Origin: an uncultured bacterium
GTDB taxonomy: Bacteria > Eisenbacteria > RBG-16-71-46 > CAIMUX01 > VGJL01
Direction of reading: 5' to 3'
Length of the DNA stretch: 64,000 bases
Assembly: GCA_964575675.1 (NCBI GenBank)
Contig: CAZNRY010000002.1
Coordinates: 2,187-66,186 of the forward strand
In this document: positions 1-64,000 of the stretch, one piece after another
How positions within the stretch are numbered: position 1 is the stretch's first letter
Layout of the letters: every line of letters starts with the position of its first letter
The notes under the pieces: generated by a model
The model's database searches: none
Told to the model about the DNA's origin: nothing
Seen by the model: only the letters and a program-made list of their open reading frames with translations
Program-made: the position numbers and the translations under genes

Positions 1-555
1 CTGGAACGCATCCGCCATCCCTCTGGCGACTGCCTCGCCGGTCAGGATGTTCCCCTGCGCTGCGAAGTTCGGGCCCGCGAATCCTCCGGCCCACGCCATG
101 CACTCCTTGCCCGTGTAGGTCGCGCTTCGACCCGCGGCATCCACGAGGCCGAGCTGCCGGCGTTCGCGAAGGCTGTCGGCTCCGGTCAATGCGGCGACCG
201 TCTGTTCGGGGGAGAGGCCCCAGGCGAGGAGTTCGAGTCCGCGGGGACCATAGCTCGTGTTCCCGGCCGCTTGCGTGGCCACGGCGCCGATGCCTGCCTT
301 GGCCCAGGGCACGACGGAACCCACGCAGAAGAACTTCGACTGAACGATGACGCCGAGATCCCCGGTCTCGGGATCGAAGCCAACGCAGGAGAATGTCGCA
401 ATCGTCCCTCTCGGACCGCCTGAGGGGAGTGGGTCAAGCGGCGAGGCGGCCGCTCGGTCCGGCGCGAGGAGCGAGAGATTCGGACTGAGGCCGGGCGCGA
501 TCGCCGCGGCGACGATCGCAAGGACGAGTAGACTATGGGAGTTGAAGCGAGTCAT
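1..555 (-). CDS. DUF1028 (Ntn-hydrolase-like) family protein with N-terminal signal peptide. The gene is partial: its C-terminal end lies beyond the window start.
   Basis: Reverse translation from the ATG at 555-553 gives MTRFNSHSLLVLAIVAAAIAPGLS... followed by TFSCVGFDPETGDLGVIVQSKFFCVGSVVPWAKAGIGAVATQA, the characteristic DUF1028 N-terminal motif. This ORF is absent from the supplied track because it runs off the window. Its ATG overlaps the upstream gene's stop (ATGA). Confidence 0.6.
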   Translation of the reverse strand, partial: MTRFNSHSLLVLAIVAAAIAPGLSPNLSLLAPDRAAASPLDPLPSGGPRGTIATFSCVGFDPETGDLGVIVQSKFFCVGSVVPWAKAGIGAVATQAAGNTSYGPRGLELLAWGLSPEQTVAALTGADSLRERRQLGLVDAAGRSATYTGKECMAWAGGFAGPNFAAQGNILTGEAVARGMADAFQ

Positions 556-974
556 GGGCCGTTCCTCCCTTTTTTCGAGCTCATTCGTTTCATCACGGGG
601 GACGTGGGGTCGAACCCTCGGGGTCGCCATTGATAGCGCGCGAGGTCGAGGCGGCCCAGCGAATCGATTCGAATCCCCTCCCTGCGAAGGAGGACCATCT
701 GCAGGGATTCCTCGGCCCCGGGAAACATCCCGGACCGCAGCGAGATTCTCCCGATCGCGTTGACGACCCTGTGCCACGGAACGCTCGATCCCTCGGGGAG
801 GTGGTGGAGGGCATAGCCGGCGAGGCGAGGCTGCCCGGGCCGCCCAGCGAGCGCTACGATTTGGCCGTAGGTGGCGACCCTGCCGCGGGGGATACGGGCC
901 GCGACCGCCCAGATCCGGCGGTACAGCTCGGACGGTGGATTGGATCGAGTTCCCATCGCGGCACACGGTAGCAC
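552..974 (-). CDS. atl: Alkyltransferase-like (ATL) protein: O6-alkylguanine-DNA methyltransferase fold with Trp replacing the active-site Cys.
   Basis: MGMT DNA-binding domain motifs YRRIWAVAARIPRGRVATYGQIVALAG and VPWHRVVNAIGRIS (PWHR instead of PCHR). A 4-nt ATGA overlap couples it to the downstream DUF1028 gene. Confidence 0.65.
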   Translation of the reverse strand: MLPCAAMGTRSNPPSELYRRIWAVAARIPRGRVATYGQIVALAGRPGQPRLAGYALHHLPEGSSVPWHRVVNAIGRISLRSGMFPGAEESLQMVLLRREGIRIDSLGRLDLARYQWRPRGFDPTSPVMKRMSSKKGRNGP

Positions 975-1012
975 GGATGTGATACAAAGGAACCGGCCGC
1001 AGGGGAGGACCG

Positions 1013-1543
1013 ATGATGTTGGCTCGCTTCGAGGGGAAGTTCCCCCGGATCGGAGAGGGGAGCTATGTCCACCCGTCCGCCGATCTGTTCGGGGACGTCG
1101 AGATCGGACGGGGATGCTGGATCGGCCCAGGCGCGCGTCTTCGCGGAGACTACGGCTCGATCAGGATCGGCGACTGGACGAGCATCGAGGACAATTGCGT
1201 AGTCCACGCCCGCCCGGGCGAGATATGCAAGATCGGCAACTGGGTCACGGTCGGCCACGGGGCGATCATCCACAACGCCGCCAACATCGACGACTACGCT
1301 GTGATCGGAATGGGCGCAATCGTCTCCGACTGGGCCGTTGTTGGACGCTGGAGCGTCGTGGGCGAGGGGGCGGTCGTGCGTCAGCGACAGGAGGTCCCTG
1401 CAGGCCGAGTCGCCGTGGGCGTCCCGGCGCGGATTCTCGAGAAGGAGGTCGACGACGCCTACAGGGCCGAGTGGACCCGCTTCAAGGAGATTTACGTGGA
1501 CTTGGCCCGCCGCTACCCGGCCGGCTGGGCTCCGCTGGATTGA
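1013..1543 (+). CDS. Hexapeptide-repeat (left-handed beta-helix) protein, gamma-carbonic anhydrase/PaaY/CaiE-like.
   Basis: 176 aa with repeated [LIV]G-x-x-x-x-I hexapeptide units (GDVEIGRGCWIGPGARL, IGNWVTVGHGAIIH, IGMGAIVSDWAVVG) typical of the gamma-CA family. Confidence 0.7.
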   Translation: MMLARFEGKFPRIGEGSYVHPSADLFGDVEIGRGCWIGPGARLRGDYGSIRIGDWTSIEDNCVVHARPGEICKIGNWVTVGHGAIIHNAANIDDYAVIGMGAIVSDWAVVGRWSVVGEGAVVRQRQEVPAGRVAVGVPARILEKEVDDAYRAEWTRFKEIYVDLARRYPAGWAPLD

Positions 1544-1695
1544 TGTCGCGCCCCGCCGCGAGAAAGCGGTGCGAGCGTGGCGTTCGCCCCGTCGGGATCC
1601 GACCGCGCGTGCCGTGAGCTTCCCGCGGAGTGTTCAACGCCGCGGGGCTGCGTCCCTGCGCTATCCTGTATGGAAATCCACCGGCCGGGCCGCTC

Positions 1696-4014
1696 ATGGC
1701 GCCCGCCCTGAACCCGAGCGTTAGCTCCAGAAGGAGTTGCAAGTTGGTAATCGAATCGACCCCGGAATACGTTGCCGTGGTTTACGCGGCAATGGAGCGG
1801 AGGCTTCAGGTCGTGCGCAAGCGGCTCGGCCGGCCGCTCACCTTCGCCGAGAAGGTGCTGTTCGGACACCTCGATGACCCGCAGCGGCAGGATCTTCGTG
1901 CGGGCGAGAGCTATCTGATGCTGCGCCCGGATCGGGTCGCGATGCAGGATGCGACGGCGCAGATGGCGCTTCTTCAGTTCATGCAGGCCAACCGGCCGCG
2001 CGTCGCGGTGCCGACGACGGTCCACTGCGATCACCTGATCCAGGCCCGGCTCGGCTCCAAGTTGGACACGGCCTCCGCGCTGAAAGAGAACGAAGAGGTC
2101 TACGAGTTTCTGAAGTCCGTCTGCTCCAAGTACGGCATCGGGTTTTGGAAGGCGGGTGCGGGGATCATCCACCAGGTCGTGCTGGAGAACTACGCGTTCC
2201 CGGGAGGACTTCTGATCGGCACCGATTCCCACACGCCGAATGCCGGCGGGCTCGGGATGATCGCTTCGGGCGTGGGCGGCGCGGATGCCGTCGACGTCAT
2301 GGCTGGTTTCCCCTGGGAGGTGAAGTACCCGAAGCCGATCGGGATCCGTCTGACCGGGGAGCTGGGCGGGTGGACGGCGCCGAAGGACATTATCCTCAAG
2401 CTCTGCGGGATCCTGACCGTCAAGGGCGGCACCAACCGCATCCTGGAGTATTTCGGCCCCGGCGCCGCGGCGATCTCGTGCACCGGCAAGGCGACGATCA
2501 CGAACATGGGGGCCGAGCTCGGAGCCACCGGATCGATCTTCCCCTTCGACGAGACGATGGACCGCTTCCTGCGTGGAACGGAGCGGGCAGCGCTTGCGGC
2601 GCTCGCTGCGAGCCATCGCGGCCTCTTGTTGGCCGACCCGGAGGTGGAGGCCACTCCCGAGCGCTTCTTCGAAAAGGTGATCGAGATAGACCTTTCGACG
2701 CTCGAGCCGCAGATCGTCGGCCCCCACACCCCCGATCTGGCTCGGGGGATTTCGGAGCTCGCGGCCGAGGTGAAGGAGAAGGGCTACACGGAGAAGATAT
2801 CGGTCGCGCTCCTCGGCTCCTGCACGAACTCCTCCTACGAGGATATCGGGCGTGCGGCGGACATAGCTGGCCAGGCGAAGCGGGCGGGGTTGAAGATGGC
2901 GAGCCCGTTTCTCGTCACCCCAGGGAGCGAGCAGATCCGCGCGACGATCGAGCGGGACGGGCAGCTCGCGGCCCTGGAGGAGATCGGGGGGACCGTCTTG
3001 GCCAACGCCTGCGGCCCGTGCATCGGACAATGGCGTCGGGATGATCTTCGCAAGGGCGAGTCGAATACGATCGTCACCTCCTTCAACCGCAACTTCCCGC
3101 GGAGAAACGACGGCAATGCGGAGACCTTGGCCTTCATCGGAAGTCCCGAGATGGTGATCGCCCTGGGCTTGGCCGGCCGGTTGACGTTCAACCCGGTGAG
3201 CGACACCCTGACGGCCCCCGACGGGAGGCGAATCAAGCTCAACCCGCCGTCCAAGGCGCCCGATCTTCCGGCGGGCGGCTTCGTGCGCGATGAAGATGGA
3301 TACGTCCCGCCGGCAGCAGACGGGAGCGCCATCGCCATTTCGATCGCCCCCGGGAGCGAGAGGCTCCAACTCCTCGAGCCTTTTCCGGCTTGGGACGGGC
3401 GGGACGCGATCGAGCTTCCGATTCTGCTGAAGGCGAAGGGAAAGTGCACGACCGACCACATCTCACCGGCGGGTCCCTGGCTCCGCTTCCGCGGACACAT
3501 CGATCGGGTAAGCGACAACATGTTCATCGGTGCGACAAACGCTTACACGGGGGAGGTTGGGCACGGTCGCAATCTCATGACCGGGCGAACCGGCGAACCC
3601 TTCCCGGCAATCGCGCGCGACTACAAGGCGCGAGGCGTCGGCTGGGTCGCGGTTGGAGACGAGAACTACGGGGAAGGGAGCAGCCGCGAACACGCGGCCA
3701 TGTCTCCCCGTTTCCTTGGTGCGGCTGCCGTGATCGTTCGATCTTTCGCGCGCATCCACGAGTCCAATCTGAAAAAGCAGGGAGTGCTCCCGCTGACGTT
3801 CACCGATCCGGCAGACTACGAGAAGGTCCGCGAGGGTGACAGGCTGAGCCTGCTTGGTCTCGCTTCCCTTGCGCCCGGCGTTGACGTGAAGGGGCGTCTG
3901 CGCCACGAGGATGGGTCATCGGAAGATCTCCACCTGCGACACACGTTGAACGAGGAGCAGATCGGCTGGTTTCGGGCCGGGGGGGCCCTGAACGGCCTGA
4001 GAAAGTTGTCGTAG
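1696..4014 (+). CDS. acn: Aconitate hydratase, mitochondrial-type (AcnA/ACO2-like).
   Basis: Near-identical blocks to eukaryotic/mito-type aconitase: RPLTFAEKVLFGHLDDP, LRPDRVAMQDATAQMALLQF, VPTTVHCDHLIQA, and the Cys ligands SCTNSSYEDIG and NACGPCIGQW. The start is uncertain: the track ORF begins at 1630, and in-frame ATGs occur at 1696 and 1792. Confidence 0.85.
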   Translation: MAPALNPSVSSRRSCKLVIESTPEYVAVVYAAMERRLQVVRKRLGRPLTFAEKVLFGHLDDPQRQDLRAGESYLMLRPDRVAMQDATAQMALLQFMQANRPRVAVPTTVHCDHLIQARLGSKLDTASALKENEEVYEFLKSVCSKYGIGFWKAGAGIIHQVVLENYAFPGGLLIGTDSHTPNAGGLGMIASGVGGADAVDVMAGFPWEVKYPKPIGIRLTGELGGWTAPKDIILKLCGILTVKGGTNRILEYFGPGAAAISCTGKATITNMGAELGATGSIFPFDETMDRFLRGTERAALAALAASHRGLLLADPEVEATPERFFEKVIEIDLSTLEPQIVGPHTPDLARGISELAAEVKEKGYTEKISVALLGSCTNSSYEDIGRAADIAGQAKRAGLKMASPFLVTPGSEQIRATIERDGQLAALEEIGGTVLANACGPCIGQWRRDDLRKGESNTIVTSFNRNFPRRNDGNAETLAFIGSPEMVIALGLAGRLTFNPVSDTLTAPDGRRIKLNPPSKAPDLPAGGFVRDEDGYVPPAADGSAIAISIAPGSERLQLLEPFPAWDGRDAIELPILLKAKGKCTTDHISPAGPWLRFRGHIDRVSDNMFIGATNAYTGEVGHGRNLMTGRTGEPFPAIARDYKARGVGWVAVGDENYGEGSSREHAAMSPRFLGAAAVIVRSFARIHESNLKKQGVLPLTFTDPADYEKVREGDRLSLLGLASLAPGVDVKGRLRHEDGSSEDLHLRHTLNEEQIGWFRAGGALNGLRKLS

Positions 4015-4190
4015 CGCGGCCGCCGAGGCATGATCGGGGGTCGAAGGCCGGAGCGTTCCGCGTGCCGGCCGCCGGTCGCCCCGGACAATTGCATTTGCTT
4101 GCGGTAGAAGAAGTTCCCTCTTCCCACCGGGACCGAGACTTGATAGCATCCTCAACAACATGTGGTCCTGGGGCAAAATGGGGAGGAACG

Positions 4191-4940
4191 ATGAGATCGT
4201 ACGCTATAGCAAACATTAAGGGCGGTTCGGGCAAGACGACGGTCGCGGTCAATTTGGCTGCCGGGCTGGCCCTTTCGGGGCGCAGAGTCGTCCTCTTTGA
4301 TCTGGATCCTCAGGGTTCGAGCAGTTTCCATCTTCTGTCGCAGGCGACGAATGGCAACCTGGCTGATGCGCTGGCGAGCGAGAAGAAGCTCCAGGATGTT
4401 CTGCTCGGCACGAAGGTCGGCGGTCTCGCGATCGCGCCGGGGAGCCGGATGCTCGCCCCCTTCGACAACGGCGGCCATCCGACGAAGGACCGGCTCGGGC
4501 AGCTGCTCACACAGATTCCGGCGGATGTGGACTACGTCTTTTTCGATACGCCCCCGACTTGGGGTTCGTTGCTGATCGCGAGCCTTTCGAGCGTCGACGG
4601 CGTCCTGATCCCCGTTACGACCCGCGAGTTGGACGTGCAGATCCTCGGGCTCTTGATGGACGTGATCGAGCAGGTCCAGCGCCACCGCAATCCCCGCCTT
4701 GCGGTGTCGGGCATCATCCCGAACCGCATCGTCCGCACACGGTTGAGCGCGAGGATGGAGGAGACGCTTCGCCAAACGTACGGGGCGGCGATTCTGCCAA
4801 CGATCCGAGAGAACGCCCGACTTGCGGAAGCCGCCGGTTTCCACGCGCCGATCCAGATCACCGCGCCAACCAGCAGCGGCGCCGAGGATTTCGGCGAGTT
4901 GACGCGGGTGTTCCTCGAGCGGGAAGAGCGCTCGAACTGA
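4191..4940 (+). CDS. ParA/MinD-family P-loop ATPase; orphan, with no parB nearby.
   Basis: Deviant Walker A motif ANIKGGSGKTT, then DLDPQGS. GGAGG lies 6 nt upstream of the ATG at 4191. The N-terminal extension in the track (from 4062) has no RBS support. Confidence 0.8.
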   Translation: MRSYAIANIKGGSGKTTVAVNLAAGLALSGRRVVLFDLDPQGSSSFHLLSQATNGNLADALASEKKLQDVLLGTKVGGLAIAPGSRMLAPFDNGGHPTKDRLGQLLTQIPADVDYVFFDTPPTWGSLLIASLSSVDGVLIPVTTRELDVQILGLLMDVIEQVQRHRNPRLAVSGIIPNRIVRTRLSARMEETLRQTYGAAILPTIRENARLAEAAGFHAPIQITAPTSSGAEDFGELTRVFLEREERSN

Positions 4941-4968
4941 CCCCGATCCGCGCTGGATGGGTGCGAGA

Positions 4969-5000
4969 AACGGCGGGTTCGGTAGCGAACCCGCCGTTTT
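4969..5000 (+). terminator. Rho-independent terminator downstream of the parA-like gene.
   Basis: Perfect 13-bp stem AACGGCGGGTTCG / CGAACCCGCCGTT with loop GTAG, followed by TTTTG. Confidence 0.75.
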
Positions 5001-5043
5001 GCGATTGCATCCGGCCAGCCTCCGCGTTGAAAATAGAAGGTTA

Positions 5044-5059
5044 GACTGACCGGTCAGTC
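5044..5059. promoter_or_regulatory. Perfect 16-bp palindrome GACTGACCGGTCAGTC. It is a candidate operator immediately upstream of the heme operon.
   Basis: Seen directly in the sequence. It lies ~20-40 nt upstream of the first heme-operon start (5078/5099) and the RBS AAGGAGGG. Its size and symmetry are typical of a TetR-family operator. Confidence 0.45.
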
Positions 5060-5077
5060 AGATCGGTCAAGGAGGGA

Positions 5078-5956
5078 TTGAATGGGCCGGCCAGCTCCAT
5101 GAACTACCTTCTCCCCGTGCTCCGCTGCGCGGTGCCGAGCCTCTATTTTCTGACCCTTGTCCTTTACGGTCTGCGTTTCCTCGGAAGGGGGGAGCGGTGC
5201 GCGCGTCTAGCGCGGCCCGCTTTCTGCACGGTGCTTGGCCTTCACGCATTCTTCCTGGCGACGTTTGTCGCCGTGCATCGACGGATCCCGCTCGCAGCGG
5301 CGCCGGAGATCCTGACGGTCATCGCTTTCACGACGGCGCTGGCCTACTTCTACGTCGAGACCCGGACCGGCGATCTCTCGACGGGGTTCTTCCTGCTCGG
5401 ATTCTCCACGCTCCTCCAGTTCGCCGCTTCGGGGAGGATCGCCCTGGATCTCGAGGTTCCGCCCCTGCTGCGCGATCCAATGTTCGGCCTCCACACCGGC
5501 ATGGCGATTCTCGGCTACTCGGCCTTCGCGGTGTCGGCCATTTATGGATTCCTCTTCCTCCTGCTGTATCACGATTTGAAGTCGACCCGCTTCGGGTTGA
5601 TCTACCGGCGGCTTCCCCCGCTGGACATCCTGGGAGGGATGAACATCCGGGCGGCGGTTTTTGGGCTCGCGTCGCTCACCGTGGCGATCGGCTCCGGGGT
5701 CATATGGGCGGAGAAGCTCCATCCCGGTTTCGTTCGCGACCCGATGTTCCTCCTGACGCTTCTCGTCTGGTTGATTTACGCCGTCTGTGTTTTCGCATAC
5801 TACCGGCTCGGTTGGAGGGGAAAGCGGGCGATCTACCTCTCGATTTCCGGATTCGTATTGATGGGTCTGGCGCTGATCGGCGTGAGCGGGTTCCTCAACT
5901 CGTTCCACCATTTCGCGGACATCGTGGCGCCATGGAACTCGTCGTCGTCGGTCTGA
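5078..5956 (+). CDS. hemX: CcsA/ResC-like cytochrome c assembly (heme-handling) membrane protein, HemX-like.
   Basis: Polytopic membrane protein (8 predicted TM segments). Its position directly upstream of and overlapping hemA matches the hemAXCDBL arrangement. The start is uncertain (TTG 5078 or ATG 5099). Confidence 0.6.
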   Translation: MNGPASSMNYLLPVLRCAVPSLYFLTLVLYGLRFLGRGERCARLARPAFCTVLGLHAFFLATFVAVHRRIPLAAAPEILTVIAFTTALAYFYVETRTGDLSTGFFLLGFSTLLQFAASGRIALDLEVPPLLRDPMFGLHTGMAILGYSAFAVSAIYGFLFLLLYHDLKSTRFGLIYRRLPPLDILGGMNIRAAVFGLASLTVAIGSGVIWAEKLHPGFVRDPMFLLTLLVWLIYAVCVFAYYRLGWRGKRAIYLSISGFVLMGLALIGVSGFLNSFHHFADIVAPWNSSSSV

Positions 5957-7212
5957 GCCACAAGACGGCCCCGCTCGATCTGCGGGAGCGACTGGCCTTC
6001 ACGCCGGGCGAGGCCGAGGAGTCCCTCCGCGCGGCGGATGCGGTCGCGGAGATGTCGGAGCGCCTGCTTCTGTCGACCTGCAACCGCACCGAGTTGTACT
6101 CGCTGGCCGAGACGACGGAGAAAGGGAAGGAGACCTTCCTCAACCTCGTTCAAGTCCGCCGTGGCATCGAACCATCGGAGCTCGACGGCTTGGTCTACGT
6201 GATGAACGGGCGCGAGATGGTTGCCCACCTCTTCCGGGTCGCGGGTTCGGTGGATTCGATGGTCCTTGGGGAAGCACAGATCCTCGGCCAGGTGCACGAT
6301 GCCTTCGAGATCGCCCGCCGGGCGGGAACGACCGGCCCCCTCATGCACAAGCTTCTCGATGCAGCCTTCCGGGTTGGGAAGCGGGTTCGCACGGAAACCG
6401 AGATCGGGAGCGGTGCGGTCTCGGTCAGTTCGGCCGCGGTCAATCTGGCCGCGAAGATCTTCTCCGACATGCCGGAGCGGGTAGCCCTTCTCATCGGATC
6501 GGGAGAGACCGGAGAGCTTGCGGCCCGCCACCTGAAGGAGCAAGGCATCGGGCGGCTCCTCGTCGCAAACCGCACGCCCGAGCGTGCGGCCGTGCTGGCG
6601 AAGGAACTGGGCGGCGAGGCCGTTTCGTTCGAAGATCTGGAGAGTGCGCTCGGGCGAGCGAGCATTCTGGTCTCGGCGACCTCATCGCCGGTTCCCCTCG
6701 TTCGGTACGAGATGGTCCGGCGCGTCGTCTCGGGGCGCGGGAATCGCCCCCTGCTGATCCTGGACATCGCGGTGCCGCGCGACGTGGAGCCCTCAATCGG
6801 CGACCTTCAGAATGTCTTCCTCTATGACATCGATGCGCTCCAGGGATTGGTCAACCAGAACCTCGAGCGCAGAAAGCGCGAAATCCCCAAGGTCGAAGGG
6901 ATCATCCAGCACGAGTTGGAGCAGTTTCTGAGATGGTACGGATCCCTCGATGCGACGCCGGTCATCCGAGAGCTTCGCGACCGGTTCGAGACAATTCGCG
7001 CGGAGGAGGTCGATCGGCACGCCGGGAAGTTCTGTGAGAAAGACCGCGAGCAGATCGAGGCGCTCACGCGGTCGATCGTCAACAAACTGCTCCACGAGCC
7101 CAGCGTGGCGATCCGCCACCTGCACAAGCACGGGGGAGGGGGGGCGACCCGGCTCGAAATCGTACGCAAGCTCTTCGGCCTGGGGGGGGACGAACCGGAT
7201 GGCAGCGCTTAA
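5932..7212 (+). CDS. hemA: Glutamyl-tRNA reductase.
   Basis: MELVVVGLSHKTAPLDLRERLAF..., LLSTCNRTELY, and the NAD-binding GSGETGELAARHL. The track ORF 5197..7212 is an upstream artefact extension. Confidence 0.9.
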   Translation: MELVVVGLSHKTAPLDLRERLAFTPGEAEESLRAADAVAEMSERLLLSTCNRTELYSLAETTEKGKETFLNLVQVRRGIEPSELDGLVYVMNGREMVAHLFRVAGSVDSMVLGEAQILGQVHDAFEIARRAGTTGPLMHKLLDAAFRVGKRVRTETEIGSGAVSVSSAAVNLAAKIFSDMPERVALLIGSGETGELAARHLKEQGIGRLLVANRTPERAAVLAKELGGEAVSFEDLESALGRASILVSATSSPVPLVRYEMVRRVVSGRGNRPLLILDIAVPRDVEPSIGDLQNVFLYDIDALQGLVNQNLERRKREIPKVEGIIQHELEQFLRWYGSLDATPVIRELRDRFETIRAEEVDRHAGKFCEKDREQIEALTRSIVNKLLHEPSVAIRHLHKHGGGGATRLEIVRKLFGLGGDEPDGSA

Positions 7213-8155
7213 GCTCGGCACGCGGGGAAGCGACCTCGCGCGTTGGCAGACGGATCACGTCGCGGGGCTCCTGCGGAGAGCACGCCCAGGCATCGAGTTG
7301 GAAATCGTCGTCATCACGACCACCGGGGATCGCGTCCTCGATTCGCCCCTCGCCAAGATCGGCGGGAAGGGGCTCTTCACGAAGGAGATCGAGGAGGCTC
7401 TTCTCGATCGGAGAATCGACCTCGCCGTCCACAGTCTGAAGGACCTTCCGACGCTTTTGCAGGACGGGTTGATCTTGGGTGCTGTCCTGTCGCGGACCGA
7501 CCCGCGGGATGTCTGGATCTCCCGTTCGGGGAAGAAGCTCCTCGAGATGCCGCCCGCCGCGAGGATCGGCACCTCCAGTCTTCGCCGCAAGGCGCAGCTC
7601 TTGAGCGCGCGGGCAGACCTCAGAATCGAATCCCTCCGCGGGAATGTGCCGACGCGGCTGAAGAAGGCGCTTGCGGGCGAGCTCGACGCGATCGTCCTCG
7701 CTCGGGCGGGGGTGGAGCGGCTCGGGTTCCTTTCGCACGTGACCGAGGTCCTCTCGAGCGATCTGATGCTCCCGGCGCCCGGACAGGGTGCGCTGGGGAT
7801 CGAGACTCGCGAGGGGGACGACGGGACCCGCTCGCTTCTCGCCGCCCTGGATGATCCCTCGGCAAGGTCGTCTACGACCGCCGAGCGCTCGTTTCTCCAG
7901 GCCCTGGGGGGAGGGTGCCAGGTTCCGATCGGGGCACTCGCGCGGCCGCCGCATGAGGGATCGATGTCTCTTCTGCTCGAGGGGATGGTCGCCGATCCGG
8001 GCGGGATGCGCGTGCTCCGCGGTTCGCAGACTGGACCAGCCGATCGCGCGTACGACCTCGGTGAGCTCCTTGCCCGACAGCTCATCGAACAGGGCGCGGG
8101 GGAGATCCTCGCCGCGCTGGGCGAGGGCGGCGCGGCGCCGCAAGCGACCTCGTGA
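7199..8155 (+). CDS. hemC: Hydroxymethylbilane synthase (porphobilinogen deaminase).
   Basis: MAALKLGTRGSDLARWQTDHV..., GGKGLFTKEIEEALL, DLAVHSLKDLPT. Overlaps the hemA stop. Confidence 0.9.
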   Translation: MAALKLGTRGSDLARWQTDHVAGLLRRARPGIELEIVVITTTGDRVLDSPLAKIGGKGLFTKEIEEALLDRRIDLAVHSLKDLPTLLQDGLILGAVLSRTDPRDVWISRSGKKLLEMPPAARIGTSSLRRKAQLLSARADLRIESLRGNVPTRLKKALAGELDAIVLARAGVERLGFLSHVTEVLSSDLMLPAPGQGALGIETREGDDGTRSLLAALDDPSARSSTTAERSFLQALGGGCQVPIGALARPPHEGSMSLLLEGMVADPGGMRVLRGSQTGPADRAYDLGELLARQLIEQGAGEILAALGEGGAAPQATS

Positions 8156-9690
8156 TGAAACGGGACGGAGCAGGCGCGGATCGCCCGGAAGGCGGGTCGG
8201 GGCGCGTCGAGCCGGGGCGTCCGCGGGGCCGGCGATCACCTTCCCCTGCGGCAAACGAACCTCACGGCCGGATCCACTGCCTCAAGGAAGAACAGATTCT
8301 GGAGGCTGCGGCCGGGCTCTTCGGGGGTCGCGACCTCTCCCTCGTCACGATGGAGGAGGTCGCCGCGTTGGCGGGGGTGGCGAAGGGAACTCTGTACAAC
8401 TACTTCCCGTCGAAGGAGGCTCTTTACGCCTCGATCCTGACGGCGCGGATGAACGACCTTCTCGAAAACTTGGGGACAGCGTTACGGCTGGAGGAGGAAA
8501 CAAGGGTCCGCCTGAGGAAGTTCGTCGCGGAGGATCTCACCTTCCTCCTCGATCACCCCGACTTCCTTCGAATGCTTCGCAAGGAGGAAACCCGGCTTCC
8601 CCGCGAGCGAACGGCCGAGGTCCGCGAATTGCGCGAGAGGCTCCGCAACCTCCTTCGCGAAGCCTTGGGACGAGGGATGGAGGAGGGGAGCATCCGCCGG
8701 GTGTCGACGGGCTGGGCGACGGACCTGATTTTGGGGACGGTGGAGGGAGCGGCGCTCCGCTGCATCGAGGAGGGGTGCACGGCGGGACGCCGCGCGGAGG
8801 AGTCCGAGGCCCTGTTCGATTTCCTCTGGCGAAGCATCTCGGTGGCGAACGGCTCGCGGGAGCCTGAGCACGACTTGGTGGGGACGACCGTCTTGATCAC
8901 GCGCGAAGAGGAAGAGGGTGGGGAGTTGTCCTCGGCCATCGAGAGGCTCGGCGGTACGCCCATTCGTCTCCCACTGGTCAGGACGGCCCCGCCGAGCGAT
9001 CCCGAGCGCTTGCGCAGGGCCGCGGCCGAGTTGTCGCGCTACGACTGGATTCTCTTCACGAGCGCCAGGGGCGTGGATGCGCTCTCCGCGGCGTGGCGCG
9101 AGGCCGGATCGCCGCCGATCCGGCCGGGAAGCTCATTCGGCGCGGTCGGCGAGTCAACGGCGCGCGCGGTGCGGGAGCGATTCGGCCGCGTCGATCTTGT
9201 GGCGCCCGAGAGGTCGGGCGAGGGGCTCGCCGCTGCACTTCGGGCGCGGGGGGTCGACGGCGCCCGATGCTTGCTGCCCCGCGCCGAGCAGGGAAGCCCC
9301 GACCTGCCCCGCCTGCTCAGGGCGTCGGGTGCGTTCGTAGACGATGTGGCCGGCTATCGGACGGAAGCGGTGGAATCGAATCTCGACCCCGCCCTCGACC
9401 GGTTGAGAGACTCGCCGCGGGCTGTCGTGGTCTTTGCGAGCCCCTCGGCGGTTTGTGCCTTCGCGGATTTGGCCGGGTTCGATTCGGTAGATCGGATGCG
9501 TTCCCGGGTGCGGTTCGCGACGATCGGAGTTGCGACGAGCGCCGCCCTGCGGAGCTTCGGCTTCGAGCCCGATGCGGAGGCGCAGCAGGCGAGCTTCACC
9601 GCCCTGGCCGCGGCAGCGGCGAGGGCGGCGTCCATGGAATCGGTGGCGAAGGCGGAGCCAGGACGCACTCAGGAAGGAGGGAGCAGCTGA
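8155..9690 (+). CDS. hemD: Fusion protein: N-terminal TetR-family transcriptional regulator (HTH plus ligand-binding domain) fused in-frame to uroporphyrinogen-III synthase (HemD).
   Basis: Residues ~45-90 carry the TetR HTH: [44 protein letters not shown]. Residues ~240-512 are HemD-like ([58 protein letters not shown]). The frame is continuous with no stop across the junction (checked codon by codon at 8821-8940). The ATG start overlaps the hemC stop. Confidence 0.7.
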
Positions 9691-10664
9691 TGGATTACAT
9701 CCCGGTCTCGCGTCCGCGGAGGCTTCGGCGGACCGAGGCGCTGCGGAGGATGGTGAGGGAGACGCACTTGGGCGTGGAGAATCTCATCCTCCCCCTCTTC
9801 GTCTGTCACGGGAAAGGGGTTCGCGAACCGATCGGTTCGATGCCGGGGGTGGAGCGGCTGTCGATCGATCATCTGGTTGGCGAATGCCTGGAGGCGCGGG
9901 ACCTTGGCGTTCTTGGCGTGATCCTTTTCGGGATTCCGAAATCGAAGGACCCCGAGGGACGGGAGGCATACGCGGAGGACGGAATCGTCGCGACGGCGAT
10001 TCGCGCGATCAGGAACGCCTGCCCCGAGCTGTCGGTGTGGGCGGATGTCTGTCTCTGCGAGTACACCGATCACGGCCACTGCGGCCTCATCAAGGGGGGA
10101 CAGGTCGACAACGACGCGACGCTGCCTCTGCTGGCCGAAGCGGCTACGGTCTACGCCCGCGCGGGCGCCGACGTTGTGGCCCCTTCCGACATGATGGACG
10201 GCCGCGTCCGGGCGATTCGAGCATCGCTCGATGGCGCGGGGCTCCTCGACACGGTGATCTGCTCTTACGCGGCCAAGTACGCTTCCGCCTACTACGGTCC
10301 CTTCCGCGAGGCTGCCGGCTCGACCCCGCGCTTCGGCGACCGGCAGGGGTACCAGATGGACCCAGCCAACGCGCGAGAGGCGCTTCGCGAGGTCTTGTTG
10401 GACGTCGAGGAGGGGGCGGACATCGTCATGGTGAAGCCTGCGCTGGCCTATCTGGACGTGATCCTCCGCGTCAGGAGCGAGGTCGATCTTCCGGTTGCCG
10501 CCTACAACGTCTCGGGCGAGTACGCGATGATCTGCGCGGCCGCCGCGAACGGCTGGGTCGACCGGAGGCGAATCGTGCTGGAGACGCTCACCTCGATGCG
10601 GCGAGCCGGGGCGGACTTGATCCTCACGTACTTCGCGAAGGAGGTCGCCGCGTGGCTCCGTTAG
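9690..10664 (+). CDS. hemB: Porphobilinogen synthase (delta-aminolevulinate dehydratase).
   Basis: [24 protein letters not shown]..., [20 protein letters not shown]. Start ATGA overlaps the hemD stop. Confidence 0.9.
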
Positions 10665-11980
10665 GGCGGGAGGGCGAGATTCGCGGCGGCGAGCGGAGCG
10701 CCGGGCTCTTTGCCCGCGCCGTGCGGGTGATCCCCGGCGGCGTGAATTCGCCCGTCCGTGCGTTCGCCGCGGTCGGAGGGGGACCGGTGTTTCTGCGCCG
10801 GGGTGAGGGAGCGCGCGTTTGGGATGAGGATGGCAAGGAGTACATCGACCTGGTCAGTTCCTGGGGGCCTCTGATCCTCGGGCATGCGCACCCGGTAATT
10901 CGCGAGGCGATCGCCCGCGCGGCTGCGAACGGGACGAGCTTCGGCGCCCCCACGGAGGGCGAGGTCGAGTTCGCCGAGGCGATCGTCGATGCGGTCCCGT
11001 CGATCGAATCGGTTCGCCTGGTGAGCTCGGGGACCGAGGCGACGATGTCGGCGGTGCGTTTGGCGCGGGGGGCAACGGGGCGCGATGTGCTGATCAAGTT
11101 CGACGGGTGCTACCACGGGCACGCCGATTCCTTCCTGATCCAGGCTGGGTCGGGAGCCGCGACGTTCGGCCATCCGAGCAGCCCGGGTGTCACGGCGGGG
11201 ACGGCCCGGGACACGCTGAACGTCCCCTACAACGACCTCGACGCGGTTCGGGCGGCGGGCGGGGCGAACCACGGGGGCTTGGCCGAGATCATCGTCGAGC
11301 CCGTGGCCGCCAACATCGGATGTGTTCTGCCCGAGCCCGGCTTCCTCGCCGGATTGCGGGAGATCTGCGACCGCGAGGGAGCGATTCTGATCTTCGATGA
11401 GGTGATCACCGGTTTCCGGCTTGGGTACGGCGGCGCGCAGGAGCGGTTCGGGGTCCGGGCCGATCTCACGACCTTGGGGAAGGTGATGGGCGGGGGACTT
11501 CCGGTCGCCGCCTACGGCGGGAGGCGGGACTTGATGGAACATCTCGCCCCGTCGGGACCCGTCTACCAAGCGGGAACTCTGTCGGGCAATCCGCTCGCCG
11601 TTGCCGCTGGTCGCGCCATGCTGGGGCTCTTGAAGGAAGGGACGGCCTACCGGTCTCTGGAAGCGCTCGGCCAAAGGCTCCGGGGGGGGATCGAGGAGAA
11701 CATCCGGTCGCTCGGGGTGCCGGTCAGCTACACCGCGATCGCCTCGATCGGCTGTGTCTACTTCCGCCGGGGGCCCGTCCGGAACTGGGGTGATGCGAAA
11801 CAGGCCGACACGGACCGCTTCCGACGCTACTTCCGGGAGATGCTGAGACTTGGCGTCTATCTTGCGCCGTCACAGTTCGAGGCGGCGTTCCTTTGCGGGG
11901 CGCACACAGAGGAGGACATCGACTGGATCGTCGCGGCCAACCGCCGCGCGCTTGCGGCGGCCTTCGAGGAGACGGCGTGA
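10652..11980 (+). CDS. hemL: Glutamate-1-semialdehyde 2,1-aminomutase.
   Basis: [57 protein letters not shown]. No in-frame ATG exists; GTG at 10652 has AAGGAGG 8 nt upstream. Confidence 0.85.
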
Positions 11981-13017
11981 ACGATCTCTTTCTGCGGGCC
12001 TGCAGGGGAGAGCCGGTCGAGCGGACCCCCGTCTGGATCATGCGCCAGGCGGGCCGCTATCTGCCCGAGTACTTGCGGGTGCGAGAGAAGTATTCCTTTT
12101 GGGAAATCTGCACGATCCCAGAGGTGACCTGCGAGGTGACGCTTCAGCCCGTCCGGCGCCTCGGCGTCGACGCGGCGATTCTATTCTCGGACATCCTGGT
12201 TCCTCTCGCGGCGATGGGTCTCGACGTCGACTTCCATCCGGCGCCGGAGATCGGAAATCCGATCCGCCGGCCCGCCGAGATCGACCGCCTCCATCTCCCG
12301 GAGCCCGACGGGCTCTTGGCCCGCGTTGCGGACGGGGTCCGGCTTATCAGGCACGAGCTCGACTCCTCGGTGCCCCTGATCGGATTCGGCGGGGCGCCGT
12401 TCACCCTCGCGACCTACGCCGTGTGCGGCGGCGCGTCGAAGAACCACGCCGAGATCCGAAGCATGCTCTTCGGCGATCGCGAGTCCGCGCACCGCCTGCT
12501 GCGCAAGATAGCCGACGGCCTCGTCGTGTCCTTGACCTCGCAGTGTGATGCGGGCGCGCAGGCGATCCAGCTCTTTGATTCGTGGGCGGGTCTTCTGGGC
12601 CCTGAGGACTACGCCGAGTTCGCGCTGCCGTACGCCCGCGACGTGCTAGCGCGGGTCGCGGGCCCGGGTGTGCCAAGGATCTATTTCGCTCCGGGCGCCT
12701 CGCCGCTGCTCGGGTCGTTTGCCGACGTCGGGGCGGAGGTGATCGGCGTAGACTGGCGGATCTCCCTCTCGGACGCGCTCAGGATTCTCGGGGATCGTTT
12801 CGCGGTCCAAGGGAACATGGATCCGGGCGTACTGCTCGGGAGTCCCGCCGCGATCGAGGAGCGGGTCATTCGCATCCTCGGCGAGGCGGATGGAGCGAAG
12901 GGACATGTGATGAACCTCGGGCACGGGATTCTCCCGGAGACTCCGGTGGAAAATGCGGTTGCTTTTGTCGATGCGGTGCGCCGCCACTCGCAAAGAGAAA
13001 TCGGGAGTGGCAAATGA
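11977..13017 (+). CDS. hemE: Uroporphyrinogen decarboxylase.
   Basis: PVWIMRQAGRYLPEY. The GTG start overlaps the hemL stop (GTGA). The track ORF begins earlier (11893) with an R/G-rich extension judged spurious. Confidence 0.85.
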   Translation: MNDLFLRACRGEPVERTPVWIMRQAGRYLPEYLRVREKYSFWEICTIPEVTCEVTLQPVRRLGVDAAILFSDILVPLAAMGLDVDFHPAPEIGNPIRRPAEIDRLHLPEPDGLLARVADGVRLIRHELDSSVPLIGFGGAPFTLATYAVCGGASKNHAEIRSMLFGDRESAHRLLRKIADGLVVSLTSQCDAGAQAIQLFDSWAGLLGPEDYAEFALPYARDVLARVAGPGVPRIYFAPGASPLLGSFADVGAEVIGVDWRISLSDALRILGDRFAVQGNMDPGVLLGSPAAIEERVIRILGEADGAKGHVMNLGHGILPETPVENAVAFVDAVRRHSQREIGSGK

Positions 13018-14411
13018 TAGATGGGAAGCCTGCTGCGAAGATCACTGCGGAGATGCTCCAGCGGTATGACCGGCCGGGACCCCGCTACACGTCCTATCCG
13101 ACGGCGGTCGAGTTCAATGAAGGGTTCGACTCCGCCGCCTATGAGGAAAAGCTCTCGGAGGCGAATGAAGGGAGAGGCGATCCTCTGTCCCTCTATTTCC
13201 ACCTGCCGTTTTGTCACGAGAGGTGCACGTTCTGCGGCTGCAGCGTCGTGATCACGAAGAAGCCGGAAGTCTCCGCCCGATACCTCGACTACGTTCAACG
13301 GGAGATTCAGATGGTGGCGGCCCGCCTCCCCGACCGGCGGCGGGTGAACCAGCTCCATTGGGGCGGAGGCACGCCCACCTACCATCGCCCGGAAGAGATG
13401 GAATCGCTCTGGGAAGCGATCACCCGCCACTTCGAGATCCTCCCCGGCGCAGAGGTCGCGATCGAAGTCGATCCGCGCGTGACGACGCCGGCCCAGGTTG
13501 ATCTCCTCCGGAAAGTCGGATTCAACAGGCTCAGCATGGGTGTGCAGGACTTCACCCCCGAGGTCCAGGTCGCGATCGGCCGCAACCAAGGACACGACGA
13601 GACGGTGGAGCTGTACGGCTATTGCCGCAGGGCCGGCTTCGACTCGATCAACGTGGATCTGGTCTATGGACTCCCGCTCCAGTCGGTCGAGACGTTCCGC
13701 CACAACCTCGCGCAGGTCATCGCCCTGCGGCCCGACCGGGTGGCCGTCTACAGCTTCGCCTACGTACCGTGGATCCGAGCGAATCAGAAGAAGACGGACC
13801 CCAGGACCTTGCCGACGCCCGAGGTCAAGTTCGAGCTGTTTCTCAATGCGCTCGAGGCCTTCACCGCGGCCGGTTACCAACAGATCGGCATGGACCATTT
13901 CGCGCTGCCGGATGATGAGCTCGCGGTGGCGCAGCGGGAAGGGCGGCTGCAGAGGAACTTCATGGGCTACACCGTCAGGCCTGCGACCGACCAGATCGGG
14001 TTCGGGATCACGTCGATCGGGGACCTGCGGGCGGCCTTCGCACAGAACGTCAAGAAGCTTTCGACCTACTACGCGGCAATCGATTCCGGGCGGCTTCCGA
14101 TCGAGAAGGGATACATGCTCGACGAGGACGATCGGATCAGACGGCACGTCATCACCCAGCTGATGTGCAACTTCGGCCTGTCGATCGCGGACGTGAATGG
14201 ACGTTTCGGGATCCGTTTTTGCGAGTACTTCGCCGCCGAACTCCTCGAGCTCGCCGAGCCCCGCGACCACGGTTTCGTGCAGTTCGACGAGAGCGAGATC
14301 CGCGTGACGGCAACCGGTCGCCTCTTCGTGCGAAACGTCTGCATGGTCTTCGATCGCTACCTCAAGCGGAAGATGAACGACGACCGGCCTGTCTTCTCGC
14401 GGACGGTCTAG
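13014..14411 (+). CDS. hemN: Oxygen-independent coproporphyrinogen-III oxidase (radical SAM).
   Basis: Radical-SAM CxxxCxxC motif in LPFCHERCTFCGC. 465 aa, matching full HemN length rather than the shorter HemW. ATGA overlap with hemE. Confidence 0.85.
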   Translation: MIDGKPAAKITAEMLQRYDRPGPRYTSYPTAVEFNEGFDSAAYEEKLSEANEGRGDPLSLYFHLPFCHERCTFCGCSVVITKKPEVSARYLDYVQREIQMVAARLPDRRRVNQLHWGGGTPTYHRPEEMESLWEAITRHFEILPGAEVAIEVDPRVTTPAQVDLLRKVGFNRLSMGVQDFTPEVQVAIGRNQGHDETVELYGYCRRAGFDSINVDLVYGLPLQSVETFRHNLAQVIALRPDRVAVYSFAYVPWIRANQKKTDPRTLPTPEVKFELFLNALEAFTAAGYQQIGMDHFALPDDELAVAQREGRLQRNFMGYTVRPATDQIGFGITSIGDLRAAFAQNVKKLSTYYAAIDSGRLPIEKGYMLDEDDRIRRHVITQLMCNFGLSIADVNGRFGIRFCEYFAAELLELAEPRDHGFVQFDESEIRVTATGRLFVRNVCMVFDRYLKRKMNDDRPVFSRTV

Positions 14412-14451
14412 GATCGGTGGCGCGCGACCTCCAGGCGCCGGGGGGAGATGG

Positions 14452-15420
14452 ATGCCATCGATCGTCCTGCTGAACCTCGGGGGACCGGCAACCCTGGCCG
14501 ATGTCCGCCCGTTCTTGAGAAAACTGTTCTCGGACCCATTCATCATCGAGCTTCCCGGCGGGAGGCTGCTCCGGCCCATCCTGGCCTGGGCCATTTCGAC
14601 CTTTCGGACCAGAAAGGTCAGGGGGTACTACCGGCTGATCGGGGGTGGGTCGCCACTCCGGCGGCTGACGGCCGCCCAGGCGCGCGGCCTGGGCGAGGAG
14701 CTGAGCCGCCGCGGACATCCGGGAGTGCGCGTCGAGGTTGCGATGCGCTATGCGGACCCCGGCGCCGAGGAGGCTGTCCGGAGGCTGCACGCGGCCGGAG
14801 AGAGTACGATCATCGCTCTCCCGCTCTATCCGCATGAGTGCGTTGCGACGACGACATCGAGCCTGGCCGATCTGGAACGGGCGCGCGACCTGCTCGCGCC
14901 GGAGGTCGAGATTCGGGCCGTGCGCTCCTACCATCTTCATCCGGGCTACCTGGCCGCGATGGCCGCGCGGATCCGGGAAGCGATCGATCGGCTGCCGGTC
15001 GATCTGCGACGCGGCGCAGTCCTCCTCTTCAGTGCGCACGGGGTCCCGGAGAGACTCCCGATGCGCGGCGATCCGTACGTGGCGCAGATCAAGGAGACGG
15101 TGGATGCACTGCGCGCGCTCGTTGGCAGCGAGTACGAACACCGGCTGGGCTTTCAGAGCCGAACGGGGCCGGTTCGGTGGGTCGGTCCCGGCACCGACAC
15201 CGTGATCGAGGAACTGCGGGGGCGTCCCGCGGTCGTCGTCGTTCCGGTCTCCTTCGTGTCGGATCACATCGAAACGCTCCATGAGATCGACCTTCTTTTT
15301 GGGGAGAGGGCTCGGAGGGCCGGGATAGGGCTTTTCGTGCGTTGCGAATCTCTGAACGATTCGCCGCTCTTTGTGGGCGCCCTCGCCGACCTGGCGGAAC
15401 CGTTCCTGGGGGGGGCGTAG
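14452..15420 (+). CDS. hemH: Ferrochelatase.
   Basis: MPSIVLLNLGGPATLADVRPFLRKLFSDPFIIELP, FSAHGVP, VVPVSFVSDHIETLHEID. Confidence 0.9.
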   Translation: MPSIVLLNLGGPATLADVRPFLRKLFSDPFIIELPGGRLLRPILAWAISTFRTRKVRGYYRLIGGGSPLRRLTAAQARGLGEELSRRGHPGVRVEVAMRYADPGAEEAVRRLHAAGESTIIALPLYPHECVATTTSSLADLERARDLLAPEVEIRAVRSYHLHPGYLAAMAARIREAIDRLPVDLRRGAVLLFSAHGVPERLPMRGDPYVAQIKETVDALRALVGSEYEHRLGFQSRTGPVRWVGPGTDTVIEELRGRPAVVVVPVSFVSDHIETLHEIDLLFGERARRAGIGLFVRCESLNDSPLFVGALADLAEPFLGGA

Positions 15421-15422
15421 CG

Positions 15423-16811
15423 GTGGCGGAAGTCGTCGTGATCGGCGGCGGGATCGCCGGCCTTGCCTGCGCCGATGAAATCCTCCGGCGCGACCCGGAA
15501 GGATCGCTCCTACTCGTGGAGGCGCAGGAACGGCTCGGAGGGAACATCCGAACCTCGCGCGAAGAGGGATTCACCCTCGAGTGGGGCGTGAACGGCTTTC
15601 TGGACAGCGTTGCCGAAACCCTCGAGCTCGTGGAGCGGATCGGACTGGCGGAGGATCTCCTCCCGGCGGGGGACTCCGCCGGGAAGCGCTTCATCTACCG
15701 GGGGGGGAGGCTGCGAGAAATCCCTCTTCACCCCCTTCGCTTCTTCGGCTCCGATCTCTTGAGCCTCGGCGGCCGGCTTCGAATCCTCGGCGAGCCTTTC
15801 GCCTCGGCCCGCAGCGGGGAGGACGAGAGCGTGTTTTCTTTCGCGGCGAGGAGGATCGGGCGCGAGGCTGCGGAGATACTTGTAGATTCGATGGTTTCCG
15901 GTGTCTACGCGGGAAACGCGCGGCAGCTGTCGCTCATGGCGACCTTCCCCAAGATGGCCGAGATGGAGAGAGAGCACGGGAGCCTCGTGCGGGCGCTCTT
16001 CGCGCGGAGGCGCGAGGCGCGCCGGAAGGACCGGAGGGGGGGAGGGCCCGCGGGACCGGCAGGGACGCTGACCTCCTTTCGCCGGGGGATGCAGGTTCTG
16101 ACGGAGACGCTGGGCAAGAGGATTGGGCCGTCGCGGATTCGCCTGGGCGCGCCGGTTAGCGAGGTAGCCCGGCGTGGATCGGGGTATCGGATCGCCTTCG
16201 ATGGGCCGGACGGGGCCGTCGAGGCCGAGCGCCTGGTCGTTGCGGTTCCTGCCCGAGCCGCAGCGCAGTTCCTTCAAGGGATGGATCCGGGGCTCTGCGA
16301 GCCGCTCAGGGAGATCGGGTACGCCGGCCTCGCCGTCGTGGCCCTCGGCTACAAGTCGAATGAGTTGCCGCTCGAACCTCGCGGGTTCGGGTTCCTGACG
16401 CCGAGGGGTCAGGGGCTGCGCATTCTCGGCTGTCTGTGGGACTCGAGCGTCTTTGGAGATCGGGCGCCGGCGGGACGGACCTTGCTCCGTGCGATGATCG
16501 GGGGCGCCCATGACCCGGATGCGGCAGGGCTGGACGACGGCGCCCTTATCGAGATCGTCCTCCGCGACATCCGCGCGAGCATGAAGATCGAGGCCAGTCC
16601 TCGCCTCGTCCGGGTTTTCCGCCATCCCCTCGGTATTCCTCAATACACGATCGGGCACCCGGCGCGCCTGCGGGCGATCGACGCTGCGGTTGAGCGGCAT
16701 CCTGGCCTGGCCCTGGTCGGAAACTCCTATCGGGGGATCGCGGTGAATAGCTGCGTCAAAGAGGCAGCCGAGCTGGGAGCGCGTTGGAACCCTCCGGCGT
16801 CGCAGTCCTAG
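15423..16811 (+). CDS. hemY: Protoporphyrinogen (or coproporphyrinogen) oxidase, FAD-dependent HemY/PgoX family.
   Basis: FAD dinucleotide fold VVVIGGGIAGLACA, EAQERLGGNIRT. GTG start immediately after the hemH stop. Confidence 0.8.
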   Translation: MAEVVVIGGGIAGLACADEILRRDPEGSLLLVEAQERLGGNIRTSREEGFTLEWGVNGFLDSVAETLELVERIGLAEDLLPAGDSAGKRFIYRGGRLREIPLHPLRFFGSDLLSLGGRLRILGEPFASARSGEDESVFSFAARRIGREAAEILVDSMVSGVYAGNARQLSLMATFPKMAEMEREHGSLVRALFARRREARRKDRRGGGPAGPAGTLTSFRRGMQVLTETLGKRIGPSRIRLGAPVSEVARRGSGYRIAFDGPDGAVEAERLVVAVPARAAAQFLQGMDPGLCEPLREIGYAGLAVVALGYKSNELPLEPRGFGFLTPRGQGLRILGCLWDSSVFGDRAPAGRTLLRAMIGGAHDPDAAGLDDGALIEIVLRDIRASMKIEASPRLVRVFRHPLGIPQYTIGHPARLRAIDAAVERHPGLALVGNSYRGIAVNSCVKEAAELGARWNPPASQS

Positions 16812-17271
16812 GAAGAACTGAGCCCGGACGCGATCCCTTCTGTCGCCGGTGCGTCACCGCCGCGCGAAATGGAACGCGGCGGATCCCCGCAAAGGGAACC
16901 CGCCGCGCGGTGGCCGGCCCGCACCGGATCGCCCCGGCAGCAGTTCGACGCGCGTCTCTAAGGCGCAGCAGATTCGAATGGTCACAGCACGGTCGGATGA
17001 TCACCGTCGCAGTCGCACTCACGGTCGGGTTTCCCGCCCTTCGCCAGGCGCCTATCCGTAGGACAAACTGGCAAAAGCCCGTTTCCGCGGTCGCTTGATT
17101 CCGGGTAGTACGAGCCGGCGACCCGATCTCCTCCCCCGGTGGGGCGCATGAGTCGATCAGGTCCCAATGCGACAATCAGGCAGCGTCGGCGAACCGGCAA
17201 TCAGGGACTTCCTGAGGATGACGGTGGAAATGCCTTAGCCGTCCCGCCGGGGTGATGGGTGCGCAGGCGGG

Positions 17272-17916
17272 CTAGAGCGTGGTCAACCCTTCGCGGATCG
17301 CGTACTTAGTGAGTTCCGCAACGCTGTTCATCTGTAGCTTGATCATGACCCGGCGCCGGTGCGTTTCGACGGTCTTGGCCGAGACCTTGAGAGCCGACGC
17401 GATTTCTTTCGTGCTTCTCCCCTCGGCCAAGAGCTGAAGAACCTCGCGCTCCCGGGCGCTGAGGGAAGGACCCCCCGCGGAACCGTTCGACTCCAGGCCC
17501 CGGAGGAACTCCCCGACCACCGTGCCGGCAATTCCAGGGCTCAAATACGCTTGGCCGTTGGAGACCGCCCTGATCGCGCGGGTCAGCTCCTCGAAGGCGC
17601 AGTCCTTAAGAAGATAACCCGATGCGCCGGCGCGAAACATCTGAAGGACGTAACGGCGATCCGTGTGGATCGACAGGGCGATCACCTTCGTCGTTGGAAC
17701 CGATACCTTGACCTGGTGGGTGGCCTCGATCCCGTTCATGTCGGGCATCGTCACGTCCATGATGACGATGTCCGGACGGGTCTCCTTGGCCAGTTCCACC
17801 GCCTTGCGTCCGTTCTCGGCCTCTGCGATCACCGACATCCCGGGCTGGCCCGACAGCAGCGAGCGGAGTCCCTGGCGCATGATCTTGTGATCATCGACCA
17901 GAAGGATCGTGGTCAT
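17272..17916 (-). CDS. NarL/FixJ-family response regulator (REC plus LuxR-type HTH).
   Basis: ILLVDDHKIMRQGL...DIVIMDVTMPDMNGIE, and C-terminal LSAREREVLQLLAEGRSTKEIASALKVSAKTVETHRRRVMIKL. Confidence 0.9.
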   Translation of the reverse strand: MTTILLVDDHKIMRQGLRSLLSGQPGMSVIAEAENGRKAVELAKETRPDIVIMDVTMPDMNGIEATHQVKVSVPTTKVIALSIHTDRRYVLQMFRAGASGYLLKDCAFEELTRAIRAVSNGQAYLSPGIAGTVVGEFLRGLESNGSAGGPSLSAREREVLQLLAEGRSTKEIASALKVSAKTVETHRRRVMIKLQMNSVAELTKYAIREGLTTL

Positions 17917-20876
17917 GCGGGCATCCCTCCATCCGGCGGATCGCCCTGCAGGGGCGCCGTCAATACGATCATCGTGCCCTCCCTCGCCGCGCTCCGCACA
18001 TCGACCCGGCCTCCGAGGGAGGAGATCCTCTCGCGGATGCTGAAGAGCCCGAACCCGGCGGTCGGGAAGGCGAGATCGGTGACGTCCACCGGATCGAATC
18101 CAACCCCGTCGTCGACGACCGTGATCTGGATCTCAGCTCCGGAGCGGGCGGCGAGGACCTCGACGTTCCGCGCGCTCGCGTGCTTGACGATATTGATCAA
18201 GAGCTCCTGAACGGACCGAAAGAGAAAGGCGCGCACGTCGGGCCCCAGAGGCTTCTTCGCGCCGTCGTCGCGAAACGCGGCCTGGATGCCGTGCTCCCCG
18301 CGAAACCGTTCCACTGACCATTCGAGCGCCGGCTCGAGGCCCAGCTCGTCGAGGATCGGCGGGCTCAGATCGAAGGTGAGGGAGCGCGTGTCCTCGATCG
18401 TTTGGTCGATGAGGCCGCGGATTTCGTCGATCCCGGCGCCGAGCGCCGCGCCGGCCGTCTTCCGCAAAGCTCCGAGCCGCATCTTCGCGATTGCCAGGGT
18501 CTGCCCGATGCGGTCGTGCAACTCACCGGCGATGCGCCGGCGCTCCCGCAGCTCGATCAGGCCAAGCTCGGAGGAAAGGGCCCTGAGACGTTCCTGATGG
18601 GAGAGGAGCCTCTCCTCCGCCCGCTTTCGCTTCGTGATGTCGGAGACAATGACCAAGGCCGAGTTGCACTGCCCCTCGGAGTCAATCAGGGGATTGATCG
18701 TTGTTTCGTGCCAGCGCTCCTCGCCCTTGACCAGAGTCGGCATCTCAACGACGGCGAGCTCCTGCTCGTCGATCGCACGGCGGAGTAGGCCCACCTGCAC
18801 GTCGGCCCGCTCCTCCGGGAATACCTTCCACATCGACATTCCGATGAGCTTCTCGACGGGGATGCCCAGACGATCGGCCGCGATCGAATTGGCAAACTCG
18901 AAGATCCCGTCCCGATTGACCATGGCGATCGAGAGGCGGGCCCCCTCGACGAGGGACCGGTACTTCGCCTCGCTCTCGACGAGCGCGGCCTCGATCCGCA
19001 GGCGCTGGATCATCGCGCCGATGATGTTGCCCGCGGTCCGGAGGGCGTCGACGTCCGTGGCGGGCCATTCACGCTCGCACCCGCAGTCAGTCAGGCCGAG
19101 GATTCCCCACCACGTGTCCTCCACCTGGATCGGAACGAGGACGATGGCCTTGGCGCCGATCGACTCGAAGACATCCTGCACGGGGGGGGGGAGCGCGCTC
19201 TTGCGCGCCTGCCAAGGTTCGCGCCCCGCATACTCGATCCACGGACCGAACCCGAGGGATCGGAGCGAGTACTTCGAACCGCAAATAGGTCCGGGGTACG
19301 GGTGCGCGCCGGGTCCCATCCACGCGTTGCGGCGGATCACGACGTGCTCGCCGTCCGGTTCGACGCGGTTCTCATAGATGAAGGCGCGGTCGGCCCCTGT
19401 GGCGCGCCCGATCCGCTCGAGGAGATCGTCGACCCATTCCTCCCATTCAGGGAAAGTCGGAAAGTGCTCGGCCGCGAAGCTCACCGCCTGGAGGATCTGG
19501 ACGTGGCGGCGGATCTCCTCCTCGGCCGATTTGCGCGCCGTGATGTCGCAGAGGATCGCCTGCATGCGCCCGTCGGAGAGACGCTTGGCGAGGACTTCCG
19601 CGTGGATGATCCCGCCGGACTTCGTGACGAGGGGCAGCTCGATCCGCGGCGCCTCTCCCAGCCTCACCTGCTCGAAGTGGGCGTGGACGAGGTGGAGCAT
19701 CTCGGGAGAGACGGTGTCGGAGATTCGCATGCGGAGCATCTCATCGAGGGTGTAGCCGAGCATCTCGCATCCGCTGCGGTTCGCCTCTGTAAGCCACCCC
19801 TGCTCATCGGTGATGAAGATCCCGGTCGGGGCTTGCTCGATGGTCGTCCGCAGGCGCTCTTCGCTGCGGCGTAGGTCCTCCCTGACCCGCTCGCGCCGGA
19901 TCAAGGAGCCCATGATGCTGGCGATGGTGCGCAGGGCGTCGATCTCGAAAGGGAGCCACTCTCGCTCCGACTCGCAGTCGGACAGGCCGAGCACGCCCCA
20001 GAACCCCTCGTCGACCATGATCGGGAGCGAGAGGACCGACCGGATACCCAGTGTCTCGTGACTGGTGACATCCTTGGGATAGTCGCGCGTGTACGAGAGG
20101 ACGGGCTCGCCCTTCATGACGGTGTCGAGCCATGCGCCGTAGCCTGACGCTCGGAGCGGGAACCCCTCGAAGGAAAGGGTCTCCGGCCTGTGGTCATGTG
20201 CTGGATCCACCCAGAAGCGCCGGTTGAGCGTGCGGACTTCGCCGTCCGGTGTGGTGTGGGCTTCCCACATGTAGGCGCGGTGCGCGGAGAGGGCGCGCCC
20301 CAGAAGCTCGAGCGCGATCGGCGTCTGATCCAACCATCGCATCGATCCGACGAGCGCGGCGGCAGCCGTGGCCACGCCGCAGAGGACCGCCTCGCGTCGA
20401 AGCAGGTCGAGTTCATAATGCTTTCGGGCGGAAATGTCCCGGAAGATCACGACATCTGCCGGCTCGCCAACCCAGGTGATCGGCATCACGTTGACTTCGA
20501 TCGGGACATGCGTCCCGTCAGCGCGGAGCAGGGCCGACTCGTACCGGGCGGGGGCCGGCCCGCCGGCGTGCCGAACCGCTCGAATCGCCGCGGCCTTGGC
20601 GAACGCGTCCGGCGTGAGCACCCGCCCGAGATTGAGCTCGGGCAAGTCCTTCTGACTGTATCCTGTGAGCTCGGCAGCGCCGCGGTTGGCGAAGATGACA
20701 CTTCCGTCGCGGGCGAGCACGACGATCCCGTCCGTCGCGTCCTCGACCAGGGCCCGGAAGTCCAGCTGCTCATCCGGTCGAGACTGCTGATCAAAGGGCA
20801 CGGAGCCTCCCCAGGTTCGCCAAACGGACTGTAGAATCAGCGAACTGATTGTCGGCCGTGGAGGGTCCTCTGTCAA
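17913..20876 (-). CDS. Cytoplasmic multi-domain sensor histidine kinase (tandem PAS/GAF domains, HisKA_3 H-box, HATPase_c).
   Basis: 987 aa with no TM segments. H-box ELHDRIGQTLAIAKMRL and C-terminal ATPase G-boxes (VVDDGVGFD, GFGLFSIRER). ATGA overlap with the downstream response regulator. Confidence 0.85.
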   Translation of the reverse strand: MTEDPPRPTISSLILQSVWRTWGGSVPFDQQSRPDEQLDFRALVEDATDGIVVLARDGSVIFANRGAAELTGYSQKDLPELNLGRVLTPDAFAKAAAIRAVRHAGGPAPARYESALLRADGTHVPIEVNVMPITWVGEPADVVIFRDISARKHYELDLLRREAVLCGVATAAAALVGSMRWLDQTPIALELLGRALSAHRAYMWEAHTTPDGEVRTLNRRFWVDPAHDHRPETLSFEGFPLRASGYGAWLDTVMKGEPVLSYTRDYPKDVTSHETLGIRSVLSLPIMVDEGFWGVLGLSDCESEREWLPFEIDALRTIASIMGSLIRRERVREDLRRSEERLRTTIEQAPTGIFITDEQGWLTEANRSGCEMLGYTLDEMLRMRISDTVSPEMLHLVHAHFEQVRLGEAPRIELPLVTKSGGIIHAEVLAKRLSDGRMQAILCDITARKSAEEEIRRHVQILQAVSFAAEHFPTFPEWEEWVDDLLERIGRATGADRAFIYENRVEPDGEHVVIRRNAWMGPGAHPYPGPICGSKYSLRSLGFGPWIEYAGREPWQARKSALPPPVQDVFESIGAKAIVLVPIQVEDTWWGILGLTDCGCEREWPATDVDALRTAGNIIGAMIQRLRIEAALVESEAKYRSLVEGARLSIAMVNRDGIFEFANSIAADRLGIPVEKLIGMSMWKVFPEERADVQVGLLRRAIDEQELAVVEMPTLVKGEERWHETTINPLIDSEGQCNSALVIVSDITKRKRAEERLLSHQERLRALSSELGLIELRERRRIAGELHDRIGQTLAIAKMRLGALRKTAGAALGAGIDEIRGLIDQTIEDTRSLTFDLSPPILDELGLEPALEWSVERFRGEHGIQAAFRDDGAKKPLGPDVRAFLFRSVQELLINIVKHASARNVEVLAARSGAEIQITVVDDGVGFDPVDVTDLAFPTAGFGLFSIRERISSLGGRVDVRSAAREGTMIVLTAPLQGDPPDGGMPA

Positions 20877-20894
20877 CTCGCGATGCCGGCGATC

Positions 20895-22112
20895 CTATGC
20901 GTCTCGGCCGCCGGAGGGGCGCGCGGGCCGCTTGCTGCGGCTCCGGCCGCGAATGGACGACCCAAGCTCGAAGTAGGCGCGCGTCGAATCCATCAGCGAC
21001 TTGAAGCGGCGACGGTCCTTCCTTCGGATCGCCGTCGCGAACGCCTCGAGCGCGGAAGAGAAACTGCGGAGGAGAATCGGCGTGGCCGTGCTCTCTGTCT
21101 GGATCTCGAAGTACAGGTCTTGGTTCTCGGCGGATACGGAGCGACTGACCCGCGTCTGGGAAGCGAATGTCGTGCTGCCGGCGGCTGAAAGCGTCTCATA
21201 CGACAATCCGCTCGTCGCGAGCGCGCGGGCAAAGACCAGGCTTGTGAGGTGCGAGAGGCCGAGAACATAGCTCATCAGCTCATCGTGGCGTTCGATCGGA
21301 ATCGAGACGAGGGCTGCCGTCGTCTGCTCGAAGAACCGCCCCGCCACGATGGAGTGATCGGTTCCCTGCGTCCGGCAGAGGAGGACGTTTCTGCCGGCAA
21401 GGACGTCGGCGTCGGGACCGAACATCGGGTGGATCGATGCGACGCGCAGGCCCTTCGCCAGGGCGCTATCGATGGATCTCCTGACGGGTTGTTTCAACGA
21501 GCAGACATCGAAGATGAGCGCGGATGTGCCGGTCCGGACAATCCGGTCGAGGATCGGGGCGGTCGCGGCGATCGGGGTCGCCAAAGCCACGACCGAATGC
21601 TCTACGGCGGCCCGCGCGAGGTCCTGCGCACGGGGGAACTCCGTGCGCGTTCGGACGCCGGGACGGTCAAGGACGGTCACGCTGTGTCCGAGCGAGCTGA
21701 AGAAGCGAGCGAGCCAGCGGCCCATGCCCCCGAGACCGCCGACGACGAGGATCCTCTCCCCGGCGGCCGACGGCTCCTGAACGAGCAGGCGCCGGTCGGC
21801 GTCTTGTACGCGGGTCGCGTGCTCGATCAAGAGGCGCGTGACCTCATCGACCAGTGGGGACGCAAGGCCAAGACGTTCGGCCCTGCTCCGGTTGCGCTCC
21901 ACGACCTGTCGCTCGATCTGGAAATCCTGCACGGGGAGGCCATGGTCGCGCTTGACGCGGCCGATCCGGCGAGCCAGGAGAAGGCGCTTGGCCACGAGAT
22001 CCAGGATCTCTCCGTCTATCTGCGCGACCGACTCGCGGAGAGTTCTCATGTTCCTCTCGATGGAACCGCGCCCCCCCCCCCGTCGATCGTCAGCGGATCG
22101 CTTCGTGGGCAT
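20895..22112 (-). CDS. tyrA: Bifunctional chorismate mutase / prephenate dehydrogenase.
   Basis: N-terminal AroQ chorismate mutase (LRESVAQIDGEILDLVAKRLLLARRIGRVK) followed by a prephenate dehydrogenase Rossmann fold (ILVVGGLGGMGRWLARFF). The start may be an internal ATG. Confidence 0.8.
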   Translation of the reverse strand: MPTKRSADDRRGGGRGSIERNMRTLRESVAQIDGEILDLVAKRLLLARRIGRVKRDHGLPVQDFQIERQVVERNRSRAERLGLASPLVDEVTRLLIEHATRVQDADRRLLVQEPSAAGERILVVGGLGGMGRWLARFFSSLGHSVTVLDRPGVRTRTEFPRAQDLARAAVEHSVVALATPIAATAPILDRIVRTGTSALIFDVCSLKQPVRRSIDSALAKGLRVASIHPMFGPDADVLAGRNVLLCRTQGTDHSIVAGRFFEQTTAALVSIPIERHDELMSYVLGLSHLTSLVFARALATSGLSYETLSAAGSTTFASQTRVSRSVSAENQDLYFEIQTESTATPILLRSFSSALEAFATAIRRKDRRRFKSLMDSTRAYFELGSSIRGRSRSKRPARPSGGRDA

Positions 22113-23127
22113 TGAGAAGAACCTCCCGCGTCGTCTCCCACCCGATGCACGCGTCCGTGATCGACACCCCGTAGGTCAGGGGGCCTGCGAGCTCCTGCCG
22201 CCCCTCGACCAGGTTGCTCTCGAGCATCATGCCGAGGATTGAATCGCCGGCCCGGAGATACTGGGCGAGGACGTCGGAGAAGATCCCCGGCTGCCGCGCG
22301 TGATCCTTCCCGCTATTGCCGTGACTGCAATCGACCATCACGCGGCGTCCTTGGCAGAATCGTCCGAGAAGACCGCCAGCCTTGGCGATGTCGGCGCTGG
22401 AGTAGTTCGGCCTTCCTCCACCTCCCCGGAGGACGAGGTGCACGTCGGGATTGCCGGTCGTCTTGACGATGCTGGATCTGCCCGCCTGGTCGATCCCGAG
22501 GAAGGCGTGGGGATGAAGGGCCGAGATCATCGCCTCGATCGCGGTGTCGACGTTGCCGTCGGTCGCGTTCTTGAAGCCAACGGGCATCGACAGCCCGCTC
22601 GCCATTTCGCGGTGCGTCTGGCTCTCGCTCGTGCGCGCGCCGATCGCCGCCCAGGAGATCATTTCCGCCGTGTACTGGGGGACGATCGGATCGAGGAACT
22701 CCGTCCCGCAGGGGAGGCCGAGTGCGTTGGTTTCGTTCAGCAGACGCCGGGCGAGGCGCAACCCGGCGTTGATGTCGAAGGTTGCATCCCGGTGAGGGTC
22801 GTTGATCAGACCCTTCCATCCGACCGTCGTGCGGGGCTTCTCGAAGTAGAAGCGCATGACGATGATCATCTTGTCCTGTACGGAACGGCTCAACTCGGCC
22901 AGACGCGCCGCGTAGTCCATGGCGGCGTCAGGATCGTGGATCGAGCAGGGACCCGCGACGACGAGGAGGCGCCGATCCTCGCCGCGGAGCGCGGCCTTGA
23001 TTGCCTCGCGGCTGCGAAGGACGGTCTCCGCGGCCTGTGAGCTCAGCGGAACGTCGCGCTTGATCGCATCCGGAGGGTCGATCGGCAGGAAACTCGATAC
23101 GTGCAGGTTATTGAGGGCGCCGGGCAC
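22090..23127 (-). CDS. aroG: 3-deoxy-7-phosphoheptulonate (DAHP) synthase, class I.
   Basis: LVVAGPCSIHDPDAAMDYA, GLPCGTEFLDP, VDCSHGNS. Confidence 0.9.
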   Translation of the reverse strand: MPGALNNLHVSSFLPIDPPDAIKRDVPLSSQAAETVLRSREAIKAALRGEDRRLLVVAGPCSIHDPDAAMDYAARLAELSRSVQDKMIIVMRFYFEKPRTTVGWKGLINDPHRDATFDINAGLRLARRLLNETNALGLPCGTEFLDPIVPQYTAEMISWAAIGARTSESQTHREMASGLSMPVGFKNATDGNVDTAIEAMISALHPHAFLGIDQAGRSSIVKTTGNPDVHLVLRGGGGRPNYSSADIAKAGGLLGRFCQGRRVMVDCSHGNSGKDHARQPGIFSDVLAQYLRAGDSILGMMLESNLVEGRQELAGPLTYGVSITDACIGWETTREVLLNAHEAIR

Positions 23128-23274
23128 GCGTCAGGGGCCTCGCTCTCCGGCGGGGGGCCGAAGAAGGAAGATGTTGCCGCGGTTAGGCCATGATACGGCA
23201 TGCGGGGGGATTGGGCGGAAGCGAATCGCATCTGGGCCGGGGGTGGGTAGTCCGTTGACCGGGATGGCCGCCGG

Positions 23275-24345
23275 TCAGACGCTGAAGCGCACGTGCAGGA
23301 TCTCTCCGTCCTGAACCGGGTAGTCCTTCCCCTCGAGACGAAGGATGCCGCGCTTTTTCGCCTCCGCCAGGGATCCGCACTCCTGGAGGAGGGACCAGTG
23401 GATGACCTCGCCCCGGATGAATCCACGTTCTAGGTCGCTGTGAATCACCCCCGCGGCCTGGCGGGCGGGGGAATCCCTGCGAACCGTCCAGCCCCGGACT
23501 TCATCCTCCCCGACGGTGAAGAAGGTGATCAGATTGAGCGCGGAATACGCGTGGCGGAGGAAGCGATGGAGTCCGGGCTCCTCGAGGTGGTAGGCGGCCA
23601 GCAACTCGGCGCGATCGGCCGGCTCGAGCAGCGCGATTTCCGCTTCGACCTTTGCCGAGAGGAGGAACAAGGGCCAACGACGCTGCTCGCAGAATGCGCG
23701 CAGCCCGGCGACGGCCGGATTGCCGGATGGGCCGGCGAGATCCTCTTCCGAGAGATTCGCGATCGCAAGGATCGGTCTCCTCGTGAGGAGGCCGTACTGG
23801 CGGACGAGCTTCTCGCCGTCGGCGCTCAGGGCGGCCCCTCGCAGACCATCGCCCGATTCAAGCGGGCCGACCAAGCTGAGGAGGAAGGTGTGGCGCCTCT
23901 CCGCGTCGGGGTTGTGCTTGCTCTTGGCGGCCATCTCGACGTTCTCGATCCCCTTGCTCACGATCGCGTAATCGGAGAAGACGATCTCTTCCCAAGCCCG
24001 CGTGAGCGACGAGAGGGCCTGCTCCGCCGCCTCCGGCCGGAAGAGGTCGAGAACAATCGCCATTCCGTCTGCCTTACGGACCTCGTTCATGGCGGCTGTC
24101 TGGAGCTTTGGATCTGTCTGGGGATCGAAGCCCGGAAGATCGAGGACTTCTACCTGGACGGGAGTGCTCTTCTTCGGCGTGAAGATCGCGCACAGCTTCT
24201 CGAAACGAGGATCGTGGACGGGAACCATCGCGCGGTCGGCGGTGAAGTTCTGCTTGAGCGGCGCCCGGGATGGGACGCCGCCCAGTAGCTCGAAGACGGT
24301 GCTTTTCCCGCTCCCGGGCGGGCCGATCAAGGCGAGACTGGGCAT
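23275..24345 (-). CDS. ychF: Ribosome-binding ATPase YchF (Obg-family GTPase with TGS domain).
   Basis: P-loop IGPPGSGKST. The C-terminal TGS/DUF933 block ERGFIRGEVIHW...AKKRGILRLEGKDYPVQDGEILHVRFSV is near-identical in pattern to YchF. Confidence 0.8.
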   Translation of the reverse strand: MPSLALIGPPGSGKSTVFELLGGVPSRAPLKQNFTADRAMVPVHDPRFEKLCAIFTPKKSTPVQVEVLDLPGFDPQTDPKLQTAAMNEVRKADGMAIVLDLFRPEAAEQALSSLTRAWEEIVFSDYAIVSKGIENVEMAAKSKHNPDAERRHTFLLSLVGPLESGDGLRGAALSADGEKLVRQYGLLTRRPILAIANLSEEDLAGPSGNPAVAGLRAFCEQRRWPLFLLSAKVEAEIALLEPADRAELLAAYHLEEPGLHRFLRHAYSALNLITFFTVGEDEVRGWTVRRDSPARQAAGVIHSDLERGFIRGEVIHWSLLQECGSLAEAKKRGILRLEGKDYPVQDGEILHVRFSV

Positions 24346-24490
24346 CGATCCTCCGATTGGACAATATCTTGGTGGAGGATACAGGAGAGCAGGCGGAAGC
24401 GCAAAGCGACTTGCCCGCGTTCTCTTCTTTTCGCTAACCTGCTGAAGGCTTTCCGCACTCGACGACTGGCTCTGGGAAGGGAGGTTGGTG

Positions 24491-26887
24491 ATGACGACGA
24501 ACGCCAGCGGCCTTCACGCGCAAACCATGGGATTCGCTCCCCGGCGAGCGATCTATGTCCCGGTGACCGAGGAGCTCAATGCCGGGCGGGTTCCGGGTCG
24601 GGCGCCCGATGAGGAGCTGATCGCGGACCTCGAGCGCTACGATCTGCTGTACCGGACGCTCTGCGGGGTTCTCTACAACTTCGTTCCGACATCGGGACAT
24701 CCCGGGGGAAGCATCTCCTCGGGACGGATCGTCGCCGCGCTTCTCTTCGCACTCCTCGACTACGATTTCAGCGAACCCGACGAGCCGGCGAACGACCTCC
24801 TCGTTTACGCGGCTGGACACAAGGCGATGGGGCTCTATGCGATGTGGGCGCTCCGCAACGAGGTCGTTCGGGTGGGGGCGAACGGTCTGCTACCGGCGAG
24901 CGTCAAGTACCAGCTCCGCCTCGAGGATTTGCTCGGCTTCCGGCGCAACCCGACCAGCAAGACCCCTCTCTTCCGGGAGTACGCGGCGAAAGCACTCGAT
25001 GGGCATCCGACCCCTACGACCCCCGGCGTGCGCATCGCGACCGGCGCCTCGGGCGTTGGGGTCCCGGCTGGAATCGGCCTTGCGTTCGGGATGCTCGATT
25101 CCTTCGGACCCGATGACGCTCCCCACGTCCACCTTCTCGAGGGGGAAGGGGGAATGACGCCCGGACGCGTTTCGGAAGCGCTTGCGACCGCTGCGACGGC
25201 GGGGCTCTTGAACGTGTTCCTCCACGTCGACTGGAACCAGGCCAGCATCGACTCCAACCGCGTGTGCCGCGAGGGGGAGAAGCCGGGCGACTACGTACAG
25301 TGGAATCCGATGGAGATGGCGTACCTCCACGACTGGAATGTCTACCGGGTCGATGACGGAAGCGACATCCGGCAGATCCTGGCCGGGGTCGAGCTGGCCC
25401 GGCAGCACCCGAACGACCAGCCGACGGCGATCGTCTACCGCACCGTCAAGGGCTGGCGGTACGGGATCGAGGGGCGCGCCTCGCACGGCGCGGGGCACAA
25501 GTTCTGCTCCGATGAGTACTACGTCTCGCTGAAGGAGTTCGAGGATCGCTTCGACCTGAGGTTCCCGCGTTTCGACGGGAACAAGGCGCCTGAGGCCTTG
25601 GAGCGCACGTTCTGGGACACGCTCCTTGTGTTCCGGCAGGTGATCGAGCGCGAGGGGTTCGTTCCCCGGCTCGCCGCCCGTATCGGAGAGCGCCGCGAGA
25701 ACCTGAAGCGCCAAGGGCGCGCCATGCGGGCGGATCGCCCCGATCTCTCGGCGCTCTACGGCCCGGCCATTCGCGCCGACCAGGTTCCCGACGAGCTCGC
25801 GCTGAAGCCGGGGACGGAAGCCACGCTTCGCGCGGCCCTCGGAGATGCCCTCGGGTACGTCAATCGCGCGACGAGGGGCGGCATCATCGCGGCCGCTGCA
25901 GACCTTCTCGGTTCGACGAGCGTCTCGAACATCGGCAAGGGGTTTCCGGAAGGGTTCTACCAGGCCCGAACGAACGCGGGTTCGCGCCTCGTCGCCTGCG
26001 GGGGAATCTGCGAGGACTGCATCGGCGCCTTCCTGTCCGGGCTGTCGAGCTATGGACAGCACATCGGCGTGGGCTCCTCCTACGCGGCGTTCATCGCAGC
26101 GCTGCAACACATCGCGTCACGCCTCCACGGGATCGGCCAGCAAGCCCGGCACGAGCTGTCGGGCGATCCGAGGCGAACCTTCGTTATGGTCTGTGCGCAT
26201 GCCGGCCTCAAGACCGGGGAGGACGGTCCCACGCATGCGGACCCGCAGGCGCTGCAGCTCCTCCAGGAGAACTTTCCGCCCGAGACCTGCATCACCCTCA
26301 CGCCCTGGGAGCCCGCCGAGTTGTGGCCGCTCACGATCGCAGCTTTGAAGGCTCGCCCGGCGGTCCTTGCCCCCTTCGTGACGCGCCCCAACGAGAAGGT
26401 CCCCCACCGTGGCGCGCTCGGGCTGCCTCCGGCGACCGAGTCGATCAAGGGCGTCTATGCTCTGCGGACTGCCGACGCGAACGCGCAGCCGTACCATGGG
26501 ACGATCGTTCTTCAGGAAAGCGGCGTCGTTTATGCCTTCGTCGACGAGGTTCTTCCGAGGCTGCACAAGGACGGGCTGAGGATGAACATCTACCTCGTGA
26601 CGAGCGCGGAGCTGTTTGCGGCCCTCCCGGCCGAGGAGAGGCGCCGGATCTTCCACCCCGATCGGGCGCGGGAGTCGATGGGGATCACCGGCTTCACGAT
26701 GCCGACGCTGTACCGGTGGGTCGCATCCGAGAAGGGGAGGGAGCTGTCCCTCCACGCCTTCTCGCGCGGACGCTACCCGGGGAGCGGACAGGCGCAGATG
26801 GTGATGGAGGAGGCGGGGCTCGACGGGGAATCGCAATATCAGGCGATCCGCCGCTACGTCGACGTCTTCTCGCAGGTACGGGGGTAG
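24491..26887 (+). CDS. Transketolase-family thiamine-diphosphate enzyme, long (~800 aa) form.
   Basis: TPP-binding N-terminal motif SGHPGGSISSGRIVAALLF and Pyr-domain motif GEDGPTHADPQALQ. Too long and too divergent for canonical Tkt, so the exact function is unassigned. GGAGG lies 7 nt upstream of ATG 24491. Confidence 0.55.
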   Translation: MTTNASGLHAQTMGFAPRRAIYVPVTEELNAGRVPGRAPDEELIADLERYDLLYRTLCGVLYNFVPTSGHPGGSISSGRIVAALLFALLDYDFSEPDEPANDLLVYAAGHKAMGLYAMWALRNEVVRVGANGLLPASVKYQLRLEDLLGFRRNPTSKTPLFREYAAKALDGHPTPTTPGVRIATGASGVGVPAGIGLAFGMLDSFGPDDAPHVHLLEGEGGMTPGRVSEALATAATAGLLNVFLHVDWNQASIDSNRVCREGEKPGDYVQWNPMEMAYLHDWNVYRVDDGSDIRQILAGVELARQHPNDQPTAIVYRTVKGWRYGIEGRASHGAGHKFCSDEYYVSLKEFEDRFDLRFPRFDGNKAPEALERTFWDTLLVFRQVIEREGFVPRLAARIGERRENLKRQGRAMRADRPDLSALYGPAIRADQVPDELALKPGTEATLRAALGDALGYVNRATRGGIIAAAADLLGSTSVSNIGKGFPEGFYQARTNAGSRLVACGGICEDCIGAFLSGLSSYGQHIGVGSSYAAFIAALQHIASRLHGIGQQARHELSGDPRRTFVMVCAHAGLKTGEDGPTHADPQALQLLQENFPPETCITLTPWEPAELWPLTIAALKARPAVLAPFVTRPNEKVPHRGALGLPPATESIKGVYALRTADANAQPYHGTIVLQESGVVYAFVDEVLPRLHKDGLRMNIYLVTSAELFAALPAEERRRIFHPDRARESMGITGFTMPTLYRWVASEKGRELSLHAFSRGRYPGSGQAQMVMEEAGLDGESQYQAIRRYVDVFSQVRG

Positions 26888-26933
26888 TCGCCGGGCGGCC
26901 GCTCATGCGGGAGGGGAGCGGCCGCGCTCCCTT

Positions 26934-27209
26934 CTAACGCTTCAAGAGGATCCACGCGCCCGCGGCGAGGAACAGCAGACCCGAGACCCAGCGGATCATC
27001 GCCGGGGGGATCGTCCGGGCCAGGAAGGCTCCGGCCCCGACTGCGATCGCGGAGGCGCAGGTGAGGGCGAGGGCGGCGGCGGCGAAGATCACCCAGGGCG
27101 CATGATGCGCCTGTTCCTTGCCGGCCAGAGCCAAGGCCGCGAGCTGGGTCTTGTCGCCGAGCTCGGCGACGAATATCAGGGCGAACGTCGAGAAGAACAA
27201 GCGCAGCAT
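26934..27209 (-). CDS. UPF0016/GDT1-TMEM165-like single-repeat membrane protein (putative Ca2+/Mn2+ cation transporter half-unit).
   Basis: ~91-95 aa with three TM segments and the family signature E-x-G-D-(K/R)-T (AELGDKTQLA). The track ORF (201 aa) has a spurious N-terminal extension. GGAGG lies 5 nt upstream of the ATG at 27209; an alternative ATG is at 27221. Confidence 0.65.
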   Translation of the reverse strand: MLRLFFSTFALIFVAELGDKTQLAALALAGKEQAHHAPWVIFAAAALALTCASAIAVGAGAFLARTIPPAMIRWVSGLLFLAAGAWILLKR

Positions 27210-27529
27210 CGGGACCTCCATCGGGAATACCCGGATCGAATGTAACCTCTCCGTCCGGGAGATGCGACCTTGCCGGGCGGGCCCCGGAGATTGAACCTTG
27301 ATCCCGTCCTCGGCCGGCCGTACCCTTCCACCGCAGGGAAGAAACCTGCGCCCGAGGAGTCGGCATGATGGGGAGGTGGCATGGGTAGGAAGCGGACCTG
27401 CCGAACGCGTCGCATGAGGCGCCCATCCTCCGATCCAGACCCTGCCATCGTTGCTCCCCCGCTCCCTTTCTTCCGCCAGCCGATTGATGTTCTCCAGGCT
27501 CGCTTCCGTCGGTCTCACTCCAAACACTG

Positions 27530-28702
27530 ATGAGGGCATCGCCGATGAGACGGATCGCGTTTCTGATTCTCCTGCCGCCCATGCTCTCGATCTCCGTCGC
27601 CCGGGCTCAGCCTCCCCCCGGCGATCCTGGCGCAGGAGGCGTTTCCCCGCCGACCAATGTCGCCGCCGTCGATACGCCGAACGACGGCGGGGGGAGCATC
27701 ACGCTCGCGTGGCGAGGGCCGTCCGGCGCGGCAGGCTATCGCATTGAGCGAGCCGAGGGGCAGGAAGGCTTCGACTCCCTCGACGTCGTGGCGGCGAGGG
27801 CCGCGGGCTATGCGGACGACAAGGCGGAGGACGGCAAGGAGTACCGTTACCGCGTTGTTGCGCTGGGGCCGGCGGGGGGGGAGGCGGCATCTTCCCCCAC
27901 CGGAGCGATCCATAGCCGGCCTCAGTGGTTCAACGGCTACCTGACCGGCGTCGCGATCGCCCTTTTGGTGCTCGCCGGGTTGATCCTCTGGTTTATCCGA
28001 AAGGCGAAACAGGGGATCCAGCTCTACATCCGTCGGATCGCCGGTCTCGAGGCTGTTGACGAGGCCGTGGGACGCGCGACCGAGATGGGGCGCCCCCTCC
28101 TCTACGTCCCGGGGACCGGCTACATCGAGTACATCAGCACCGTCGCCTCGCTCAACCTCTTGGGCGAGGTCGCGAAGAAGACGGCCGAGTATGGGACGTC
28201 GATCCGCGTCCCGCTGCGGGATCCGATCGTTTTCACCGTGTGCCGGGAAGTCGTGAAGGGCGCGTACATGGCGGCGGGCCGACCCGATGCCTTCGAGTCC
28301 GACAGCGTCTTCTTCCTGGTGGAGAACGCGCTGGCCTACGCGGGGGCTGTGAGCGGGATCATCGTCCGCGAGCGGCCGGCGGTGAACTTCTTCATGGGCT
28401 ACTTCGGCGGCGAGTCCCTGATCCTTGCCGAGACCGGCGCCTCGACCGGCGCGATCCAGATCGCGGGGACCGATCAGACGACCCAGCTGCCATTCTTCGT
28501 CGTGGCCTGCGATTACACCCTGATCGGCGAGGAGCTGTACGCGGCCTCCGCCTACATCTCGCGCGAGCCTCTGATGCTGGGGGCATTGAAGGGTCAGGAC
28601 TACAGCAAGTTCATCATCTTCACCCTTCTGATCGTGGGAACGCTGATCTCGCTCGTTGCGGGGATCGACGCGGGTCGGATCCTCTCGACGTCCGGGCGCT
28701 AG
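27530..28702 (+). CDS. Membrane protein with signal peptide, extracytoplasmic FN3-like domain, TM helix, ~220-aa domain of unknown function, and C-terminal TM helix. First gene of a four-gene operon.
   Basis: Signal peptide IAFLILLPPMLSISVARAQ. FN3-like segment ITLAWRGPSGAAGYRIERAEG...EYRYRVVALG. TM segments LTGVAIALLVLAGLILWFI and FIIFTLLIVGTLISLVAGI. No recognised catalytic motif. Confidence 0.6.
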   Translation: MRASPMRRIAFLILLPPMLSISVARAQPPPGDPGAGGVSPPTNVAAVDTPNDGGGSITLAWRGPSGAAGYRIERAEGQEGFDSLDVVAARAAGYADDKAEDGKEYRYRVVALGPAGGEAASSPTGAIHSRPQWFNGYLTGVAIALLVLAGLILWFIRKAKQGIQLYIRRIAGLEAVDEAVGRATEMGRPLLYVPGTGYIEYISTVASLNLLGEVAKKTAEYGTSIRVPLRDPIVFTVCREVVKGAYMAAGRPDAFESDSVFFLVENALAYAGAVSGIIVRERPAVNFFMGYFGGESLILAETGASTGAIQIAGTDQTTQLPFFVVACDYTLIGEELYAASAYISREPLMLGALKGQDYSKFIIFTLLIVGTLISLVAGIDAGRILSTSGR

Positions 28703-28714
28703 GGGAGAACAACG

Positions 28715-29374
28715 ATGCGCGAGAAGCTGCCGCTGGCGCTCCTGATCATCATGGGAATCCTCGGGATCACCGGGCGATTCATCCCTCACCCGGGTGCGGA
28801 GGCGTTCAACGATTACCTGCGCAACAGCGTGCTGCGGATCGTCGGATCGTTCGCCCTGATTCTCGGGCTGGGGAACTTACTCCTGAGCCACACAAACCGG
28901 ATCAAGCGAAAGGCGCAGAACTGGCGGCAATCGTACACGGTGATCATCTCCTTCGTCGTCGTCGCCGTGATCGGCGTCTTCGGTGGTCCGACGGGGGCGG
29001 GGCCGATGCCAACGAAGATCTTCGGCTTCCCCTTCGACTTGACCACGCTCTACAACAAGCTCCTGACGCCGCTGGGGGCGACCTTGTTCGCCCTGCTCGC
29101 TTTCTACATGGCTTCCGCGGCCTACCGCTCATTCCGGGCGAAGACCGCGATGGCGGCGCTGCTGCTGGGGTCGGCCTTCATTGTGATGCTGGGCCAGGTC
29201 CCCGTGGGCGAGCTCATCTCGCCCTACTTCCCGAAGCTGAGCAGCTGGCTGATGCAGGTTCCGAACACCGCGTCGAAGCGCGGAATCGATGTCGGCGTCA
29301 CCCTGGCCGCGACCGGCACGCTGCTAAAGATCCTCACGGGGGTTGAGCGGAGCTGGATGGGAGGTGGCAAGTGA
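28715..29374 (+). CDS. Polytopic membrane protein of unknown function (operon gene 2).
   Basis: 219 aa with ~6 hydrophobic segments; no known motif. Separated by 12 nt from gene 1 and overlapping gene 3 by 4 nt. Confidence 0.55.
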   Translation: MREKLPLALLIIMGILGITGRFIPHPGAEAFNDYLRNSVLRIVGSFALILGLGNLLLSHTNRIKRKAQNWRQSYTVIISFVVVAVIGVFGGPTGAGPMPTKIFGFPFDLTTLYNKLLTPLGATLFALLAFYMASAAYRSFRAKTAMAALLLGSAFIVMLGQVPVGELISPYFPKLSSWLMQVPNTASKRGIDVGVTLAATGTLLKILTGVERSWMGGGK

Positions 29375-30237
29375 ACTTCGATCGGCTGATGCGGATCGAT
29401 CGGAGGATCATCTTCCTCTTCACGGCCATCGTGATCATCGTGCCCCTGCTGATCCCGATGGATCTCCCGATGGGGGTGCAGAAGCCCACACAGCGCTTCT
29501 TCGACACGGTTAACGCCGTCGATCCGAAAGAGCAATGCGTCCTGATCGCAACCGACTACGTGCCCCAGACCGAAGCCGAGAACCAGCCGATGGCGATCGT
29601 GCTCATGCGCCACGCCTTCGCCGCGAGGATCCCGGTTCTGCTCGCCGCTATGTACATCGAGGGGGCGGGGCTCGCGCTGGACGCGATGAACCGCACGATG
29701 GACGAGTTCAACGCCAGGGCCGCTTCGTCGGCGGACAGCATCAAGTACGGACGCGACATTGTCTACCTCGGGTGGCAGCCGCCCCCCATCGTGCCGATTC
29801 TGGGCATGGGGCGCAGCATTACGGCCGTCTATCCGGTCGACTGGTACGGCAGGAACACGCTGGGCTATCCGCTCATGAAGCGGATCAAGAACTACAACGA
29901 TGTCGGGATCGTCTGCTCGATCTCGGGCGGATCGATGCCGCTCTCCTTCGTGCAGTACGCGCAGGCGAAGTACGGGGTGAAGGTCGGGGCGGGTGTGACG
30001 GCCGTGAGCGCCCCAGATTACTACCCGTATTTCGAAACCGGGCAGTTCTCCGGCATGTTGGGCGGGATGAAGGGCGCCGCGGAGTACGAGTACCTAGTGG
30101 AGAAGCACTTCGGCGTGGGCGGACGCAAGCGGGCCACGGAGGGGATGGGGGCGCAATCTACCGCGCACATCATGATCATCGTCTTCGTCATCATCGGCAA
30201 CATCGCCTACTTCGCGGGAAGGAGGAGGGCGAAGTGA
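29371..30237 (+). CDS. Bitopic membrane-anchored protein of unknown function (operon gene 3).
   Basis: 288 aa with an N-terminal TM (IIFLFTAIVIIVPLLI) and a C-terminal TM (IMIIVFVIIGNIAYFAG). The GTG start overlaps gene 2's stop, and its own stop overlaps the gene 4 start. Confidence 0.55.
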   Translation: MNFDRLMRIDRRIIFLFTAIVIIVPLLIPMDLPMGVQKPTQRFFDTVNAVDPKEQCVLIATDYVPQTEAENQPMAIVLMRHAFAARIPVLLAAMYIEGAGLALDAMNRTMDEFNARAASSADSIKYGRDIVYLGWQPPPIVPILGMGRSITAVYPVDWYGRNTLGYPLMKRIKNYNDVGIVCSISGGSMPLSFVQYAQAKYGVKVGAGVTAVSAPDYYPYFETGQFSGMLGGMKGAAEYEYLVEKHFGVGGRKRATEGMGAQSTAHIMIIVFVIIGNIAYFAGRRRAK

Positions 30238-30923
30238 ACATCACACCCGAGGTCCTCTGGATCTGGATCGGGGCGTTCCTGACGCTCTCCGTATTTTCCT
30301 TCCTGTACAAGGACAACCCGTTCTATCGATTCGCCGAACACCTCTTCGTCGGGGCCTCCAACGGCTGGACGGTCGGCTTCTACTGGCACCGGGTCCTGAT
30401 GCCGATCCTTTTCAGGCCACTGGGGCAGGCGTTCAAGACCGCCGGGACGGAGGGGCTCTCGGGCCAGCTCTTCAATCCCTACGCCCCCGCCAACTTCATC
30501 CTGATCGTGCCGTTCTTGATCGGGCTCCTCTACTTCATGAGGTTCGTGCCCAAGGGCGGATGGTTGGTCCGCTTTCCGATCGGCATCTTCATGGGCTACT
30601 ACACCGGTCTGGCGATCCCCGCGGCGTTCGAGGGGGCTCTGTTCCCGCAACTGAAGGGAACGATCGTCACGCGCGCGAGCTTCGCGGATCCGCTCTCCGG
30701 GGTGTGGGCGGTGCTCGTCCTGATCGGGGTGGTCAGCACGCTCGTCTACTTCTTCTTCTCGAAGGAGCACAAGGGGATCGTGAAGCTCGGCGCGAAGACG
30801 GGGATCGTCTATATCATGCTCGGCTTCGGCGCCTCCTTCGGCTTCACGGTGATGGCGCGCGTCTCCCTCGTGATCGGCCGATTCGTCTTCCTGCTAAGGG
30901 ATTGGCTCCACCTGATCACCTGA
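30234..30923 (+). CDS. Polytopic membrane protein of unknown function (operon gene 4).
   Basis: 229 aa with ~6 TM segments; the GTG start overlaps gene 3's stop. Confidence 0.55.
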   Translation: MNITPEVLWIWIGAFLTLSVFSFLYKDNPFYRFAEHLFVGASNGWTVGFYWHRVLMPILFRPLGQAFKTAGTEGLSGQLFNPYAPANFILIVPFLIGLLYFMRFVPKGGWLVRFPIGIFMGYYTGLAIPAAFEGALFPQLKGTIVTRASFADPLSGVWAVLVLIGVVSTLVYFFFSKEHKGIVKLGAKTGIVYIMLGFGASFGFTVMARVSLVIGRFVFLLRDWLHLIT

Positions 30924-30998
30924 TCCGGAGGAAGCGGACCGACGAACACCGAGCCCCGGCGGGGTAACCGGCCGGGATTTCGACTATGATCACTTCTC

Positions 30999-31334
30999 AT
31001 GAAGAGGATGGTGAGCGAGCCGATCGATCCCGAAGCCGGAAGTTTCGCCGCGGGCGCAATGGCCTCCGGGGTCCCGGGTCTTCCGGCGGCGTTCGTCTGG
31101 CGCGGTTCGCCTCGACAGGTGCTCGCCTGCGAGCGCGCTTGGAAGGGCCTGCGGTCCGAGGCTTCGAGCGGCGAACTCTATCTGAGGCGCCACTACTACG
31201 AACTTGAGATGGACGACGGAGCACGCTGGGTCGTCTATTGCCTGCGCCAATCCTCGAGCGCGAAGGGCGGGCGCCATCGTTGGTACCTCTACACGATTGA
31301 GGATAAGAGCGACGCGAAGGGGGAGGGACGGTGA
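30999..31334 (+). CDS. Small hypothetical protein (111 aa) translationally coupled to the downstream flavoprotein.
   Basis: Non-repetitive composition (YLRRHYYELEMDDGARWVVYCLRQ). Its stop overlaps the GTG start of the next gene (GTGA). Confidence 0.45.
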   Translation: MKRMVSEPIDPEAGSFAAGAMASGVPGLPAAFVWRGSPRQVLACERAWKGLRSEASSGELYLRRHYYELEMDDGARWVVYCLRQSSSAKGGRHRWYLYTIEDKSDAKGEGR

Positions 31335-32800
31335 TCGGAAATCCGATAATCGGCGGGGTGCAGCTTGAGGAGAGTGATGCGTGGGACATCGCCGTCGTTG
31401 GCGCCGGGGCGGCCGGCCTCGCAGCGGCGATCTTCGCCGCGGAGGAGTCGGGTCGACTCGTAGCAGACGGCCGGCCGCGGCCGCGGATCCTCGTTCTCGA
31501 CGGCGCGGAGAAACTCGGGGCGAAGATCCTGGTCTCGGGCGGCGGGCGGTGCAACGTGACGAACGAGGAGATCCGGCCCCAGGATTTCAATGGCAACCAG
31601 CCGTTCATACGCAACGTCCTCGCCGCCTTCGGGGTCGCCGAGACGGTGGGGTGGTTCGAGTCGCTGGGAATCCGCCTCGTGCGCGAGGAGACGGGGAAGA
31701 TGTTCCCCGCCAAGGGCGGCGCGAAGGCGGTTCTCGAAGCCCTGACGAAGGGTTGCCAGGAGGCCGGAACGACGATTCTCACCGAGCATCGTGTTCGGGA
31801 GGTGTCGATCCCACCGTGCGAGGAGGCGTCTGGCGTTGACGCGGACGCCGGTGCAGAGGGAGAAGGGGAGAAGGCGAGCCCCAGGGGGGCAGTGCGTCCG
31901 CCGGCCGGCTTCATTCTCAGGCACGATCGAGGCGCTTTCCGGGCGCGTTGCGTCATTCTCGCCACGGGCGGCCGCTCGATTCCCAAGAGCGGAAGTGACG
32001 GGGAGGGTTGGGAGATCGCAGGGCGCCTCGGTCACTCCGTTACGGCAACCCATCCGGCCCTGGTTCCTCTCCTCTTCGATGCGGGGATGTTTCACGGGAC
32101 GCTCTCTGGCGTGTCCCAGCCCGCCGAGCTCTCGACCTACCTTCGCGGCAAGCGGGTCGACCGGAGGACGGGGAGCCTGCTCTGGACCCACTTTGGAATC
32201 AGCGGGCCGGTTGTTCTCGATGCGAGCCGGCACTGGATCGCGGCCAAGGCCCAGGACCCGGGAGCGGAGTTGCGCTGCAACTTCCTGCCGGGATGGGATG
32301 CGGAACGTCTGGATCGATGGCTGGTCCGGCGCGTGGCGTCGACGTCATGGCGGTCGGTCGTCCGCGTCCTCTCCGACCTGCTCCCGGAACGTGCCGTGCG
32401 CGCGCATCTGGGGGCGGGCGGCATTGCCGCGTCCATGCCGATCGGTGAGGTGAGGCGCGAGGTGAGGCGGCAGCTCGTCGCCGGGCTCGTCGATTTCACC
32501 TTCCCGGTGATCGGGGATCGCGGATGGAACTTCGCCGAGGTGACGGCCGGCGGGGTTCCGCTGAACGAAATCGACTACCGAACAATGGGATCGCGGAAGG
32601 CGCCGAGGCTCTTCCTCGTCGGCGAGATGCTCGACTGCGACGGGCGGATCGGGGGATTCAACTTCCAGTGGGCATGGGCGAGCGGGTATCTCGCGGGGAG
32701 GGCGGCAGCTCGGGATGTTCGACCGCTCCTCGGGCGGCTCCCAGACGCTCCCGCGCCCCAATCGATTGACGGAACCGAATCGCCGCAACAGGATATCTGA
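31331..32800 (+). CDS. BaiN/YhiN (HI0933)-family flavoprotein (NAD(FAD)-utilising dehydrogenase, aminoacetone-oxidase family).
   Basis: FAD fold DIAVVGAGAAGLAAAIFAAE and family blocks ILVSGGGRCNVTN, KMFPAKGGAKAV. Confidence 0.75.
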   Translation: MIGNPIIGGVQLEESDAWDIAVVGAGAAGLAAAIFAAEESGRLVADGRPRPRILVLDGAEKLGAKILVSGGGRCNVTNEEIRPQDFNGNQPFIRNVLAAFGVAETVGWFESLGIRLVREETGKMFPAKGGAKAVLEALTKGCQEAGTTILTEHRVREVSIPPCEEASGVDADAGAEGEGEKASPRGAVRPPAGFILRHDRGAFRARCVILATGGRSIPKSGSDGEGWEIAGRLGHSVTATHPALVPLLFDAGMFHGTLSGVSQPAELSTYLRGKRVDRRTGSLLWTHFGISGPVVLDASRHWIAAKAQDPGAELRCNFLPGWDAERLDRWLVRRVASTSWRSVVRVLSDLLPERAVRAHLGAGGIAASMPIGEVRREVRRQLVAGLVDFTFPVIGDRGWNFAEVTAGGVPLNEIDYRTMGSRKAPRLFLVGEMLDCDGRIGGFNFQWAWASGYLAGRAAARDVRPLLGRLPDAPAPQSIDGTESPQQDI

Positions 32801-32835
32801 TCAGACGATAGGCTCTGGAACCACCTCGGGTTCTT

Positions 32836-32861
32836 GAATACCGTACAAGCGTATGGTATTC
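32836..32861. promoter_or_regulatory. Imperfect palindrome GAATACCGTAC-aagc-GTATGGTATTC overlapping a sigma70-like promoter (TTGAAT-17-TATTCT) directly upstream of dnaE2. It is a candidate SOS/LexA-type operator.
   Basis: 11-bp arms with one mismatch, seen in sequence. -35 TTGAAT at 32834-39 and -10 TATTCT at 32857-62. The GTAC-N4-GTAT core resembles GTAC-type LexA boxes. The position relative to a DNA-damage-inducible polymerase gene supports a regulatory role. Confidence 0.4.
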
Positions 32862-32875
32862 TGGTGATCCGATCC

Positions 32876-35800
32876 ATGGGACTTCAGAGATGCCCGAAAG
32901 GCCCCGGACCGCTTCCCGTTCCCTTGGTCGTCCGGAGCGCATTCTCCCTCGGCCGCGGGGCGAGCGCGAGCGGGGCATTGTTGGCGCGCGCCCGCGGGCA
33001 CGGCTTCGATGCGCTCGCACTGACCGACCGCGACAACTTGTACGGCGCGATCTCCTTCCTCGCGCGCGCGGAGGATGCGGGCCTGCACCCGGTCCTTGGT
33101 GCGGAGGTCACGCCGCGCGCGCCGAATCCCCAGCGTGCGGTTGATCCCCCGTGCGAGGAGGGAATCCGGGGAGGGGGCCGAGGGCCATGCGGTGCACGCG
33201 GGTCGGCTGTTCTGCTGATTCGCGAGCCGGCCGGGTACGCATCCCTCTGTCGGATCTTGACGGCAAGGCGCTTGGCGCCGGGATTCGTCCTCGAGGATGC
33301 CGTTGCGCGGTGGAGTGCGGGGCTCGTCGTTCTCGCGCGCGAAGCGTCGTTGCTCGAACGTCTCCACCCGGCGCTCGCGCCCGGCACCCTCTACGCCGCC
33401 ATCATCCGCCCTGCGCCGAGCATCTCCGACGAGCGGTGCCTACGGGAAGCGGCGCGGCGCCTGGGGCGTCCCCTCCTCGGAACGCTCGACGTCTACTTCG
33501 CAGGAAGAGAGGAGTGGGAGACGCACCGCGTCCTCGCGGCGATCCGGGAGCTCGAGATGGTGACCCGGCTCGATGCCGCGGCGCTTGCGCCGCGCTCGGC
33601 CTATCTTGCAGGCGCGGCTGAGATCTTCGAGCTGTTCGCCGATCAACCGTCGCTGCTCATCGCGGCGCGCGAGTTGGCCTTCTCCTGCCACTTCTCGCGG
33701 GGGGACCTTCCATCCCCTGGAACCCTCTTCCCGAAACTTCCGCTCCCGCCCGGCGAAACGGCCTACGACCGGCTCTACCGAATGACGCAGGAGGGACTGC
33801 GGCGCCGCTATGACCGCGTGACGCGAGAGATCACGCGGCGTCTTGCGTCGGAGCTCGAGCAGATCGACACGATGGGGTTCACGGACTACTTCGTCGTGGT
33901 GGGGGGCATCTGCACGGCGGCGCGCGCGCGGGGGATTCCAACCGTGGGACGCGGCAGCGGGGCGAGCTCGCTCGTCTCCTACCTTCTCGGCATCACGAAT
34001 GTGGACCCGCTTCGCTATCGACTGACCTTCGAACGGTTCTTCCACCGTCTCCGCCGCGACCTGCCGGACCTCGACATCGATCTCTGCTGGCGCCGGCGAG
34101 ACGAGGTGATCCGGCATGTTTATGAGACATACGGCGCCGATCGCGTGGCGATGATCTCGACACACAACCGCTACCAATCGCGCGGCGCGTTTCGTGAAGC
34201 CGGCAAGGCTCTCGGGATGACGGCCGATCAACTCGAGCCCATCGCGCGGGCGATTCCCTCCTTCAGCGATGCGCCTCTGGCCGAGGCTGCCCGCTCGACC
34301 CCCGTCGGACGGCGGTTCGATCTGAGCGAGCCGCCCCTGCCGGAGGTCTTTGCCGCCGGCGACCGGTTGACCGGTCTCCCGCACAGCTTGGGGATCCACT
34401 GCGGGGGAATCGTGATCGGTCCGGGGCCGCTCGATCAGTGGGTGCCGCTCGAGACGGCGACGAAGGGGATCATCGTCACGCAGTACGAGATGCATGCGAT
34501 CGAAGCTGTCGGCCTCGTGAAGATCGATCTGCTCGGCAACCGGGCGATCTCGACGATCGCCGAGACAATCGACGGGATCGCCGGGGCCGGCGATGCGCCG
34601 CCCGATCTGGCGCGGCTGCCCGATCCGGATGCCGCGACGGGCAGGATGCTCGCGCGCGGGGACGCGCTGGGGTGCTTCCAGCTCGAGTCGCCCGGGATGC
34701 GGAATCTCCTGCGGATGCTCGAGACCTCGGATCTGGACGGCACGATCGCGGCCCTGTCACTGATCCGGCCCGGCCCCGCGGGCTCCGGGATGAAGGAGCG
34801 CTTCATCCGCCGGGCGCGCGGTCTCGAGGCGACGAGCTACCTTCATCCCTCGCTCGAACCTCTTCTGGCGACGACCCACGGGATTCTCCTCTACGAGGAG
34901 GACGTGATCTGCGTGGCGAGTGCGATCGGCGGTTTCGACCGCGCCTTGGGAGATCTGCTGCGGCGGGCGATCGCCTCCGCAATGGCGGTGTCTTCGGACC
35001 CGGCGCTTGGGGAGCGCCCCTCGGGCGGCGGGCCGGCGGGTCCCGATGACCCTTGGCGGGGGGGGACGATTCGCGAGATCGAGAACCGCTTCATCGCGTG
35101 CGCGGTGCGAAACGGGGTCGACGCCGACGTGGCGCGGCAGGTGTGGTGCGAGCTGGCCCGGTTCGGCTCGTACGCATTCTGCAAGGCCCACGCTTCGGGC
35201 TACGGCGTTCTCGCCTACCAGACCGCTTACCTGAAGGCGCATCATCCGGGTCCGTTCTACGCGGCCCTTCTGAACAACCACCAAGGGATGTACCCGCTTT
35301 GCGTGCACGTGGCCGACGCGCGCCGGCACGGGCTTCGCTTGGCCCTCCCGTGCGTCCACCGTTCCGCCCCAGAGTGGAGTTGGGAGGGAGGTTCCCTCCG
35401 GTGCGGGCTCGCGCAGGTGAAGGGACTCTCGCGACGCACCCTGGAGGCGATCGCGGCGGAACGCAGGCGCGCCCCCTTCGACGAGATGGACGACTTCATG
35501 TCCCGGACCGGGGCGAGCGCGGCGGAGGCAGTTTCTCTGGTTCTCTGCGGGGCGCTCGACTCGGTCGGTGCGGGGCCCCGCCCGGCGCGACTCTGGCGCC
35601 TGCAATGCCGCGCGCGCGTCTCGGCGCGGGCGCTCGGGCCAACACCGCGGCTGGGCCTGGGCGGTGGGGTGGAGCAGGGCGGAGAGCCCCCGTGGCGCGA
35701 GTTCGAGCTTGAGGAGCGCGTCGCGCACGAGATGGAAACGCTGGACGTCGCGTTGAGCGCGCACCCGGTTGCGCTCGTCGTGCGACGGCTTGCCCGCGCC

Positions 35801-36148
35801 GGGCGCGCCGTCGGAAGGACCCCGGCCGGGCAGCTCCAACGAGAAGGTCCGGCGTCGGTTCTGGGGTGGGCCGCCGCGGCGCGGCGCGTGCGAACGAAAC
35901 GCGGGGAGTCGATGCTCTTCCTGACGCTGGAAGACGAGACGGGCCTGGCCGAGTGCACGCTCTTCCCGAGCGTGTACGCGCGGTACGGACACCTCGTCCG
36001 GGCGGGGGGCGTGCTGCGTGCAACGGGGAAGGTCGAGGCGCCCTACGGAGCCCCGACCCTCAACGCGGCGCGCATCGAGTGCATCGATGCTGGATTTGGC
36101 AGGGCGGCAGATGCGCCGCCCGAGACTAGCGAAGCCGCAGGAGCTTGA
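32876..36148 (+). CDS. dnaE2: Error-prone DNA polymerase DnaE2/ImuC-like (Pol III alpha family, with PHP, polymerase core and OB domains but no tau/beta-binding C-terminal tail).
   Basis: PHP motif ALALTDRDNLYG. Polymerase core blocks FQLESPGMRNLL, LIRPGP, YAFCKAHASGYGVLAYQTAYLKAHHP. A C-terminal OB fold is present. ~1090 aa, the typical DnaE2 length. The start is set at ATG 32876; the track start (TTG 32834) lies inside the promoter/palindrome. Confidence 0.8.
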   Translation: MGLQRCPKGPGPLPVPLVVRSAFSLGRGASASGALLARARGHGFDALALTDRDNLYGAISFLARAEDAGLHPVLGAEVTPRAPNPQRAVDPPCEEGIRGGGRGPCGARGSAVLLIREPAGYASLCRILTARRLAPGFVLEDAVARWSAGLVVLAREASLLERLHPALAPGTLYAAIIRPAPSISDERCLREAARRLGRPLLGTLDVYFAGREEWETHRVLAAIRELEMVTRLDAAALAPRSAYLAGAAEIFELFADQPSLLIAARELAFSCHFSRGDLPSPGTLFPKLPLPPGETAYDRLYRMTQEGLRRRYDRVTREITRRLASELEQIDTMGFTDYFVVVGGICTAARARGIPTVGRGSGASSLVSYLLGITNVDPLRYRLTFERFFHRLRRDLPDLDIDLCWRRRDEVIRHVYETYGADRVAMISTHNRYQSRGAFREAGKALGMTADQLEPIARAIPSFSDAPLAEAARSTPVGRRFDLSEPPLPEVFAAGDRLTGLPHSLGIHCGGIVIGPGPLDQWVPLETATKGIIVTQYEMHAIEAVGLVKIDLLGNRAISTIAETIDGIAGAGDAPPDLARLPDPDAATGRMLARGDALGCFQLESPGMRNLLRMLETSDLDGTIAALSLIRPGPAGSGMKERFIRRARGLEATSYLHPSLEPLLATTHGILLYEEDVICVASAIGGFDRALGDLLRRAIASAMAVSSDPALGERPSGGGPAGPDDPWRGGTIREIENRFIACAVRNGVDADVARQVWCELARFGSYAFCKAHASGYGVLAYQTAYLKAHHPGPFYAALLNNHQGMYPLCVHVADARRHGLRLALPCVHRSAPEWSWEGGSLRCGLAQVKGLSRRTLEAIAAERRRAPFDEMDDFMSRTGASAAEAVSLVLCGALDSVGAGPRPARLWRLQCRARVSARALGPTPRLGLGGGVEQGGEPPWREFELEERVAHEMETLDVALSAHPVALVVRRLARAGRAVGRTPAGQLQREGPASVLGWAAAARRVRTKRGESMLFLTLEDETGLAECTLFPSVYARYGHLVRAGGVLRATGKVEAPYGAPTLNAARIECIDAGFGRAADAPPETSEAAGA

Positions 36149-39100
36149 CGCTTCTTTCGCCGGCGGCGGATCTGAGGCGCGCCCAGTAAACGCCCGCGGG
36201 GGCGGGGCGTCCATCCTCGTCGGTGCCGTCCCAGACCTGCTGTCCCGCGCCGCGGGCGCGCCTGCGGGACGGGAGGAGCGTGCGAACGAGGCGGCCCGAG
36301 ATATCGTAGACCGCTAGATCGCTGTCGCCCGCGCGGGGTAGAGACCAAGAAAGCCCCACGGTCCACGAGAACGGATTGTCGCTCGCCCGGAGGTCGAGGG
36401 CGAGTCTCGGCCCCGAGCGAACTCCCGTCCAGGGGCCGGCGAACTCACCGCCGGCATCCTCGATCCAGTAGAGATAGACGGTTCCCGCGGCCGCGGATGG
36501 GTCGCGGAAGCGGTAGTCGAGCCCGCCAGGGTCGTGGGGAAGAACCGGATCGCGCGAGACGAGAATCGCGTCTGCGCCCGGACGCGGCGAACCGTCGAGA
36601 ACCGTCGGCGCCTCCCTCCAGAGGCGATACGCGCCGCCGGCCCGGTCACTCGGCACGGACCAGCGGAGTTCGAGGGCATCCGGCAGCTCAAAGATCACCC
36701 AGCTCGCGACGGCGACCGGCGTGTAGTCGCCCTCGTAGTGCCAGCTCACCGTTCTGACCCGCACGTCCCAGCTGCGCTGATCCCTGCTGTCGGCGAACGC
36801 GTAACGGATTCGTCCCGCGTCGGCAGCCAGGTTGCCCTGGAGTGTGGCTATCTTCCCCCCAAGAATGCTGACGCTGTAGGGGGCGCCGATCCGGTTGGCG
36901 CGGGCATCGAAGCGCTGCGCGATCACGCGCGCGGAGTCGGCGGAGGTATCCCAGTACGTCACGACGAATCGTCCATCCGGGGCCATCGCCACGCGCGGGT
37001 ACTTCATCCCGGCCGATCCCCCTCCGAGCTGGAAAAACGTTGGTTCATCCGATCGGCCGCCGCCGCTCTTCGCGCTGGGAAGAACGACGAGCAGGCCAAC
37101 GACGCCGCCCCCTGTGTATGGCTCTTCGTCCCAGACGACGACGTAGCGATCGGCCTGGGACGCGACATCGGGATTCGATTGGACGACCGAGCCTCCTTCC
37201 TCAGGGATGCTGATCGGGATGTTTGGCCCGATCTTCGTTCCCGTGGGCCCGATCCTCTGGGCGTAAACGTCAAAGTTGCCCATCCGGTCGTCGAGCCAGG
37301 CGATGACGGTCTCTCCGCCTTCCCCGGAGGAGATGGCGGGGCTGATCTGGGTGGCGCCCGCGTAAGCGCTATCCGCGATGCGGATCGTGTCGCTGTCGGC
37401 CGAGCCATCGACCAGAAAGCGCTGCGCGTAGACGTCCCCGGCGCTGAGCAACGTGCAGGTATCCCACCAGGCCAAGTAGAAGCCGCCGTCCCTCGTGGCC
37501 GCGAAGGCGGGTTGCCCCTGGATGCCCCCGCCGCAGGCGGAGGAGACGAGCGTGTTGCCGCCCACCGGCACGCCGGTCGGATCGTAGATCTGAACCATGA
37601 CCCTCTGGCCGCCGGCGAGAAGCGCCGTCCAGGCTGCGACGAGGGAACCATTCATGGTCGCCCCGAGCGCGGGTCTGTTTCGGATCAAGTCGCGCATGTT
37701 GTCCGCCGGCGCACTGGATGCCCCGCCGCTGATGTCACTGATCCGGAAGGACCCGCCCGCGGGGCGCCCTTCCGCGTCGAGATACGCCCCATAGATCCCC
37801 ATCGTCCCCGAACGGAAGTCCTCCCAAACGACCGCGCCGCGATGATCGGGTAACAAAACGACATCGGGGAATGCCTGGGTCGATGTCCCATCCTTCGGAT
37901 CGAGCGGGGTCGGTGCGCTGAGCGGGTGGCCTTCTGCATCCGCCGTGAGTTGGAAGAGCAACTCCCAACCCTCGCGGGCATCTGACCAGACAAGGCGCGC
38001 GGGCGTTGTGGAGCCGGGTAACAGCGCGAGGTGCCGCGGCGTGAGAGTCTGCCCCGGCGGAGGCGTCGGGTCGTCGACAACGACAATCGACCCGGCCGCG
38101 GTCGAGGGGAGAACCACCTTCCTGGCATGGAAGCGTGCGCTTTGTGCAGGCCCGGCCGTCCAGACGACGAGAACGGAAGTTCCGTCGATCGCAAGCAGCT
38201 CGGGGCCGCGCGGCGTGACGGTCTCCTCTTCGCTCGATATCAAGAAGGATGGCGCCGCGGGGTTCAGATCCGCGTCGAGAAGACGACCGGCGAGGCTGAC
38301 CTCGCCGGAGAGACCTCGTGTCCAGGCGACGAAATAGCCCCCCGTCACACGAACGATTGCCGGCTCCTTCTGGATGACGAGAGGGTCGGATTCGACGATC
38401 CTCGCCTCTGCGATCGCATGGCCGTCCCGATCGAACGCGCGTACTGAGACGCGCGCTGGATCCTGCGAGTCACCCGACCAGGCGACGACCCAACCTGCGG
38501 CCGAAGCGGCCACACGGGGATCGCTCTGCACGTCCTCACCGCCGGGGTCGAGAGAGAAGTTCGAGAGAACCGGTTCGAGGGAAGCGGTGAGGACCTGGCC
38601 CCGCGCCTTCCTGAGCGGGGAGTCTCCTTCCGTCCAGACAATCAGGGCACGATCGCCGGAGACCGCGATGTGGGGAGTCCTCTTGGTGCTGTAGGGACCT
38701 TCCTCGGTCACGACGATCGGGCCAGCGATGATCCCGTCTTGATCGACCAGGGCGGCCCGAACCTCCGGGTGGCCCTCCCGCGAATCGACCCATGTCAGGA
38801 TCGATCGACCGTCGGCAAGCGAGGCGAGGAAGGGCTCGGAGACTTGCTCCGCGTTGACGTCGAAAGAGAAAAGCCCGTAGCCGTCGGTGACCGGCGAGGC
38901 CGGGCCGAGCGGCTCATCCTGAGAGTCGAAGGACCGCACGAAAATCGAACCATACCCCGTGCAGAAGTCGATCCAGGCGGCGGTCCAGGAAGCGTCGGAG
39001 TGAACGGTCGCGGTTCCGTCGCGCTGGTACTCTTGCCCGACCGTCTCCTCGTGGACTCTCCATTCTTCCGGCGGATTCGAAACGGCCGAGGTAGCGAGAA

Positions 39101-39149
39101 TGAACGAGGCCAAGAAGGCAAGGCAGAGGATCGGGCTGAGCGCTCTCAC
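36126..39149 (-). CDS. Large secreted protein (1007 aa) with signal peptide and a T9SS-type (Por_Secre_tail/FlgD-Ig-like) C-terminal sorting domain.
   Basis: N-terminal signal peptide MRALSPILCLAFLASFILATSAVS. C-terminal DLAVYDISGRLVRTL...VWDGTDEDGRPAPAGVYWARLRSAAGERSVKLLRLR matches the T9SS type-A CTD pattern. It converges on and overlaps the dnaE2 3' end by 23 nt. Confidence 0.7.
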   Translation of the reverse strand: MRALSPILCLAFLASFILATSAVSNPPEEWRVHEETVGQEYQRDGTATVHSDASWTAAWIDFCTGYGSIFVRSFDSQDEPLGPASPVTDGYGLFSFDVNAEQVSEPFLASLADGRSILTWVDSREGHPEVRAALVDQDGIIAGPIVVTEEGPYSTKRTPHIAVSGDRALIVWTEGDSPLRKARGQVLTASLEPVLSNFSLDPGGEDVQSDPRVAASAAGWVVAWSGDSQDPARVSVRAFDRDGHAIAEARIVESDPLVIQKEPAIVRVTGGYFVAWTRGLSGEVSLAGRLLDADLNPAAPSFLISSEEETVTPRGPELLAIDGTSVLVVWTAGPAQSARFHARKVVLPSTAAGSIVVVDDPTPPPGQTLTPRHLALLPGSTTPARLVWSDAREGWELLFQLTADAEGHPLSAPTPLDPKDGTSTQAFPDVVLLPDHRGAVVWEDFRSGTMGIYGAYLDAEGRPAGGSFRISDISGGASSAPADNMRDLIRNRPALGATMNGSLVAAWTALLAGGQRVMVQIYDPTGVPVGGNTLVSSACGGGIQGQPAFAATRDGGFYLAWWDTCTLLSAGDVYAQRFLVDGSADSDTIRIADSAYAGATQISPAISSGEGGETVIAWLDDRMGNFDVYAQRIGPTGTKIGPNIPISIPEEGGSVVQSNPDVASQADRYVVVWDEEPYTGGGVVGLLVVLPSAKSGGGRSDEPTFFQLGGGSAGMKYPRVAMAPDGRFVVTYWDTSADSARVIAQRFDARANRIGAPYSVSILGGKIATLQGNLAADAGRIRYAFADSRDQRSWDVRVRTVSWHYEGDYTPVAVASWVIFELPDALELRWSVPSDRAGGAYRLWREAPTVLDGSPRPGADAILVSRDPVLPHDPGGLDYRFRDPSAAAGTVYLYWIEDAGGEFAGPWTGVRSGPRLALDLRASDNPFSWTVGLSWSLPRAGDSDLAVYDISGRLVRTLLPSRRRARGAGQQVWDGTDEDGRPAPAGVYWARLRSAAGERSVKLLRLR

Positions 39150-39363
39150 GGTTCCTCCCGAAGCGAACGCCCCGCACGGAACGCGGGGAAACCAACCCCC
39201 CCAGATCGACGGGCGATCGGTTCGATGAAACCGATCCGCCAGGACTGAGTGTAGGAACGGTCGTCCGGCTCGGGCAAGCAGAGAGTCGCCTCAGGCTCCG
39301 AGCCGCGAACGATGTGGGAGGAACGAATTACCCCCGCGCCGGCGAACCGATCTGTTCGGTGGA

Positions 39364-39951
39364 TCAGACGCCCCTGCGGGCCGCCTCGGCGAGAACTTCC
39401 GCCACACGCAGTGGGGCGTAGAGCGGCACGCCCGACTGCTCGAGCAACTCCCGTCCGCCCTCCTCCCTGTCGACGAGCGCAAGGGCGAGGACGGGGACGG
39501 CGCCCGCCGCGCGCACAGCGTCGACGGCACGCAGGATCGAGCCGCCGCGCGTGACGACATCGTCGAGCACGGCGACCCGCGTTCCCTGCGCGCAATGTCC
39601 CTCGATCTGGCGGCCGGTTCCGTGGTCCTTGGCGGCGGCGCGGACGAGAAAGCCGCGAAGGGAGTGACCGTCGCGCCGCGCCTCGAGAATCAGTCCGGCG
39701 ACGAGGGGGTCGGCCCCAAGGGTCGGACCCCCCACGGCGGTGACGCCGGCGGCACGCAGGGCCGGCCAGAGAACGGCGCATGCGGCGGACAGTCCGTCGG
39801 GATCGAGGGTCGTCTTGCGCAGGTCGAGGTAGTAGTCGCTCCACGCGCCGCTCGACAGGAGGAATCGGCCGCGCTGGAAGGAAAGAGCGAGGATCGCGTC
39901 GAGGAGCTTCTCAGGATTCGTATCCGCATCTGGTTGGGAGTGGATCGACAT
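39364..39951 (-). CDS. pyrE: Orotate phosphoribosyltransferase.
   Basis: PRPP-binding motif VAVLDDVVTRGGS and overall OPRTase pattern. Confidence 0.85.
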   Translation of the reverse strand: MSIHSQPDADTNPEKLLDAILALSFQRGRFLLSSGAWSDYYLDLRKTTLDPDGLSAACAVLWPALRAAGVTAVGGPTLGADPLVAGLILEARRDGHSLRGFLVRAAAKDHGTGRQIEGHCAQGTRVAVLDDVVTRGGSILRAVDAVRAAGAVPVLALALVDREEGGRELLEQSGVPLYAPLRVAEVLAEAARRGV

Positions 39952-40058
39952 GCGCGGAATCTAGATCCGGAGGGGAGGAAACGTCAAGCAGGGGACGCCG
40001 CGGAACCCCGGCGCGACGCCCCCTGCAGGAGAATCGATGTTGGATGCCTGTGCGGGCT

Positions 40059-40604
40059 CTAGCCGATCTCGCCGCCGGCCTGCTCCATCGGCTCGTCGCT
40101 CGAGCCGCTGCGGCCTCCCGAGCCCGACCCGGGGGTGATCTCGTTTCCATCACCCTGCCCTGCCGGTAGGCCGCCGGTCGCGCCTGAGTATGAGAACCGC
40201 ATCATCCCGCCCATTGGGCTCTCATTGTTGCTTGCATCGACGGCCGTCACCCTGAAGATGTACTCGGCGCCGTTGGTCCCGGTGACGGTGAGGGTGTTCT
40301 TCAACAGCAGGCCGTCACCACTCAAGCACGTGTATGAATTGCCCCGCAACGGATCGGGGAAGTAGAGATAAACGCGGTAACCGGCCAGATCCGGCTCCGT
40401 GTTCTTGTCCCATGCGAGGGCGAACTTGCCGTGCATCTGCCAGTCGATCCGAGCGCCGTTCGGGGGAGTGGGCGGCGCCTGGTCGATCGTGCCGGGGCCG
40501 AGGGGCGTATCAGAGCTGTTGCTTCCGCAGCCGCACAGCGTGGCGGCCGCGAAGACGACCATCGCCAAGATGGAAAGGCGAATCGGGTGACGGGAATCGA
40601 ACAT
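40059..40604 (-). CDS. Lipoprotein with fibronectin-III-like domain.
   Basis: Start ATG 40604 with GGAGG 8 nt upstream. Lipobox in MFDSRHPIRLSILAMVVFAAATLCGCGS. FN3-like block DLAGYRVYLYFPD...EYIFRVTAVDASNNES. The track ORF (341 aa) has a spurious upstream extension. Confidence 0.7.
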   Translation of the reverse strand: MFDSRHPIRLSILAMVVFAAATLCGCGSNSSDTPLGPGTIDQAPPTPPNGARIDWQMHGKFALAWDKNTEPDLAGYRVYLYFPDPLRGNSYTCLSGDGLLLKNTLTVTGTNGAEYIFRVTAVDASNNESPMGGMMRFSYSGATGGLPAGQGDGNEITPGSGSGGRSGSSDEPMEQAGGEIG

Positions 40605-40949
40605 TGTAGGGTCCTCCTTCTGCTGGGTCCACGGATCGCCGGGACGACACGTGCCGCGAATCCGAGCTCGATCCCCGACATCTGCAAGCGGCGTGCCGGA
40701 GAAACCGTTGTTCGTGCAGATCCCATGACGTCCATTCGCTGGGGCATGCGGAGGTCGTCGCCGGGCGGCGACGCAGGCCGTAACCTGTGGCAGGTCCTTA
40801 CGATACGGCGTCGCAGGCGAAGCGGGTCTTCGTGTGCCAAATCGTCCGAAGTTCGCCAAGCGCACGATGGTCCGCATCGGTGCGCGGATGGGCCGCGAAG
40901 GCGCTGGCATCCTGCACGATTTCGCCCATCGATTTGCACTTGGCAATGG

Positions 40950-43229
40950 ATGGGCCTTTCGGGTTCCTCCGCGGTGTTGCTCGCCGCGATCGCCTACGGG
41001 GCCCCGCCCGAGTTGCTTCCGCCCCTGCCGAGGGAGATCACCCCCATTGCGACGTTTGGTGAGATCGCTCCGGGCGTCTCCCATCCTGGGATCGACCTCC
41101 CGACGAATGGACGGGTCTCTCCGATCGCCGCCGCATCTGATGGGGAGATTGCGCGAGTGCGCGTTTCAGGCGGGGGATACGGGCGGGCCCTGCACCTCTC
41201 CCTGCCGGATGGCAGGGAGATCGTCTACGCGCACCTCTCTCGGTTCTCGGCGGCCGTTGAGGAATCGTGCGGGGCGATCCAGGTGCGGGGGGGCGCCTAT
41301 GAGTTGGACTGGCATCCTCCGGCGGGCCTCTTCAAGGTCCTTCGGGGCGCGCTGCTTGGGTTTTCGGGAGAGACGGAGGACGGCAGGCCGATTCTTCACC
41401 TGGAGGTCCGCGAAGGCGGGACGCCGCGGAATCCGCTGAGATCGGGCTTCCTCTGGCCCGATCGGATCTCCCCGCGGATCGAGGCCCTGCGATTCGTCCC
41501 CCTGGGCCCTTCGGCGCGCGTCAATGGACGGCTCGCCGCCTGCGACGTGGCGGTCACCCACGGCGTCGGCGCCTTCAGCGGCGTCGCGGCGGTTCTCTGG
41601 GGGCCGGTTGGTTTGATTTGTGAGAGCGCGGACGCGAGCTACGGTCAAAAATCCTCGCCGTGGCAGGTCTGTCTGGAGGTCGACGGGGTTGCGGCCTACT
41701 GCGCCGACGTGGGAATGCGCCTAGGTCCAGGCTGGAACCCCGAGCGCCCGGAGCCCGAAGCGCCGAGTCGCCTCCAACAGCGGCTCTACGACCCGATGGA
41801 GGGGGATCGGGGGCGTCTCGCCTGTGGGAGCGAACTGAAGGAGGGGACGCATCGCATCCGCATCATCTCCCGCGACGCCGCGGCCAACGCCGATACGGTC
41901 GACCTGACCGTCCTCGTTCAACCTACGCCCCGCGTGCGAGAATGGATGGCGCGACCCTTGGAGAAGAGCGCTTGGGATCTCGCGGTCCTCGTCGACCCGG
42001 TGGGCGGGGAAGATCCGGAGAGAATCCGGCTTTGGGTGGATCTAACGGAGGACGGCAGGCGCTTTCCCGTACGAACGCTTCTCGGACATCTCGGCTCGGG
42101 GTGGTTTCTCGGGGAGATTGCTCCCCTCGTGCCTGCCGGCCGAATCGGGCTTCGGGTCCGCCTGCGTACCCCCTCGGGGCTCGAGGCATGGGAAGCGGTG
42201 CAGAGCCTCGATCCGAGCGGGCTCTGCTCGGAGGCCGCTTTCGATACGCCCGTGGTCGTCGGGGCACCGCGGTGGATCACGATGTCGTGGCGGAATGGCT
42301 GCATCCCGTCCCGAGAACCCTCCGCGAGGCTCTTGCTCCGGGGCGCCGTGATCCAGTGCGCGTTCTCCGAGATTCCGCCCGAAGAGAATGACCCGCCGGC
42401 GTGGCGTTTCGCAGCGCCGGCGCGGGGTGGAGCGACCGGCGCCTCGCCGCGATTGGAACTGACCGTCGATGGAAAGCTCCACCGTTGGGATCTGCGGAGC
42501 GTCTTCCTCGCCACGCCGAGGGGCGACCTGATGTGGATCAGTCCGGACAGCGCGTTGACGCTCGAGGTGGCCGCTGGTACTTTCTACAGGCCCGTCTGGT
42601 TGGCCTGGACGCGAACCCTCATGCCCTGGGGTGGGCGGGTCCGGGACGAGGGCCGGATCATCGGCCGCTCCTGGTCCGAGCAGGACGAGGTGCTGGTCGT
42701 GCGGAGCGATGCGCATGTGATCGGGCCCGCCGGCGCCGACATGGATGGACCCTTCCGGGTCTCGCTTCGGCCCCATCGGCAACCTCAGACGGAGGAGGAA
42801 TCGCGCCGACTAAGAGTTTTCGGACGGTCCGCTCCGCTCGGCGCCTGGGAGGCCCGCGCGGGACTCTGGACGGGCAGGTCGGTCGTCGCTGTCGTGGATC
42901 GTCTAGAGGAGTGGATCATTCTCGAGGACCAATCGGAGCCGTGGATCTACGGGATGGATCCAGCGGCGGGGTCGCGGAGGAGCGGGGGCATCGCGGATCT
43001 GCGCGCAAGAATTCGCGAGGAAGGATCGGGAATCCGCGTTGACGAGTTGAAGATCCTGTTGGACGGCAAGAGAGTCCCGGCCGAGTGGAATCCCTGGTCG
43101 CGCAGCATCCGGGCAGCGGCGCCGGGAGCGATCGCACCGGGGGATCATCGCTGGGAAGTTCGCGCGACCGATGAGGCCGGCAACGAGGCGCGCCGAAGCG
43201 CCGAGTTCACACTGATCGACCGGCCATAG
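40950..43229 (+). CDS. Peptidase M23 (LytM-type) domain protein with a long C-terminal extension.
   Basis: M23 signature HPGIDLPTNGRVSPIAAASDGEIARVRVSGGGYGRALHLSLPDGREIVYAHLSRF. The start is uncertain: ATG 40950 is the first in-frame ATG preceding a hydrophobic segment. Confidence 0.65.
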   Translation: MGLSGSSAVLLAAIAYGAPPELLPPLPREITPIATFGEIAPGVSHPGIDLPTNGRVSPIAAASDGEIARVRVSGGGYGRALHLSLPDGREIVYAHLSRFSAAVEESCGAIQVRGGAYELDWHPPAGLFKVLRGALLGFSGETEDGRPILHLEVREGGTPRNPLRSGFLWPDRISPRIEALRFVPLGPSARVNGRLAACDVAVTHGVGAFSGVAAVLWGPVGLICESADASYGQKSSPWQVCLEVDGVAAYCADVGMRLGPGWNPERPEPEAPSRLQQRLYDPMEGDRGRLACGSELKEGTHRIRIISRDAAANADTVDLTVLVQPTPRVREWMARPLEKSAWDLAVLVDPVGGEDPERIRLWVDLTEDGRRFPVRTLLGHLGSGWFLGEIAPLVPAGRIGLRVRLRTPSGLEAWEAVQSLDPSGLCSEAAFDTPVVVGAPRWITMSWRNGCIPSREPSARLLLRGAVIQCAFSEIPPEENDPPAWRFAAPARGGATGASPRLELTVDGKLHRWDLRSVFLATPRGDLMWISPDSALTLEVAAGTFYRPVWLAWTRTLMPWGGRVRDEGRIIGRSWSEQDEVLVVRSDAHVIGPAGADMDGPFRVSLRPHRQPQTEEESRRLRVFGRSAPLGAWEARAGLWTGRSVVAVVDRLEEWIILEDQSEPWIYGMDPAAGSRRSGGIADLRARIREEGSGIRVDELKILLDGKRVPAEWNPWSRSIRAAAPGAIAPGDHRWEVRATDEAGNEARRSAEFTLIDRP

Positions 43230-43237
43230 CGGAAGGA

Positions 43238-44206
43238 GTGGGCATGGAGACCGGGTGGCTCGAGTTCGAGAAGCCGATCATCGAGTTGGAGCAAAAACTC
43301 GATGACCTCCGGGTGTTCGCCGACAAGGAGCACCTCGAGTTCAGCGATGAGCTCCAGAAGTTGGAGGCGCGGGCCGCCAAGCTGCGCGAGGAGACCTACG
43401 CGAATCTGACGACATGGCAGCGCGTGCAGATCGCCCGGCATCCCCGCCGGCCGTACACGATGGATTATGTACAGAGGGTCTTCACCGATTTCACGGAGCT
43501 GCACGGCGACCGGCGCTTCGGCGAAGACCGGGCGATCGTCGGTGGGCTGGCACGGTTCGAAGGGCGACCGGTAATGATCGTCGGGCATCAGAAGGGGAAG
43601 AACACCAAAGAGAACCTTCTACGGAATTTTGGAATGCCCCACCCTGAGGGGTACAGGAAGGCGCTCCGTCTGATGCACATGGCGGAGAAGTTTCGCAACC
43701 CGATCATCTGTTTCATCGACACTCCGGGGGCTTTCCCTGGAATCGGCGCCGAGGAACGCGGACAGGCCGAGGCGATCGCCCGAAACATCATGGAGATCTC
43801 GCTGATCAGGGTTCCGATCCTGATTCTCGTGATCGGCGAGGGGGGATCCGGCGGGGCGCTGGCGATCGCCGTCGGCGACGAGGTCCTCATGTTCGAGAAT
43901 GCGATCTACTCCGTCATATCGCCTGAAGGGTGCGCCGCAATCCTCTGGAAGGACCAGTCGAAGGCGCAGGAGGCGGCCGAAGCGCTCCGTTTGACTGCCA
44001 AGGATCTCGAGGCTCTGGGCGTGATTACCCGGCTCGTCGCCGAACCCCTGGGGGGAGCGCACCGAGGCGTCGATGCGATGGCAGAGACGCTTCGCGGGGA
44101 GATTCGGGCGAGCCTGGATCGGCTGACGGCGCTGCCGACGGACGACCTGCTCCGGCGGCGCCACGAGATGTTCCGGAAGATGGGGGTATTCGCGGAGAAT
44201 CGATAG
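43238..44206 (+). CDS. accA: Acetyl-CoA carboxylase carboxyltransferase subunit alpha.
   Basis: WLEFEKPIIELEQKLDDL, FIDTPGAFPGIGAEERGQAEAIARN, GEGGSGGALAI. GGAAGGAG lies 8 nt upstream. Confidence 0.9.
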   Translation: MGMETGWLEFEKPIIELEQKLDDLRVFADKEHLEFSDELQKLEARAAKLREETYANLTTWQRVQIARHPRRPYTMDYVQRVFTDFTELHGDRRFGEDRAIVGGLARFEGRPVMIVGHQKGKNTKENLLRNFGMPHPEGYRKALRLMHMAEKFRNPIICFIDTPGAFPGIGAEERGQAEAIARNIMEISLIRVPILILVIGEGGSGGALAIAVGDEVLMFENAIYSVISPEGCAAILWKDQSKAQEAAEALRLTAKDLEALGVITRLVAEPLGGAHRGVDAMAETLRGEIRASLDRLTALPTDDLLRRRHEMFRKMGVFAENR

Positions 44207-44220
44207 CGTTCCGGGGTTCG

Positions 44221-44249
44221 TTGACCTCCAGGGGAGCTGTTGTTAGGCT
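44221..44249 (+). promoter_or_regulatory. Candidate sigma70 promoter TTGACC-17-TAGGCT upstream of trm112 and the C25 peptidase.
   Basis: Hexamers and 17-nt spacer seen in sequence, located in the 86-nt accA-trm112 gap. Confidence 0.3.
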
Positions 44250-44292
44250 GGACGCAAGAGTCCCGCGTCCCCGCCGGGCTTAGGGAGGAACG

Positions 44293-44493
44293 ATGCTCTC
44301 GAAGGAACTCTTGGAAATCCTCGTTTGTCCGCGATGCAAGGGAGATCTCGAGTATGACACGGAGCAACAGCGGCTCCGGTGCCATCCCTGCCGCTTGGCC
44401 TACCCGATTCAAGATGACATCCCGATCATGTTGATCGAAGAGGCAGAACCGTTCGACCCGCCGCCCTCCGCCGACTCGAAGGGAGGGTCTTGA
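44293..44493 (+). CDS. Trm112/YcaR-family (UPF0434) small zinc-ribbon protein.
   Basis: 66 aa, [14 protein letters not shown]...[20 protein letters not shown]. Confidence 0.8.
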
Positions 44494-44494
44494 T

Positions 44495-47400
44495 CTGCGC
44501 CCCCCGCAGGTCGGTCTTGCCCTCTGTCTCGTCCTCGCAGTGGGCCTCGGGGCGCCGGGGGCGCGCGCATCGATCGAGGGGCTAGAGGAGCCGCAGGCCA
44601 CACCGGACGGCGTGACCTTCGTCCTCTCTGCTCCCGAGGGGACCGGGCGAATCGTCCGGGAGGATGGGGAGTTGCCCCGCCTCGATGTGGCAGGGATCCC
44701 GTCCATCTGCGAGCGCGGGGGTTGGTTGCTCCCTGCGCGATCGGTCTGGGTGGGGATCCCGCGCGAGGGAGGAGTCGAGGTCTCGTTCGATCCTCTCGAC
44801 CGCTCGCCCCTCCGCCTGGATGAGGGCGGCGGTAGTCAGTTGCCCCTCGGGTTGCTTGGGCGCGGTTCCGTAGAGGTAGGGCCTCCCAGTTGGATTCGCA
44901 ATCAGAGGGTCGTCGCCGTGACGTGGATCCCCCTCGTCCCCGCGGCGGGCGATGCCGCGTGGGAGGGCGGGGTCCGAATACGCCTCCGCTTCCAGGGCGC
45001 GAGAGACGCCGCCCCGGCGCCCGTGGGACGGGATTCCTGGGAGCAGCTCTACGCGGATCTCCTCGTCAACTACGAACAGGCCCGCTCCTGGAGGCGCGCG
45101 GGGATCGCCCGCCCGCGGGCGCGGGGCGATTCATTCTCGACGACGGACAATCCCTGGTTCCGCATCGAGGTCGCGAGCCACGGCGTATACGCGATCGAAG
45201 GTGCGGACCTGCAGGCGGCCGGACTGGGGGATCTCTCCCAGATCGTACCCGAGAAGCTCCGGCTCTTCACGGGAAGCGGTCTGAGCCTGCCCGAGGACGC
45301 CTCCGTGGCGGATGTCCCCGCCTGGTTAAACGAGATCGCGATCCACTTGGATGGGATGAACGACGGTCGGTTCGAACCCCAAGACAAGATCCTATTCCGG
45401 GGGCTCGGACCCGACGGCTGGTACGGCGAGTTCGGGCAGCCGGATCACGCCTACGAACGGTACCGGACCGATGAGTTCTCTTCCGTCAACACATACTGGC
45501 TGAGCTGGGGGGACTTCACCGGAGAGGCGCTTCGCTGGACCGAGTCGGCGGGCCTTCCGGTCCCGGATCCGATTCTGACCGAAGCGCGCGCCCGGATCCA
45601 CTATGAGAGGAATCAGATCTGGGATCCGACGCCCTCGGAGATGTCGACCGGCAGCGCCCCTTACCCATCCAATCTGCCGGCTTGGGAGAGATGGTACTGG
45701 CTGCAAGTGATTGCGACGTCCCGCGAGACCCGCTCTCGGATCGACTTCACCGTGCCCGACCCGGTCTCGGGGAGCACGGGGAGATTCCTCGCGCGGGTAT
45801 GGGGGGCATCGTGGGATTTCTCGACCACGTTCAGGGACCACTATGCGCGCCTGATCATCGGAAGCGACTCGGTTGAGGTTTCGTGGGACGACAAGGTCCA
45901 TCGCGATCTCGTGCTGCAGGACCTGCCTCTCGAAGGGGAGGAGCACGAGCTCATCTTGACGGCCCCGTACAAGTCGGATCCGAACCCCAACGTGTTTCGC
46001 CAGGATCGGTGGTACCTCGCGTGGTTCGAGGTCGACTACCAGCGGAAACTCGTCGCGCGGGGTGACAGCCTGGATTTCGTCGTTGATCCCGGCTCTTCGC
46101 GAAGAGGATTTGCGGTGAGCGGGATCTCCGACACGGCCGCAACGGCGATCCTCGATGTCACCGATCCCCTCATGCCCCGCCCGATCGCCCCCGCGTGGGA
46201 GCGGGAAGGCAACTTCCACCGCGCGATTTTTGGGGTTGATCCTCTGGCGAGCGCCGAGCGGCGCATCGCGGTCGTGAACTTGGACGCGGCGCGCACGCCC
46301 CGGATCACGATCGATGCGCCCCCGCCGGCGGGATACTTGCGCGATCGCCGCGATGCCGTCGACTACATCCTGATCACGCACGCATCCTACGGGGAGGCTG
46401 CCGAGATCCTCGCCTCGTGGAGGCGCGAGCACTCGGGGGAAGGGAATGGTTTTCGTGTCGCCATCGTCGACGTGCAGGACATCTACGACGAGTTCTCGGC
46501 CGGCCGGCTCGACCCGACGGCGATCCGCAACTTCCTTCGCGTCGCGTTCGAGCAGTGGAACGGCGGGGACCCCTCCGCCGCTCCAGCCTATGTCCTCCTT
46601 CTGGGGGATACGACCTTCGACTTCCGGGATCGGCTGAAGCAAGGGGCGTGGGTTACGGTGCCGACCTACGAGGGGTTCTATGACGCGAGCCTCATGCGCA
46701 CGGTCTATTCCCCGCAGTTCGCATCGGACGATTGGTTCGTGCTCTACGACCCATTCCCCGATCCTTCGCTCGACATGGCGATCGGGCGGCTGCCCGCCGA
46801 CACGCCCGCGCGCGCGTTGGCGATGGTGGAGAAGGTGCGCAACTACGAGTCGACGCAGGACACGGGGTCCTGGCGGCAGCGGGCTACCTTGGTTGCCGAC
46901 GATGTCTGCCAGGGGCTCCGCTGCGACTATCCCCTCATGTTTACGCACACGCGGCAGACCGAAGCTCTCGCCGACGATGTGCTCCCAGTCGGCCTCGAGC
47001 GTGACCGCGTCTACCTTTACGAGTACGGGAACGAGTGCATCTATGACCGGAAGCCGGTGGCGGCGGCCGCCCTCAGGAAGAGCATCGACGACGGGACCCT
47101 GATCGTTAACTACACGGGGCACGGCAGCGAGGTGCAGCTCGCCGACGAGAAGATCCTTGAGCCGTCCGGCGTGGCCAGCATGACGAATGCCGACCGCCTC
47201 TTCTTCTTCCTCACGGCATCCTGCTCGGTCGGGAAGTTCGATTTTGCGGGAGAAGGACTGAGCGAGGCGTTGGTTCGCAGACCCGGGGGAGGGGCGATCG
47301 CGGCGCTTTCCGCCACGGCCGTTGCCTACTCGCCCAGCAACGCGGAGCTGAACCGACAGTTCTTCCTGGGGACGTTTCCGGATCGCGATTTTGCGCGATC

Positions 47401-48607
47401 AAGGCCGCTCGGCGAGGCTCTGGTCCGGGCGAAGATCGTGATGGGGGCCTTCTCGGCGCTGAACAACCGGCGGTATCCGCTTCTTGGGGATCCTGCCGTC
47501 CGGCTGAGCGCGACGCCGTCGAGTATCCGAATGCAGGTCGAGACCGTGCGTGCGGCCGGGGCCGTCGCGCCGGACACCTTGATGCGGGGGGCCCGCGTGG
47601 TTCTGCGGGGGCAAGTGGTCGACGGCGCGGGTTCGATCATCGATGATTTCCGGGGAGCCGTGAACCTCCGCGTTTACGATGCGGAGATCCGTCGGGACGA
47701 GACGGCCGATTGCCGGGAATCGCGATTCCAAGCGACGTACAACCTGACCGGAGCGGCGATCCTTCGTCAAACGGCCGCGGTCGAGAATGGCCGGTTCGAG
47801 ATCTCATTCGTCACGCCGGCAGTCCTACGGAGCGGCGTCCGTGGGTGGGGGCAGATCTACGGCTACGCGCTATCGGAAGACGGTCGCAGCGCAAGCGGCG
47901 GGCTCGACAGCCTCGTTGTAACCGAGAACCAGCCCCTGCTCGCCGATGACGGCGAGGGACCCCGGATCGTCCTGACCCCCGAGGGCGATCCCGAGCAACT
48001 CGCGTCCGGAGCCTTGTGGCGCGCCGTCCTGAGCGACTCGAGCGGGATCAACATCACACAGCTCGTCTCCAACCGCTCGGTGATCATGCAGATTGCCGAG
48101 GGAACGCGCCTGGCCCATGTGGAGGACCTCTCCGACTCGGTGAGGTTCTCGGAAGGGTACGCGGAAGGGCACCTGAGGTTCCGGTTGCCTGAGGGACTGG
48201 CCGGCGGGCGGCGCTACCGGCTGACCCTGTCGGCCTCCGACAACTTGAACCAGGGCGGCTCCGCTTCGGCGGACTTCTACCTGGTCGAGGGCGCCGGGAG
48301 CGGACTGACCCTCGATCGCGTTTTCAACGTTCCGAATCCGACCGAGGGCGCAACGACCTTCTTCGTCGAAATGAGCCAGCAGGCCGAGATTACGATTCGG
48401 GTCTTCACGGTGGGGGGGCGGACGATCCGCGAGCTTCTTCCCGGGACACTTACCCCGTCCGAGGGACTCGAGAAGGGGATCTACTGGGACGGCAGGGACG
48501 CGGAGGGGGCCTCCCTTGCGAATGGCGTCTATTTCTACAAGGTCTCGATCCGGGGCAGGAACGGGGAGAAGCGGGATCGGGTTGAGCGGCTTGCTGTCCT
48601 CCGATGA
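44495..48607 (+). CDS. Peptidase C25 (gingipain-like) family protein with T9SS C-terminal sorting domain; PorU-like candidate T9SS C-terminal signal peptidase.
   Basis: Catalytic His in NYTGHGSEVQL and catalytic Cys in LTASCSVGKFD, ~65% along the protein as in PorU. CTD NVPNPTEGATTFFVEMSQQAEITIRVFTVGGRTIREL...GIYWDGRDAEGASLANGVYFYKVSIRG. The first canonical start (GTG 44540) lies after a textbook signal peptide, (L/M)RPPQVGLALCLVLAVGLGAPGARA|S, encoded in-frame from 44495. AAGGGAGGG sits 8 nt upstream of the CTG at 44495, which implies a non-canonical CTG start or a sequence error. Confidence 0.7.
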   Translation: MRPPQVGLALCLVLAVGLGAPGARASIEGLEEPQATPDGVTFVLSAPEGTGRIVREDGELPRLDVAGIPSICERGGWLLPARSVWVGIPREGGVEVSFDPLDRSPLRLDEGGGSQLPLGLLGRGSVEVGPPSWIRNQRVVAVTWIPLVPAAGDAAWEGGVRIRLRFQGARDAAPAPVGRDSWEQLYADLLVNYEQARSWRRAGIARPRARGDSFSTTDNPWFRIEVASHGVYAIEGADLQAAGLGDLSQIVPEKLRLFTGSGLSLPEDASVADVPAWLNEIAIHLDGMNDGRFEPQDKILFRGLGPDGWYGEFGQPDHAYERYRTDEFSSVNTYWLSWGDFTGEALRWTESAGLPVPDPILTEARARIHYERNQIWDPTPSEMSTGSAPYPSNLPAWERWYWLQVIATSRETRSRIDFTVPDPVSGSTGRFLARVWGASWDFSTTFRDHYARLIIGSDSVEVSWDDKVHRDLVLQDLPLEGEEHELILTAPYKSDPNPNVFRQDRWYLAWFEVDYQRKLVARGDSLDFVVDPGSSRRGFAVSGISDTAATAILDVTDPLMPRPIAPAWEREGNFHRAIFGVDPLASAERRIAVVNLDAARTPRITIDAPPPAGYLRDRRDAVDYILITHASYGEAAEILASWRREHSGEGNGFRVAIVDVQDIYDEFSAGRLDPTAIRNFLRVAFEQWNGGDPSAAPAYVLLLGDTTFDFRDRLKQGAWVTVPTYEGFYDASLMRTVYSPQFASDDWFVLYDPFPDPSLDMAIGRLPADTPARALAMVEKVRNYESTQDTGSWRQRATLVADDVCQGLRCDYPLMFTHTRQTEALADDVLPVGLERDRVYLYEYGNECIYDRKPVAAAALRKSIDDGTLIVNYTGHGSEVQLADEKILEPSGVASMTNADRLFFFLTASCSVGKFDFAGEGLSEALVRRPGGGAIAALSATAVAYSPSNAELNRQFFLGTFPDRDFARSRPLGEALVRAKIVMGAFSALNNRRYPLLGDPAVRLSATPSSIRMQVETVRAAGAVAPDTLMRGARVVLRGQVVDGAGSIIDDFRGAVNLRVYDAEIRRDETADCRESRFQATYNLTGAAILRQTAAVENGRFEISFVTPAVLRSGVRGWGQIYGYALSEDGRSASGGLDSLVVTENQPLLADDGEGPRIVLTPEGDPEQLASGALWRAVLSDSSGINITQLVSNRSVIMQIAEGTRLAHVEDLSDSVRFSEGYAEGHLRFRLPEGLAGGRRYRLTLSASDNLNQGGSASADFYLVEGAGSGLTLDRVFNVPNPTEGATTFFVEMSQQAEITIRVFTVGGRTIRELLPGTLTPSEGLEKGIYWDGRDAEGASLANGVYFYKVSIRGRNGEKRDRVERLAVLR

Positions 48608-48793
48608 TCGGACCCGGGGGCTGGGCGGGGCGGGCGTCCAAGGGGCCCCTGCGCCTCATGCTGGCGTTGACACCTTCCGAGGCGGTTGGTAGACTCCTGA
48701 AGTTCGCGGTCGAAGAAGAATGATTCCGTCCGCACGCTGGAGGGCGCTCACAGACGCCCCGGCGAGGGGAAACCGGGAAAGGACCGAGCCTCG

Positions 48794-48889
48794 ATGGGTT
48801 GTGGGAAGAAGCGGAAGAGAAAAAAGATCGCCACGCACAAGCGGAAGAAGCGGCTCCGGAAGAACCGTCACAAGAAGCGGATTCGCTAG
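48794..48889 (+). CDS. 31-aa highly basic protein, candidate ribosomal protein bS22-like; not in the supplied track.
   Basis: ATG 48794 to TAG 48887-89 encodes MGCGKKRKRKKIATHKRKKRLRKNRHKKRIR. It resembles bS22 ([33 protein letters not shown]) of Actinobacteria/Bacteroidota. A GGAAAGGA-type purine-rich tract lies upstream, and a strong terminator lies 35 nt downstream. Confidence 0.5.
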   Translation: MGCGKKRKRKKIATHKRKKRLRKNRHKKRIR

Positions 48890-48924
48890 CCGCGCGGGTT
48901 TCCCCACCGTGCACGGACGTATGC

Positions 48925-48964
48925 AAACTCCGGGGTCCTTCCTGAGGACCTCGGAGTTTTCGTG
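48925..48964 (+). terminator. Rho-independent terminator after the bS22-like ORF.
   Basis: 14-bp stem AAACTCCGGGGTCC / GGACCTCGGAGTTT (one G.U pair) with loop TTCCTGA, followed by TTTTCGTGCGTGTTTTCC. Confidence 0.7.
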
Positions 48965-49000
48965 CGTGTTTTCCGGTGGTCCCGCGTTGGATTCGGCTTC

Positions 49001-51100
49001 GTGTTGATCCGAGGGACGATCAAGGGAACGCGGCAGGGATTCGCCTTCCTTTCGCGCGAAGACGGCGGCGAGGACATCTACGTCGCCGAGGAAAACCTCC
49101 ACGGTGCGATCCATGGCGATAGGGTCGAGGCGACTCTGTTCCGGCGTTCCCCTCGGGATTTCCGGGCCGAGGCCGTCGTCGAGAAAGTCCTGGAGCGGAC
49201 CCGGCCGATCTTGACCGGCAACGTGGTGCGCCTTGGACGGACCTACTTCGTCGCCCCCGACACCCCGATCCTTCCCGCGAGAATCCACCTCCGCGGCCTG
49301 ACCGAGAGAGTCCCCTCCGGCGCAAAGGTGCTGTTCCGGATCGAGGACCACAAGGATGGCGCGCCCCTCTCGGCATCTTTCGAGGAGCTGCTCGGAGAGG
49401 GGAACGACCCCGCCTTGGATGCCGTCGTCGTCTCGACGGCGCATCAGCTCCCGGGTCGCTTCCCGGACGAGGCGATCGATGAGGCCATGTTCGCCGCAGC
49501 GCGGGTCGACGCGGAGGACCTGGCCCGAAGGCGCTCGTACGCGGACCGTTTCGTCCTCACGATCGACCCGGAAACGGCGAAAGACTTCGACGACGCGATC
49601 TCCATCCAGAAGGACGCCGCCGGTTACCACCTCCAGGTCCACATCGCCGACGTGTCGTGGTATGTGGCCGAGGGAGGATGTCTCGACGGCGAGGCGTCGC
49701 GGCGGGGCAACAGCGTCTACTTCCCGGGTTCCGTGATTCCGATGCTTCCCGAGGTTCTTTCGACGCACACGGCAAGCCTGGTGCCCGGCGAGGAGCGGCG
49801 GGTCTTGACCGTGGAGATCGACCTCGATCACGGCGGGGAGCCGCTCCGCGTGTCCATGCGCGAGGGACTGATTACGAGTTGCGCCCGTCTTCACTACGAA
49901 CAGGCGCAGGAGATTCTCGATACCGGAGAAGGGGATCCAGAGGTGGAATCGGCGTTGCGCCTCATGGCCGAGCTTGCGCGCCGCCTCCGGAAGCGGCGTT
50001 TTGCGCGCGGCGGCTTTGACCTCGACATCCCGGAGGCGGAGATGACGCTCGGCGCCGACGGGGTGCCTGCGACGCTCACGCGCCACCGGACGCTGGAAAC
50101 GAACCGCCTCATCGAGGAGTTCATGATCCTGGCCAATCAATCGGTTGGGCGTTTTGTCGTCAATGCCGGGATGCCGCTCATCTTCCGGATCCACGAGGAG
50201 CCCGAAGCGGCGGCGCTGGGGCGGTTCGCGGAGATCGCGCTGACATTGGTTCCCGGGGCCTCGCCGCGGGACGTCGAGACGATTCCCGCGCTGCGGCGGT
50301 TTCTCGTCGGACTTCCCCCTGGTGCCTTGACCTCGATCGTCCATGCCTTCTTCCTGAGAAGCATGAAGCAGGCCGTCTACTCTCCGGTCGACGCGGGACA
50401 CTTCGGGCTTGGGATCGACAGTTACTGCCATTTCACCTCGCCGATCCGTCGGTACCCCGATCTCTTCAACCACCGTGTCGTTCGCTGGCTCATCCGCAAT
50501 CCCGATCCGGCCGGGAACGTGCGGGAGGGCGCATCCCGTCAGTGGCGGGAGGATGCCCGGCGGCATTCCCTGAGCTGCAGCAGGACGGAAAGAACGGCCG
50601 CCGTCGCCGAGCGGGAGATCGCGCGGATCAAGGTGTTGAGGTGGGCCGAGCGGCGGATGGGAGAGTGCCACTGGGGGCGTGTTGTCGGACTGACCTCCTC
50701 GGGCCTCTTCATCGAGCTCGAGGAGTTTCCCGTCGAGGGTTTCGTCGCGCGTGCTACATTACGCGCGGGCAGTCGTCTTCGGGAGGAGCGCTTGGCATTC
50801 GTCGAGGGGCGGAGCAAGTGGGAGCTCCGTCTTGGGGACCGCGTTGAGGTGCAGATCGTCCGGGTCGATGTTCGCGAGCGTTTGCTCGATCTGCTCTTGG
50901 TTGGGCGGAGAGGGGATGGGACGAAGAGACCGCCCGCCGCATCCAAGAGCATGCGGCGGGCGCAGCGCGCAACGGCACGGAGGGCACGCGGGGGCGAGAC
51001 TCGGATCAAGCCGCACGCCGATCGTGCCGAACGGAAGAGGGGGGGCGGGAGTTCGAAAAAGACCCGGATCCCCCGCCACCGATCAGGAGGGAGCAGATGA
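49001..51100 (+). CDS. rnr: Ribonuclease R (RNase II/R family: CSD, RNB and S1 domains).
   Basis: Cold-shock-like N-terminus GTIKGTRQGFAFLSREDGGEDIYV, RNB motif IDPETAKDFDDAISIQK, and a C-terminal S1 domain. The start is moved to GTG 49001 because the track start (48962) lies inside the upstream terminator hairpin. Confidence 0.8.
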   Translation: MLIRGTIKGTRQGFAFLSREDGGEDIYVAEENLHGAIHGDRVEATLFRRSPRDFRAEAVVEKVLERTRPILTGNVVRLGRTYFVAPDTPILPARIHLRGLTERVPSGAKVLFRIEDHKDGAPLSASFEELLGEGNDPALDAVVVSTAHQLPGRFPDEAIDEAMFAAARVDAEDLARRRSYADRFVLTIDPETAKDFDDAISIQKDAAGYHLQVHIADVSWYVAEGGCLDGEASRRGNSVYFPGSVIPMLPEVLSTHTASLVPGEERRVLTVEIDLDHGGEPLRVSMREGLITSCARLHYEQAQEILDTGEGDPEVESALRLMAELARRLRKRRFARGGFDLDIPEAEMTLGADGVPATLTRHRTLETNRLIEEFMILANQSVGRFVVNAGMPLIFRIHEEPEAAALGRFAEIALTLVPGASPRDVETIPALRRFLVGLPPGALTSIVHAFFLRSMKQAVYSPVDAGHFGLGIDSYCHFTSPIRRYPDLFNHRVVRWLIRNPDPAGNVREGASRQWREDARRHSLSCSRTERTAAVAEREIARIKVLRWAERRMGECHWGRVVGLTSSGLFIELEEFPVEGFVARATLRAGSRLREERLAFVEGRSKWELRLGDRVEVQIVRVDVRERLLDLLLVGRRGDGTKRPPAASKSMRRAQRATARRARGGETRIKPHADRAERKRGGGSSKKTRIPRHRSGGSR

Positions 51101-51522
51101 GTTGGGACGGCAAGAGCGACCGCCGGCGCCATCGTCGGGCAGGGATCCGCATTCGGAGCGAGTTCGGGGACGCGAGTTCTCCCACGTGGGTCGAGACCGT
51201 GGACTTCAGCGCCGGAGGGTTCTCTTGCTGGATGAACCACCCGGTGCAGCCGCTGACAAAGTTGGCCCTTCAGTTCGACTTCCCGCCGTTCGGGACCGAA
51301 GACAGCCGGACGGTGAGCTGCGAGGCAGTTGCAGTCCGCTGCGAGAAGTCCCCGCAGCCGGAGCACAGCTGGACTGTTGCGGCCGCATTCACGGGTCTCG
51401 CCAAGTCCGACCGCGAGTTCATCGAGCGGTATGTCGACTGGCACGACGAGGTGATGAATCCGCCGCAAGCGGAGGAATCGGGCAACGAGGGGGGGGGCGA
51501 CGCGAGCGGGGAGGAGGCATGA
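51097..51522 (+). CDS. PilZ-domain protein (putative c-di-GMP receptor).
   Basis: PilZ motifs RRRHRRAGIRIR (RxxxR) and VDFSAGGFSC (D/NxSxxG). ATGA overlap with the rnr stop. Confidence 0.65.
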   Translation: MSWDGKSDRRRHRRAGIRIRSEFGDASSPTWVETVDFSAGGFSCWMNHPVQPLTKLALQFDFPPFGTEDSRTVSCEAVAVRCEKSPQPEHSWTVAAAFTGLAKSDREFIERYVDWHDEVMNPPQAEESGNEGGGDASGEEA

Positions 51523-51630
51523 TCCCCGTTCTTCGTTTGACCGCTGTTCCGAACCTCCGATAGAGTCTAGCTGGAGAGCGCGGGACCGCGGTGACGATCG
51601 GAGACGGAACCAGATCGGAGGAACCTTCGC

Positions 51631-52641
51631 TTGAATCGCCAATCGAAACGCTCACCCATTCCGGTTTGCCTCCTTCTGCCGCTCCTGCTTCTGCTCCCAT
51701 CGACCACGTGGGCGACCAAGTATGCCGCCGAGTTTCTGCGGATCGGCGTCGGCGCCCGCGCCCTCGGGATGGGGGGAGCCTTTACGGCTCTGGCGAACGA
51801 TGCCTCGGCCGCGTACTGGAATCCGGCCGGTCTGATCACCCTCGGGAACTCTGAGCTTCTCTTCATGCATGCCGAGCAATTCGGCAGTCTCGCAACGCAC
51901 GATTTCTTCGGATACGTGCAACCATTGTCGGGTGAAGGTCCCGCGCCGTCCGCGGCGGTGGGGATCTCTGTGATCCGTTACGGCGTCGATGACATCCTCC
52001 TGACGCGCGATGCGTGGGACGACCTGAACGGCAATGGCAGGCCCGATCCTGGCGAGGTCGACTCCTCGCAGTTCCGCAAGGGGAGCGACGTGGAGTGGGG
52101 CGTGTTGTTTTCCTATGCCCGCAGCGCCGGCGACCGCCTGGACCTCGGCGGCAATCTGAAGGTCGTCCGCCAAGGGCTGCTGCGGAACACGAGCTTCGGG
52201 ATGGGGGTAGACCTGGGAATCCTCTATCGTCTCAACCACGATCTGAGAATCGGCGTGCGTTTGGCTGACATCACGACGACGCAGATTTCGTGGGACACCG
52301 GCACGCGCGAGGTTGTGGCTCCTTCCATGACGCTGGGAGGATGTTGGACGCGCACGGTGCCGGGCATCAGGGGAGATGTGACGCTTTCGCTCGACCTCCC
52401 GATGACCTTCGAGGGTCGCGAGGAGGCCAGCCAGCTGAATGCGGGAAGCGTCGGTACCGATCTCCAAGGCGGACTCGAATACTGGCTTTCCCACGCGATC
52501 GCTTTCCGGTTCGGAACGTCAGCGGGGGAGTGGACCGCGGGAGGCGGACTGCGGTACCGGGGCATGGGAGCCGACTACGCTTTCCTGCCCCACGACGATC
52601 TCGGCGACACGCACCGCATTTCGGCATCTGCCCGCTTCTAG
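51631..52641 (+). CDS. Outer-membrane beta-barrel protein, PorV/LptO-like (T9SS-associated) candidate.
   Basis: Signal peptide MNRQSKRSPIPVCLLLPLLLLLPSTTWA. N-terminal motif EFLRIGVGARALGMGGAFTALANDASAAYWNPAGL, characteristic of the PorV/FadL-like T9SS barrel family. Alternating amphipathic strands run to a C-terminal aromatic residue (F). TTG start with GGAGGAA 7 nt upstream. Confidence 0.5.
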   Translation: MNRQSKRSPIPVCLLLPLLLLLPSTTWATKYAAEFLRIGVGARALGMGGAFTALANDASAAYWNPAGLITLGNSELLFMHAEQFGSLATHDFFGYVQPLSGEGPAPSAAVGISVIRYGVDDILLTRDAWDDLNGNGRPDPGEVDSSQFRKGSDVEWGVLFSYARSAGDRLDLGGNLKVVRQGLLRNTSFGMGVDLGILYRLNHDLRIGVRLADITTTQISWDTGTREVVAPSMTLGGCWTRTVPGIRGDVTLSLDLPMTFEGREEASQLNAGSVGTDLQGGLEYWLSHAIAFRFGTSAGEWTAGGGLRYRGMGADYAFLPHDDLGDTHRISASARF

Positions 52642-52851
52642 ACCTCCCGCGGGCGGAACGCGCCCGGCCTGCGGACGGTGCCCGCTCCCGATCCGGCCGG
52701 ACCGATTCTGACCGCCCGCATGCAGATCCGGACAAATCCTGTGATCTCCTGCGCCCGGAGCCGCGTCCCGTGACCCGGCGGCCCTGCGCGAACCCATTCT
52801 ATCAAGCTCAGTTAGAACAAGTTGCGTTCCCATTCGTACCCGCCTCGATGC

Positions 52852-52867
52852 TGGCACTTCCCTGGCA
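52852..52867 (+). promoter_or_regulatory. Sigma54-type (-24/-12) promoter TGGCAC-N5-TGGCA upstream of the PEGA-domain membrane protein.
   Basis: TGGCACttcccTGGCAat seen in sequence. The GG-N10-GC spacing is identical to the RpoN consensus TGGCAC-N5-TTGCW. It sits ~35 nt upstream of the GGAGGAGG RBS and ATG 52903. Confidence 0.45.
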
Positions 52868-52902
52868 ATTCCCCCGAAGTAGCCCAAGAGGAGGAGGGGA
52901 AC

Positions 52903-55206
52903 ATGCGCTCAGGACCCGAGAATCATGGCCCGACGCGGATCGAGCTCGCGAGCTCCGAGCTGGAGGGTGGAAGCACGATGGCCTGGGTCGACCCGCAGCA
53001 GGTGCTTGCCTGTGTCGCCCAGGTCGACTCGCGGGAGAGTTTCTCGCGGTTTCTCGAGCCGCGGCTGGCCGACATCGATTCCCCCGCGTCCGGCCCTGCG
53101 GACGATGGAACGAAGGCCTTGCCGGCTCGCGTCAGCTGTCTGCTCGAGCGGTTGCGTCAGACCCATGCCCGCCTGTTTCGAGAGAACACAGCGGCTCCTG
53201 GTTCCCAGCGGGTCATCCGACCGGTCCTAGCGTCGGTTGAAGAGGGAGCGGTCTATTTCCTGAAGGCGGCCCCTTGTTGGGTCTTTCGCGTAAGGAACGG
53301 AACGTCGGAGCTGATTCGCTCGGGTGGCGACCTGTCGGAGGGCGGCGCGGCTGACGCAGGATTCGGCCAATCGGCGCGGCTGCATCTCGCCGTGAGCTCG
53401 GTCGAGGTGCTGCCGCACGACATCGTGGTCCTCCTCGTCTCGAGTGGCGGCACGAGCCCCGACCGCCTCGCCGTCGCCGGTGTCTTCAAGGCTAACCAAG
53501 ATCTGAAGCGCGCCTGCGATGGGCTTGTGAATCTCTTCAGCCTCGCCTCCGCGGGTGTCGGGGCGGTCGCGATGCGGTTCGTCCCCGTCGGCGTGCGGAG
53601 CGGGGACGCCGTTCGCGGGATCGATCTCGTCGGCGACCTTGAGCGTGAGCTATTCGACGGAATCACGACATCGAGCGCGGCTGCACGGCCGGAGGATCCG
53701 ATGCGATCTGCCCAGGCGGCGCCTGACTCCGGCGGACTGGGGCTTGAGGAGTTCGTCCTCCCCGCGTTCCTCGAGGAGGCGGGAAATCCGTTTGTTTCGC
53801 ACCCGCCGGAAGCTCCCGGAGCGGCGTGCCCATCGCGAAGCGCCGCGCCGGCGTGGGCGGAGAGAAAGAGCGCGGAGGCTGCGGACCGAGGGCCGCTAGC
53901 GGCGGGGCCGAGCGACTCGGGGTCTGTGGAGGGGCCTGCACGGGTTGAGCCGTTCGAAGCCCAACCCCTGGCAGAGGAGCCGGAATTCGCCCCCAGCGTG
54001 GCCGCCCGATTCGAGACCGGAAGCGATCAGCTTCTCAATCAACCCTCCGCCGATCGCGTCGAGCGGTCCCTCGGTGGGATGCCACCGCGAGGAAAGAGGG
54101 TGTTGACCCCATGGGCCGCGGCTTTCGCGACGGTCCTTGCAACGTTGCTTGCGGTGGTCGGGGTGCCCCGCGGCATTCAGCTGCTTCGTGGGGGCGCAGA
54201 GCTTGCCGAAGGGGGCGTGATCCGCGTTGATCCGGTTCCGCCGGCGCGGGCGATCTTCATCGACGGGGTGGATCAAGAGACCGGATCGCCCGCCATTCTC
54301 GAAGGAGTGGCTCCAGGGGTCCGCCGCGTGCTGCTCGATCTCGGCGCATTTGGTTCGATGGAGGTCAAGGTGCGCGTGAGGACGGGGGAGACGGTCGACC
54401 TGCATCCCAGGGCGACCGGTTCGCTCGAGATCAGCGCGATCGATGCGCGCCCCCGGGCCTCGGTCTGGTTGTCCGGCCGGCAACGAATGTCCCTGCCGTG
54501 CCGGGTCGACTCGCTCCCCGCCGGATGGCAGGAGGTTCTCTACGAGGACGATCGTCTCCCGCTCTGGCAGCGGCAGGTACTGGTGCTGGCCGGCGAGACT
54601 GCGAGGCTGCGGATCAACAATGCGTTCGCGACCGACCAAGCGCTCCTTCGCGTCGAGTCTTGGTCCTACCGTCAAGGCGAGGGGCTGCACGCGGCCGACG
54701 GCGATACGGTGTTCGTCGATCGTCGTTACTTCGGCGTGACGCCGATCGAGAGGGAAGTTCCTCCCGGGCTTCACGGTGTCTGTGTCGTCGGGCGCGAGGG
54801 CTCAAGTTGGACGGAGGTGCTGAACCTGACGGCCGGAAGCAGCCGGGTCGTCGCGCCGCGATTCGGACTCGAGCCCTGGCCTCGGATCGATCATCAGGAG
54901 CCGGGCCGGATTCTGCTGCGGGGAGCGGTTCCCTTGACGGCGACCTTCACGTCGCCCGATGGCGCCCCGCCGCGCAACCCGCGCCTTCACTTCCCGGGAC
55001 TCGATGCGACCGTGCGCGATCTTCCACTTTCGCCCGTTGATCCGGAGAAGGGGATTTATGTGGGGATCGTGGATCCGCGCTGGATCCCGATGAATCAGGC
55101 CGTGGAGTACTACTTCACCGTGCAAACGACCGAGGGACAGACGCTCTGCTCGGAGCTCTACCGGTTGACGGCCGTAGGGGAGATCTCGCAAGGCATTCTG
55201 CCCTGA
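52903..55206 (+). CDS. Membrane protein with an N-terminal cytoplasmic domain of unknown function, one TM helix, and three extracytoplasmic PEGA-like repeats.
   Basis: Start ATG 52903 follows GGAGGAGG (the track start 52822 is upstream). TM segment VLTPWAAAFATVLATLLAVVGVP. PEGA-like repeats IFIDGVDQETGSPAILEGVAPGVRRV, and DGDTVFVDRRYFGVTPIEREVPPGLHGVCVV. Confidence 0.6.
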   Translation: MRSGPENHGPTRIELASSELEGGSTMAWVDPQQVLACVAQVDSRESFSRFLEPRLADIDSPASGPADDGTKALPARVSCLLERLRQTHARLFRENTAAPGSQRVIRPVLASVEEGAVYFLKAAPCWVFRVRNGTSELIRSGGDLSEGGAADAGFGQSARLHLAVSSVEVLPHDIVVLLVSSGGTSPDRLAVAGVFKANQDLKRACDGLVNLFSLASAGVGAVAMRFVPVGVRSGDAVRGIDLVGDLERELFDGITTSSAAARPEDPMRSAQAAPDSGGLGLEEFVLPAFLEEAGNPFVSHPPEAPGAACPSRSAAPAWAERKSAEAADRGPLAAGPSDSGSVEGPARVEPFEAQPLAEEPEFAPSVAARFETGSDQLLNQPSADRVERSLGGMPPRGKRVLTPWAAAFATVLATLLAVVGVPRGIQLLRGGAELAEGGVIRVDPVPPARAIFIDGVDQETGSPAILEGVAPGVRRVLLDLGAFGSMEVKVRVRTGETVDLHPRATGSLEISAIDARPRASVWLSGRQRMSLPCRVDSLPAGWQEVLYEDDRLPLWQRQVLVLAGETARLRINNAFATDQALLRVESWSYRQGEGLHAADGDTVFVDRRYFGVTPIEREVPPGLHGVCVVGREGSSWTEVLNLTAGSSRVVAPRFGLEPWPRIDHQEPGRILLRGAVPLTATFTSPDGAPPRNPRLHFPGLDATVRDLPLSPVDPEKGIYVGIVDPRWIPMNQAVEYYFTVQTTEGQTLCSELYRLTAVGEISQGILP

Positions 55207-55330
55207 GACATCGAAGCTCGCCTCGCTCCGCGGGACTTGCGGGCCTCCGTCCCCCCGAGCCCTTCGCGCGGGCGGGCGGGCGCGCGGCCGCGCAGGCTCC
55301 TGGGCGAGAGATCTCCATGAGCTTCCGTCC

Positions 55331-55359
55331 TTGACTGAATACATGGCTCTACATATACT
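55331..55359 (+). promoter_or_regulatory. Strong sigma70 promoter TTGACT-17-TATACT.
   Basis: Near-consensus hexamers with an exact 17-nt spacer, in an AT-rich island within a high-GC intergenic region, ~80 nt upstream of ATG 55441. Confidence 0.55.
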
Positions 55360-55440
55360 TATCAGAGGTGTTCCGCACATCTCCGCCGCTTGCTCATGCC
55401 GTGCGGCGCCATGGACTTATCGCGCCGAGGAGGGCCACCG

Positions 55441-57249
55441 ATGAACGCGTTGCGCCTTGTGCTCCTATCCGGATTGCTGCTCTTGGCCGCACAGCCGCAA
55501 GCCCTGGCCGCCGAACGGCTGGGGGAGCTCAGTTCGCCGTCGGCCCTGCAGGCGATCGAGAGCGCATATGATGCGGGAGAGATCGGTCAGGCGGAGGCGC
55601 TCCTCTACAAGCTGTATGCGCTCCACCAATCGGCCCGCCTTCCGGAGAAGTACCGTGTCGCCGGGGCTGTGCCCGTGAAGTGCGGTACGCAGATCGTCCT
55701 TGAAGTGCAGGAAAGTCTCGCCTCGATGCCGGGCAAGATCGCGCAGGAAGCAGCGGCGCTGCTGGCCCGTCCGACCCTCGACTCCTACATCGACACGACA
55801 CACTTCCGCGTGCACTATGCCACCACGGGGACCGACATGGTCTCTGGCTGGCCGGACGCGACCTATCGCGACGCCGTGATGGACGCTTGCGAAACGAGCT
55901 GGGCCCTCTTCCACACCACCAACGGCTGGCCGGCACCTCCGTCCGACGGGGCCGCGGGAGGCGGAAGCGCCCTGATCGACTGCTACGTCGACGATCTCGG
56001 GACGGGCGCGTACGGCGTGACCTATTCAGAGAGCATCGTCGCCGGCGGGCATCCGTTCGACTACACCTCGTACTTCGTCATCGACAACGACTATGTCGGA
56101 TTCGGCTACGCGGACAACAAACTTCCCATGCGCGTCACGGTGGCGCATGAGTATCATCATGTGATCCAGATGGGGCTCAACGCGCAGGGCAGCGGCGGCT
56201 GGTTCATGGAGAACACAGCGACGTTCGTGGAGGACGAGGTCTACGACTCGATCAACGACAACTACAACTACCTCTCCCTCATGCTTGCCAACCCGTGGAA
56301 AGAACTGAAGACCGCCAACGGAGGGTTCGAGTACGGCGCCTTCATCTGGCCGACCTATCTTACCGAGGGAATCGGAGGGCACGCCCTCGTTCGGGACACC
56401 TGGGTCGAGTACGCGGATCTCACGAACCTCTACACCTGTTTCGATAACAATCTGGCCCCGTACGGTAAGAACCTCGACACGGCGATGGCGCAGTGGGCGA
56501 CCTGGAATCTCTTCACCTGGCTCCATGATGATGGGAACCACTACGTGGAGGGTTCCGACTATCACTACTACCAGGCCTACGACAAGAACATCACGACCTA
56601 TCCGCAGACGAACGTCCATCCGACCTCGACGAAGAAGCCGGCCGGTCTCGGCGCTAACATCACCCGTTTCGCGCGGCAGACGGGATCCACCGACAATAAG
56701 ATCACCGTCACCTACCAGGTCCTGAACGCCTGCTCGTACAATCACGTCATCTCCTTCATGCGGAAGATCGCGAGCCAGTCGGTCTGGGATGTGTGGGACG
56801 TCCCGGTCGACGCGACGGGAGCCGCCTCGTTCGAGATGACCCAGTGGGACCAGACGGAGTACATGTACATGGTCGTTGCGATGAAACGCGGCTGCGCCCT
56901 GGCGGGCACGGACTTCCAGTTCAGCGCCTCGACGACCTACACGGTTGATGTGGCCGACCTGGCCCCAACGCGTGCGCTTCGCCTCGATCAGAACAGCCCG
57001 AATCCGTTCAATCCATCGACCGCGATCCGCTTTTCACTTCCCGAGCCGGGATCCGTCCGTCTCGTCGTGCACGATGCGGCGGGGCGCGAGATCAGAAGCC
57101 TGGTCGACTCGGTCCTTCCGGCCGGCGAGCAGGAAGTGCACTGGGGCGGGACCGACGACGCGGGCCGCCTTGTAGCAAGCGGCGTCTACTTCTGCACCCT
57201 CGAGGCGAACGGAGGGAAGACGGTCCGCAAGATGATCCTGTCTCGGTAG
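55441..57249 (+). CDS. Secreted HExxH zinc metallopeptidase with T9SS C-terminal sorting domain.
   Basis: Start ATG 55441 with GGAGGAGGG upstream. Signal peptide MNALRLVLLSGLLLLAAQPQALA. Zincin motif VAHEYHHVIQMG. CTD LDQNSPNPFNPSTAIRFSLPEPGSVRLVVHDAAGREIRSL...GVYFCTLEANGGKTVRKMIL. Confidence 0.7.
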   Translation: MNALRLVLLSGLLLLAAQPQALAAERLGELSSPSALQAIESAYDAGEIGQAEALLYKLYALHQSARLPEKYRVAGAVPVKCGTQIVLEVQESLASMPGKIAQEAAALLARPTLDSYIDTTHFRVHYATTGTDMVSGWPDATYRDAVMDACETSWALFHTTNGWPAPPSDGAAGGGSALIDCYVDDLGTGAYGVTYSESIVAGGHPFDYTSYFVIDNDYVGFGYADNKLPMRVTVAHEYHHVIQMGLNAQGSGGWFMENTATFVEDEVYDSINDNYNYLSLMLANPWKELKTANGGFEYGAFIWPTYLTEGIGGHALVRDTWVEYADLTNLYTCFDNNLAPYGKNLDTAMAQWATWNLFTWLHDDGNHYVEGSDYHYYQAYDKNITTYPQTNVHPTSTKKPAGLGANITRFARQTGSTDNKITVTYQVLNACSYNHVISFMRKIASQSVWDVWDVPVDATGAASFEMTQWDQTEYMYMVVAMKRGCALAGTDFQFSASTTYTVDVADLAPTRALRLDQNSPNPFNPSTAIRFSLPEPGSVRLVVHDAAGREIRSLVDSVLPAGEQEVHWGGTDDAGRLVASGVYFCTLEANGGKTVRKMILSR

Positions 57250-57278
57250 CGCGCACCCCAGGGATCGTCCCTGCATTT

Positions 57279-57320
57279 GAGACCCGGACCGGCGCCGCCG
57301 GCCCGGGTCTCTGTCTTGCT
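57279..57320 (+). terminator. Rho-independent terminator after the metallopeptidase gene.
   Basis: 9-bp GC-rich stem GAGACCCGG / CCGGGTCTC enclosing a further paired GC segment, followed by TGTCTTGCT. Confidence 0.6.
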
Positions 57321-57334
57321 GCCCGCTCCCCGCG

Positions 57335-59665
57335 ATGGGGATGCAGGGACACTATCCCGGCGGGGCGGCGCCCCGGCGGCCGGGTCTACCGGGGGTCGTC
57401 CCCCTCTGCCTCACGTTTCTCCCGGCCTTTCTATTGAGTGGGGGGCTCGAGGGGGCCGCATGGTTCGCGGGCTTCGGTGCAGCCTGCGCCGTCGCAGGGG
57501 CGGCCGCGGCCGTGTCGAAAGAGCAACGCCGAGGACGGCTCTGCGACTGGCTTCTGATCGCGTCTGTGGCATGTCTGGGGATTGGTTGGGGCTCCTTTCG
57601 GACGCCGCCCGCTCCTGTCCCCATGGGGGTGCCCGAGCTCGTCGTCAGGGGAACGATCCACGAGGGCGGTCTCGGGTGGGAGGCGCGCGAGGTGTCGATC
57701 GCCCGCGCGGGGCGCTGGTATCCGGTCTCCGGCCGTTTCCTGGTCCTCGGCGACGGCCTGCTCGAAGGGCTTTTCATCGCCCGAGGGTTCATCGTCTCTC
57801 TCGATGAGCCGCGCTTGCCTGGTCTCGCCGACCGGAGCCGGGGCGCCCGGTGGAGTCTGATCCGAGGGAAGATCGACGCGGCCCGTGCATGGTTCGTCCC
57901 GAATGGGGGAGAGAGCCCGCGGGAGGGTTGGCGCCATCGGTTGCGCGGCGCGCTCGCGAGCAGGGTCGGGCGGTCCCTGCCGGTCGAAGTGCGGACCATC
58001 ATCCCGATGCTGATCTGGGGCGAGCGGGCGACGGTTGATCCCGAGATCGAGCGGATCTTCCGCGGCACGGGCACGATGCATCTCCTTGCGATTTCAGGGC
58101 TCCACGTCAGCCTGGTCGCGATCCTGCTCGAGTTTCTCCTTCGTCTCGTCCTGAGGCGTCCAATCGTGCGAGTCCTCGCCGTTCTCGGCGTTCTCTACGG
58201 CTACGGCGCGATGGTCGGCCCGATGCCCTCGGTCGTACGGTCGATCGTGATGGCGGCGTGCATCTTGATCGCCCGCGCTCTCGGACGATCGGGGGGGACC
58301 GCCGTCGCGTGGTGGATCTCGCTCCTCGTCGTGGGTTGCTTCACGCCCGGGGAGATCCCGCGTGCAGGGATGCAGCTCTCCTTCGGCGGGACGGCGGCGC
58401 TGATCCTCTGCCCGAAGACGCCGAAGGTCATCGCGCCCCTTTTCACTTCGGCCGTTGCCGTTGCGGTGACGTCCGGCGTTCTCTGGGCGCACTTCGGGGA
58501 GAGCGCGCCGATGGCGATCGTCGCGAACTTGACCGGGATTCCCGCCTTCGCGCCGGTCCTCGTCTCGGTTCTCTGGGGACTCGCATTGGGGAATCCGGCG
58601 GGATGGACACTGCAGGCGATCGCATGGGGGCCGGCCCGCCTCTTCTCGTCCGCGTGGATAGGCCCCCTCGCCTTCCTTCTGCCCGCAGGGGAAGCGGTGA
58701 TCGTTCGGGCCGGCTGTGGCGAGCTGGTGGGGCTCGGGAGCACGGTCGCAATCCTCGTGGTCCTCGCCCTTCACCGGCGGTTTCCGAGTCGGCGCGCCAT
58801 CCCCGTCTTCGCGGCTGCCGGGGCACTGGCGCTCTCGTTGTCTCCCGTTGTCGTCCCGCTCATTCGCGGACAGCCCCGCGCGGATCTGGAGGCGGTCATC
58901 CTTCCGGTCGGTCAGGGCGATGCCACCCTGATCCGCGCAGAGGGAGGAGGCGTCTATCTGATCGACACGGGACCGGGAGGGATGGACGGTTCCCGGGGGC
59001 GCCGAGCCCTCGCCCCCGCCCTCCGGGCCCACGGAGCCCTCCGGTTGCGCGGGGTGTTCCTCACGCACGGCGACGAGGATCACGTGGGAGGTCTGCGCGG
59101 ACTCCTCACGGCGGGGATAAAGGTCGATACGCTCTATCTCAGCCGCGGCGACGGCTACCGTCTCCTCCTTCCGGCCTCCCGCGTACCGGTCGTGCGCATG
59201 ATCTCTGCGCCGTGGTCTCTGCGGGATGGTCCGCTGACGATCGACATCCTCGCGCCGCGCACGGAGGAGCAGCAGAATCTTGGAAACGCGGGATCCCTCG
59301 TGCTCCGAGTGCGCGCGGCGGGCGGATCCCTTCTGTTGCCGGGAGATCTGGGAGGGGAGGAAGAGGAGCGCCTCGCGGCGTCGGGTGGCCTCGAGCCCGC
59401 CCAGGTCCTGCTCGCAGGGCACCACGGCAGCGGGCACTCGAGCGGGGATCTTTGGTGCGATCGGCTGCGCCCGCGTCTTGCGCTGATATCGTGCGGGGCT
59501 CGCAACCGCCACGGACATCCGGCGCCGGCGACCTTGGCCCGATTCGCGCTGCGCGGGATCGAGGTCCATCGGACAGACCGGGAGGGATCGCTCGAGTTGC
59601 GATGGGTCGGAGGAGTGATGCACCTGAGGCGCGGCGGTTGTGGGGCGTGGGGGGGTGTGCTATAA
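57335..59665 (+). CDS. comEC: DNA internalisation-related competence protein ComEC/Rec2 (competence domain plus metallo-beta-lactamase domain).
   Basis: Competence-domain motif GTGTMHLLAISGLHVSLVA. C-terminal MBL motifs FLTHGDEDHVGG and AGHHGSGHS. Multiple TM segments. Confidence 0.8.
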   Translation: MGMQGHYPGGAAPRRPGLPGVVPLCLTFLPAFLLSGGLEGAAWFAGFGAACAVAGAAAAVSKEQRRGRLCDWLLIASVACLGIGWGSFRTPPAPVPMGVPELVVRGTIHEGGLGWEAREVSIARAGRWYPVSGRFLVLGDGLLEGLFIARGFIVSLDEPRLPGLADRSRGARWSLIRGKIDAARAWFVPNGGESPREGWRHRLRGALASRVGRSLPVEVRTIIPMLIWGERATVDPEIERIFRGTGTMHLLAISGLHVSLVAILLEFLLRLVLRRPIVRVLAVLGVLYGYGAMVGPMPSVVRSIVMAACILIARALGRSGGTAVAWWISLLVVGCFTPGEIPRAGMQLSFGGTAALILCPKTPKVIAPLFTSAVAVAVTSGVLWAHFGESAPMAIVANLTGIPAFAPVLVSVLWGLALGNPAGWTLQAIAWGPARLFSSAWIGPLAFLLPAGEAVIVRAGCGELVGLGSTVAILVVLALHRRFPSRRAIPVFAAAGALALSLSPVVVPLIRGQPRADLEAVILPVGQGDATLIRAEGGGVYLIDTGPGGMDGSRGRRALAPALRAHGALRLRGVFLTHGDEDHVGGLRGLLTAGIKVDTLYLSRGDGYRLLLPASRVPVVRMISAPWSLRDGPLTIDILAPRTEEQQNLGNAGSLVLRVRAAGGSLLLPGDLGGEEEERLAASGGLEPAQVLLAGHHGSGHSSGDLWCDRLRPRLALISCGARNRHGHPAPATLARFALRGIEVHRTDREGSLELRWVGGVMHLRRGGCGAWGGVL

Positions 59666-59687
59666 GGAGCACTCGGAGGAACCGGCC

Positions 59688-60605
59688 ATGGAAACGCCAT
59701 TCCGCAGCCTCTCCGATCACGGACTTGCCGCTTCCCACACAGGGAAGGTGCGAGAGATCCTCGATCTGGGAGACCACCTGATCCTCGTCACGACCGACCG
59801 CATCTCTGCCTTCGACTGTGTTCTACCCACTCCCGTTCCCGGAAAGGGGAAGCTGCTGAACCGGATCTCGGCCCACTGGTTCCGTGCGCTCGCCCCGATC
59901 GTCCCGACCCACTTCGTTTCCGACAGCGATGCGGACTTCCCCCCTGATTTGGGATCGATCTGCGCTGCGGTCCGTGACCGCTGGATGCTCGTGCGCAAGG
60001 CGCGCCGGATACCGATCGAATGCGTGGTTCGCGGTCATCTCGCGGGATCGGGTCTGCAGGAGTACCGGGAGAAGGGAACGGTGGGAGGGATCGCCGTGAC
60101 GCGGGGGATCCCCGCCCACGGGAGACTCCCCGAGCCGCTCTTCACGCCGACGACCAAGGAGGATTTGGGCCACGATCGAGCCCTGTCGTTCGACGAGCTT
60201 CAGGAGACGGTCGGCGACGACCTCGCCGCGCGCCTTCGGGATCTCTCGGTCCGGATATTCACAGTGGCGGAGCGTTTCGCGGGCTCTTGCGGGCTAACCC
60301 TCGTCGACACGAAGTTCGAGTTCGGGTGGATCGATCGAGAACTCTGCCTCATCGACGAGGCGCTGACGCCCGATTCGTCGCGCTACTGGGATGCCCGGAC
60401 GCAGGAATCGGCACAACCGATATCCCTCGACAAGGAGTATGTCCGCGAGTACCTGAAGGGGCTTGCATGGGACCGCAATCCGCCGGCCCCGCCTCTGCCG
60501 GAAGATCGAATCGCGGAGACCTTTCGGAGATATCGTGTCGTGCACGATCGTTTGGGCGTCGGGGGGGTGATCCCCGATCTTCGGGAGATTCAGGGCGCCG
60601 CATGA
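59688..60605 (+). CDS. purC: Phosphoribosylaminoimidazole-succinocarboxamide (SAICAR) synthase.
   Basis: GKVREILDLGDHLILVTTDRISAFD, LVDTKFEFG. The track start (59640) is an upstream extension. Confidence 0.85.
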   Translation: METPFRSLSDHGLAASHTGKVREILDLGDHLILVTTDRISAFDCVLPTPVPGKGKLLNRISAHWFRALAPIVPTHFVSDSDADFPPDLGSICAAVRDRWMLVRKARRIPIECVVRGHLAGSGLQEYREKGTVGGIAVTRGIPAHGRLPEPLFTPTTKEDLGHDRALSFDELQETVGDDLAARLRDLSVRIFTVAERFAGSCGLTLVDTKFEFGWIDRELCLIDEALTPDSSRYWDARTQESAQPISLDKEYVREYLKGLAWDRNPPAPPLPEDRIAETFRRYRVVHDRLGVGGVIPDLREIQGAA

Positions 60606-62173
60606 TTCCCGTCCGCACAGCGCTCCTGTCGGCCTTCCACAAGGAAGGCCTGGATGCTCTTGCCGGGGTCCTGGTCGAGACGGGAGCCCAGATTCTCAGC
60701 ACCGGCGGCACCTTCGTCTGGCTCAGCGAGCGCGGCTTCCCGGTCACCGCCCTCGATGAGTGGGCGGGCCTCCCCTCGCTCTTCGGGGGCCGGGTGAAGA
60801 CGCTCCACCCGCGGGTTCACGGCGGGATTCTCTACCGGCGCGGGGAGCCGTCCGACGAGCATGAGCGGGTCGCGCACGGGATCGCCCCGATCGACCTTGT
60901 GGCCGTCGACCTCTATCCGTTCGAGGAGACGCTCTCGACCGAAGGCGCAGGGAGGGAGGCCATGATCGAGATGATCGACATCGGCGGGCCGGCGATGCTG
61001 CGTTCCGCCGCCAAGAATCACCGATCGGTTCTCGCCGTCTGCGACGCCCGGGATTACGGCCGGGTGGCGGAGGCCCTGCGCGCGGGGGGGGGGAGCATAG
61101 AGGAAGGTTTCGCCGCGGAAATGGCGGCAAAGGTGTTTCGCAGGACGGCGCGCTACGACGCGGCGATCGCCGCGTTTCTCGAATCGGGCCCCGCAGCGTC
61201 GGCGGAACTGCCGGACGGTTTCGCCTGCGGCGCGCCCCTCCTCTGGAAGCTCAGGTATGGGGAGAACCCTACGCAGCGGGGGGCATTCTACGGACCAGGC
61301 GAGGGATTTCCGGGCGGGTTGACGAAGCTCCAGGGCAAGGAGATCTCCTTCAACAACCTCCAGGATCTGGACGCGGCTGCCGAGCTGGTGCGGTCGCTCG
61401 GACCATCTCCGGCCGCCGTCGTGATCAAGCACGCGACACCCTGCGGGGCCGCAATCGCAGATGACGTTCTGAGCGCGTTTCGCGCAGCGCGCGAGAGCGA
61501 CTCCCTTTCCGCCTTCGGGGGAGTCGTCGCGCTCAACCGCACTGTCGACGGCCCTTGCGGTGCGGAGTTGGCGGCGAGGTTCCTGGAGGTCGTGGCGGCC
61601 CCCTCGTTCTTGCCCGAAGCGAGGGAACGCCTTGGCGCGAAAAGGAACCTGATCGTGCTTGAGGGCGAGGCGCTCCTCGGATCCGGCGCCGGCGGCGCGA
61701 GATCCCGACCCGCATTCAGAGGTTTGGGCGCCGGGATTCTCGTCCAGGATCCGTTTCCTGCCTCTCTTGGCGAGACGGGATGGCGCGTCGCGAGTCGAAG
61801 GGCGCCGTCGCCGGCGGAGCAACGATCCCTTCTCTTCGCGTGGAAGGTCGTTCGGGCTGTCCGTTCGAATGGGATTGTCCTTGCGAGGGAGGGAAGGATC
61901 CTCGGGATTGGCGGAGGACAGACAAGCCGGATCGACGCCCTTTGGGTTGCGATTCACAAGGCGCGCCGGGAGGGTCACGACCTGGCGGGCAGCGTGATGG
62001 CTTCCGATGCCTTCTTCCCGTTCCCGGACTGCGTCGAGGAAGCGGCCACCGTTGGGGTCGCGGCCGTCATCCAGCCAGGGGGATCGAAGCGCGACGTGGA
62101 ATCGATCGAGGCCGCGGACCGGGCCGGCATCGCGATGGTGATGAATGACGCTCGGTGTTTCCGGCACGGATAG
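60602..62173 (+). CDS. purH: Bifunctional AICAR transformylase / IMP cyclohydrolase.
   Basis: MIPVRTALLSAFHKEGLDALAGVLVETGAQILSTGGT (MGS-like domain), KTLHPRVHGGIL. ATGA overlap with purC. Confidence 0.85.
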   Translation: MIPVRTALLSAFHKEGLDALAGVLVETGAQILSTGGTFVWLSERGFPVTALDEWAGLPSLFGGRVKTLHPRVHGGILYRRGEPSDEHERVAHGIAPIDLVAVDLYPFEETLSTEGAGREAMIEMIDIGGPAMLRSAAKNHRSVLAVCDARDYGRVAEALRAGGGSIEEGFAAEMAAKVFRRTARYDAAIAAFLESGPAASAELPDGFACGAPLLWKLRYGENPTQRGAFYGPGEGFPGGLTKLQGKEISFNNLQDLDAAAELVRSLGPSPAAVVIKHATPCGAAIADDVLSAFRAARESDSLSAFGGVVALNRTVDGPCGAELAARFLEVVAAPSFLPEARERLGAKRNLIVLEGEALLGSGAGGARSRPAFRGLGAGILVQDPFPASLGETGWRVASRRAPSPAEQRSLLFAWKVVRAVRSNGIVLAREGRILGIGGGQTSRIDALWVAIHKARREGHDLAGSVMASDAFFPFPDCVEEAATVGVAAVIQPGGSKRDVESIEAADRAGIAMVMNDARCFRHG

Positions 62174-62185
62174 AAGGGTGGCAGG

Positions 62186-63706
62186 GTGATCGGGATCCTC
62201 GATTTCGGCAGCCAGTACAACCTGTTGATCGCCCGGCGGGTGCGCCAACTCGGGGTCTATGCGGAGCTTTTCCCTTTCGATGTCGATCTCGCGTCCTTAC
62301 AGCGAAAGGGCGTGCGCGCCCTGATCCTCTCTGGGGGACCCGCCTCCGCCTTGGATGGCCGCTACATGCCGCGCCGTGAGCTTCTCGATGCGGGGCTGCC
62401 GATCCTTGGGATCTGCTACGGGATGCAGATCGTGAGCCATCTGCTCGGCGGAGAGGTCGTACGCGGGGAGAAGGGCGAGTACGGGAGGCAGATCTTGAGG
62501 CCGATCGGTGAACCCCAGCTCCTCGCCGGTCTACGAGAGCCGATCGAGGTTTGGATGAGCCATGGGGACCTCGTCGGTCGGCCGCCCGAGGGCTTCGAAA
62601 CGGTCGCGCGAACAGAAACATGCCCGCACGCGGTCGCGCAGGATCCAGAACGAGGAATCTACCTCGTCCAGTTTCATCCGGAGGTGAGCCATACGCCGCA
62701 GGGGACGCGGGTGCTCTCAAACTTCCTCTTCGAGATCGCGAGGCTCGAGCGAGGGTGGGACATGGGCGACTTCGCCTCCCGCTCGGTGACGGCGATTCGC
62801 GAGGCTGTCGGATCGGGCTCGGCCGTTTGCGGCGTGAGCGGCGGCGTTGATTCCACCGTGGCGGCAGTCCTCTGCGAGAGGGCGATCGGAGAGCGCCTGC
62901 ACGGCATATTCGTCGACACAGGACTTCTCCGGGAGGGGGAGTCGGACTGGGTCGAATCGAGGCTCACGGCCCTAGGGGTGCGCCTCCATCGGATCGATGC
63001 CGCACGGCGGTTTGTCGGAGAGCTTGCGGGGATCACCGATCCGGAGGAGAAGCGGAAGCGAATCGGCCGGCTCTTCATCGAGGAGTTCGACGCGGCGGCC
63101 CGGCGAATCGGAGAGATCGATTTTCTCGTTCAGGGAACCTTGTACCCCGATGTGATCGAATCGCAGGGCGCGCGGGGCCCCGCCTCGCGAATCAAGAGCC
63201 ATCACAACGTCGGAGGACTGCCGGAGCGGATGCGGCTGCGCCTGGTCGAGCCGTTGCGCGAGCTATTCAAGGATGAGGTGCGAGACGTCGGCCGCCGCCT
63301 GGGAATCCCCGAGGAGTTCCTGGGCCGCCATCCGTTCCCGGGGCCGGGTCTCGCCGTCCGGATCATCGGAGAGGTGACGGAGGAGCGGCTCGCCCTCGTT
63401 CGCGCGTCCGACCGCATCTTCATCGACGAGTTGCGGAGCAGCGGCACATACGATTCGGTTTGGCAGGCGTTCACCGCGCTCTTGCCGGTCCATTCCGTCG
63501 GGGTGATGGGGGACGAGCGAACCTACGGCGTGACGATCGCCCTGCGTGCGGTGACATCGGTCGATGGGATGACCGCCGATTGGGCCCGGCTTCCGGCAGA
63601 GGTTCTGGAGCGGACGGCCAATCGGATCGTCAACGAGGTCCAGGGGGTCAATCGGGTGGTCTACGACGTGACGAGCAAACCCCCGGCGACGATCGAGTGG
63701 GAGTGA
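62186..63706 (+). CDS. guaA: GMP synthase (glutamine-hydrolysing).
   Basis: GATase block ILGICYGMQ. ATP-PPase P-loop CGVSGGVDSTV. C-terminal dimerisation domain ending TIEWE. Confidence 0.9.
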   Translation: MIGILDFGSQYNLLIARRVRQLGVYAELFPFDVDLASLQRKGVRALILSGGPASALDGRYMPRRELLDAGLPILGICYGMQIVSHLLGGEVVRGEKGEYGRQILRPIGEPQLLAGLREPIEVWMSHGDLVGRPPEGFETVARTETCPHAVAQDPERGIYLVQFHPEVSHTPQGTRVLSNFLFEIARLERGWDMGDFASRSVTAIREAVGSGSAVCGVSGGVDSTVAAVLCERAIGERLHGIFVDTGLLREGESDWVESRLTALGVRLHRIDAARRFVGELAGITDPEEKRKRIGRLFIEEFDAAARRIGEIDFLVQGTLYPDVIESQGARGPASRIKSHHNVGGLPERMRLRLVEPLRELFKDEVRDVGRRLGIPEEFLGRHPFPGPGLAVRIIGEVTEERLALVRASDRIFIDELRSSGTYDSVWQAFTALLPVHSVGVMGDERTYGVTIALRAVTSVDGMTADWARLPAEVLERTANRIVNEVQGVNRVVYDVTSKPPATIEWE

Positions 63707-63715
63707 CGGAGAACC

Positions 63716-64000
63716 CGGTGATCCGCCGCCTCGACGGCGCCCCGCGGTTGGGCGCGCGCGCGCTGCAGATCGCCTGCCTCGTGTTCGTCCTCGCCGTCCA
63801 GATCGCCGGGGCCGCCGCGTGGCCTGATCTGGCGGCGGAACCGATTCCGCCGGAATCTGTCCCCGAGATGGTCACGCCGCCCGAGCGGGCGGAGCATGAT
63901 TCAACGAGGCGCGCTCTACATCGGACCCTTCTGTCGGCTGAAATGCCGGCTGCGCCGAGCGGCACCTCGCCTCGCCTGATCGCGTGGCTCGTCCATTCGG
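63716..64000 (+). CDS. Possible 5' end of a membrane protein gene; partial, running off the window.
   Basis: GTG 63716 opens a frame encoding VIRRLDGAPRLGARALQIACLVFVLAVQIAGAAAWP... (a hydrophobic segment). No further support. Confidence 0.25.

Follow-up and report, generated by a model that had tools for sequence, protein, structure and literature searches.

The window analysed here (the whole stretch of 64,000 nucleotides) is best explained as part of the genome of an Eisenbacteria-type bacterium with type IX-style sorting of proteins by their C-terminal domains (CTDs), an explanation that we consider probable and that comprises a PorU peptidase, CTD-bearing cargo, an outer-membrane barrel of the PorV family, and the juxtaposition of two gene blocks. 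Three proteins (a 1007-aa secreted repeat protein, an HExxH metalloprotease and PorU itself) would be exported to the periplasm by the Sec pathway; the type A CTD of each, about 90 residues long, would be recognised there, and passage through the outer membrane would be followed by processing. By analogy with the known systems, PorU, a C25 cysteine peptidase, would remove the CTD from all three and cargo would be handed to an anchor at the surface. The 336-aa barrel would most likely be the PorV-like, CTD-binding carrier or anchor. In the known mechanism, PorU serves as CTD signal peptidase/sortase and PorV as shuttle (Glew 2012, PMC3397888; Gorasia 2015, PMC4560394; Glew 2017, PMC5562754; Lauber 2024, PMC10994853).

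The G+C content of the window lies between 63 and 70% in 2-kb steps and is about 66% overall; the nearest named relatives of its proteins are "PorU" and "PorV/PorQ family protein" of Candidatus Eisenbacteria, and its gene order agrees with that of Eisenbacteria loci. On these relationships the source is assigned to a Candidatus Eisenbacteria-type bacterium, affiliated with the FCB superphylum and outside the Bacteroidota, in keeping with a preliminary description of this DNA as high-GC and apparently non-Bacteroidota. (PMC13271369 treats the Eisenbacteria and the FCB phylum Joyebacterota as sister groups.) All the genes of that description were found again in their places, with scores far above chance. 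Rfam and tRNA scans of the 64 kb were empty. Two other ORFs are spurious: one of 232 aa (39146-39844, minus strand) overlaps pyrE and has a poor GC3 signal; one of 552 aa (60590-62248, minus strand) lies where purH is encoded on the plus strand.

The C25 peptidase is encoded on the plus strand (44495-48607 from a CTG, or 44540-48607, 1355 aa, from a GTG). It matches the NCBIfam PorU model NF033707 with 561.6 bits (cut-off 420) over model positions 5-1094 of 1095, and Pfam Peptidase_C25 (PF01364) with E 3.5e-86. Against the P. gingivalis PorU structure 6ZA2 it aligns (HMMER, E 6.5e-55, 189 bits) over some 775 residues, 579-1353, a span that includes the CTD of 6ZA2. The catalytic residues, numbered from the GTG, are His861 of a GHG motif and Cys895 of TASC; they lie 63.5% and 66% of the way along the protein (a dyad at about 65% had been noted before), their motifs align with the NYAGHG and ATCDF of P. 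gingivalis PorU, and they are kept across the clade. What had been called a PorU-like protein is thus identified, from its sequence, as an orthologue of PorU, the C-terminal signal peptidase/sortase of the T9SS (type IX secretion system). It shares with P. gingivalis PorU (PG0026; 6ZA2) the C25 fold, the aligned GHG histidine and cysteine, and collinearity to the C-terminus, CTD included. It differs in that pairwise identity is low, the phylum is another one, no canonical porV stands behind it, and its N-terminal part exceeds the P. gingivalis one by some 200 residues (residue 204 is where the match to NF033707 begins).

Where does PorU translation start? GTG 44540 is the first canonical start, and no signal peptide follows from it. 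An in-frame CTG at 44495, preceded by a GGGAGGG motif and continued by a hydrophobic stretch (both read from the sequence), would provide a plausible one (RPPQVGLALCLVLAVGLGAPGARA); PorU homologues have signal peptides, and the CTG is the probable start. That the signal peptide requires a CTG start counts against the favoured explanation.

PorU clusters with the PorU genes of Eisenbacteria-type loci that carry a canonical PorV, and synteny with accA is kept: the order accA-PorU is common to 15 of 80 genome loci (examples are L001, L002, L010, L012, L013, L016, L017, L029, L032 and L061). In the window, accA (acetyl-CoA carboxylase carboxyltransferase alpha; 43238-44206, plus strand; NF004344, 496 bits) is followed, immediately 5' of PorU, by the gene of a 66-aa Trm112-like zinc-ribbon protein (44293-44493, plus strand; Pfam Trm112p, 58.3 bits), which is conserved in the window's clade.

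The CTDs were located with a local HMM made from the three tails themselves and run on all six frames of the window. Exactly three ORFs carry a type A CTD, the three for which Por_Secre_tail-type domains had been proposed; their tails align mutually and display PNP, GVYF and K..L.R motifs. The 619-aa metalloprotease (55390-57249, plus strand) has a signal peptide, an HEYHH motif at residue 253 and a match of 181.7 bits to NF045524, the MXAN_6640 metalloprotease family (cut-off 140); its CTD passes TIGR04183 (26.3 bits, cut-off 23), scores 36.4 bits with Pfam FlgD_ig, and its gene is conserved in relatives. The tail of PorU scores 122.7 bits with the local HMM at its extreme C-terminus, and 18.5 bits, below the cut-off, with TIGR04183. 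The 1007-aa protein (36126-39149, minus strand), like the metalloprotease a putative T9SS cargo, has a signal-peptide-like N-terminus and repeated W-x-D/E blades (read from the sequence); a PDB search returned no relative. Its CTD reaches 144.6 bits with the local HMM and, of the Pfam and NCBIfam CTD models, passes only the related FlgD_ig (33.4 bits, cut-off 27, residues 937-992), not TIGR04183.

Is the barrel a PorV? The 336-aa protein (51631-52641, plus strand; with signal peptide) matches the NCBIfam PorV/PorQ family model NF033709 over its full length (103.2 bits, cut-off 90), and NCBI calls its near homologues "PorV/PorQ family protein". Its AlphaFold2 (AF2) model (pLDDT 82, pTM 0.78) is all-beta behind an N-terminal segment. 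In a Foldseek search the F. johnsoniae PorV chains 8gl6_F and 6h3i_F come first (TM 0.67-0.70; E 1.8e-13, with TM 0.70, for the leading one and 9e-12 for the other), followed by FadL and TodX (TM about 0.5; FadL E 2e-8). It remains below the cut-offs of three equivalog models, which counts against the favoured explanation: PorV (NF033710, 23 bits vs 250), PorQ (NF033711, 46.5 bits vs 220) and PorV2 (NF052325, 158.7 bits vs 325, model positions 17-210 only, in the model's N-terminal half). The earlier claim of a PorV-like barrel therefore holds for family and fold, but not for identity with canonical PorV; in profile searches the C25 protein passes as PorU, while the barrel passes as a PorV/PorQ-family member and fails as a PorV. 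Sequence and structural model together indicate an outer-membrane protein of FadL/PorV fold that belongs to a distinct subfamily nearest "PorV2".

Comparison with F. johnsoniae PorV (6H3I_F, 8GL6_F), which has the FadL fold and, at the lateral gate of SprA, binds type A CTDs as their carrier, runs along the same lines: it is the best structural match, falls under the same family model and shares an N-terminal G-x-R-A-x-G-M-G-G-A ... W-N-P-A-G motif region, but structure-based identity is 16% and the PDB sequence match is not significant (E 0.42). "PorV2" is the best-scoring of the models for the barrel and its orthologues (159-192 bits), though below cut-off; together with "PorU2" (NF052324) it forms a putative second sorting pair, and the subfamily stands beside a divergent PorU-type gene in some metagenome loci. 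The PorU of the window, by contrast, is an ordinary one, reaching 151 bits on the PorU2 model (cut-off 450). A literature search found no paper describing PorU2 or PorV2; textual matches to these names were superscript artefacts.

The barrel might have nothing to do with secretion: it could be a FadL-like uptake channel or a general outer-membrane protein of PorV ancestry, brought near PorU as a by-product of rearrangement. The failed equivalog cut-offs and the FadL and TodX matches speak for this, as do a promoter-like site directly 5' of the barrel gene and the company that the barrel keeps: across Eisenbacteria it has HU, bS22, rnr and pilZ as conserved neighbours and lacks PorU among them (the linkage to rnr and pilZ being itself a point against the favoured explanation), and upstream of many subfamily members that are 35-43% identical, no PorU-type gene is found for at least 5 kb. 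However, by both E value and TM score the PorV chains clearly lead the structural matches, the barrel exceeds the cut-off of the curated PorV/PorQ family model, and in about ten metagenome loci of other lineages a barrel of this subfamily lies immediately behind a PorU-type gene (L110, L130, L143, L145, L146, L148-L151 and L157; in the three that were tested, the PorU model gives 406-427 and the PorV2 model 105-164). That placement ties the subfamily to PorU-type sortases, and we regard a role unconnected with secretion as unlikely.

The barrel begins 3.0 kb past the end of PorU, as had been reported, and bS22, rnr and pilZ lie between, all three confirmed by PDB or profile matches: 1) The 31-aa bS22 ORF (48794-48889, plus strand) matches the PDB bS22 chains 8fmw_V and 7jil_5 (E 6e-7 to 1e-6), and an ORF of 31-45 aa is kept at this position in relatives. 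2) The RNase R/VacB-family exoribonuclease (48962-51100, plus strand) scores 426 bits with TIGR00358 (cut-off 368.6) and has Pfam RNB, OB_RNB, CSD2 and S1 domains. 3) The 141-aa PilZ protein (51097-51522, plus strand; Pfam PilZ 35.5 bits, cut-off 22.5) has a start that shares 4 nt with the end of rnr, stop codon included, and in about 16 loci among L081-L101 its gene is likewise flanked by rnr and the barrel gene. (One protein, P0098, looked like a PilZ-barrel fusion that would link the two functionally; it is a read-through artefact, with the barrel's own signal peptide in mid-chain after a low-complexity "linker".)

How did this arrangement come about? The preliminary description, taken literally, had the three genes inserted between an adjacent porU and porV, so that the barrel would be the canonical PorV orthologue. 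PorU and barrel do follow in order on one strand, adjacency of porU and porV is the rule elsewhere (of the 80 genome loci, at least 40 have canonical PorV directly behind PorU, usually with an M6-like protein next), and in some lineages a PorU-type gene directly precedes the window's barrel subfamily. The evidence speaks against the insertion, which we consider very improbable. In a neighbour-joining tree the barrel and its orthologues form a clade of their own, apart from the PorU-adjacent canonical PorVs of all phyla sampled; scores separate them too, since PorU-adjacent barrels of other loci reach 110-260 bits on the PorV equivalog against 23 for this one, to which the barrels directly behind PorU elsewhere are 21-28% identical over most of their length. 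The PorU of the window groups with PorUs from loci that have a canonical PorV; the divergent PorUs that are paired with the window's barrel subfamily lie outside this group. The barrel's orthologues, 46-85% identical, sit after (HU)-bS22-rnr-pilZ with no PorU upstream; rnr-pilZ-barrel without PorU is found in L082, L083, L087-L089, L098 and L101, and the block with bS22 recurs in this form in more distant Eisenbacteria-type loci.

The separate clade and these PorU-less blocks point to PorU having been set beside a pre-existing block. Judged from sequence comparisons, then, the arrangement is a clade-specific juxtaposition rather than an operon split by insertion: accA-Trm112-PorU came to lie next to bS22-rnr-pilZ-barrel-PEGA-CTD protease-comEC, a housekeeping block that is conserved. 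Relatives with a PorU 50-52% identical to this one have their genes in exactly the order of the window. Elsewhere the accA-Trm112-PorU block goes on with canonical PorV and an M6-like gene. The window's cluster resembles that FCB cluster (PorU, PorV and a "T9SS-dependent M6-like inactivated metalloprotease", NF052323) in PorU lineage and in having M23, dnaE and accA genes upstream, but its clade lacks PorV, the M6-like gene and a large barrel of about 1100 aa ("BigX"), and has bS22-rnr-pilZ behind PorU instead. Neither the window nor L081-L083 has any of the three, and none was seen in the L084 gene list.

Sigma-70-like promoter matches are found 5' of bS22, of the barrel and of the metalloprotease gene. 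They suggest separate transcription units, which is another point against the favoured explanation.

A tentative, rather doubtful extension is that the FCB group holds two old parallel lineages, one PorU-PorV(-M6-like) and the other a divergent PorU with a "PorV2-like" barrel, and that in the window's clade the rnr-linked barrel replaced a departed PorV as CTD carrier. The rnr-linked barrel is up to 85% identical between loci, against at most 53% for PorU. If the idea is right, this would be a hybrid attachment module absent from the literature.

The favoured explanation would place translocon and motor elsewhere in the genome. About 45 ORFs of the window were scanned with NCBIfam models, and part of them also with Pfam, and the 64 kb yielded no match to SprA/Sov, PorK/L/M/N, PorP, PorT, PorZ or PorQ, a lack that counts against that explanation. 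One could suppose instead that PorU processes CTDs although a canonical T9SS of the Bacteroidota type is missing: either translocon or motor would be reduced or of another kind, or part of the system would have been lost in this clade as PorV and the M6-like gene left the PorU locus. In addition to the empty window, this agrees with the absence of PorV, M6-like gene and large barrel from the window's clade, and with the NCBIfam and Pfam searches of the examined PorU neighbourhoods in related Eisenbacteria loci, where no T9SS core family was recognised. But the view takes in 64 kb here and 20-kb slices of relatives, and T9SS genes are normally scattered over the chromosome; the CTDs, like PorU and its catalytic residues, are moreover well conserved, which speaks for a working pathway. 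We judge the supposition to be quite unlikely. BigX, encoded behind PorU-PorV-M6-like in Eisenbacteria loci, was considered as a possible small SprA: AF2 predicts, confidently, a giant beta-barrel, and there is one weak TIGR04189 match (23 bits), with no Pfam match, no PDB sequence match and homologues all annotated "hypothetical". Three genes of about 270-330 aa between the M6-like gene and BigX matched no T9SS family.

How much of this is new? Reviews have already noted or suspected T9SS genes in FCB phyla other than the Bacteroidota (PMC11285876; PMC5837995), so the earlier remark that such systems are little characterised outside the Bacteroidota is fair as to characterisation, yet their presence is in the literature. 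The NCBI pipeline already labels such Eisenbacteria proteins PorU and PorV/PorQ. Since reviews expect the system in several FCB phyla and the pipeline names the proteins, the result, though sound, is largely what was to be expected when a known system is followed into a phylum that has been little studied, and the current picture is unchanged. The literature search found no paper linking Candidatus Eisenbacteria to the T9SS. What is added is a solid case of T9SS sorting components in that group (PorU plus type A CTD cargo) at curated thresholds, and the recognition that "PorV-like" barrels divide into two subfamilies or more, each with genomic partners of its own, which is relevant to annotating and reconstructing the T9SS beyond the Bacteroidota.

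The remaining neighbours can be dealt with briefly. Behind the barrel, in the window as in relatives, comes the gene of a PEGA-domain protein (52978-55206, plus strand; longest ORF from 52822; Pfam PEGA 29.1 bits), predicted to span the membrane once at about residues 430-447 (read from the sequence); it matched no T9SS family. On the other flank, the 181-aa ORF described as an FN3 lipoprotein (40059-40604, minus strand) looks real, with a GC3 frame signal and translation in its support and a lipobox (..ATLCGC), but the FN3 domain, discerned by eye, is not confirmed by HMM, Pfam and NCBIfam giving no match; this putative lipoprotein is a neighbour without a shown link to secretion. The M23 peptidase of the preliminary description does exceed its Pfam cut-off (Peptidase_M23, 36.9 bits vs 28.7): it is a 759-aa envelope protein without CTD (40950-43229, plus strand), whose longest ORF begins at 40431, GC3 rising only past the ATG at 40950. 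Its homologues of 762-797 aa sit upstream of accA in relatives, and in Eisenbacteria the gene is a conserved neighbour of the dnaE/accA/PorU region.

With ~66% G+C overall (63-70% per 2 kb), the window is chromosomal DNA filled with housekeeping genes: aconitase, hem genes, a two-component system, aro genes, dnaE, pyrE, accA, rnr, comEC, purC, purH and guaA. It contains every element of the T9SS-like module that the preliminary description had named. On the minus strand lie the 1007-aa secreted repeat protein (36126-39149), pyrE (39364-39951) and a putative 181-aa lipoprotein (40059-40604) that had been credited with an FN3 domain: the ORF is there, but no family model supports the domain. The M23-domain protein is on the plus strand (40950-43229, with ATG 40950 its probable start), and then come accA (43238-44206), a Trm112-like gene (44293-44493), the C25 protein (plus strand, ending at 48607), a 31-aa ORF (48794-48889) identified as bS22 by its matches to PDB 8fmw_V and 7jil_5 (E ~1e-6), rnr (48962-51100), pilZ (51097-51522), the 336-aa barrel (51631-52641), a PEGA-domain membrane protein (ending at 55206) and the 619-aa HExxH protein (55390-57249). 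No link to secretion was found for the conserved neighbours, namely the M23 and PEGA proteins, PilZ, rnr and the small lipoprotein.

That this is a non-Bacteroidetes genome, as had been proposed, is borne out by the Candidatus Eisenbacteria relatives of PorU and of the barrel, and by gene order. An NCBI contig of 69,558 bp encodes a protein identical to the C25 protein; after it the relatives drop to 48-53% identity, and the named one among these is a "type IX secretion system sortase PorU" of Candidatus Eisenbacteria/Latescibacterota MAGs; close homologues of the barrel (65-73% identity) are named [quoted passage not shown]; and the order (M23)-dnaE-accA-PorU is common to many Eisenbacteria-labelled loci. 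NCBI taxonomy lists Eisenbacteria among the candidate phyla, and they have been placed as the sister of Joyebacterota, a phylum of the FCB superphylum (PMC13271369). The lineage is therefore non-Bacteroidota, yet it lies inside a larger group where the presence of T9SS genes is expected.

The C25 peptidase, described at first as PorU-like, passes the NCBI PorU equivalog over the whole model (561.6 bits against a cut-off of 420) as well as Pfam Peptidase_C25 (E 3.5e-86). Its sole strong match in the PDB is Porphyromonas gingivalis PorU (6ZA2, E 6.5e-55, residues 579-1353), gingipains coming next at E ~1e-6. The catalytic motifs align (NYTGHGS with NYAGHGG, LTASCSVGKFD with ITATCDFANYD), and the dyad sits at 63.5% (His861) and 66% (Cys895) of the chain. 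The Cys is not invariant in our alignment of PorU homologues (A1), because Ser takes its place (TAASAVG, TAASQVG, MAASQVG) in the homologues of loci L008, L019 (Latescibacterota) and L040 (Gemmatimonadaceae), encoded at about 10000-13600 in those loci; these enzymes may have a swapped nucleophile or be inactive, or the alignment may be locally wrong. In one relative (PorU 49% identical; L085:7394-9118 and flanks), PorU has a serine recombinase and helicase/primase-like genes for neighbours in place of accA/Trm112, and so may have been relocated in that genome on a mobile element or next to one.

Where does the PorU of the window start? PorU needs a signal peptide, but translation from GTG 44540, which is the annotated start and the first canonical one, yields none. 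In the same stretch (44481-44540, plus strand) there is an in-frame CTG at 44495, two bases past the Trm112 stop and 8-14 nt past a GGGAGGG motif; started there, PorU would gain MRPPQVGLALCLVLAVGLGAPGARA, and homologues have such signals. The layout is suggestive of translational coupling and of a start at a non-canonical codon. Only three sigma-70-like promoter matches (to the consensus only) occur on the plus strand within 44.0-57.4 kb, at 48667-48695, 51537-51566 and 55331-55359, where 0.8 would be expected. One lies in each of the intergenic spaces that directly precede bS22, the barrel and the HExxH/CTD gene, a placement that fits separate transcription units rather than a single operon.

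When the three C-terminal tails were made into a profile and a six-frame ORF set of the window was searched with it, exactly three ORFs matched, the 1007-aa protein, PorU and the HExxH protein, precisely those for which CTDs had been claimed. For the HExxH protein two models score above their cut-offs, TIGR04183 (26.3 bits against 23) and the MXAN_6640 metalloprotease model (181.7 against 140); the tail of the 1007-aa protein passes Pfam FlgD_ig, a model related to TIGR04183. The PorU tail stays under the TIGR04183 cut-off, yet both the PorU model and 6ZA2 extend over it. Both the 1007-aa repeat protein and the HExxH metalloprotease carry N-terminal signal peptides.

The barrel is another matter. 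Its PorV likeness holds for family and predicted fold: it scores 103.2 bits with the PorV/PorQ family model (cut-off 90), and an AlphaFold model made with a 31-sequence alignment (pLDDT 82, pTM 0.78) finds Flavobacterium johnsoniae PorV as its best structural matches (8gl6_F, E 1.8e-13, TM 0.70; 6h3i_F), followed by FadL and TodX channels at TM ~0.5. It does not extend to canonical PorV. A scan that took a single genome for each species left 80 PorU loci; at least 40 of them (48 by a later count) have a barrel within a few hundred bases after PorU, and over most of their length these barrels are only 21-28% identical to that of the window. Drawn from Eisenbacteria-type, Latescibacterota, Gemmatimonadaceae and Bacteroidota loci, they score 187-300 bits with the PorV/PorQ family model, 110-260 with the PorV equivalog and 32-63 with the PorV2 model; for the window barrel and its orthologues the figures are 103-148, 23-56 and 159-192, the last covering the N-terminal half only of the PorV2 model and staying under its cut-off of 325. 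In a neighbour-joining tree of 81 barrels the midpoint root separates a clade of the window type from the clade that holds all the PorU-adjacent barrels, whatever their phylum. The canonical cluster, moreover, runs PorU-PorV-"T9SS-dependent M6-like inactivated metalloprotease"; neither the window nor three relatives' loci (L081-L083) contain the M6-like gene or the conserved ~1100-aa ORF that comes after it, and the gene list of a fourth (L084) has neither. Identity, model scores, phylogeny, context and the missing M6-like gene all separate the window barrel from canonical PorV.

It had been supposed that bS22-rnr-pilZ was inserted into a porU-porV pair. The barrel's place in the other clade speaks against this, and so does the existence of the rnr-pilZ-barrel block without PorU: relatives with a PorU 50-52% identical share the order M23-accA-(PAP2)-Trm112-PorU-bS22-rnr-pilZ-barrel-PEGA-CTD protease-comEC-purC, while more distant ones (barrel 46-61% identical; L082, L083, L087-L089, L098, L101) have HU-bS22-rnr-pilZ-barrel with no PorU upstream. 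The simplest reading of these gene orders is that a rearrangement in the clade's ancestor joined ...accA-Trm112-PorU to a pre-existing bS22-rnr-pilZ-barrel block. A "PilZ + barrel" fusion in the database (P0098, 532 aa, ENA; 58% identity) was rejected as a functional fusion: it reads through the pilZ-barrel intergenic stretch, leaving the barrel's own signal peptide internal.

Barrels of the window's subfamily (29-39% identity) do occur directly after a PorU-type gene, in ~10 loci of a metagenome scan (L110, L130, L143, L145, L146, L148-L151, L157). The PorU-type genes are divergent (1416-1672 aa), three tested ones scoring 406-427 bits with the PorU model, around its cut-off of 420; their partner barrels score 105-164 with the PorV2 model and at most 42 with the PorV equivalog. 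These loci seem to hold a second kind of PorU/PorV-type pair, separate from the canonical PorU-PorV-M6-like cluster. In the PorU tree the window PorU falls among those "type I" PorUs that are found in Eisenbacteria-type loci with a canonical PorV, apart from the divergent "type II" PorUs; with its barrel in the PorV2-like subfamily, the window therefore has a type I PorU alongside a barrel that is type II-like. The barrel, judged by its structural model and by these pairings, is likely T9SS-related; that the rnr-linked barrel replaces PorV as carrier in this clade strikes us as improbable. BLAST evidence for T9SS beyond Bacteroidetes was noted earlier (PMC5837995), the NCBI pipeline already gives these proteins their names, and our literature search found no paper linking Eisenbacteria with T9SS. 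The split of PorV-family barrels into canonical PorU-adjacent and PorV2-like lineages, and the mixed arrangement in the window's clade, are mildly new.

How might such a module work? In the systems studied so far, PorU is the CTD signal peptidase/sortase (PMC3397888, PMC4560394) and PorV a shuttle binding CTDs at the SprA gate (PMC5562754, PMC10994853). If homology is the guide, Sec would carry the 1007-aa protein and the HExxH protein through the inner membrane; recognition of their CTDs, passage of the outer membrane and processing by PorU would follow, with the barrel as a PorV-like carrier or anchor. The module itself is seen in its identities, motifs, fold and gene order; a translocon and motor, CTD binding by the barrel and the PorU-cargo relationship are inferred. 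Profile searches for SprA/Sov, PorK-N, PorP, PorT, PorZ and PorQ gave no match within the 64-kb window.

Two further observations concern other parts of the window. At 27530-30237 (plus strand) a DUF6754 protein (368 bits) with a signal peptide forms a trio with two multi-pass membrane proteins that have no family match; the trio recurs in a distant relative (L083:1-2492) at 35-46% identity. The aconitase (1630-4014, plus strand) belongs to the "mitochondrial type", scoring 1068 bits with TIGR01340 (cut-off 825).

Follow-up and report, generated by a model that had tools for sequence, protein, structure and literature searches.

Probable initiation of a porU gene at a CTG codon one base behind trm112 in a Candidatus Eisenbacteria relative

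Where does translation begin when the signal peptide that a protein needs is encoded upstream of every ATG, GTG and TTG of its reading frame? This question is raised by a C25 peptidase gene in the window (the whole stretch of 64 kb, 64,000 nt, analysed here) from an uncultured relative of Candidatus Eisenbacteria. The first-pass annotation had placed the start at a CTG codon. This placement is supported by the signal peptides of the orthologues, by the start codons at their junctions with the preceding gene, and by the recurrence of the arrangement SD-TGA-t-CTG in a second genome (locus L006). We consider it probable that the gene is translated from CTG 44495 into a precursor of 1370 residues, whose Sec/SPase I signal peptide would be cut after ARA.

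By profile match, the gene encodes PorU, the sortase of type IX secretion (T9SS). It scored 561.6 bits against NF033707 (T9SS sortase PorU, cut-off 420) over residues 219-1368, and Pfam Peptidase_C25 matched with an E value of 3.6e-86. The earlier description of the protein as a C25 substrate of T9SS therefore stands in its assignment to C25 and in its link to T9SS, but the protein is predicted to be the sortase itself and not a generic cargo, the NF033707 match being above the cut-off. Proteins of the PorU family require Sec export. With the PorU of Bacteroidota, a C-terminal signal peptidase, the protein shares the match above the NF033707 cut-off and the C25 domain. It differs in that the gene comes from a Candidatus Eisenbacteria lineage and lies beside trm112 instead of in a porU-porV arrangement, and in that a region of about 200 N-terminal residues precedes the model match. 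A possible outer-membrane protein gene, UPF0164/DUF5723-like, at 51631-52641 was the only candidate T9SS-related gene seen nearby.

The porU frame and the trm112 junction

The features of the junction are collected in Table 1. Direct reading of the sequence agreed with the first-pass annotation that the PorU frame stays open back to 44435, directly after an in-frame TGA, and that GTG 44540 is the first ATG, GTG or TTG of this frame. No canonical start is possible further 5', because the TGA at 44432-34 closes the frame; an ATG in the same frame at 44354, a product of the conserved 'EYD' codons of Trm112, is separated from porU by this stop. Between 44435 and 44540 the start-like codons of the PorU frame are CTG 44495-97 and GTG 44540-42 only, and no ATT, ATC or ATA occurs in the frame in this interval. 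The preceding gene starts at ATG 44293 with GGGAGG ahead of it. The CTG had been described as lying 2 nt after the trm112 stop, which holds apart from the manner of counting, a single base (T 44494) standing between the two codons.

Table 1. Features at the trm112-porU junction of the window
Feature	Position	Strand	Basis or remark
trm112-like small zinc-ribbon gene, 66 aa	44293..44493	+	Pfam Trm112p, E 7.2e-16
In-frame TGA closing the PorU frame on its 5' side	44432..44434	+	read in the sequence
Shine-Dalgarno sequence (SD) AAGGGAGGG	44479..44487	+	anti-SD duplex −12.1 kcal/mol; 7 nt 5' of CTG 44495
Out-of-frame TTG 44490 (overlaps the stop as TTGA) and six-C run 44500-05	44490..44505	+	read in the sequence
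trm112 stop codon TGA	44491..44493	+	one base 5' of the proposed porU start
Proposed porU initiation codon CTG	44495..44497	+	no other start-like codon after the upstream stop and before GTG 44540
Predicted signal-peptide coding region, 25 codons, MRPPQVGLALCLVLAVGLGAPGARA	44495..44569	+	hydrophobicity and −3/−1 rule; predicted cleavage before SIEG
Corrected porU coding sequence (proposed), 1370 codons and stop	44495..48607	+	T9SS sortase; C25 peptidase domain at residues 624-1004
GTG 44540, publicly annotated start (P0001, 1355 aa)	44540..44542	+	inside the h-region, without SD

Signal peptide and Shine-Dalgarno sequence

Read from CTG 44495, the N-terminus would be (M)RPPQVGLALCLVLAVGLGAPGARA followed by SIEG, with an Arg in the n-region, an uncharged h-region of 15 residues (best 10-residue Kyte-Doolittle mean, 2.93) and A-R-A at −3 to −1; the predicted mature PorU starts, after ARA25, with SIEGLEEPQATPDGVTFVLSAPEGTGR. 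The signal peptide was scored with a home-made heuristic (hydrophobicity and −3/−1 rule), and the window PorU carries a predicted one only when translation starts at CTG 44495. Together with the sequence and the orthologues, this heuristic confirms the earlier claim of a Sec signal peptide with an AxA site that is encoded before any canonical start. In all orthologues compared, a signal peptide was found at the equivalent place, just 5' of the conserved PDGVxFVLxAP motif, and of about 146 homologous loci that could be scored, 139 had a hydrophobic h-region. The publicly annotated start, 15 codons downstream of the CTG, falls within the h-region; P0001 thus lacks the signal peptide, and a cytoplasmic location would be predicted for it. 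Two other export signals were considered and rejected. L-A-L-C has Leu at −1 and does not fit the lipobox of lipoprotein signals. A Tat-type signal further 5' is suggested by 'TRRE' and 'ERRD' in the open frame, which are the SD read as Arg codons, and no start codon for such a signal is available upstream in the window.

The SD for porU lies within the final codons of trm112. It had been reported as strong and 8 nt before the CTG, and this distance is recovered when it is counted from the GGAGG core, the end of AAGGGAGGG being 7 nt away. Only 0.9% of the 20-mers in the window form an anti-SD duplex of −12 kcal/mol or stronger, so the SD before CTG 44495 is among the strongest there. At GTG 44540 the corresponding value is +0.7 kcal/mol, i.e. 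there is no SD; a functional spacing between SD and start codon is thus seen at the CTG and not at the annotated start. Among 83,221 windows without a stop in the six frames of the 64 kb, a crude signal-peptide filter gave matches at only 11 places, and the combination of SD and signal peptide at the junction exceeds the chance expectation.

A CTG start is not a genome-wide habit, because no other convincing SD and CTG leader was found among 28 coding-like open reading frames of the window (selected with a crude GC3 filter, the first canonical start of each being taken as its start); the sole other match, CTG 3966, falls within the gene before it. A potential mRNA hairpin over the SD and start (44490-99 pairing with 44505-14, and the SD with CCCUCU at about 44520) gave z-scores of only −1.2 to −1.6 and was not conserved in L006, L164, L168 or L001; it was not counted as evidence. 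An Rfam scan of 44200-49000 gave nothing above threshold.

Orthologous junctions and alternative readings

The order trm112-porU is conserved in Candidatus Eisenbacteria relatives, 14 related loci having trm112 ahead of porU. At most of these junctions a plausible ATG, GTG or TTG start is found at, or a few nucleotides from, the trm112 stop: TGAtccgTTG in L001, TAGccgATG in L163, TGAccgATG in L005, TAGcGTG in L164 and ATGccTGA in L083. The GTG of L164 and the TTG of L001, which is followed by an Arg codon, stand at the position matching CTG 44495, whose place thus agrees with the start codons of the orthologues. In L003 and L007 porU starts 16-28 nt downstream of the stop, and in L165-L167 an ATG 26-35 nt upstream of it is a possible porU start. 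Relative to trm112, porU is also read in different frames among the orthologues (0, +1 and +2). A point against the CTG reading is that the closest relative, L083, starts porU with ATG.

Only 3 of the 139 loci, namely the window, L006 and L168, lack an ATG, GTG or TTG within 30 codons of the h-region, and each of these three is among the 14 tight trm112-porU junctions (hypergeometric probability about 8e-4 from these counts). L006 comes from an independent metagenome-assembled genome of a different clade, and its PorU is 49-50% identical to that of the window. Its junction, AAAGGAGGGaTGAtCTG, has the same layout of a strong SD (−12.4 kcal/mol), TGA, t and CTG, and the CTG opens (M)LRHPLAAVLVLTILCLVPALAAA. 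It is a less clean case than the window, since the porU frame is open further 5' with in-frame ATGs at 2815 and 2845. Both ATGs lie inside trm112, where the SD is weaker or absent (−8.0 and −0.7 kcal/mol, respectively); ATG 2815 derives from conserved Trm112 codons, and neither product was on record in an exact look-up. At the L168 junction only ATT or ATC is available. For L006 and L168 an annotation can take either a downstream start, which removes the signal peptide, or an upstream ATG, which overprints trm112; the gene caller chose the upstream ATG in L168.

Could the start codon of porU instead be decaying, with the gene silent or barely translated on its way to a pseudogene, or with a shortened, cytoplasmic protein begun at GTG 44540 as its sole product? 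In favour are the public annotation, which does start at this GTG, and the poor performance of CUG as an initiator in E. coli. However, the frame of 1370 codons is intact, the match of the product to the PorU equivalog extends over the full length and exceeds the cut-off, and the residues that are invariant among the orthologues are kept. A start at GTG 44540 would have no SD and would begin within the h-region, while a strong SD at optimal spacing precedes the CTG both in the window and in L006, where the gene is in an equivalent state and also intact. Decay of the start codon is therefore improbable.

The CTG might also be an error of base calling or consensus, or a minor population variant, in a metagenome-assembled genome, the true codon at 44495 being TTG, GTG or ATG. 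This was the fallback offered by the first-pass annotation, in which a base-call error had removed an ATG or GTG. A single T-to-C change from TTG would suffice, the orthologue in L001 has TTG and then Arg at the matching position, and the window comes from a metagenome-assembled contig with one database representation (P0001: 1 member, 1 contig). An exact look-up of the product, made in search of an alternative assembly, returned no recorded place, and in scans of genomes and metagenomes for a nearer copy of the gene the closest sequence was 59-60% identical. Nevertheless, TGA-t-CTG with a strong SD is repeated in L006, an independent assembly from another clade, and L168 likewise lacks a canonical start; it is very improbable that chance errors in two assemblies should both strike the same gene, and there the first base of its start codon. 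An SD of such unusual strength, moreover, fits a long-standing compensation for a weak codon. The fallback has thus lost ground, and we regard a sequence error or variant as very unlikely.

The least likely reading is that translation starts at TTG 44490 and enters the PorU frame through a C missing from the C6 run or through ribosomal frameshifting (−1), or that a +1 shift as in prfB fuses Trm112 to PorU. Overlaps of the TTGA/ATGA type are the commonest layout in coupled gene pairs (PMC12548453), one extra C at 44500-05 would link TTG 44490 to the PorU frame, and L006 has an ATGA in the matching relative frame. But the SD is only 2-3 nt from this TTG (counted from the end of AAGGGAGGG or from the GGAGG core) against 5-8 nt from the CTG, and in L006 it is about 1 nt from the ATG of ATGA. 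Nor does L006 have a homopolymer or a slippery heptamer, the small out-of-frame reading frame is not conserved in length (31 codons in the window, 13 in L006), and the product MICAPPQV... would have no basic n-region. As for the fusion, prfB has an SD close to its stop codon, as is the case here; yet a CUU_U slippery site is absent (UCU UGA U in the window, GGA UGA U in L006), the varying relative frames mean that a fusion is not conserved, and the signal peptide would sit behind 66 cytoplasmic residues. Both forms were rejected on these grounds.

Precedents and proposed mode of initiation

Since the required signal peptide lies 5' of every canonical start, the reading is again that porU starts at CTG 44495, and the use of this codon is an inference well supported by the layout, the orthologues and the recurrence in L006. 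Initiation at CTG is rare but has been verified in a handful of bacterial genes, and porU of the window has the sequence features of this group, with no canonical start before the signal peptide that it needs. CUG initiation in E. coli reaches 1-2% of the AUG level (bioRxiv 10.1101/063800); CUG initiation complexes are less stable than those with AUG, GUG or UUG, and the codon is inefficient in that organism (PMC11497404). E. coli hda and yfjD nevertheless have verified CTG starts, that of yfjD having been predicted from conservation and inspection of the ribosome-binding site before it was confirmed (PMC3531124). These, too, are chromosomal genes, and yfjD was argued by an equivalent logic; they differ in being experimentally confirmed, while the present case, in an uncultured Candidatus Eisenbacteria relative, is argued from the signal peptide that the protein needs and from the orthologous junctions. 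A further parallel is the IncFIB rep gene, in which a good ribosome-binding site accompanies the CTG and to which databases routinely assign a later start, a GTG 14 codons downstream (PMC11983097), compared with 15 codons here; its CTG is thought to set low expression. In that gene the CTG was proven by N-terminal sequencing and mutagenesis, whereas the window CTG is proposed from sequence; the rep start is not at a stop-start junction, and the N-terminus lost by misannotation is not a signal peptide.

In the proposed mode of initiation, CTG 44495 would be decoded as fMet by the initiator tRNA, and the first 25 residues would serve as a Sec/SPase I signal peptide with cleavage following ARA. 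The weak start codon may be offset by the very strong SD within the end of trm112 and, probably, by translational coupling, in which ribosomes terminating at TGA 44491-93 would be held by the SD and restart one base further on. The likely outcome would be weak expression, linked to trm112, of an enzyme of which the cell needs little. The two genes are co-oriented, the stop-start gap is +1 nt and the spacing is conserved in relatives, a layout consistent with termination-reinitiation. Coupling of this kind is known at galT-galK and rplK-rplA (+3 nt) and at trpE-trpD (−1 nt) (PMC12548453). The junction described here resembles coupled pairs in its gap, in having the SD within the 3' end of the gene before it and in the spacing conserved across relatives; the known restarts use AUG, GUG or UUG, unlike the CTG in two genomes here and the ATT or ATC that may serve in a third.

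One may further speculate, though we rate this as rather doubtful, that most or all of the ribosomes translating porU come directly from termination on trm112, so that the need for a canonical start is relaxed and the restart codon drifts among ATG, GTG, TTG and CTG, or even to ATT or ATC. If so, the locus would be a natural case of stop-start coupling that tolerates near-cognate restart codons while the gene remains functional.

The proposed start would also correct the public annotation, in which the 1355-aa PorU lacks an export signal. Standard gene callers accept ATG, GTG and TTG only and therefore miss CTG starts systematically. The trm112-porU junctions offer three natural variants (CTG, CTG and ATT/ATC) beside the canonical ones, and these could be used to ask how a weak start codon is compensated by the strength of the SD and the nearness of the preceding stop.

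The porU reading frame and its product

The first-pass annotation had placed a signal peptide of the C25 peptidase gene, porU, upstream of its first ATG, GTG or TTG, and direct checking of the sequence bore this out, together with the open frame and the strong Shine-Dalgarno (SD) element just before the CTG that follows the trm112 stop (see table). Up to GTG 44540, that CTG is the one start-like codon in the open porU frame, and translation from it gives (M)RPPQVGLALCLVLAVGLGAPGARA|SIEG. The public protein record P0001 (1355 aa; NCBI contig of 69,558 bp), which is the annotated product, begins instead at GTG 44540 (MGLGAPGARASIEG...), midway along the hydrophobic core.

Features of the porU start region and trm112-porU junctions of related loci
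Locus	Feature	Position	Description
Window	trm112-like gene	44293-44493	66 codons, stop TGA 44491-93; Pfam Trm112p, E 7.2e-16
Window	In-frame TGA	44432-34	closes porU frame on 5' side; frame open from 44435
Window	SD AAGGGAGGG	44479-87	upstream of CTG 44495
Window	Proposed start CTG	44495-97	single base T 44494 after the trm112 stop
Window	Annotated start GTG	44540	first ATG/GTG/TTG of porU frame
Window	Junction		TGA-t-CTG
L001	Junction		TGAtccgTTG, then Arg as in window
L163	Junction		TAGccgATG
L005	Junction		TGAccgATG
L008	Junction		TGAttccaATG
L083	Junction		ATGccTGA (overlap)
L164	Junction		GAGGAGGGcTAGcGTG
L006	Junction		AAAGGAGGGaTGAtCTG

With 561.6 bits (cut-off 420), residues 219-1368 of the product match NCBIfam NF033707 'type IX secretion system sortase PorU', and a complete Peptidase_C25 domain is present (E 3.6e-86). 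The product is thus the type IX secretion system (T9SS) sortase PorU itself and not merely a C25 cargo protein. The nearest database proteins are 48-53% identical, one of them named PorU of Candidatus Eisenbacteria, and the metagenome contig L083 reaches 59-60%; exact-product look-up and genome and metagenome scans found no further assembly of this organism.

Past the RNase R and PilZ genes lies a 336-residue ORF (51631-52641, forward strand) that gives weak matches to UPF0164 and DUF5723. It lies in the same arrangement on the contig of protein record P0008, the sole relative with a gene list reaching that far. UPF0164 proteins are FadL/PorV-like outer-membrane proteins, and the ORF might encode a T9SS partner of PorU.

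Start region and junction among orthologues

A crude signal-peptide filter demanded a basic residue, ten consecutive uncharged residues whose hydropathy averages 2.5 or more, and a small-x-small motif. When the 64 kb was searched in six frames (83,221 stop-free windows), only 11 places passed, the porU N-terminus being one of them. Hydropathy of the hydrophobic core (h-region) is 2.93 in the CTG product, where orthologue signal peptides span 2.1-3.4, and the GTG 44540 product has no comparable region (0.99). SD strength was calculated as the duplex of the 20 nt upstream of a start with a generic anti-SD. It can be seen that CTG 44495 scores -12.1 kcal/mol with a 7-nt spacer and GTG 44540 +0.7 kcal/mol; a duplex of -12 kcal/mol or better occurs in just 0.9% of window 20-mers.

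A signal peptide stands at the N-terminus of every full-length orthologue, about 10-15 residues before a conserved PDGVxFVLxAP motif. The gene order accA-(PAP2)-trm112-porU-small ORF-RNase R-PilZ is conserved, and in most relatives porU starts at or a few nt from the trm112 stop. L164 has the layout of the window (stop, one base, start) and a strong SD (-12.1 kcal/mol). The first ATG after the stop lies 16 nt downstream in L003 and 28 nt in L007. Each of L165-L167 could start in either of two places: 26-35 nt before the stop codon, at an ATG with a strong SD, or 4 nt past it, at an ATG, GTG or TTG.

Between accA and trm112, most relatives carry a PAP2_3 phosphatase-family gene (L001 1746-2738, L163 214-1233, L164 234-1226), and the window has a mere 86-nt spacer (44207-44292), as does L167 (about 70 nt). 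The window spacer holds the trm112 SD and TTGACC-17-TAGGCT, a weak promoter-like element that was spotted by eye and not reported by the promoter scan.

L006, an independent MAG (Candidatus Eisenbacteria SBS.BIN.67), matches the window exactly in stop, spacer and start codon, with an SD of -12.4 kcal/mol, and its CTG opens (M)LRHPLAAVLVLTILCLVPALAAA. Neighbour-joining grouped the window with L083 (ATG), and L006 with L164 (GTG) and L168, so the two CTGs fall in different clades. The porU frame of L006 continues open on its 5' side, where two in-frame ATGs, 2815 and 2845, fall inside trm112; their SDs are weaker or absent (-8.0 and -0.7 kcal/mol). ATG 2815 arises from conserved Trm112 'EYD' codons; its counterpart in the window, ATG 44354, is in the porU frame and cut off by TGA 44432. 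In L168, the interval from the trm112 stop to the signal peptide offers only ATT (ATTGA, overlapping the stop) or ATC and no canonical start. The gene caller there turned to an ATG lying 183 nt upstream (P0004, 1428 aa), so that in region 1501-1810 the annotated porU runs over trm112 in a different frame and no trm112 gene was called. The region 2680-3060 of L006 presents the same annotation trap; by exact look-up, neither product extended from its two ATGs is on record.

Among 139 PorU-homologue loci with a scorable upstream frame end and a hydrophobic h-region, three (the window, L006 and L168) have no ATG, GTG or TTG in the 30 codons preceding the h-region, and all three are among the 14 loci whose trm112 and porU are tightly joined. 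This distribution (3/14 vs 0/125; hypergeometric probability about 8e-4, calculated from counts and ignoring phylogenetic relatedness) indicates that the missing canonical start is specific to the coupled junction and not general in MAG PorU genes. A scan of 28 coding-like ORFs of the window (crude GC3 filter) gave no other convincing SD-plus-CTG leader, so CTG starts are not habitual genome-wide.

Candidate initiation at CTG 44495 and its alternatives

The proposal that translation begins at the CTG gains support from the orthologue signal peptides, the junctions and the CTG of L006, and we consider CTG 44495 the likely start of porU. Initiation, with fMet, would rely on the strong SD, which is optimally spaced. 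Termination-reinitiation probably assists: a ribosome that has finished trm112 would be a single base short of the CTG, and the SD, about 10 nt behind it, could still be paired to its anti-SD. Close stop-start spacing is reported to promote such coupling (PMC12548453).

The strongest junction-proximal SDs accompany weak start codons (CTG, CTG and GTG, all near -12 kcal/mol); for stop-proximal ATG and TTG starts they lie mostly between -1.7 and -5.6 kcal/mol, with L083 at -9.2. L168, with ATT or ATC only, has no strong SD (-4.4 and -6.8), and the alternative upstream ATGs of L165-L167 have equally strong SDs, made by conserved Trm112 EEAE codons. As read from these sequences, SD strengths and spacing would fit compensation for a weak codon together with coupling. 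Low output would be plausible for a sortase such as PorU. A predicted window hairpin sequestering both SD and CTG (z about -1.2 to -1.6) was set aside as evidence, being neither statistically distinct from shuffles nor conserved.

Decay of the start codon is disfavoured, as is a shortened product begun at GTG 44540: the 1370-codon frame is intact with a full-length PorU match, a strong SD is kept before the CTG and none before the GTG, and a second genome is in the same state. A base-call error that removed an ATG or GTG, the fallback of the first-pass annotation, is unlikely because L006 has the same CTG and L168 also lacks a canonical start. Use of TTG 44490 combined with frameshifting or an indel was rejected, as was a prfB-like Trm112-PorU fusion, on SD spacing, the lack of a slippery site common to the genomes, out-of-frame ORFs that are not conserved and a porU frame that varies relative to trm112 among orthologues.

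Within the signal-peptide coding region, window 44519-44540 and L006 about 2998-3019 have similar nucleotides (GCCCTCTGTCTCGTCCTCGC and ATCCTCTGCCTCGTCCCCGC), each encoding L-C-L-V, though the proteins are only about 50% identical. CCCUCU of the window stretch is predicted to pair with the porU SD; the likeness may reflect either RNA-level constraint or coincidence.

Known CTG starts and a neighbouring small ORF

CTG starts are rare but established. In E. coli, CUG supports initiation at about 1-2% of the rate of AUG (10.1101/063800), and hda and yfjD are verified cases (PMC3531124). CUG complexes have lower stability than those of the canonical start codons (PMC11497404); a survey cited in PMC11983097 puts annotated CTG starts at 0.024% of nearly 85,000 genes. 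IncFIB rep closely parallels porU, with a CTG, a good ribosome-binding site and habitual misannotation at a GTG, there 14 codons downstream (PMC11983097). Since such starts are already established, porU would be one more CTG start and an annotation correction, with the modest twist that one conserved stop-start junction carries near-cognate starts repeatedly.

The gap from porU to the RNase R gene holds a 31-codon, extremely basic ORF (48794-48889, forward strand; MGCGKKRKRKKIATHKRKKRLRKNRHKKRIR), identical or nearly so in L165-L167, whose PorU is only about 50% identical. Pfam and NCBIfam scans gave no match to it; among solved ribosome structures, its match is ribosomal protein bS22 (8fmw_V, E 5.6e-07; 7jil_5). 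On either side stand a promoter-like TTGACA-17-TAGACT (48667-48695) and a terminator-like hairpin (48942-48954).

Follow-up and report, generated by a model that had tools for sequence, protein, structure and literature searches.

The DNA analysed here, a 64,000-nucleotide stretch from an uncultured bacterium of the Eisenbacteria (the window), carries a reading frame of 31 codons just upstream of the gene for RNase R (rnr), and this raises the question of whether so short a frame is a gene at all and, if so, whether its strongly basic product is the small ribosomal protein bS22. The initial annotation had proposed this from the composition of the peptide, and the frame reads exactly as it was given there: it runs from 48794 to 48889 on the forward strand, begins with ATG and encodes a 31-residue product, MGCGKKRKRKKIATHKRKKRLRKNRHKKRIR, which would make it an rpsV-like gene. 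No further in-frame start codon was found upstream as far as the preceding stop. Eleven lysines and eight arginines account for 61% of the residues, and both the length and the basicity of the peptide lie within the range of bS22 (about 28-33 residues, about 60% Lys+Arg); it has no signal peptide. An AlphaFold2 model of the isolated peptide, which is a weak test for so Lys/Arg-rich a sequence, placed a helix at residues 3-30 (mean pLDDT 86.8) and predicted no bend, consistent with the single helix of bS22.

The peptide matches bS22 of Bacteroidota and spirochaetes

When the peptide was compared by phmmer with all 177,635 distinct PDB sequences, exactly three matches were returned at E <= 10, and all three were bS22: the chains from Borrelia burgdorferi (8fmw_V, E = 5.6e-7), Flavobacterium johnsoniae (7jil_5, E = 1.1e-6) and Porphyromonas gingivalis (9i5v_10, E = 1.2e-6). 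The alignments with these chains are full-length, collinear and ungapped, at 79-85% identity, and of 20,000 composition-preserving shuffles of the peptide with Met1 held fixed, not one reached its score against the three chains (z = 12.5-13.1). Thus, whereas a frame of 31 codons is by itself within what chance allows, the homology and conservation of this one go beyond chance, since no shuffle matched the bS22 score. A profile built from 15 family members retrieved the same three bS22 sequences from the PDB and nothing else; neither the peptide nor the profile matched Thx, bL34, bL36, eL41 or other small basic ribosomal proteins in the PDB at E <= 10. Family alignments showed that all or almost all members have the same non-basic residues M1, G4, T14, H15, N24 and H26, and that positions I12, A13 and L21 vary in a few members only (I/M/V at 12, A/S/N at 13). 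The proposal of the initial annotation is borne out by these searches, in which bS22 chains are the sole PDB matches, and we regard the frame at 48794-48889 as very probably a bS22 ortholog, of the sequence type found in Bacteroidota and spirochaetes.

The Borrelia protein (bb0822; 8FMW chain V; PMC10618245) is one of the closest known counterparts of the window peptide: it likewise has about 30 residues and 61% Lys+Arg, 22 of 28 residues are identical, and the two have the layout M-x-C-G-[KR]-K-R-K...THKRKK...KNRHKK in common. It was likewise overlooked by genome annotation (PMC10618245) and by curated profiles, and mass spectrometry of Borrelia had not detected it either. It differs in its GUG start, in ending at KK without the RIR tail, and in belonging to another phylum. 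The Borrelia protein was seen bound to the ribosome by cryo-EM, whereas for the window peptide translation, ribosome binding and position in the ribosome are predicted from homology. The proteins of F. johnsoniae (Fjoh_1533; 7JIL) and P. gingivalis (AAQ66340.1; 9I5V/9I5X) are 81% and 85% identical to it, respectively, over 26 aligned residues; in their ribosomes each is one helix that lies between h44 and h45 and makes contact with 23S H70 (PMC7797042, PMC12123416), and like the window type they were annotated as hypothetical before these structures appeared. The Bacteroidota proteins have MP[SC]G at the N-terminus, His10 and a KKKK tail, where the window peptide has MGCG, Lys10 and a KKRIR tail. 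In addition, the window gene is preceded by a Shine-Dalgarno (SD) sequence, whereas Bacteroidia are generally without them (PMC7797042).

Curated profiles recognise the actinobacterial type

The relationship to actinobacterial bS22 proved to be of a different kind. The mycobacterial sequence quoted in the initial annotation is correct, being identical to bS22 chains in the PDB, but the sequence relatives of the window peptide are the bS22 proteins of the Bacteroidota/spirochaete type and not that protein: against M. smegmatis bS22 the shuffle z is 2.7 and 305 of 20,000 shuffles score equally well, which is barely above composition. An hhalign comparison of the window family with actinobacterial bS22 gave a probability of 9.8%, which is not significant, and in reciprocal PDB retrieval at E <= 10 neither the window type nor mycobacterial bS22 found the other. 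M. smegmatis bS22 (5O5J), mitochondrial mS38 and eukaryotic eL41 are like the window peptide in size and charge, and the structure papers place them, with the same helical form, in the same pocket of the rRNA, whereas M. smegmatis bS22 has no significant sequence similarity to it. The two bS22 types are tied by structure, through the same h44/h45 pocket and the same helical form (PMC7797042, PMC10618245, PMC12123416), so that the relationship between the window type and actinobacterial bS22 is structural or analogous; convergence has been suggested for these small helical proteins (PMC12123416).

The profile search that had been proposed as a check (COX24/AURKAIP1) failed to recover the frame: neither Pfam PF08213 (COX24_C) nor NCBIfam NF047430 (ribo_bS22) matched the 31-residue product at E <= 10. 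In control searches M. smegmatis bS22 scored 46.2 bits with PF08213 and 62.6 bits with NF047430, and the Borrelia bS22 chain and two members of the Bacteroidota type, one of which is labelled "AURKAIP1/COX24 domain-containing protein" by NCBI, matched neither profile at E <= 10. Since the profiles miss both the structurally resolved Borrelia protein and the two Bacteroidota-type members, their failure on the window peptide is not evidence against bS22. The bS22 type of Bacteroidota, spirochaetes and Eisenbacteria is thus without a working curated model in Pfam and NCBIfam, and it remains "hypothetical" or uncalled because the curated profiles recognise the actinobacterial and mitochondrial type only.

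Conservation and distribution of the family

To follow the frame among close relatives, the window was aligned with five of the loci in which the exact protein is called as a gene (L001-L005); the closest relatives are Eisenbacteria MAGs such as MFD09730.bin.2.41 (L004, on the same contig as L035). Across this alignment the DNA of the frame is 95% identical and that of the flanking non-coding regions 40-58%, while the neighbouring proteins are 61-63% (RNase R) and about 50% (C25 peptidase) identical. Eleven columns of the frame vary, one at the first codon position, none at the second and ten at the third, and every change is synonymous; since the loci were picked for an identical peptide or an identical core, however, dN = 0 is in part a product of the selection. 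In the wider set of 119 loci, 105 distinct DNA sequences specify one and the same 25-residue core, their four-fold degenerate sites being well randomised, and in all 119 the start lies exactly three codons 5' of the core pattern and the stop one to seven codons 3' of it. Three signals do not depend on how the loci were chosen: the neighbouring genes have diverged, the core occurs in 105 DNA versions, and start and stop stay in register. On these comparisons the frame, in loci chosen by peptide identity, is under purifying selection as a protein, with its start and stop conserved.

Residues 4-28, written as a degenerate DNA pattern, were found in 113 species-representative genomes. According to their record labels, 68 of the matching loci belong to Candidatus Eisenbacteria/Eiseniibacteriota, five to Krumholzibacteriota, four to Spirochaetes (including Ca. 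Haliotispira prima), and one each to KSB1 and UBP1; a further 29 are from unnamed MAGs, and five carry labels of other phyla together with an Eisenbacteria-type gene pair and are probably mis-binned. Public gene calls include the exact 31-residue protein on at least 23 contigs. The suggestion that the frame could mark bS22 in another FCB-type lineage agrees with a family member in Candidatus Eisenbacteria, which is usually placed in or near the FCB group; NCBI taxonomy lists Eisenbacteria as a candidate phylum only.

Five 'SMAG' contigs (L011, L028, L031, L044 and L072), which are labelled Limnocylindria, Methylomirabilota, Verrucomicrobiia, Saccharimonadaceae and Polyangiaceae, carry an Eisenbacteria-type bS22 followed by rnr, and probably represent mis-binned or mislabelled Eisenbacteria.

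Eisenbacteria-type proteins are entered in public databases as "hypothetical protein" or without a name. In the representative library we found 107 clusters (P0001-P0107), all nameless and mostly mis-called through N-terminal over-extension, read-through of the stop or internal duplication (P0008, for example), and these mis-calls show that gene callers handle the bS22 gene poorly. A search of the literature on "bS22" found no report for Eisenbacteria, Krumholzibacteriota, KSB1 or UBP1.

Promoter-like site, Shine-Dalgarno-like sequence and hairpin

The frame is embedded in a set of candidate expression signals. A scan of 48300-49400 for promoters returned a single sigma-70-like site, on the forward strand at 48667-48695, where 0.0 were expected in shuffled sequence; it consists of TTGACA, a 17-nt spacer and a TG-extended (TG-n) TAGACT. 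The predicted transcription start lies near 48702, which would give the bS22 frame a 5' UTR of about 90 nt, and the fold of this leader is no more stable than that of shuffled sequences (z = 0.23). In the five close relatives the promoter region has a mean pairwise identity of 88%, against 54-58% in the flanking intergenic DNA; among the loci compared, it was not conserved beyond the close clade. An Rfam scan of the window produced no match, rRNA included.

The purine-rich ribosome-binding site noted by the initial annotation is present as the SD-like sequence GGGAAAGGA at 48775-48783 on the forward strand, 10 nt before the ATG at 48794. Its mean pairwise identity in the close clade is 96%, and an SD-like motif occurs within 22 nt 5' of the bS22 start in 108 of the 119 loci.

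Downstream of the frame, between bS22 and rnr, lies a GC-rich hairpin of 16 pairs followed by TTTT (48925-48960, forward strand), which resembles an intrinsic terminator. Its stem extends from 48925 to 48959, the T-run ends at 48960, and it begins 35 nt past the bS22 stop, as had been described in the initial annotation. The 90-nt region around it folds at -48.7 kcal/mol (z = -6.6), and none of 200 shuffles folded as well. Close relatives retain the stem despite base changes, and in more distant ones a strong hairpin occupies this position with stem sequences unrelated to it; crude criteria picked out a hairpin followed by a T-rich tail in 55 of 115 loci. The U-tracts of the hairpins between bS22 and rnr are often short or interrupted, and the element at 48925-48960 is probably a leaky one of the intrinsic-terminator type. 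No promoter-like site was found between the hairpin and rnr in the scan of 48300-49400, and the stretch separating them is unconserved among close relatives.

Two long frames on the reverse strand, 48656-50671 (671 aa) and 48450-48926 (158 aa), lie opposite rnr and bS22. They are probably shadow ORFs of the kind typical of high-GC DNA, the window having 66% GC, and not genes.

The rnr start and its pairing with bS22

The presence of the hairpin bears on where rnr begins. The longest ORF would start at GTG 48962, 2 nt past the T-run of the hairpin. In the alignment, L002-L005 have an ATG or GTG start opposite a second GTG, at 49001, and in L001-L005 the gene was independently called from the homologous position. 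Pfam domains of the rnr product comprise OB_RNB, CSD2, RNB and S1, and if translation begins at 49001, OB_RNB starts at residue 5. The best position for the rnr start is therefore GTG 49001, which lies beyond the hairpin, rather than 48962. The relocation of the start beyond the terminator, for which the initial annotation had argued, is therefore backed by the gene calls of the relatives and by the onset of OB_RNB, and the revised gene spans 49001-51100 on the forward strand and encodes 699 residues.

Among the 97 loci with at least 1.5 kb of downstream sequence, rnr follows bS22 directly and on the same strand in 84, from Eisenbacteria and Krumholzibacteriota, usually with a GC-rich hairpin of variable sequence in between, and this adjacency is kept even where RNase R has only 29-40% identity to the window copy, Krumholzibacteriota included. 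In the spirochaete, KSB1 and UBP1 loci rnr is absent downstream of bS22. Conversely, of 80 metagenome loci picked by similarity to RNase R (29-41% identity), bS22 lies upstream in the best match (L119) only, and the bS22 motif was absent from the 79 unrelated loci when about 0.4 Mb was searched in six frames; as these loci come mostly from other lineages, they serve as a negative control and give no unbiased estimate of conservation within Eisenbacteria. The pairing of bS22 with rnr is lineage-specific, since 79 of the 80 RNase R loci, mostly of other lineages, are without bS22.

Alternative readings of the frame

The succession of promoter, short frame, hairpin and rnr might instead be that of a leader peptide or upstream ORF, whose translation would govern termination at the hairpin and hence rnr, the likeness to bS22 being secondary. 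The lack of a promoter-like site between hairpin and rnr, the adjacency of the two genes in 84 of 97 loci and the recurrence of a hairpin between them would all fit such a role. We nevertheless consider it highly improbable: conservation of the peptide spans several phyla and extends to the spirochaete, KSB1 and UBP1 loci, which lack an adjacent rnr, and the peptide is 79-85% identical to proteins that have been seen physically in ribosomes. Moreover, 35 nt separate the stop from the hairpin, and at that distance a ribosome terminating there could not mask the hairpin; this spacer is unconserved (49% identity), and no competing antiterminator pairing was seen; and the frame is without runs of regulatory codons beyond Lys/Arg.

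Less probable again is a conserved basic peptide that acts outside the ribosome, as an RNA chaperone, a nucleoid-binding peptide or an antimicrobial-like peptide. An extreme Lys/Arg content would suit any of these, and the ribosomal role in Eisenbacteria rests on homology; yet the near-invariant non-basic positions are common to the ribosome-resolved bS22 of two other phyla, the PDB holds no other match, and a signal peptide is absent. Hardly credible, finally, is a chance frame in a purine-rich non-coding spacer, with either no gene or a conserved RNA or DNA element there, for although 31-codon frames are common in any sequence and the Rfam and curated-profile searches gave no match, all variation is synonymous, 105 DNA versions specify one peptide core, start and stop are always in register, the homology exceeds composition and the 5' UTR is no more structured than shuffled sequence. 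These three readings are thus disfavoured by the conservation of the peptide across phyla, the synonymous-only variation, the unconserved 35-nt gap and the exclusive match to bS22 chains resolved in ribosomes.

Predicted role in the ribosome and possible link to RNase R

In F. johnsoniae, P. gingivalis and Borrelia, bS22 forms one helix inserted between h44 and h45 of the 16S rRNA, where h2 and h27 also contribute to the pocket; it lies beside the decoding centre, and its basic C-terminus contacts 23S H68/H70 and so adds a link between the subunits (PMC7797042, PMC10618245, PMC12123416). The F. johnsoniae protein is lost from isolated 30S subunits at low Mg2+ and is present in 70S complexes (PMC13000457), and the Borrelia gene is a candidate essential gene (PMC10618245). 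The window gene would be transcribed, probably from its own sigma-70-like promoter, and translated from the SD-led ATG into a 31-residue product with 61% Lys/Arg that forms a single helix. By homology with the three proteins, this helix would take up the same h44/h45 pocket of the 16S rRNA, which faces the other subunit and adjoins the decoding centre, and the basic C-terminus may reach 23S rRNA (H68/H70) to provide an extra inter-subunit contact, with the KKRIR tail taking the role of the KKKK tail of F. johnsoniae.

The hairpin would most likely end the majority of transcripts, and read-through would supply the rnr message, so that one promoter could give high expression of a ribosomal protein and low expression of a nuclease. 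As the scan showed no promoter-like site in the interval from the hairpin to rnr, at least part of rnr expression would come from such read-through. RNase R is a 3'-5' exoribonuclease of rRNA and ribosome quality control. A known arrangement of this sort is rpsO-pnp of E. coli, in which the gene for a small 30S protein is followed by a hairpin/terminator and by the gene for a 3'-5' exoribonuclease that is expressed partly by read-through; regulation there also includes RNase III processing and a second promoter. The window resembles it by analogy in arrangement, whereas the proteins differ, being S15 and PNPase in E. coli and bS22 and RNase R here. It is conceivable, though on present indications unlikely, that bS22, hairpin and rnr form a conserved regulatory module that ties RNase R to bS22 expression in Eisenbacteria and Krumholzibacteriota; in such a module an excess of free bS22, or the demand for ribosomes, might for example modulate read-through or stability at the hairpin, as in rpsO-pnp.

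Significance for annotation and the surrounding genes

bS22 was already known from Actinobacteria and Bacteroidota, the two phyla named in the initial annotation, but as a range these are too narrow, since the protein was found in Borrelia in 2023 (PMC10618245); Eisenbacteria is a further phylum for a known family. With it, bS22 now extends to at least one more candidate phylum, with close copies in Krumholzibacteriota, KSB1, UBP1 and further spirochaetes. The authors of the Borrelia ribosome study predicted that bS22 would be found elsewhere, being widespread and missed by annotation (PMC10618245), and the Eisenbacteria protein supports their prediction of a widespread yet overlooked protein. 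The finding leaves the understanding of the ribosome unchanged, and its value lies in the correction of annotation, because the gap in bS22 annotation can cause the starts of neighbouring genes, here rnr, to be mis-set. It is nonetheless relevant for comparative ribosome biology to know which lineages carry bS22, because the protein adjoins the aminoglycoside site and the decoding centre; in mycobacteria, bS22 modulates the access of aminoglycosides to h44 (PMC10081302).

The genes around bS22 in the window are arranged in the order accA, C25 peptidase, bS22, RNase R, PilZ-domain protein, UPF0164 and PEGA-domain protein. The gingipain-family Peptidase_C25 gene (44540-48607, forward strand; 1355 residues, with a weak FlgD_ig-like domain at its C-terminus) immediately precedes bS22 and is syntenic only in the closest clade. 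On the other side, the PilZ-domain ORF (51097-51522, forward strand; 141 residues) overlaps the rnr stop by 4 nt through its ATG (ATGA). The same overlap is found in the gene calls of L001-L005, and this arrangement suggests that RNase R is translationally coupled to a protein with a c-di-GMP-type receptor domain.
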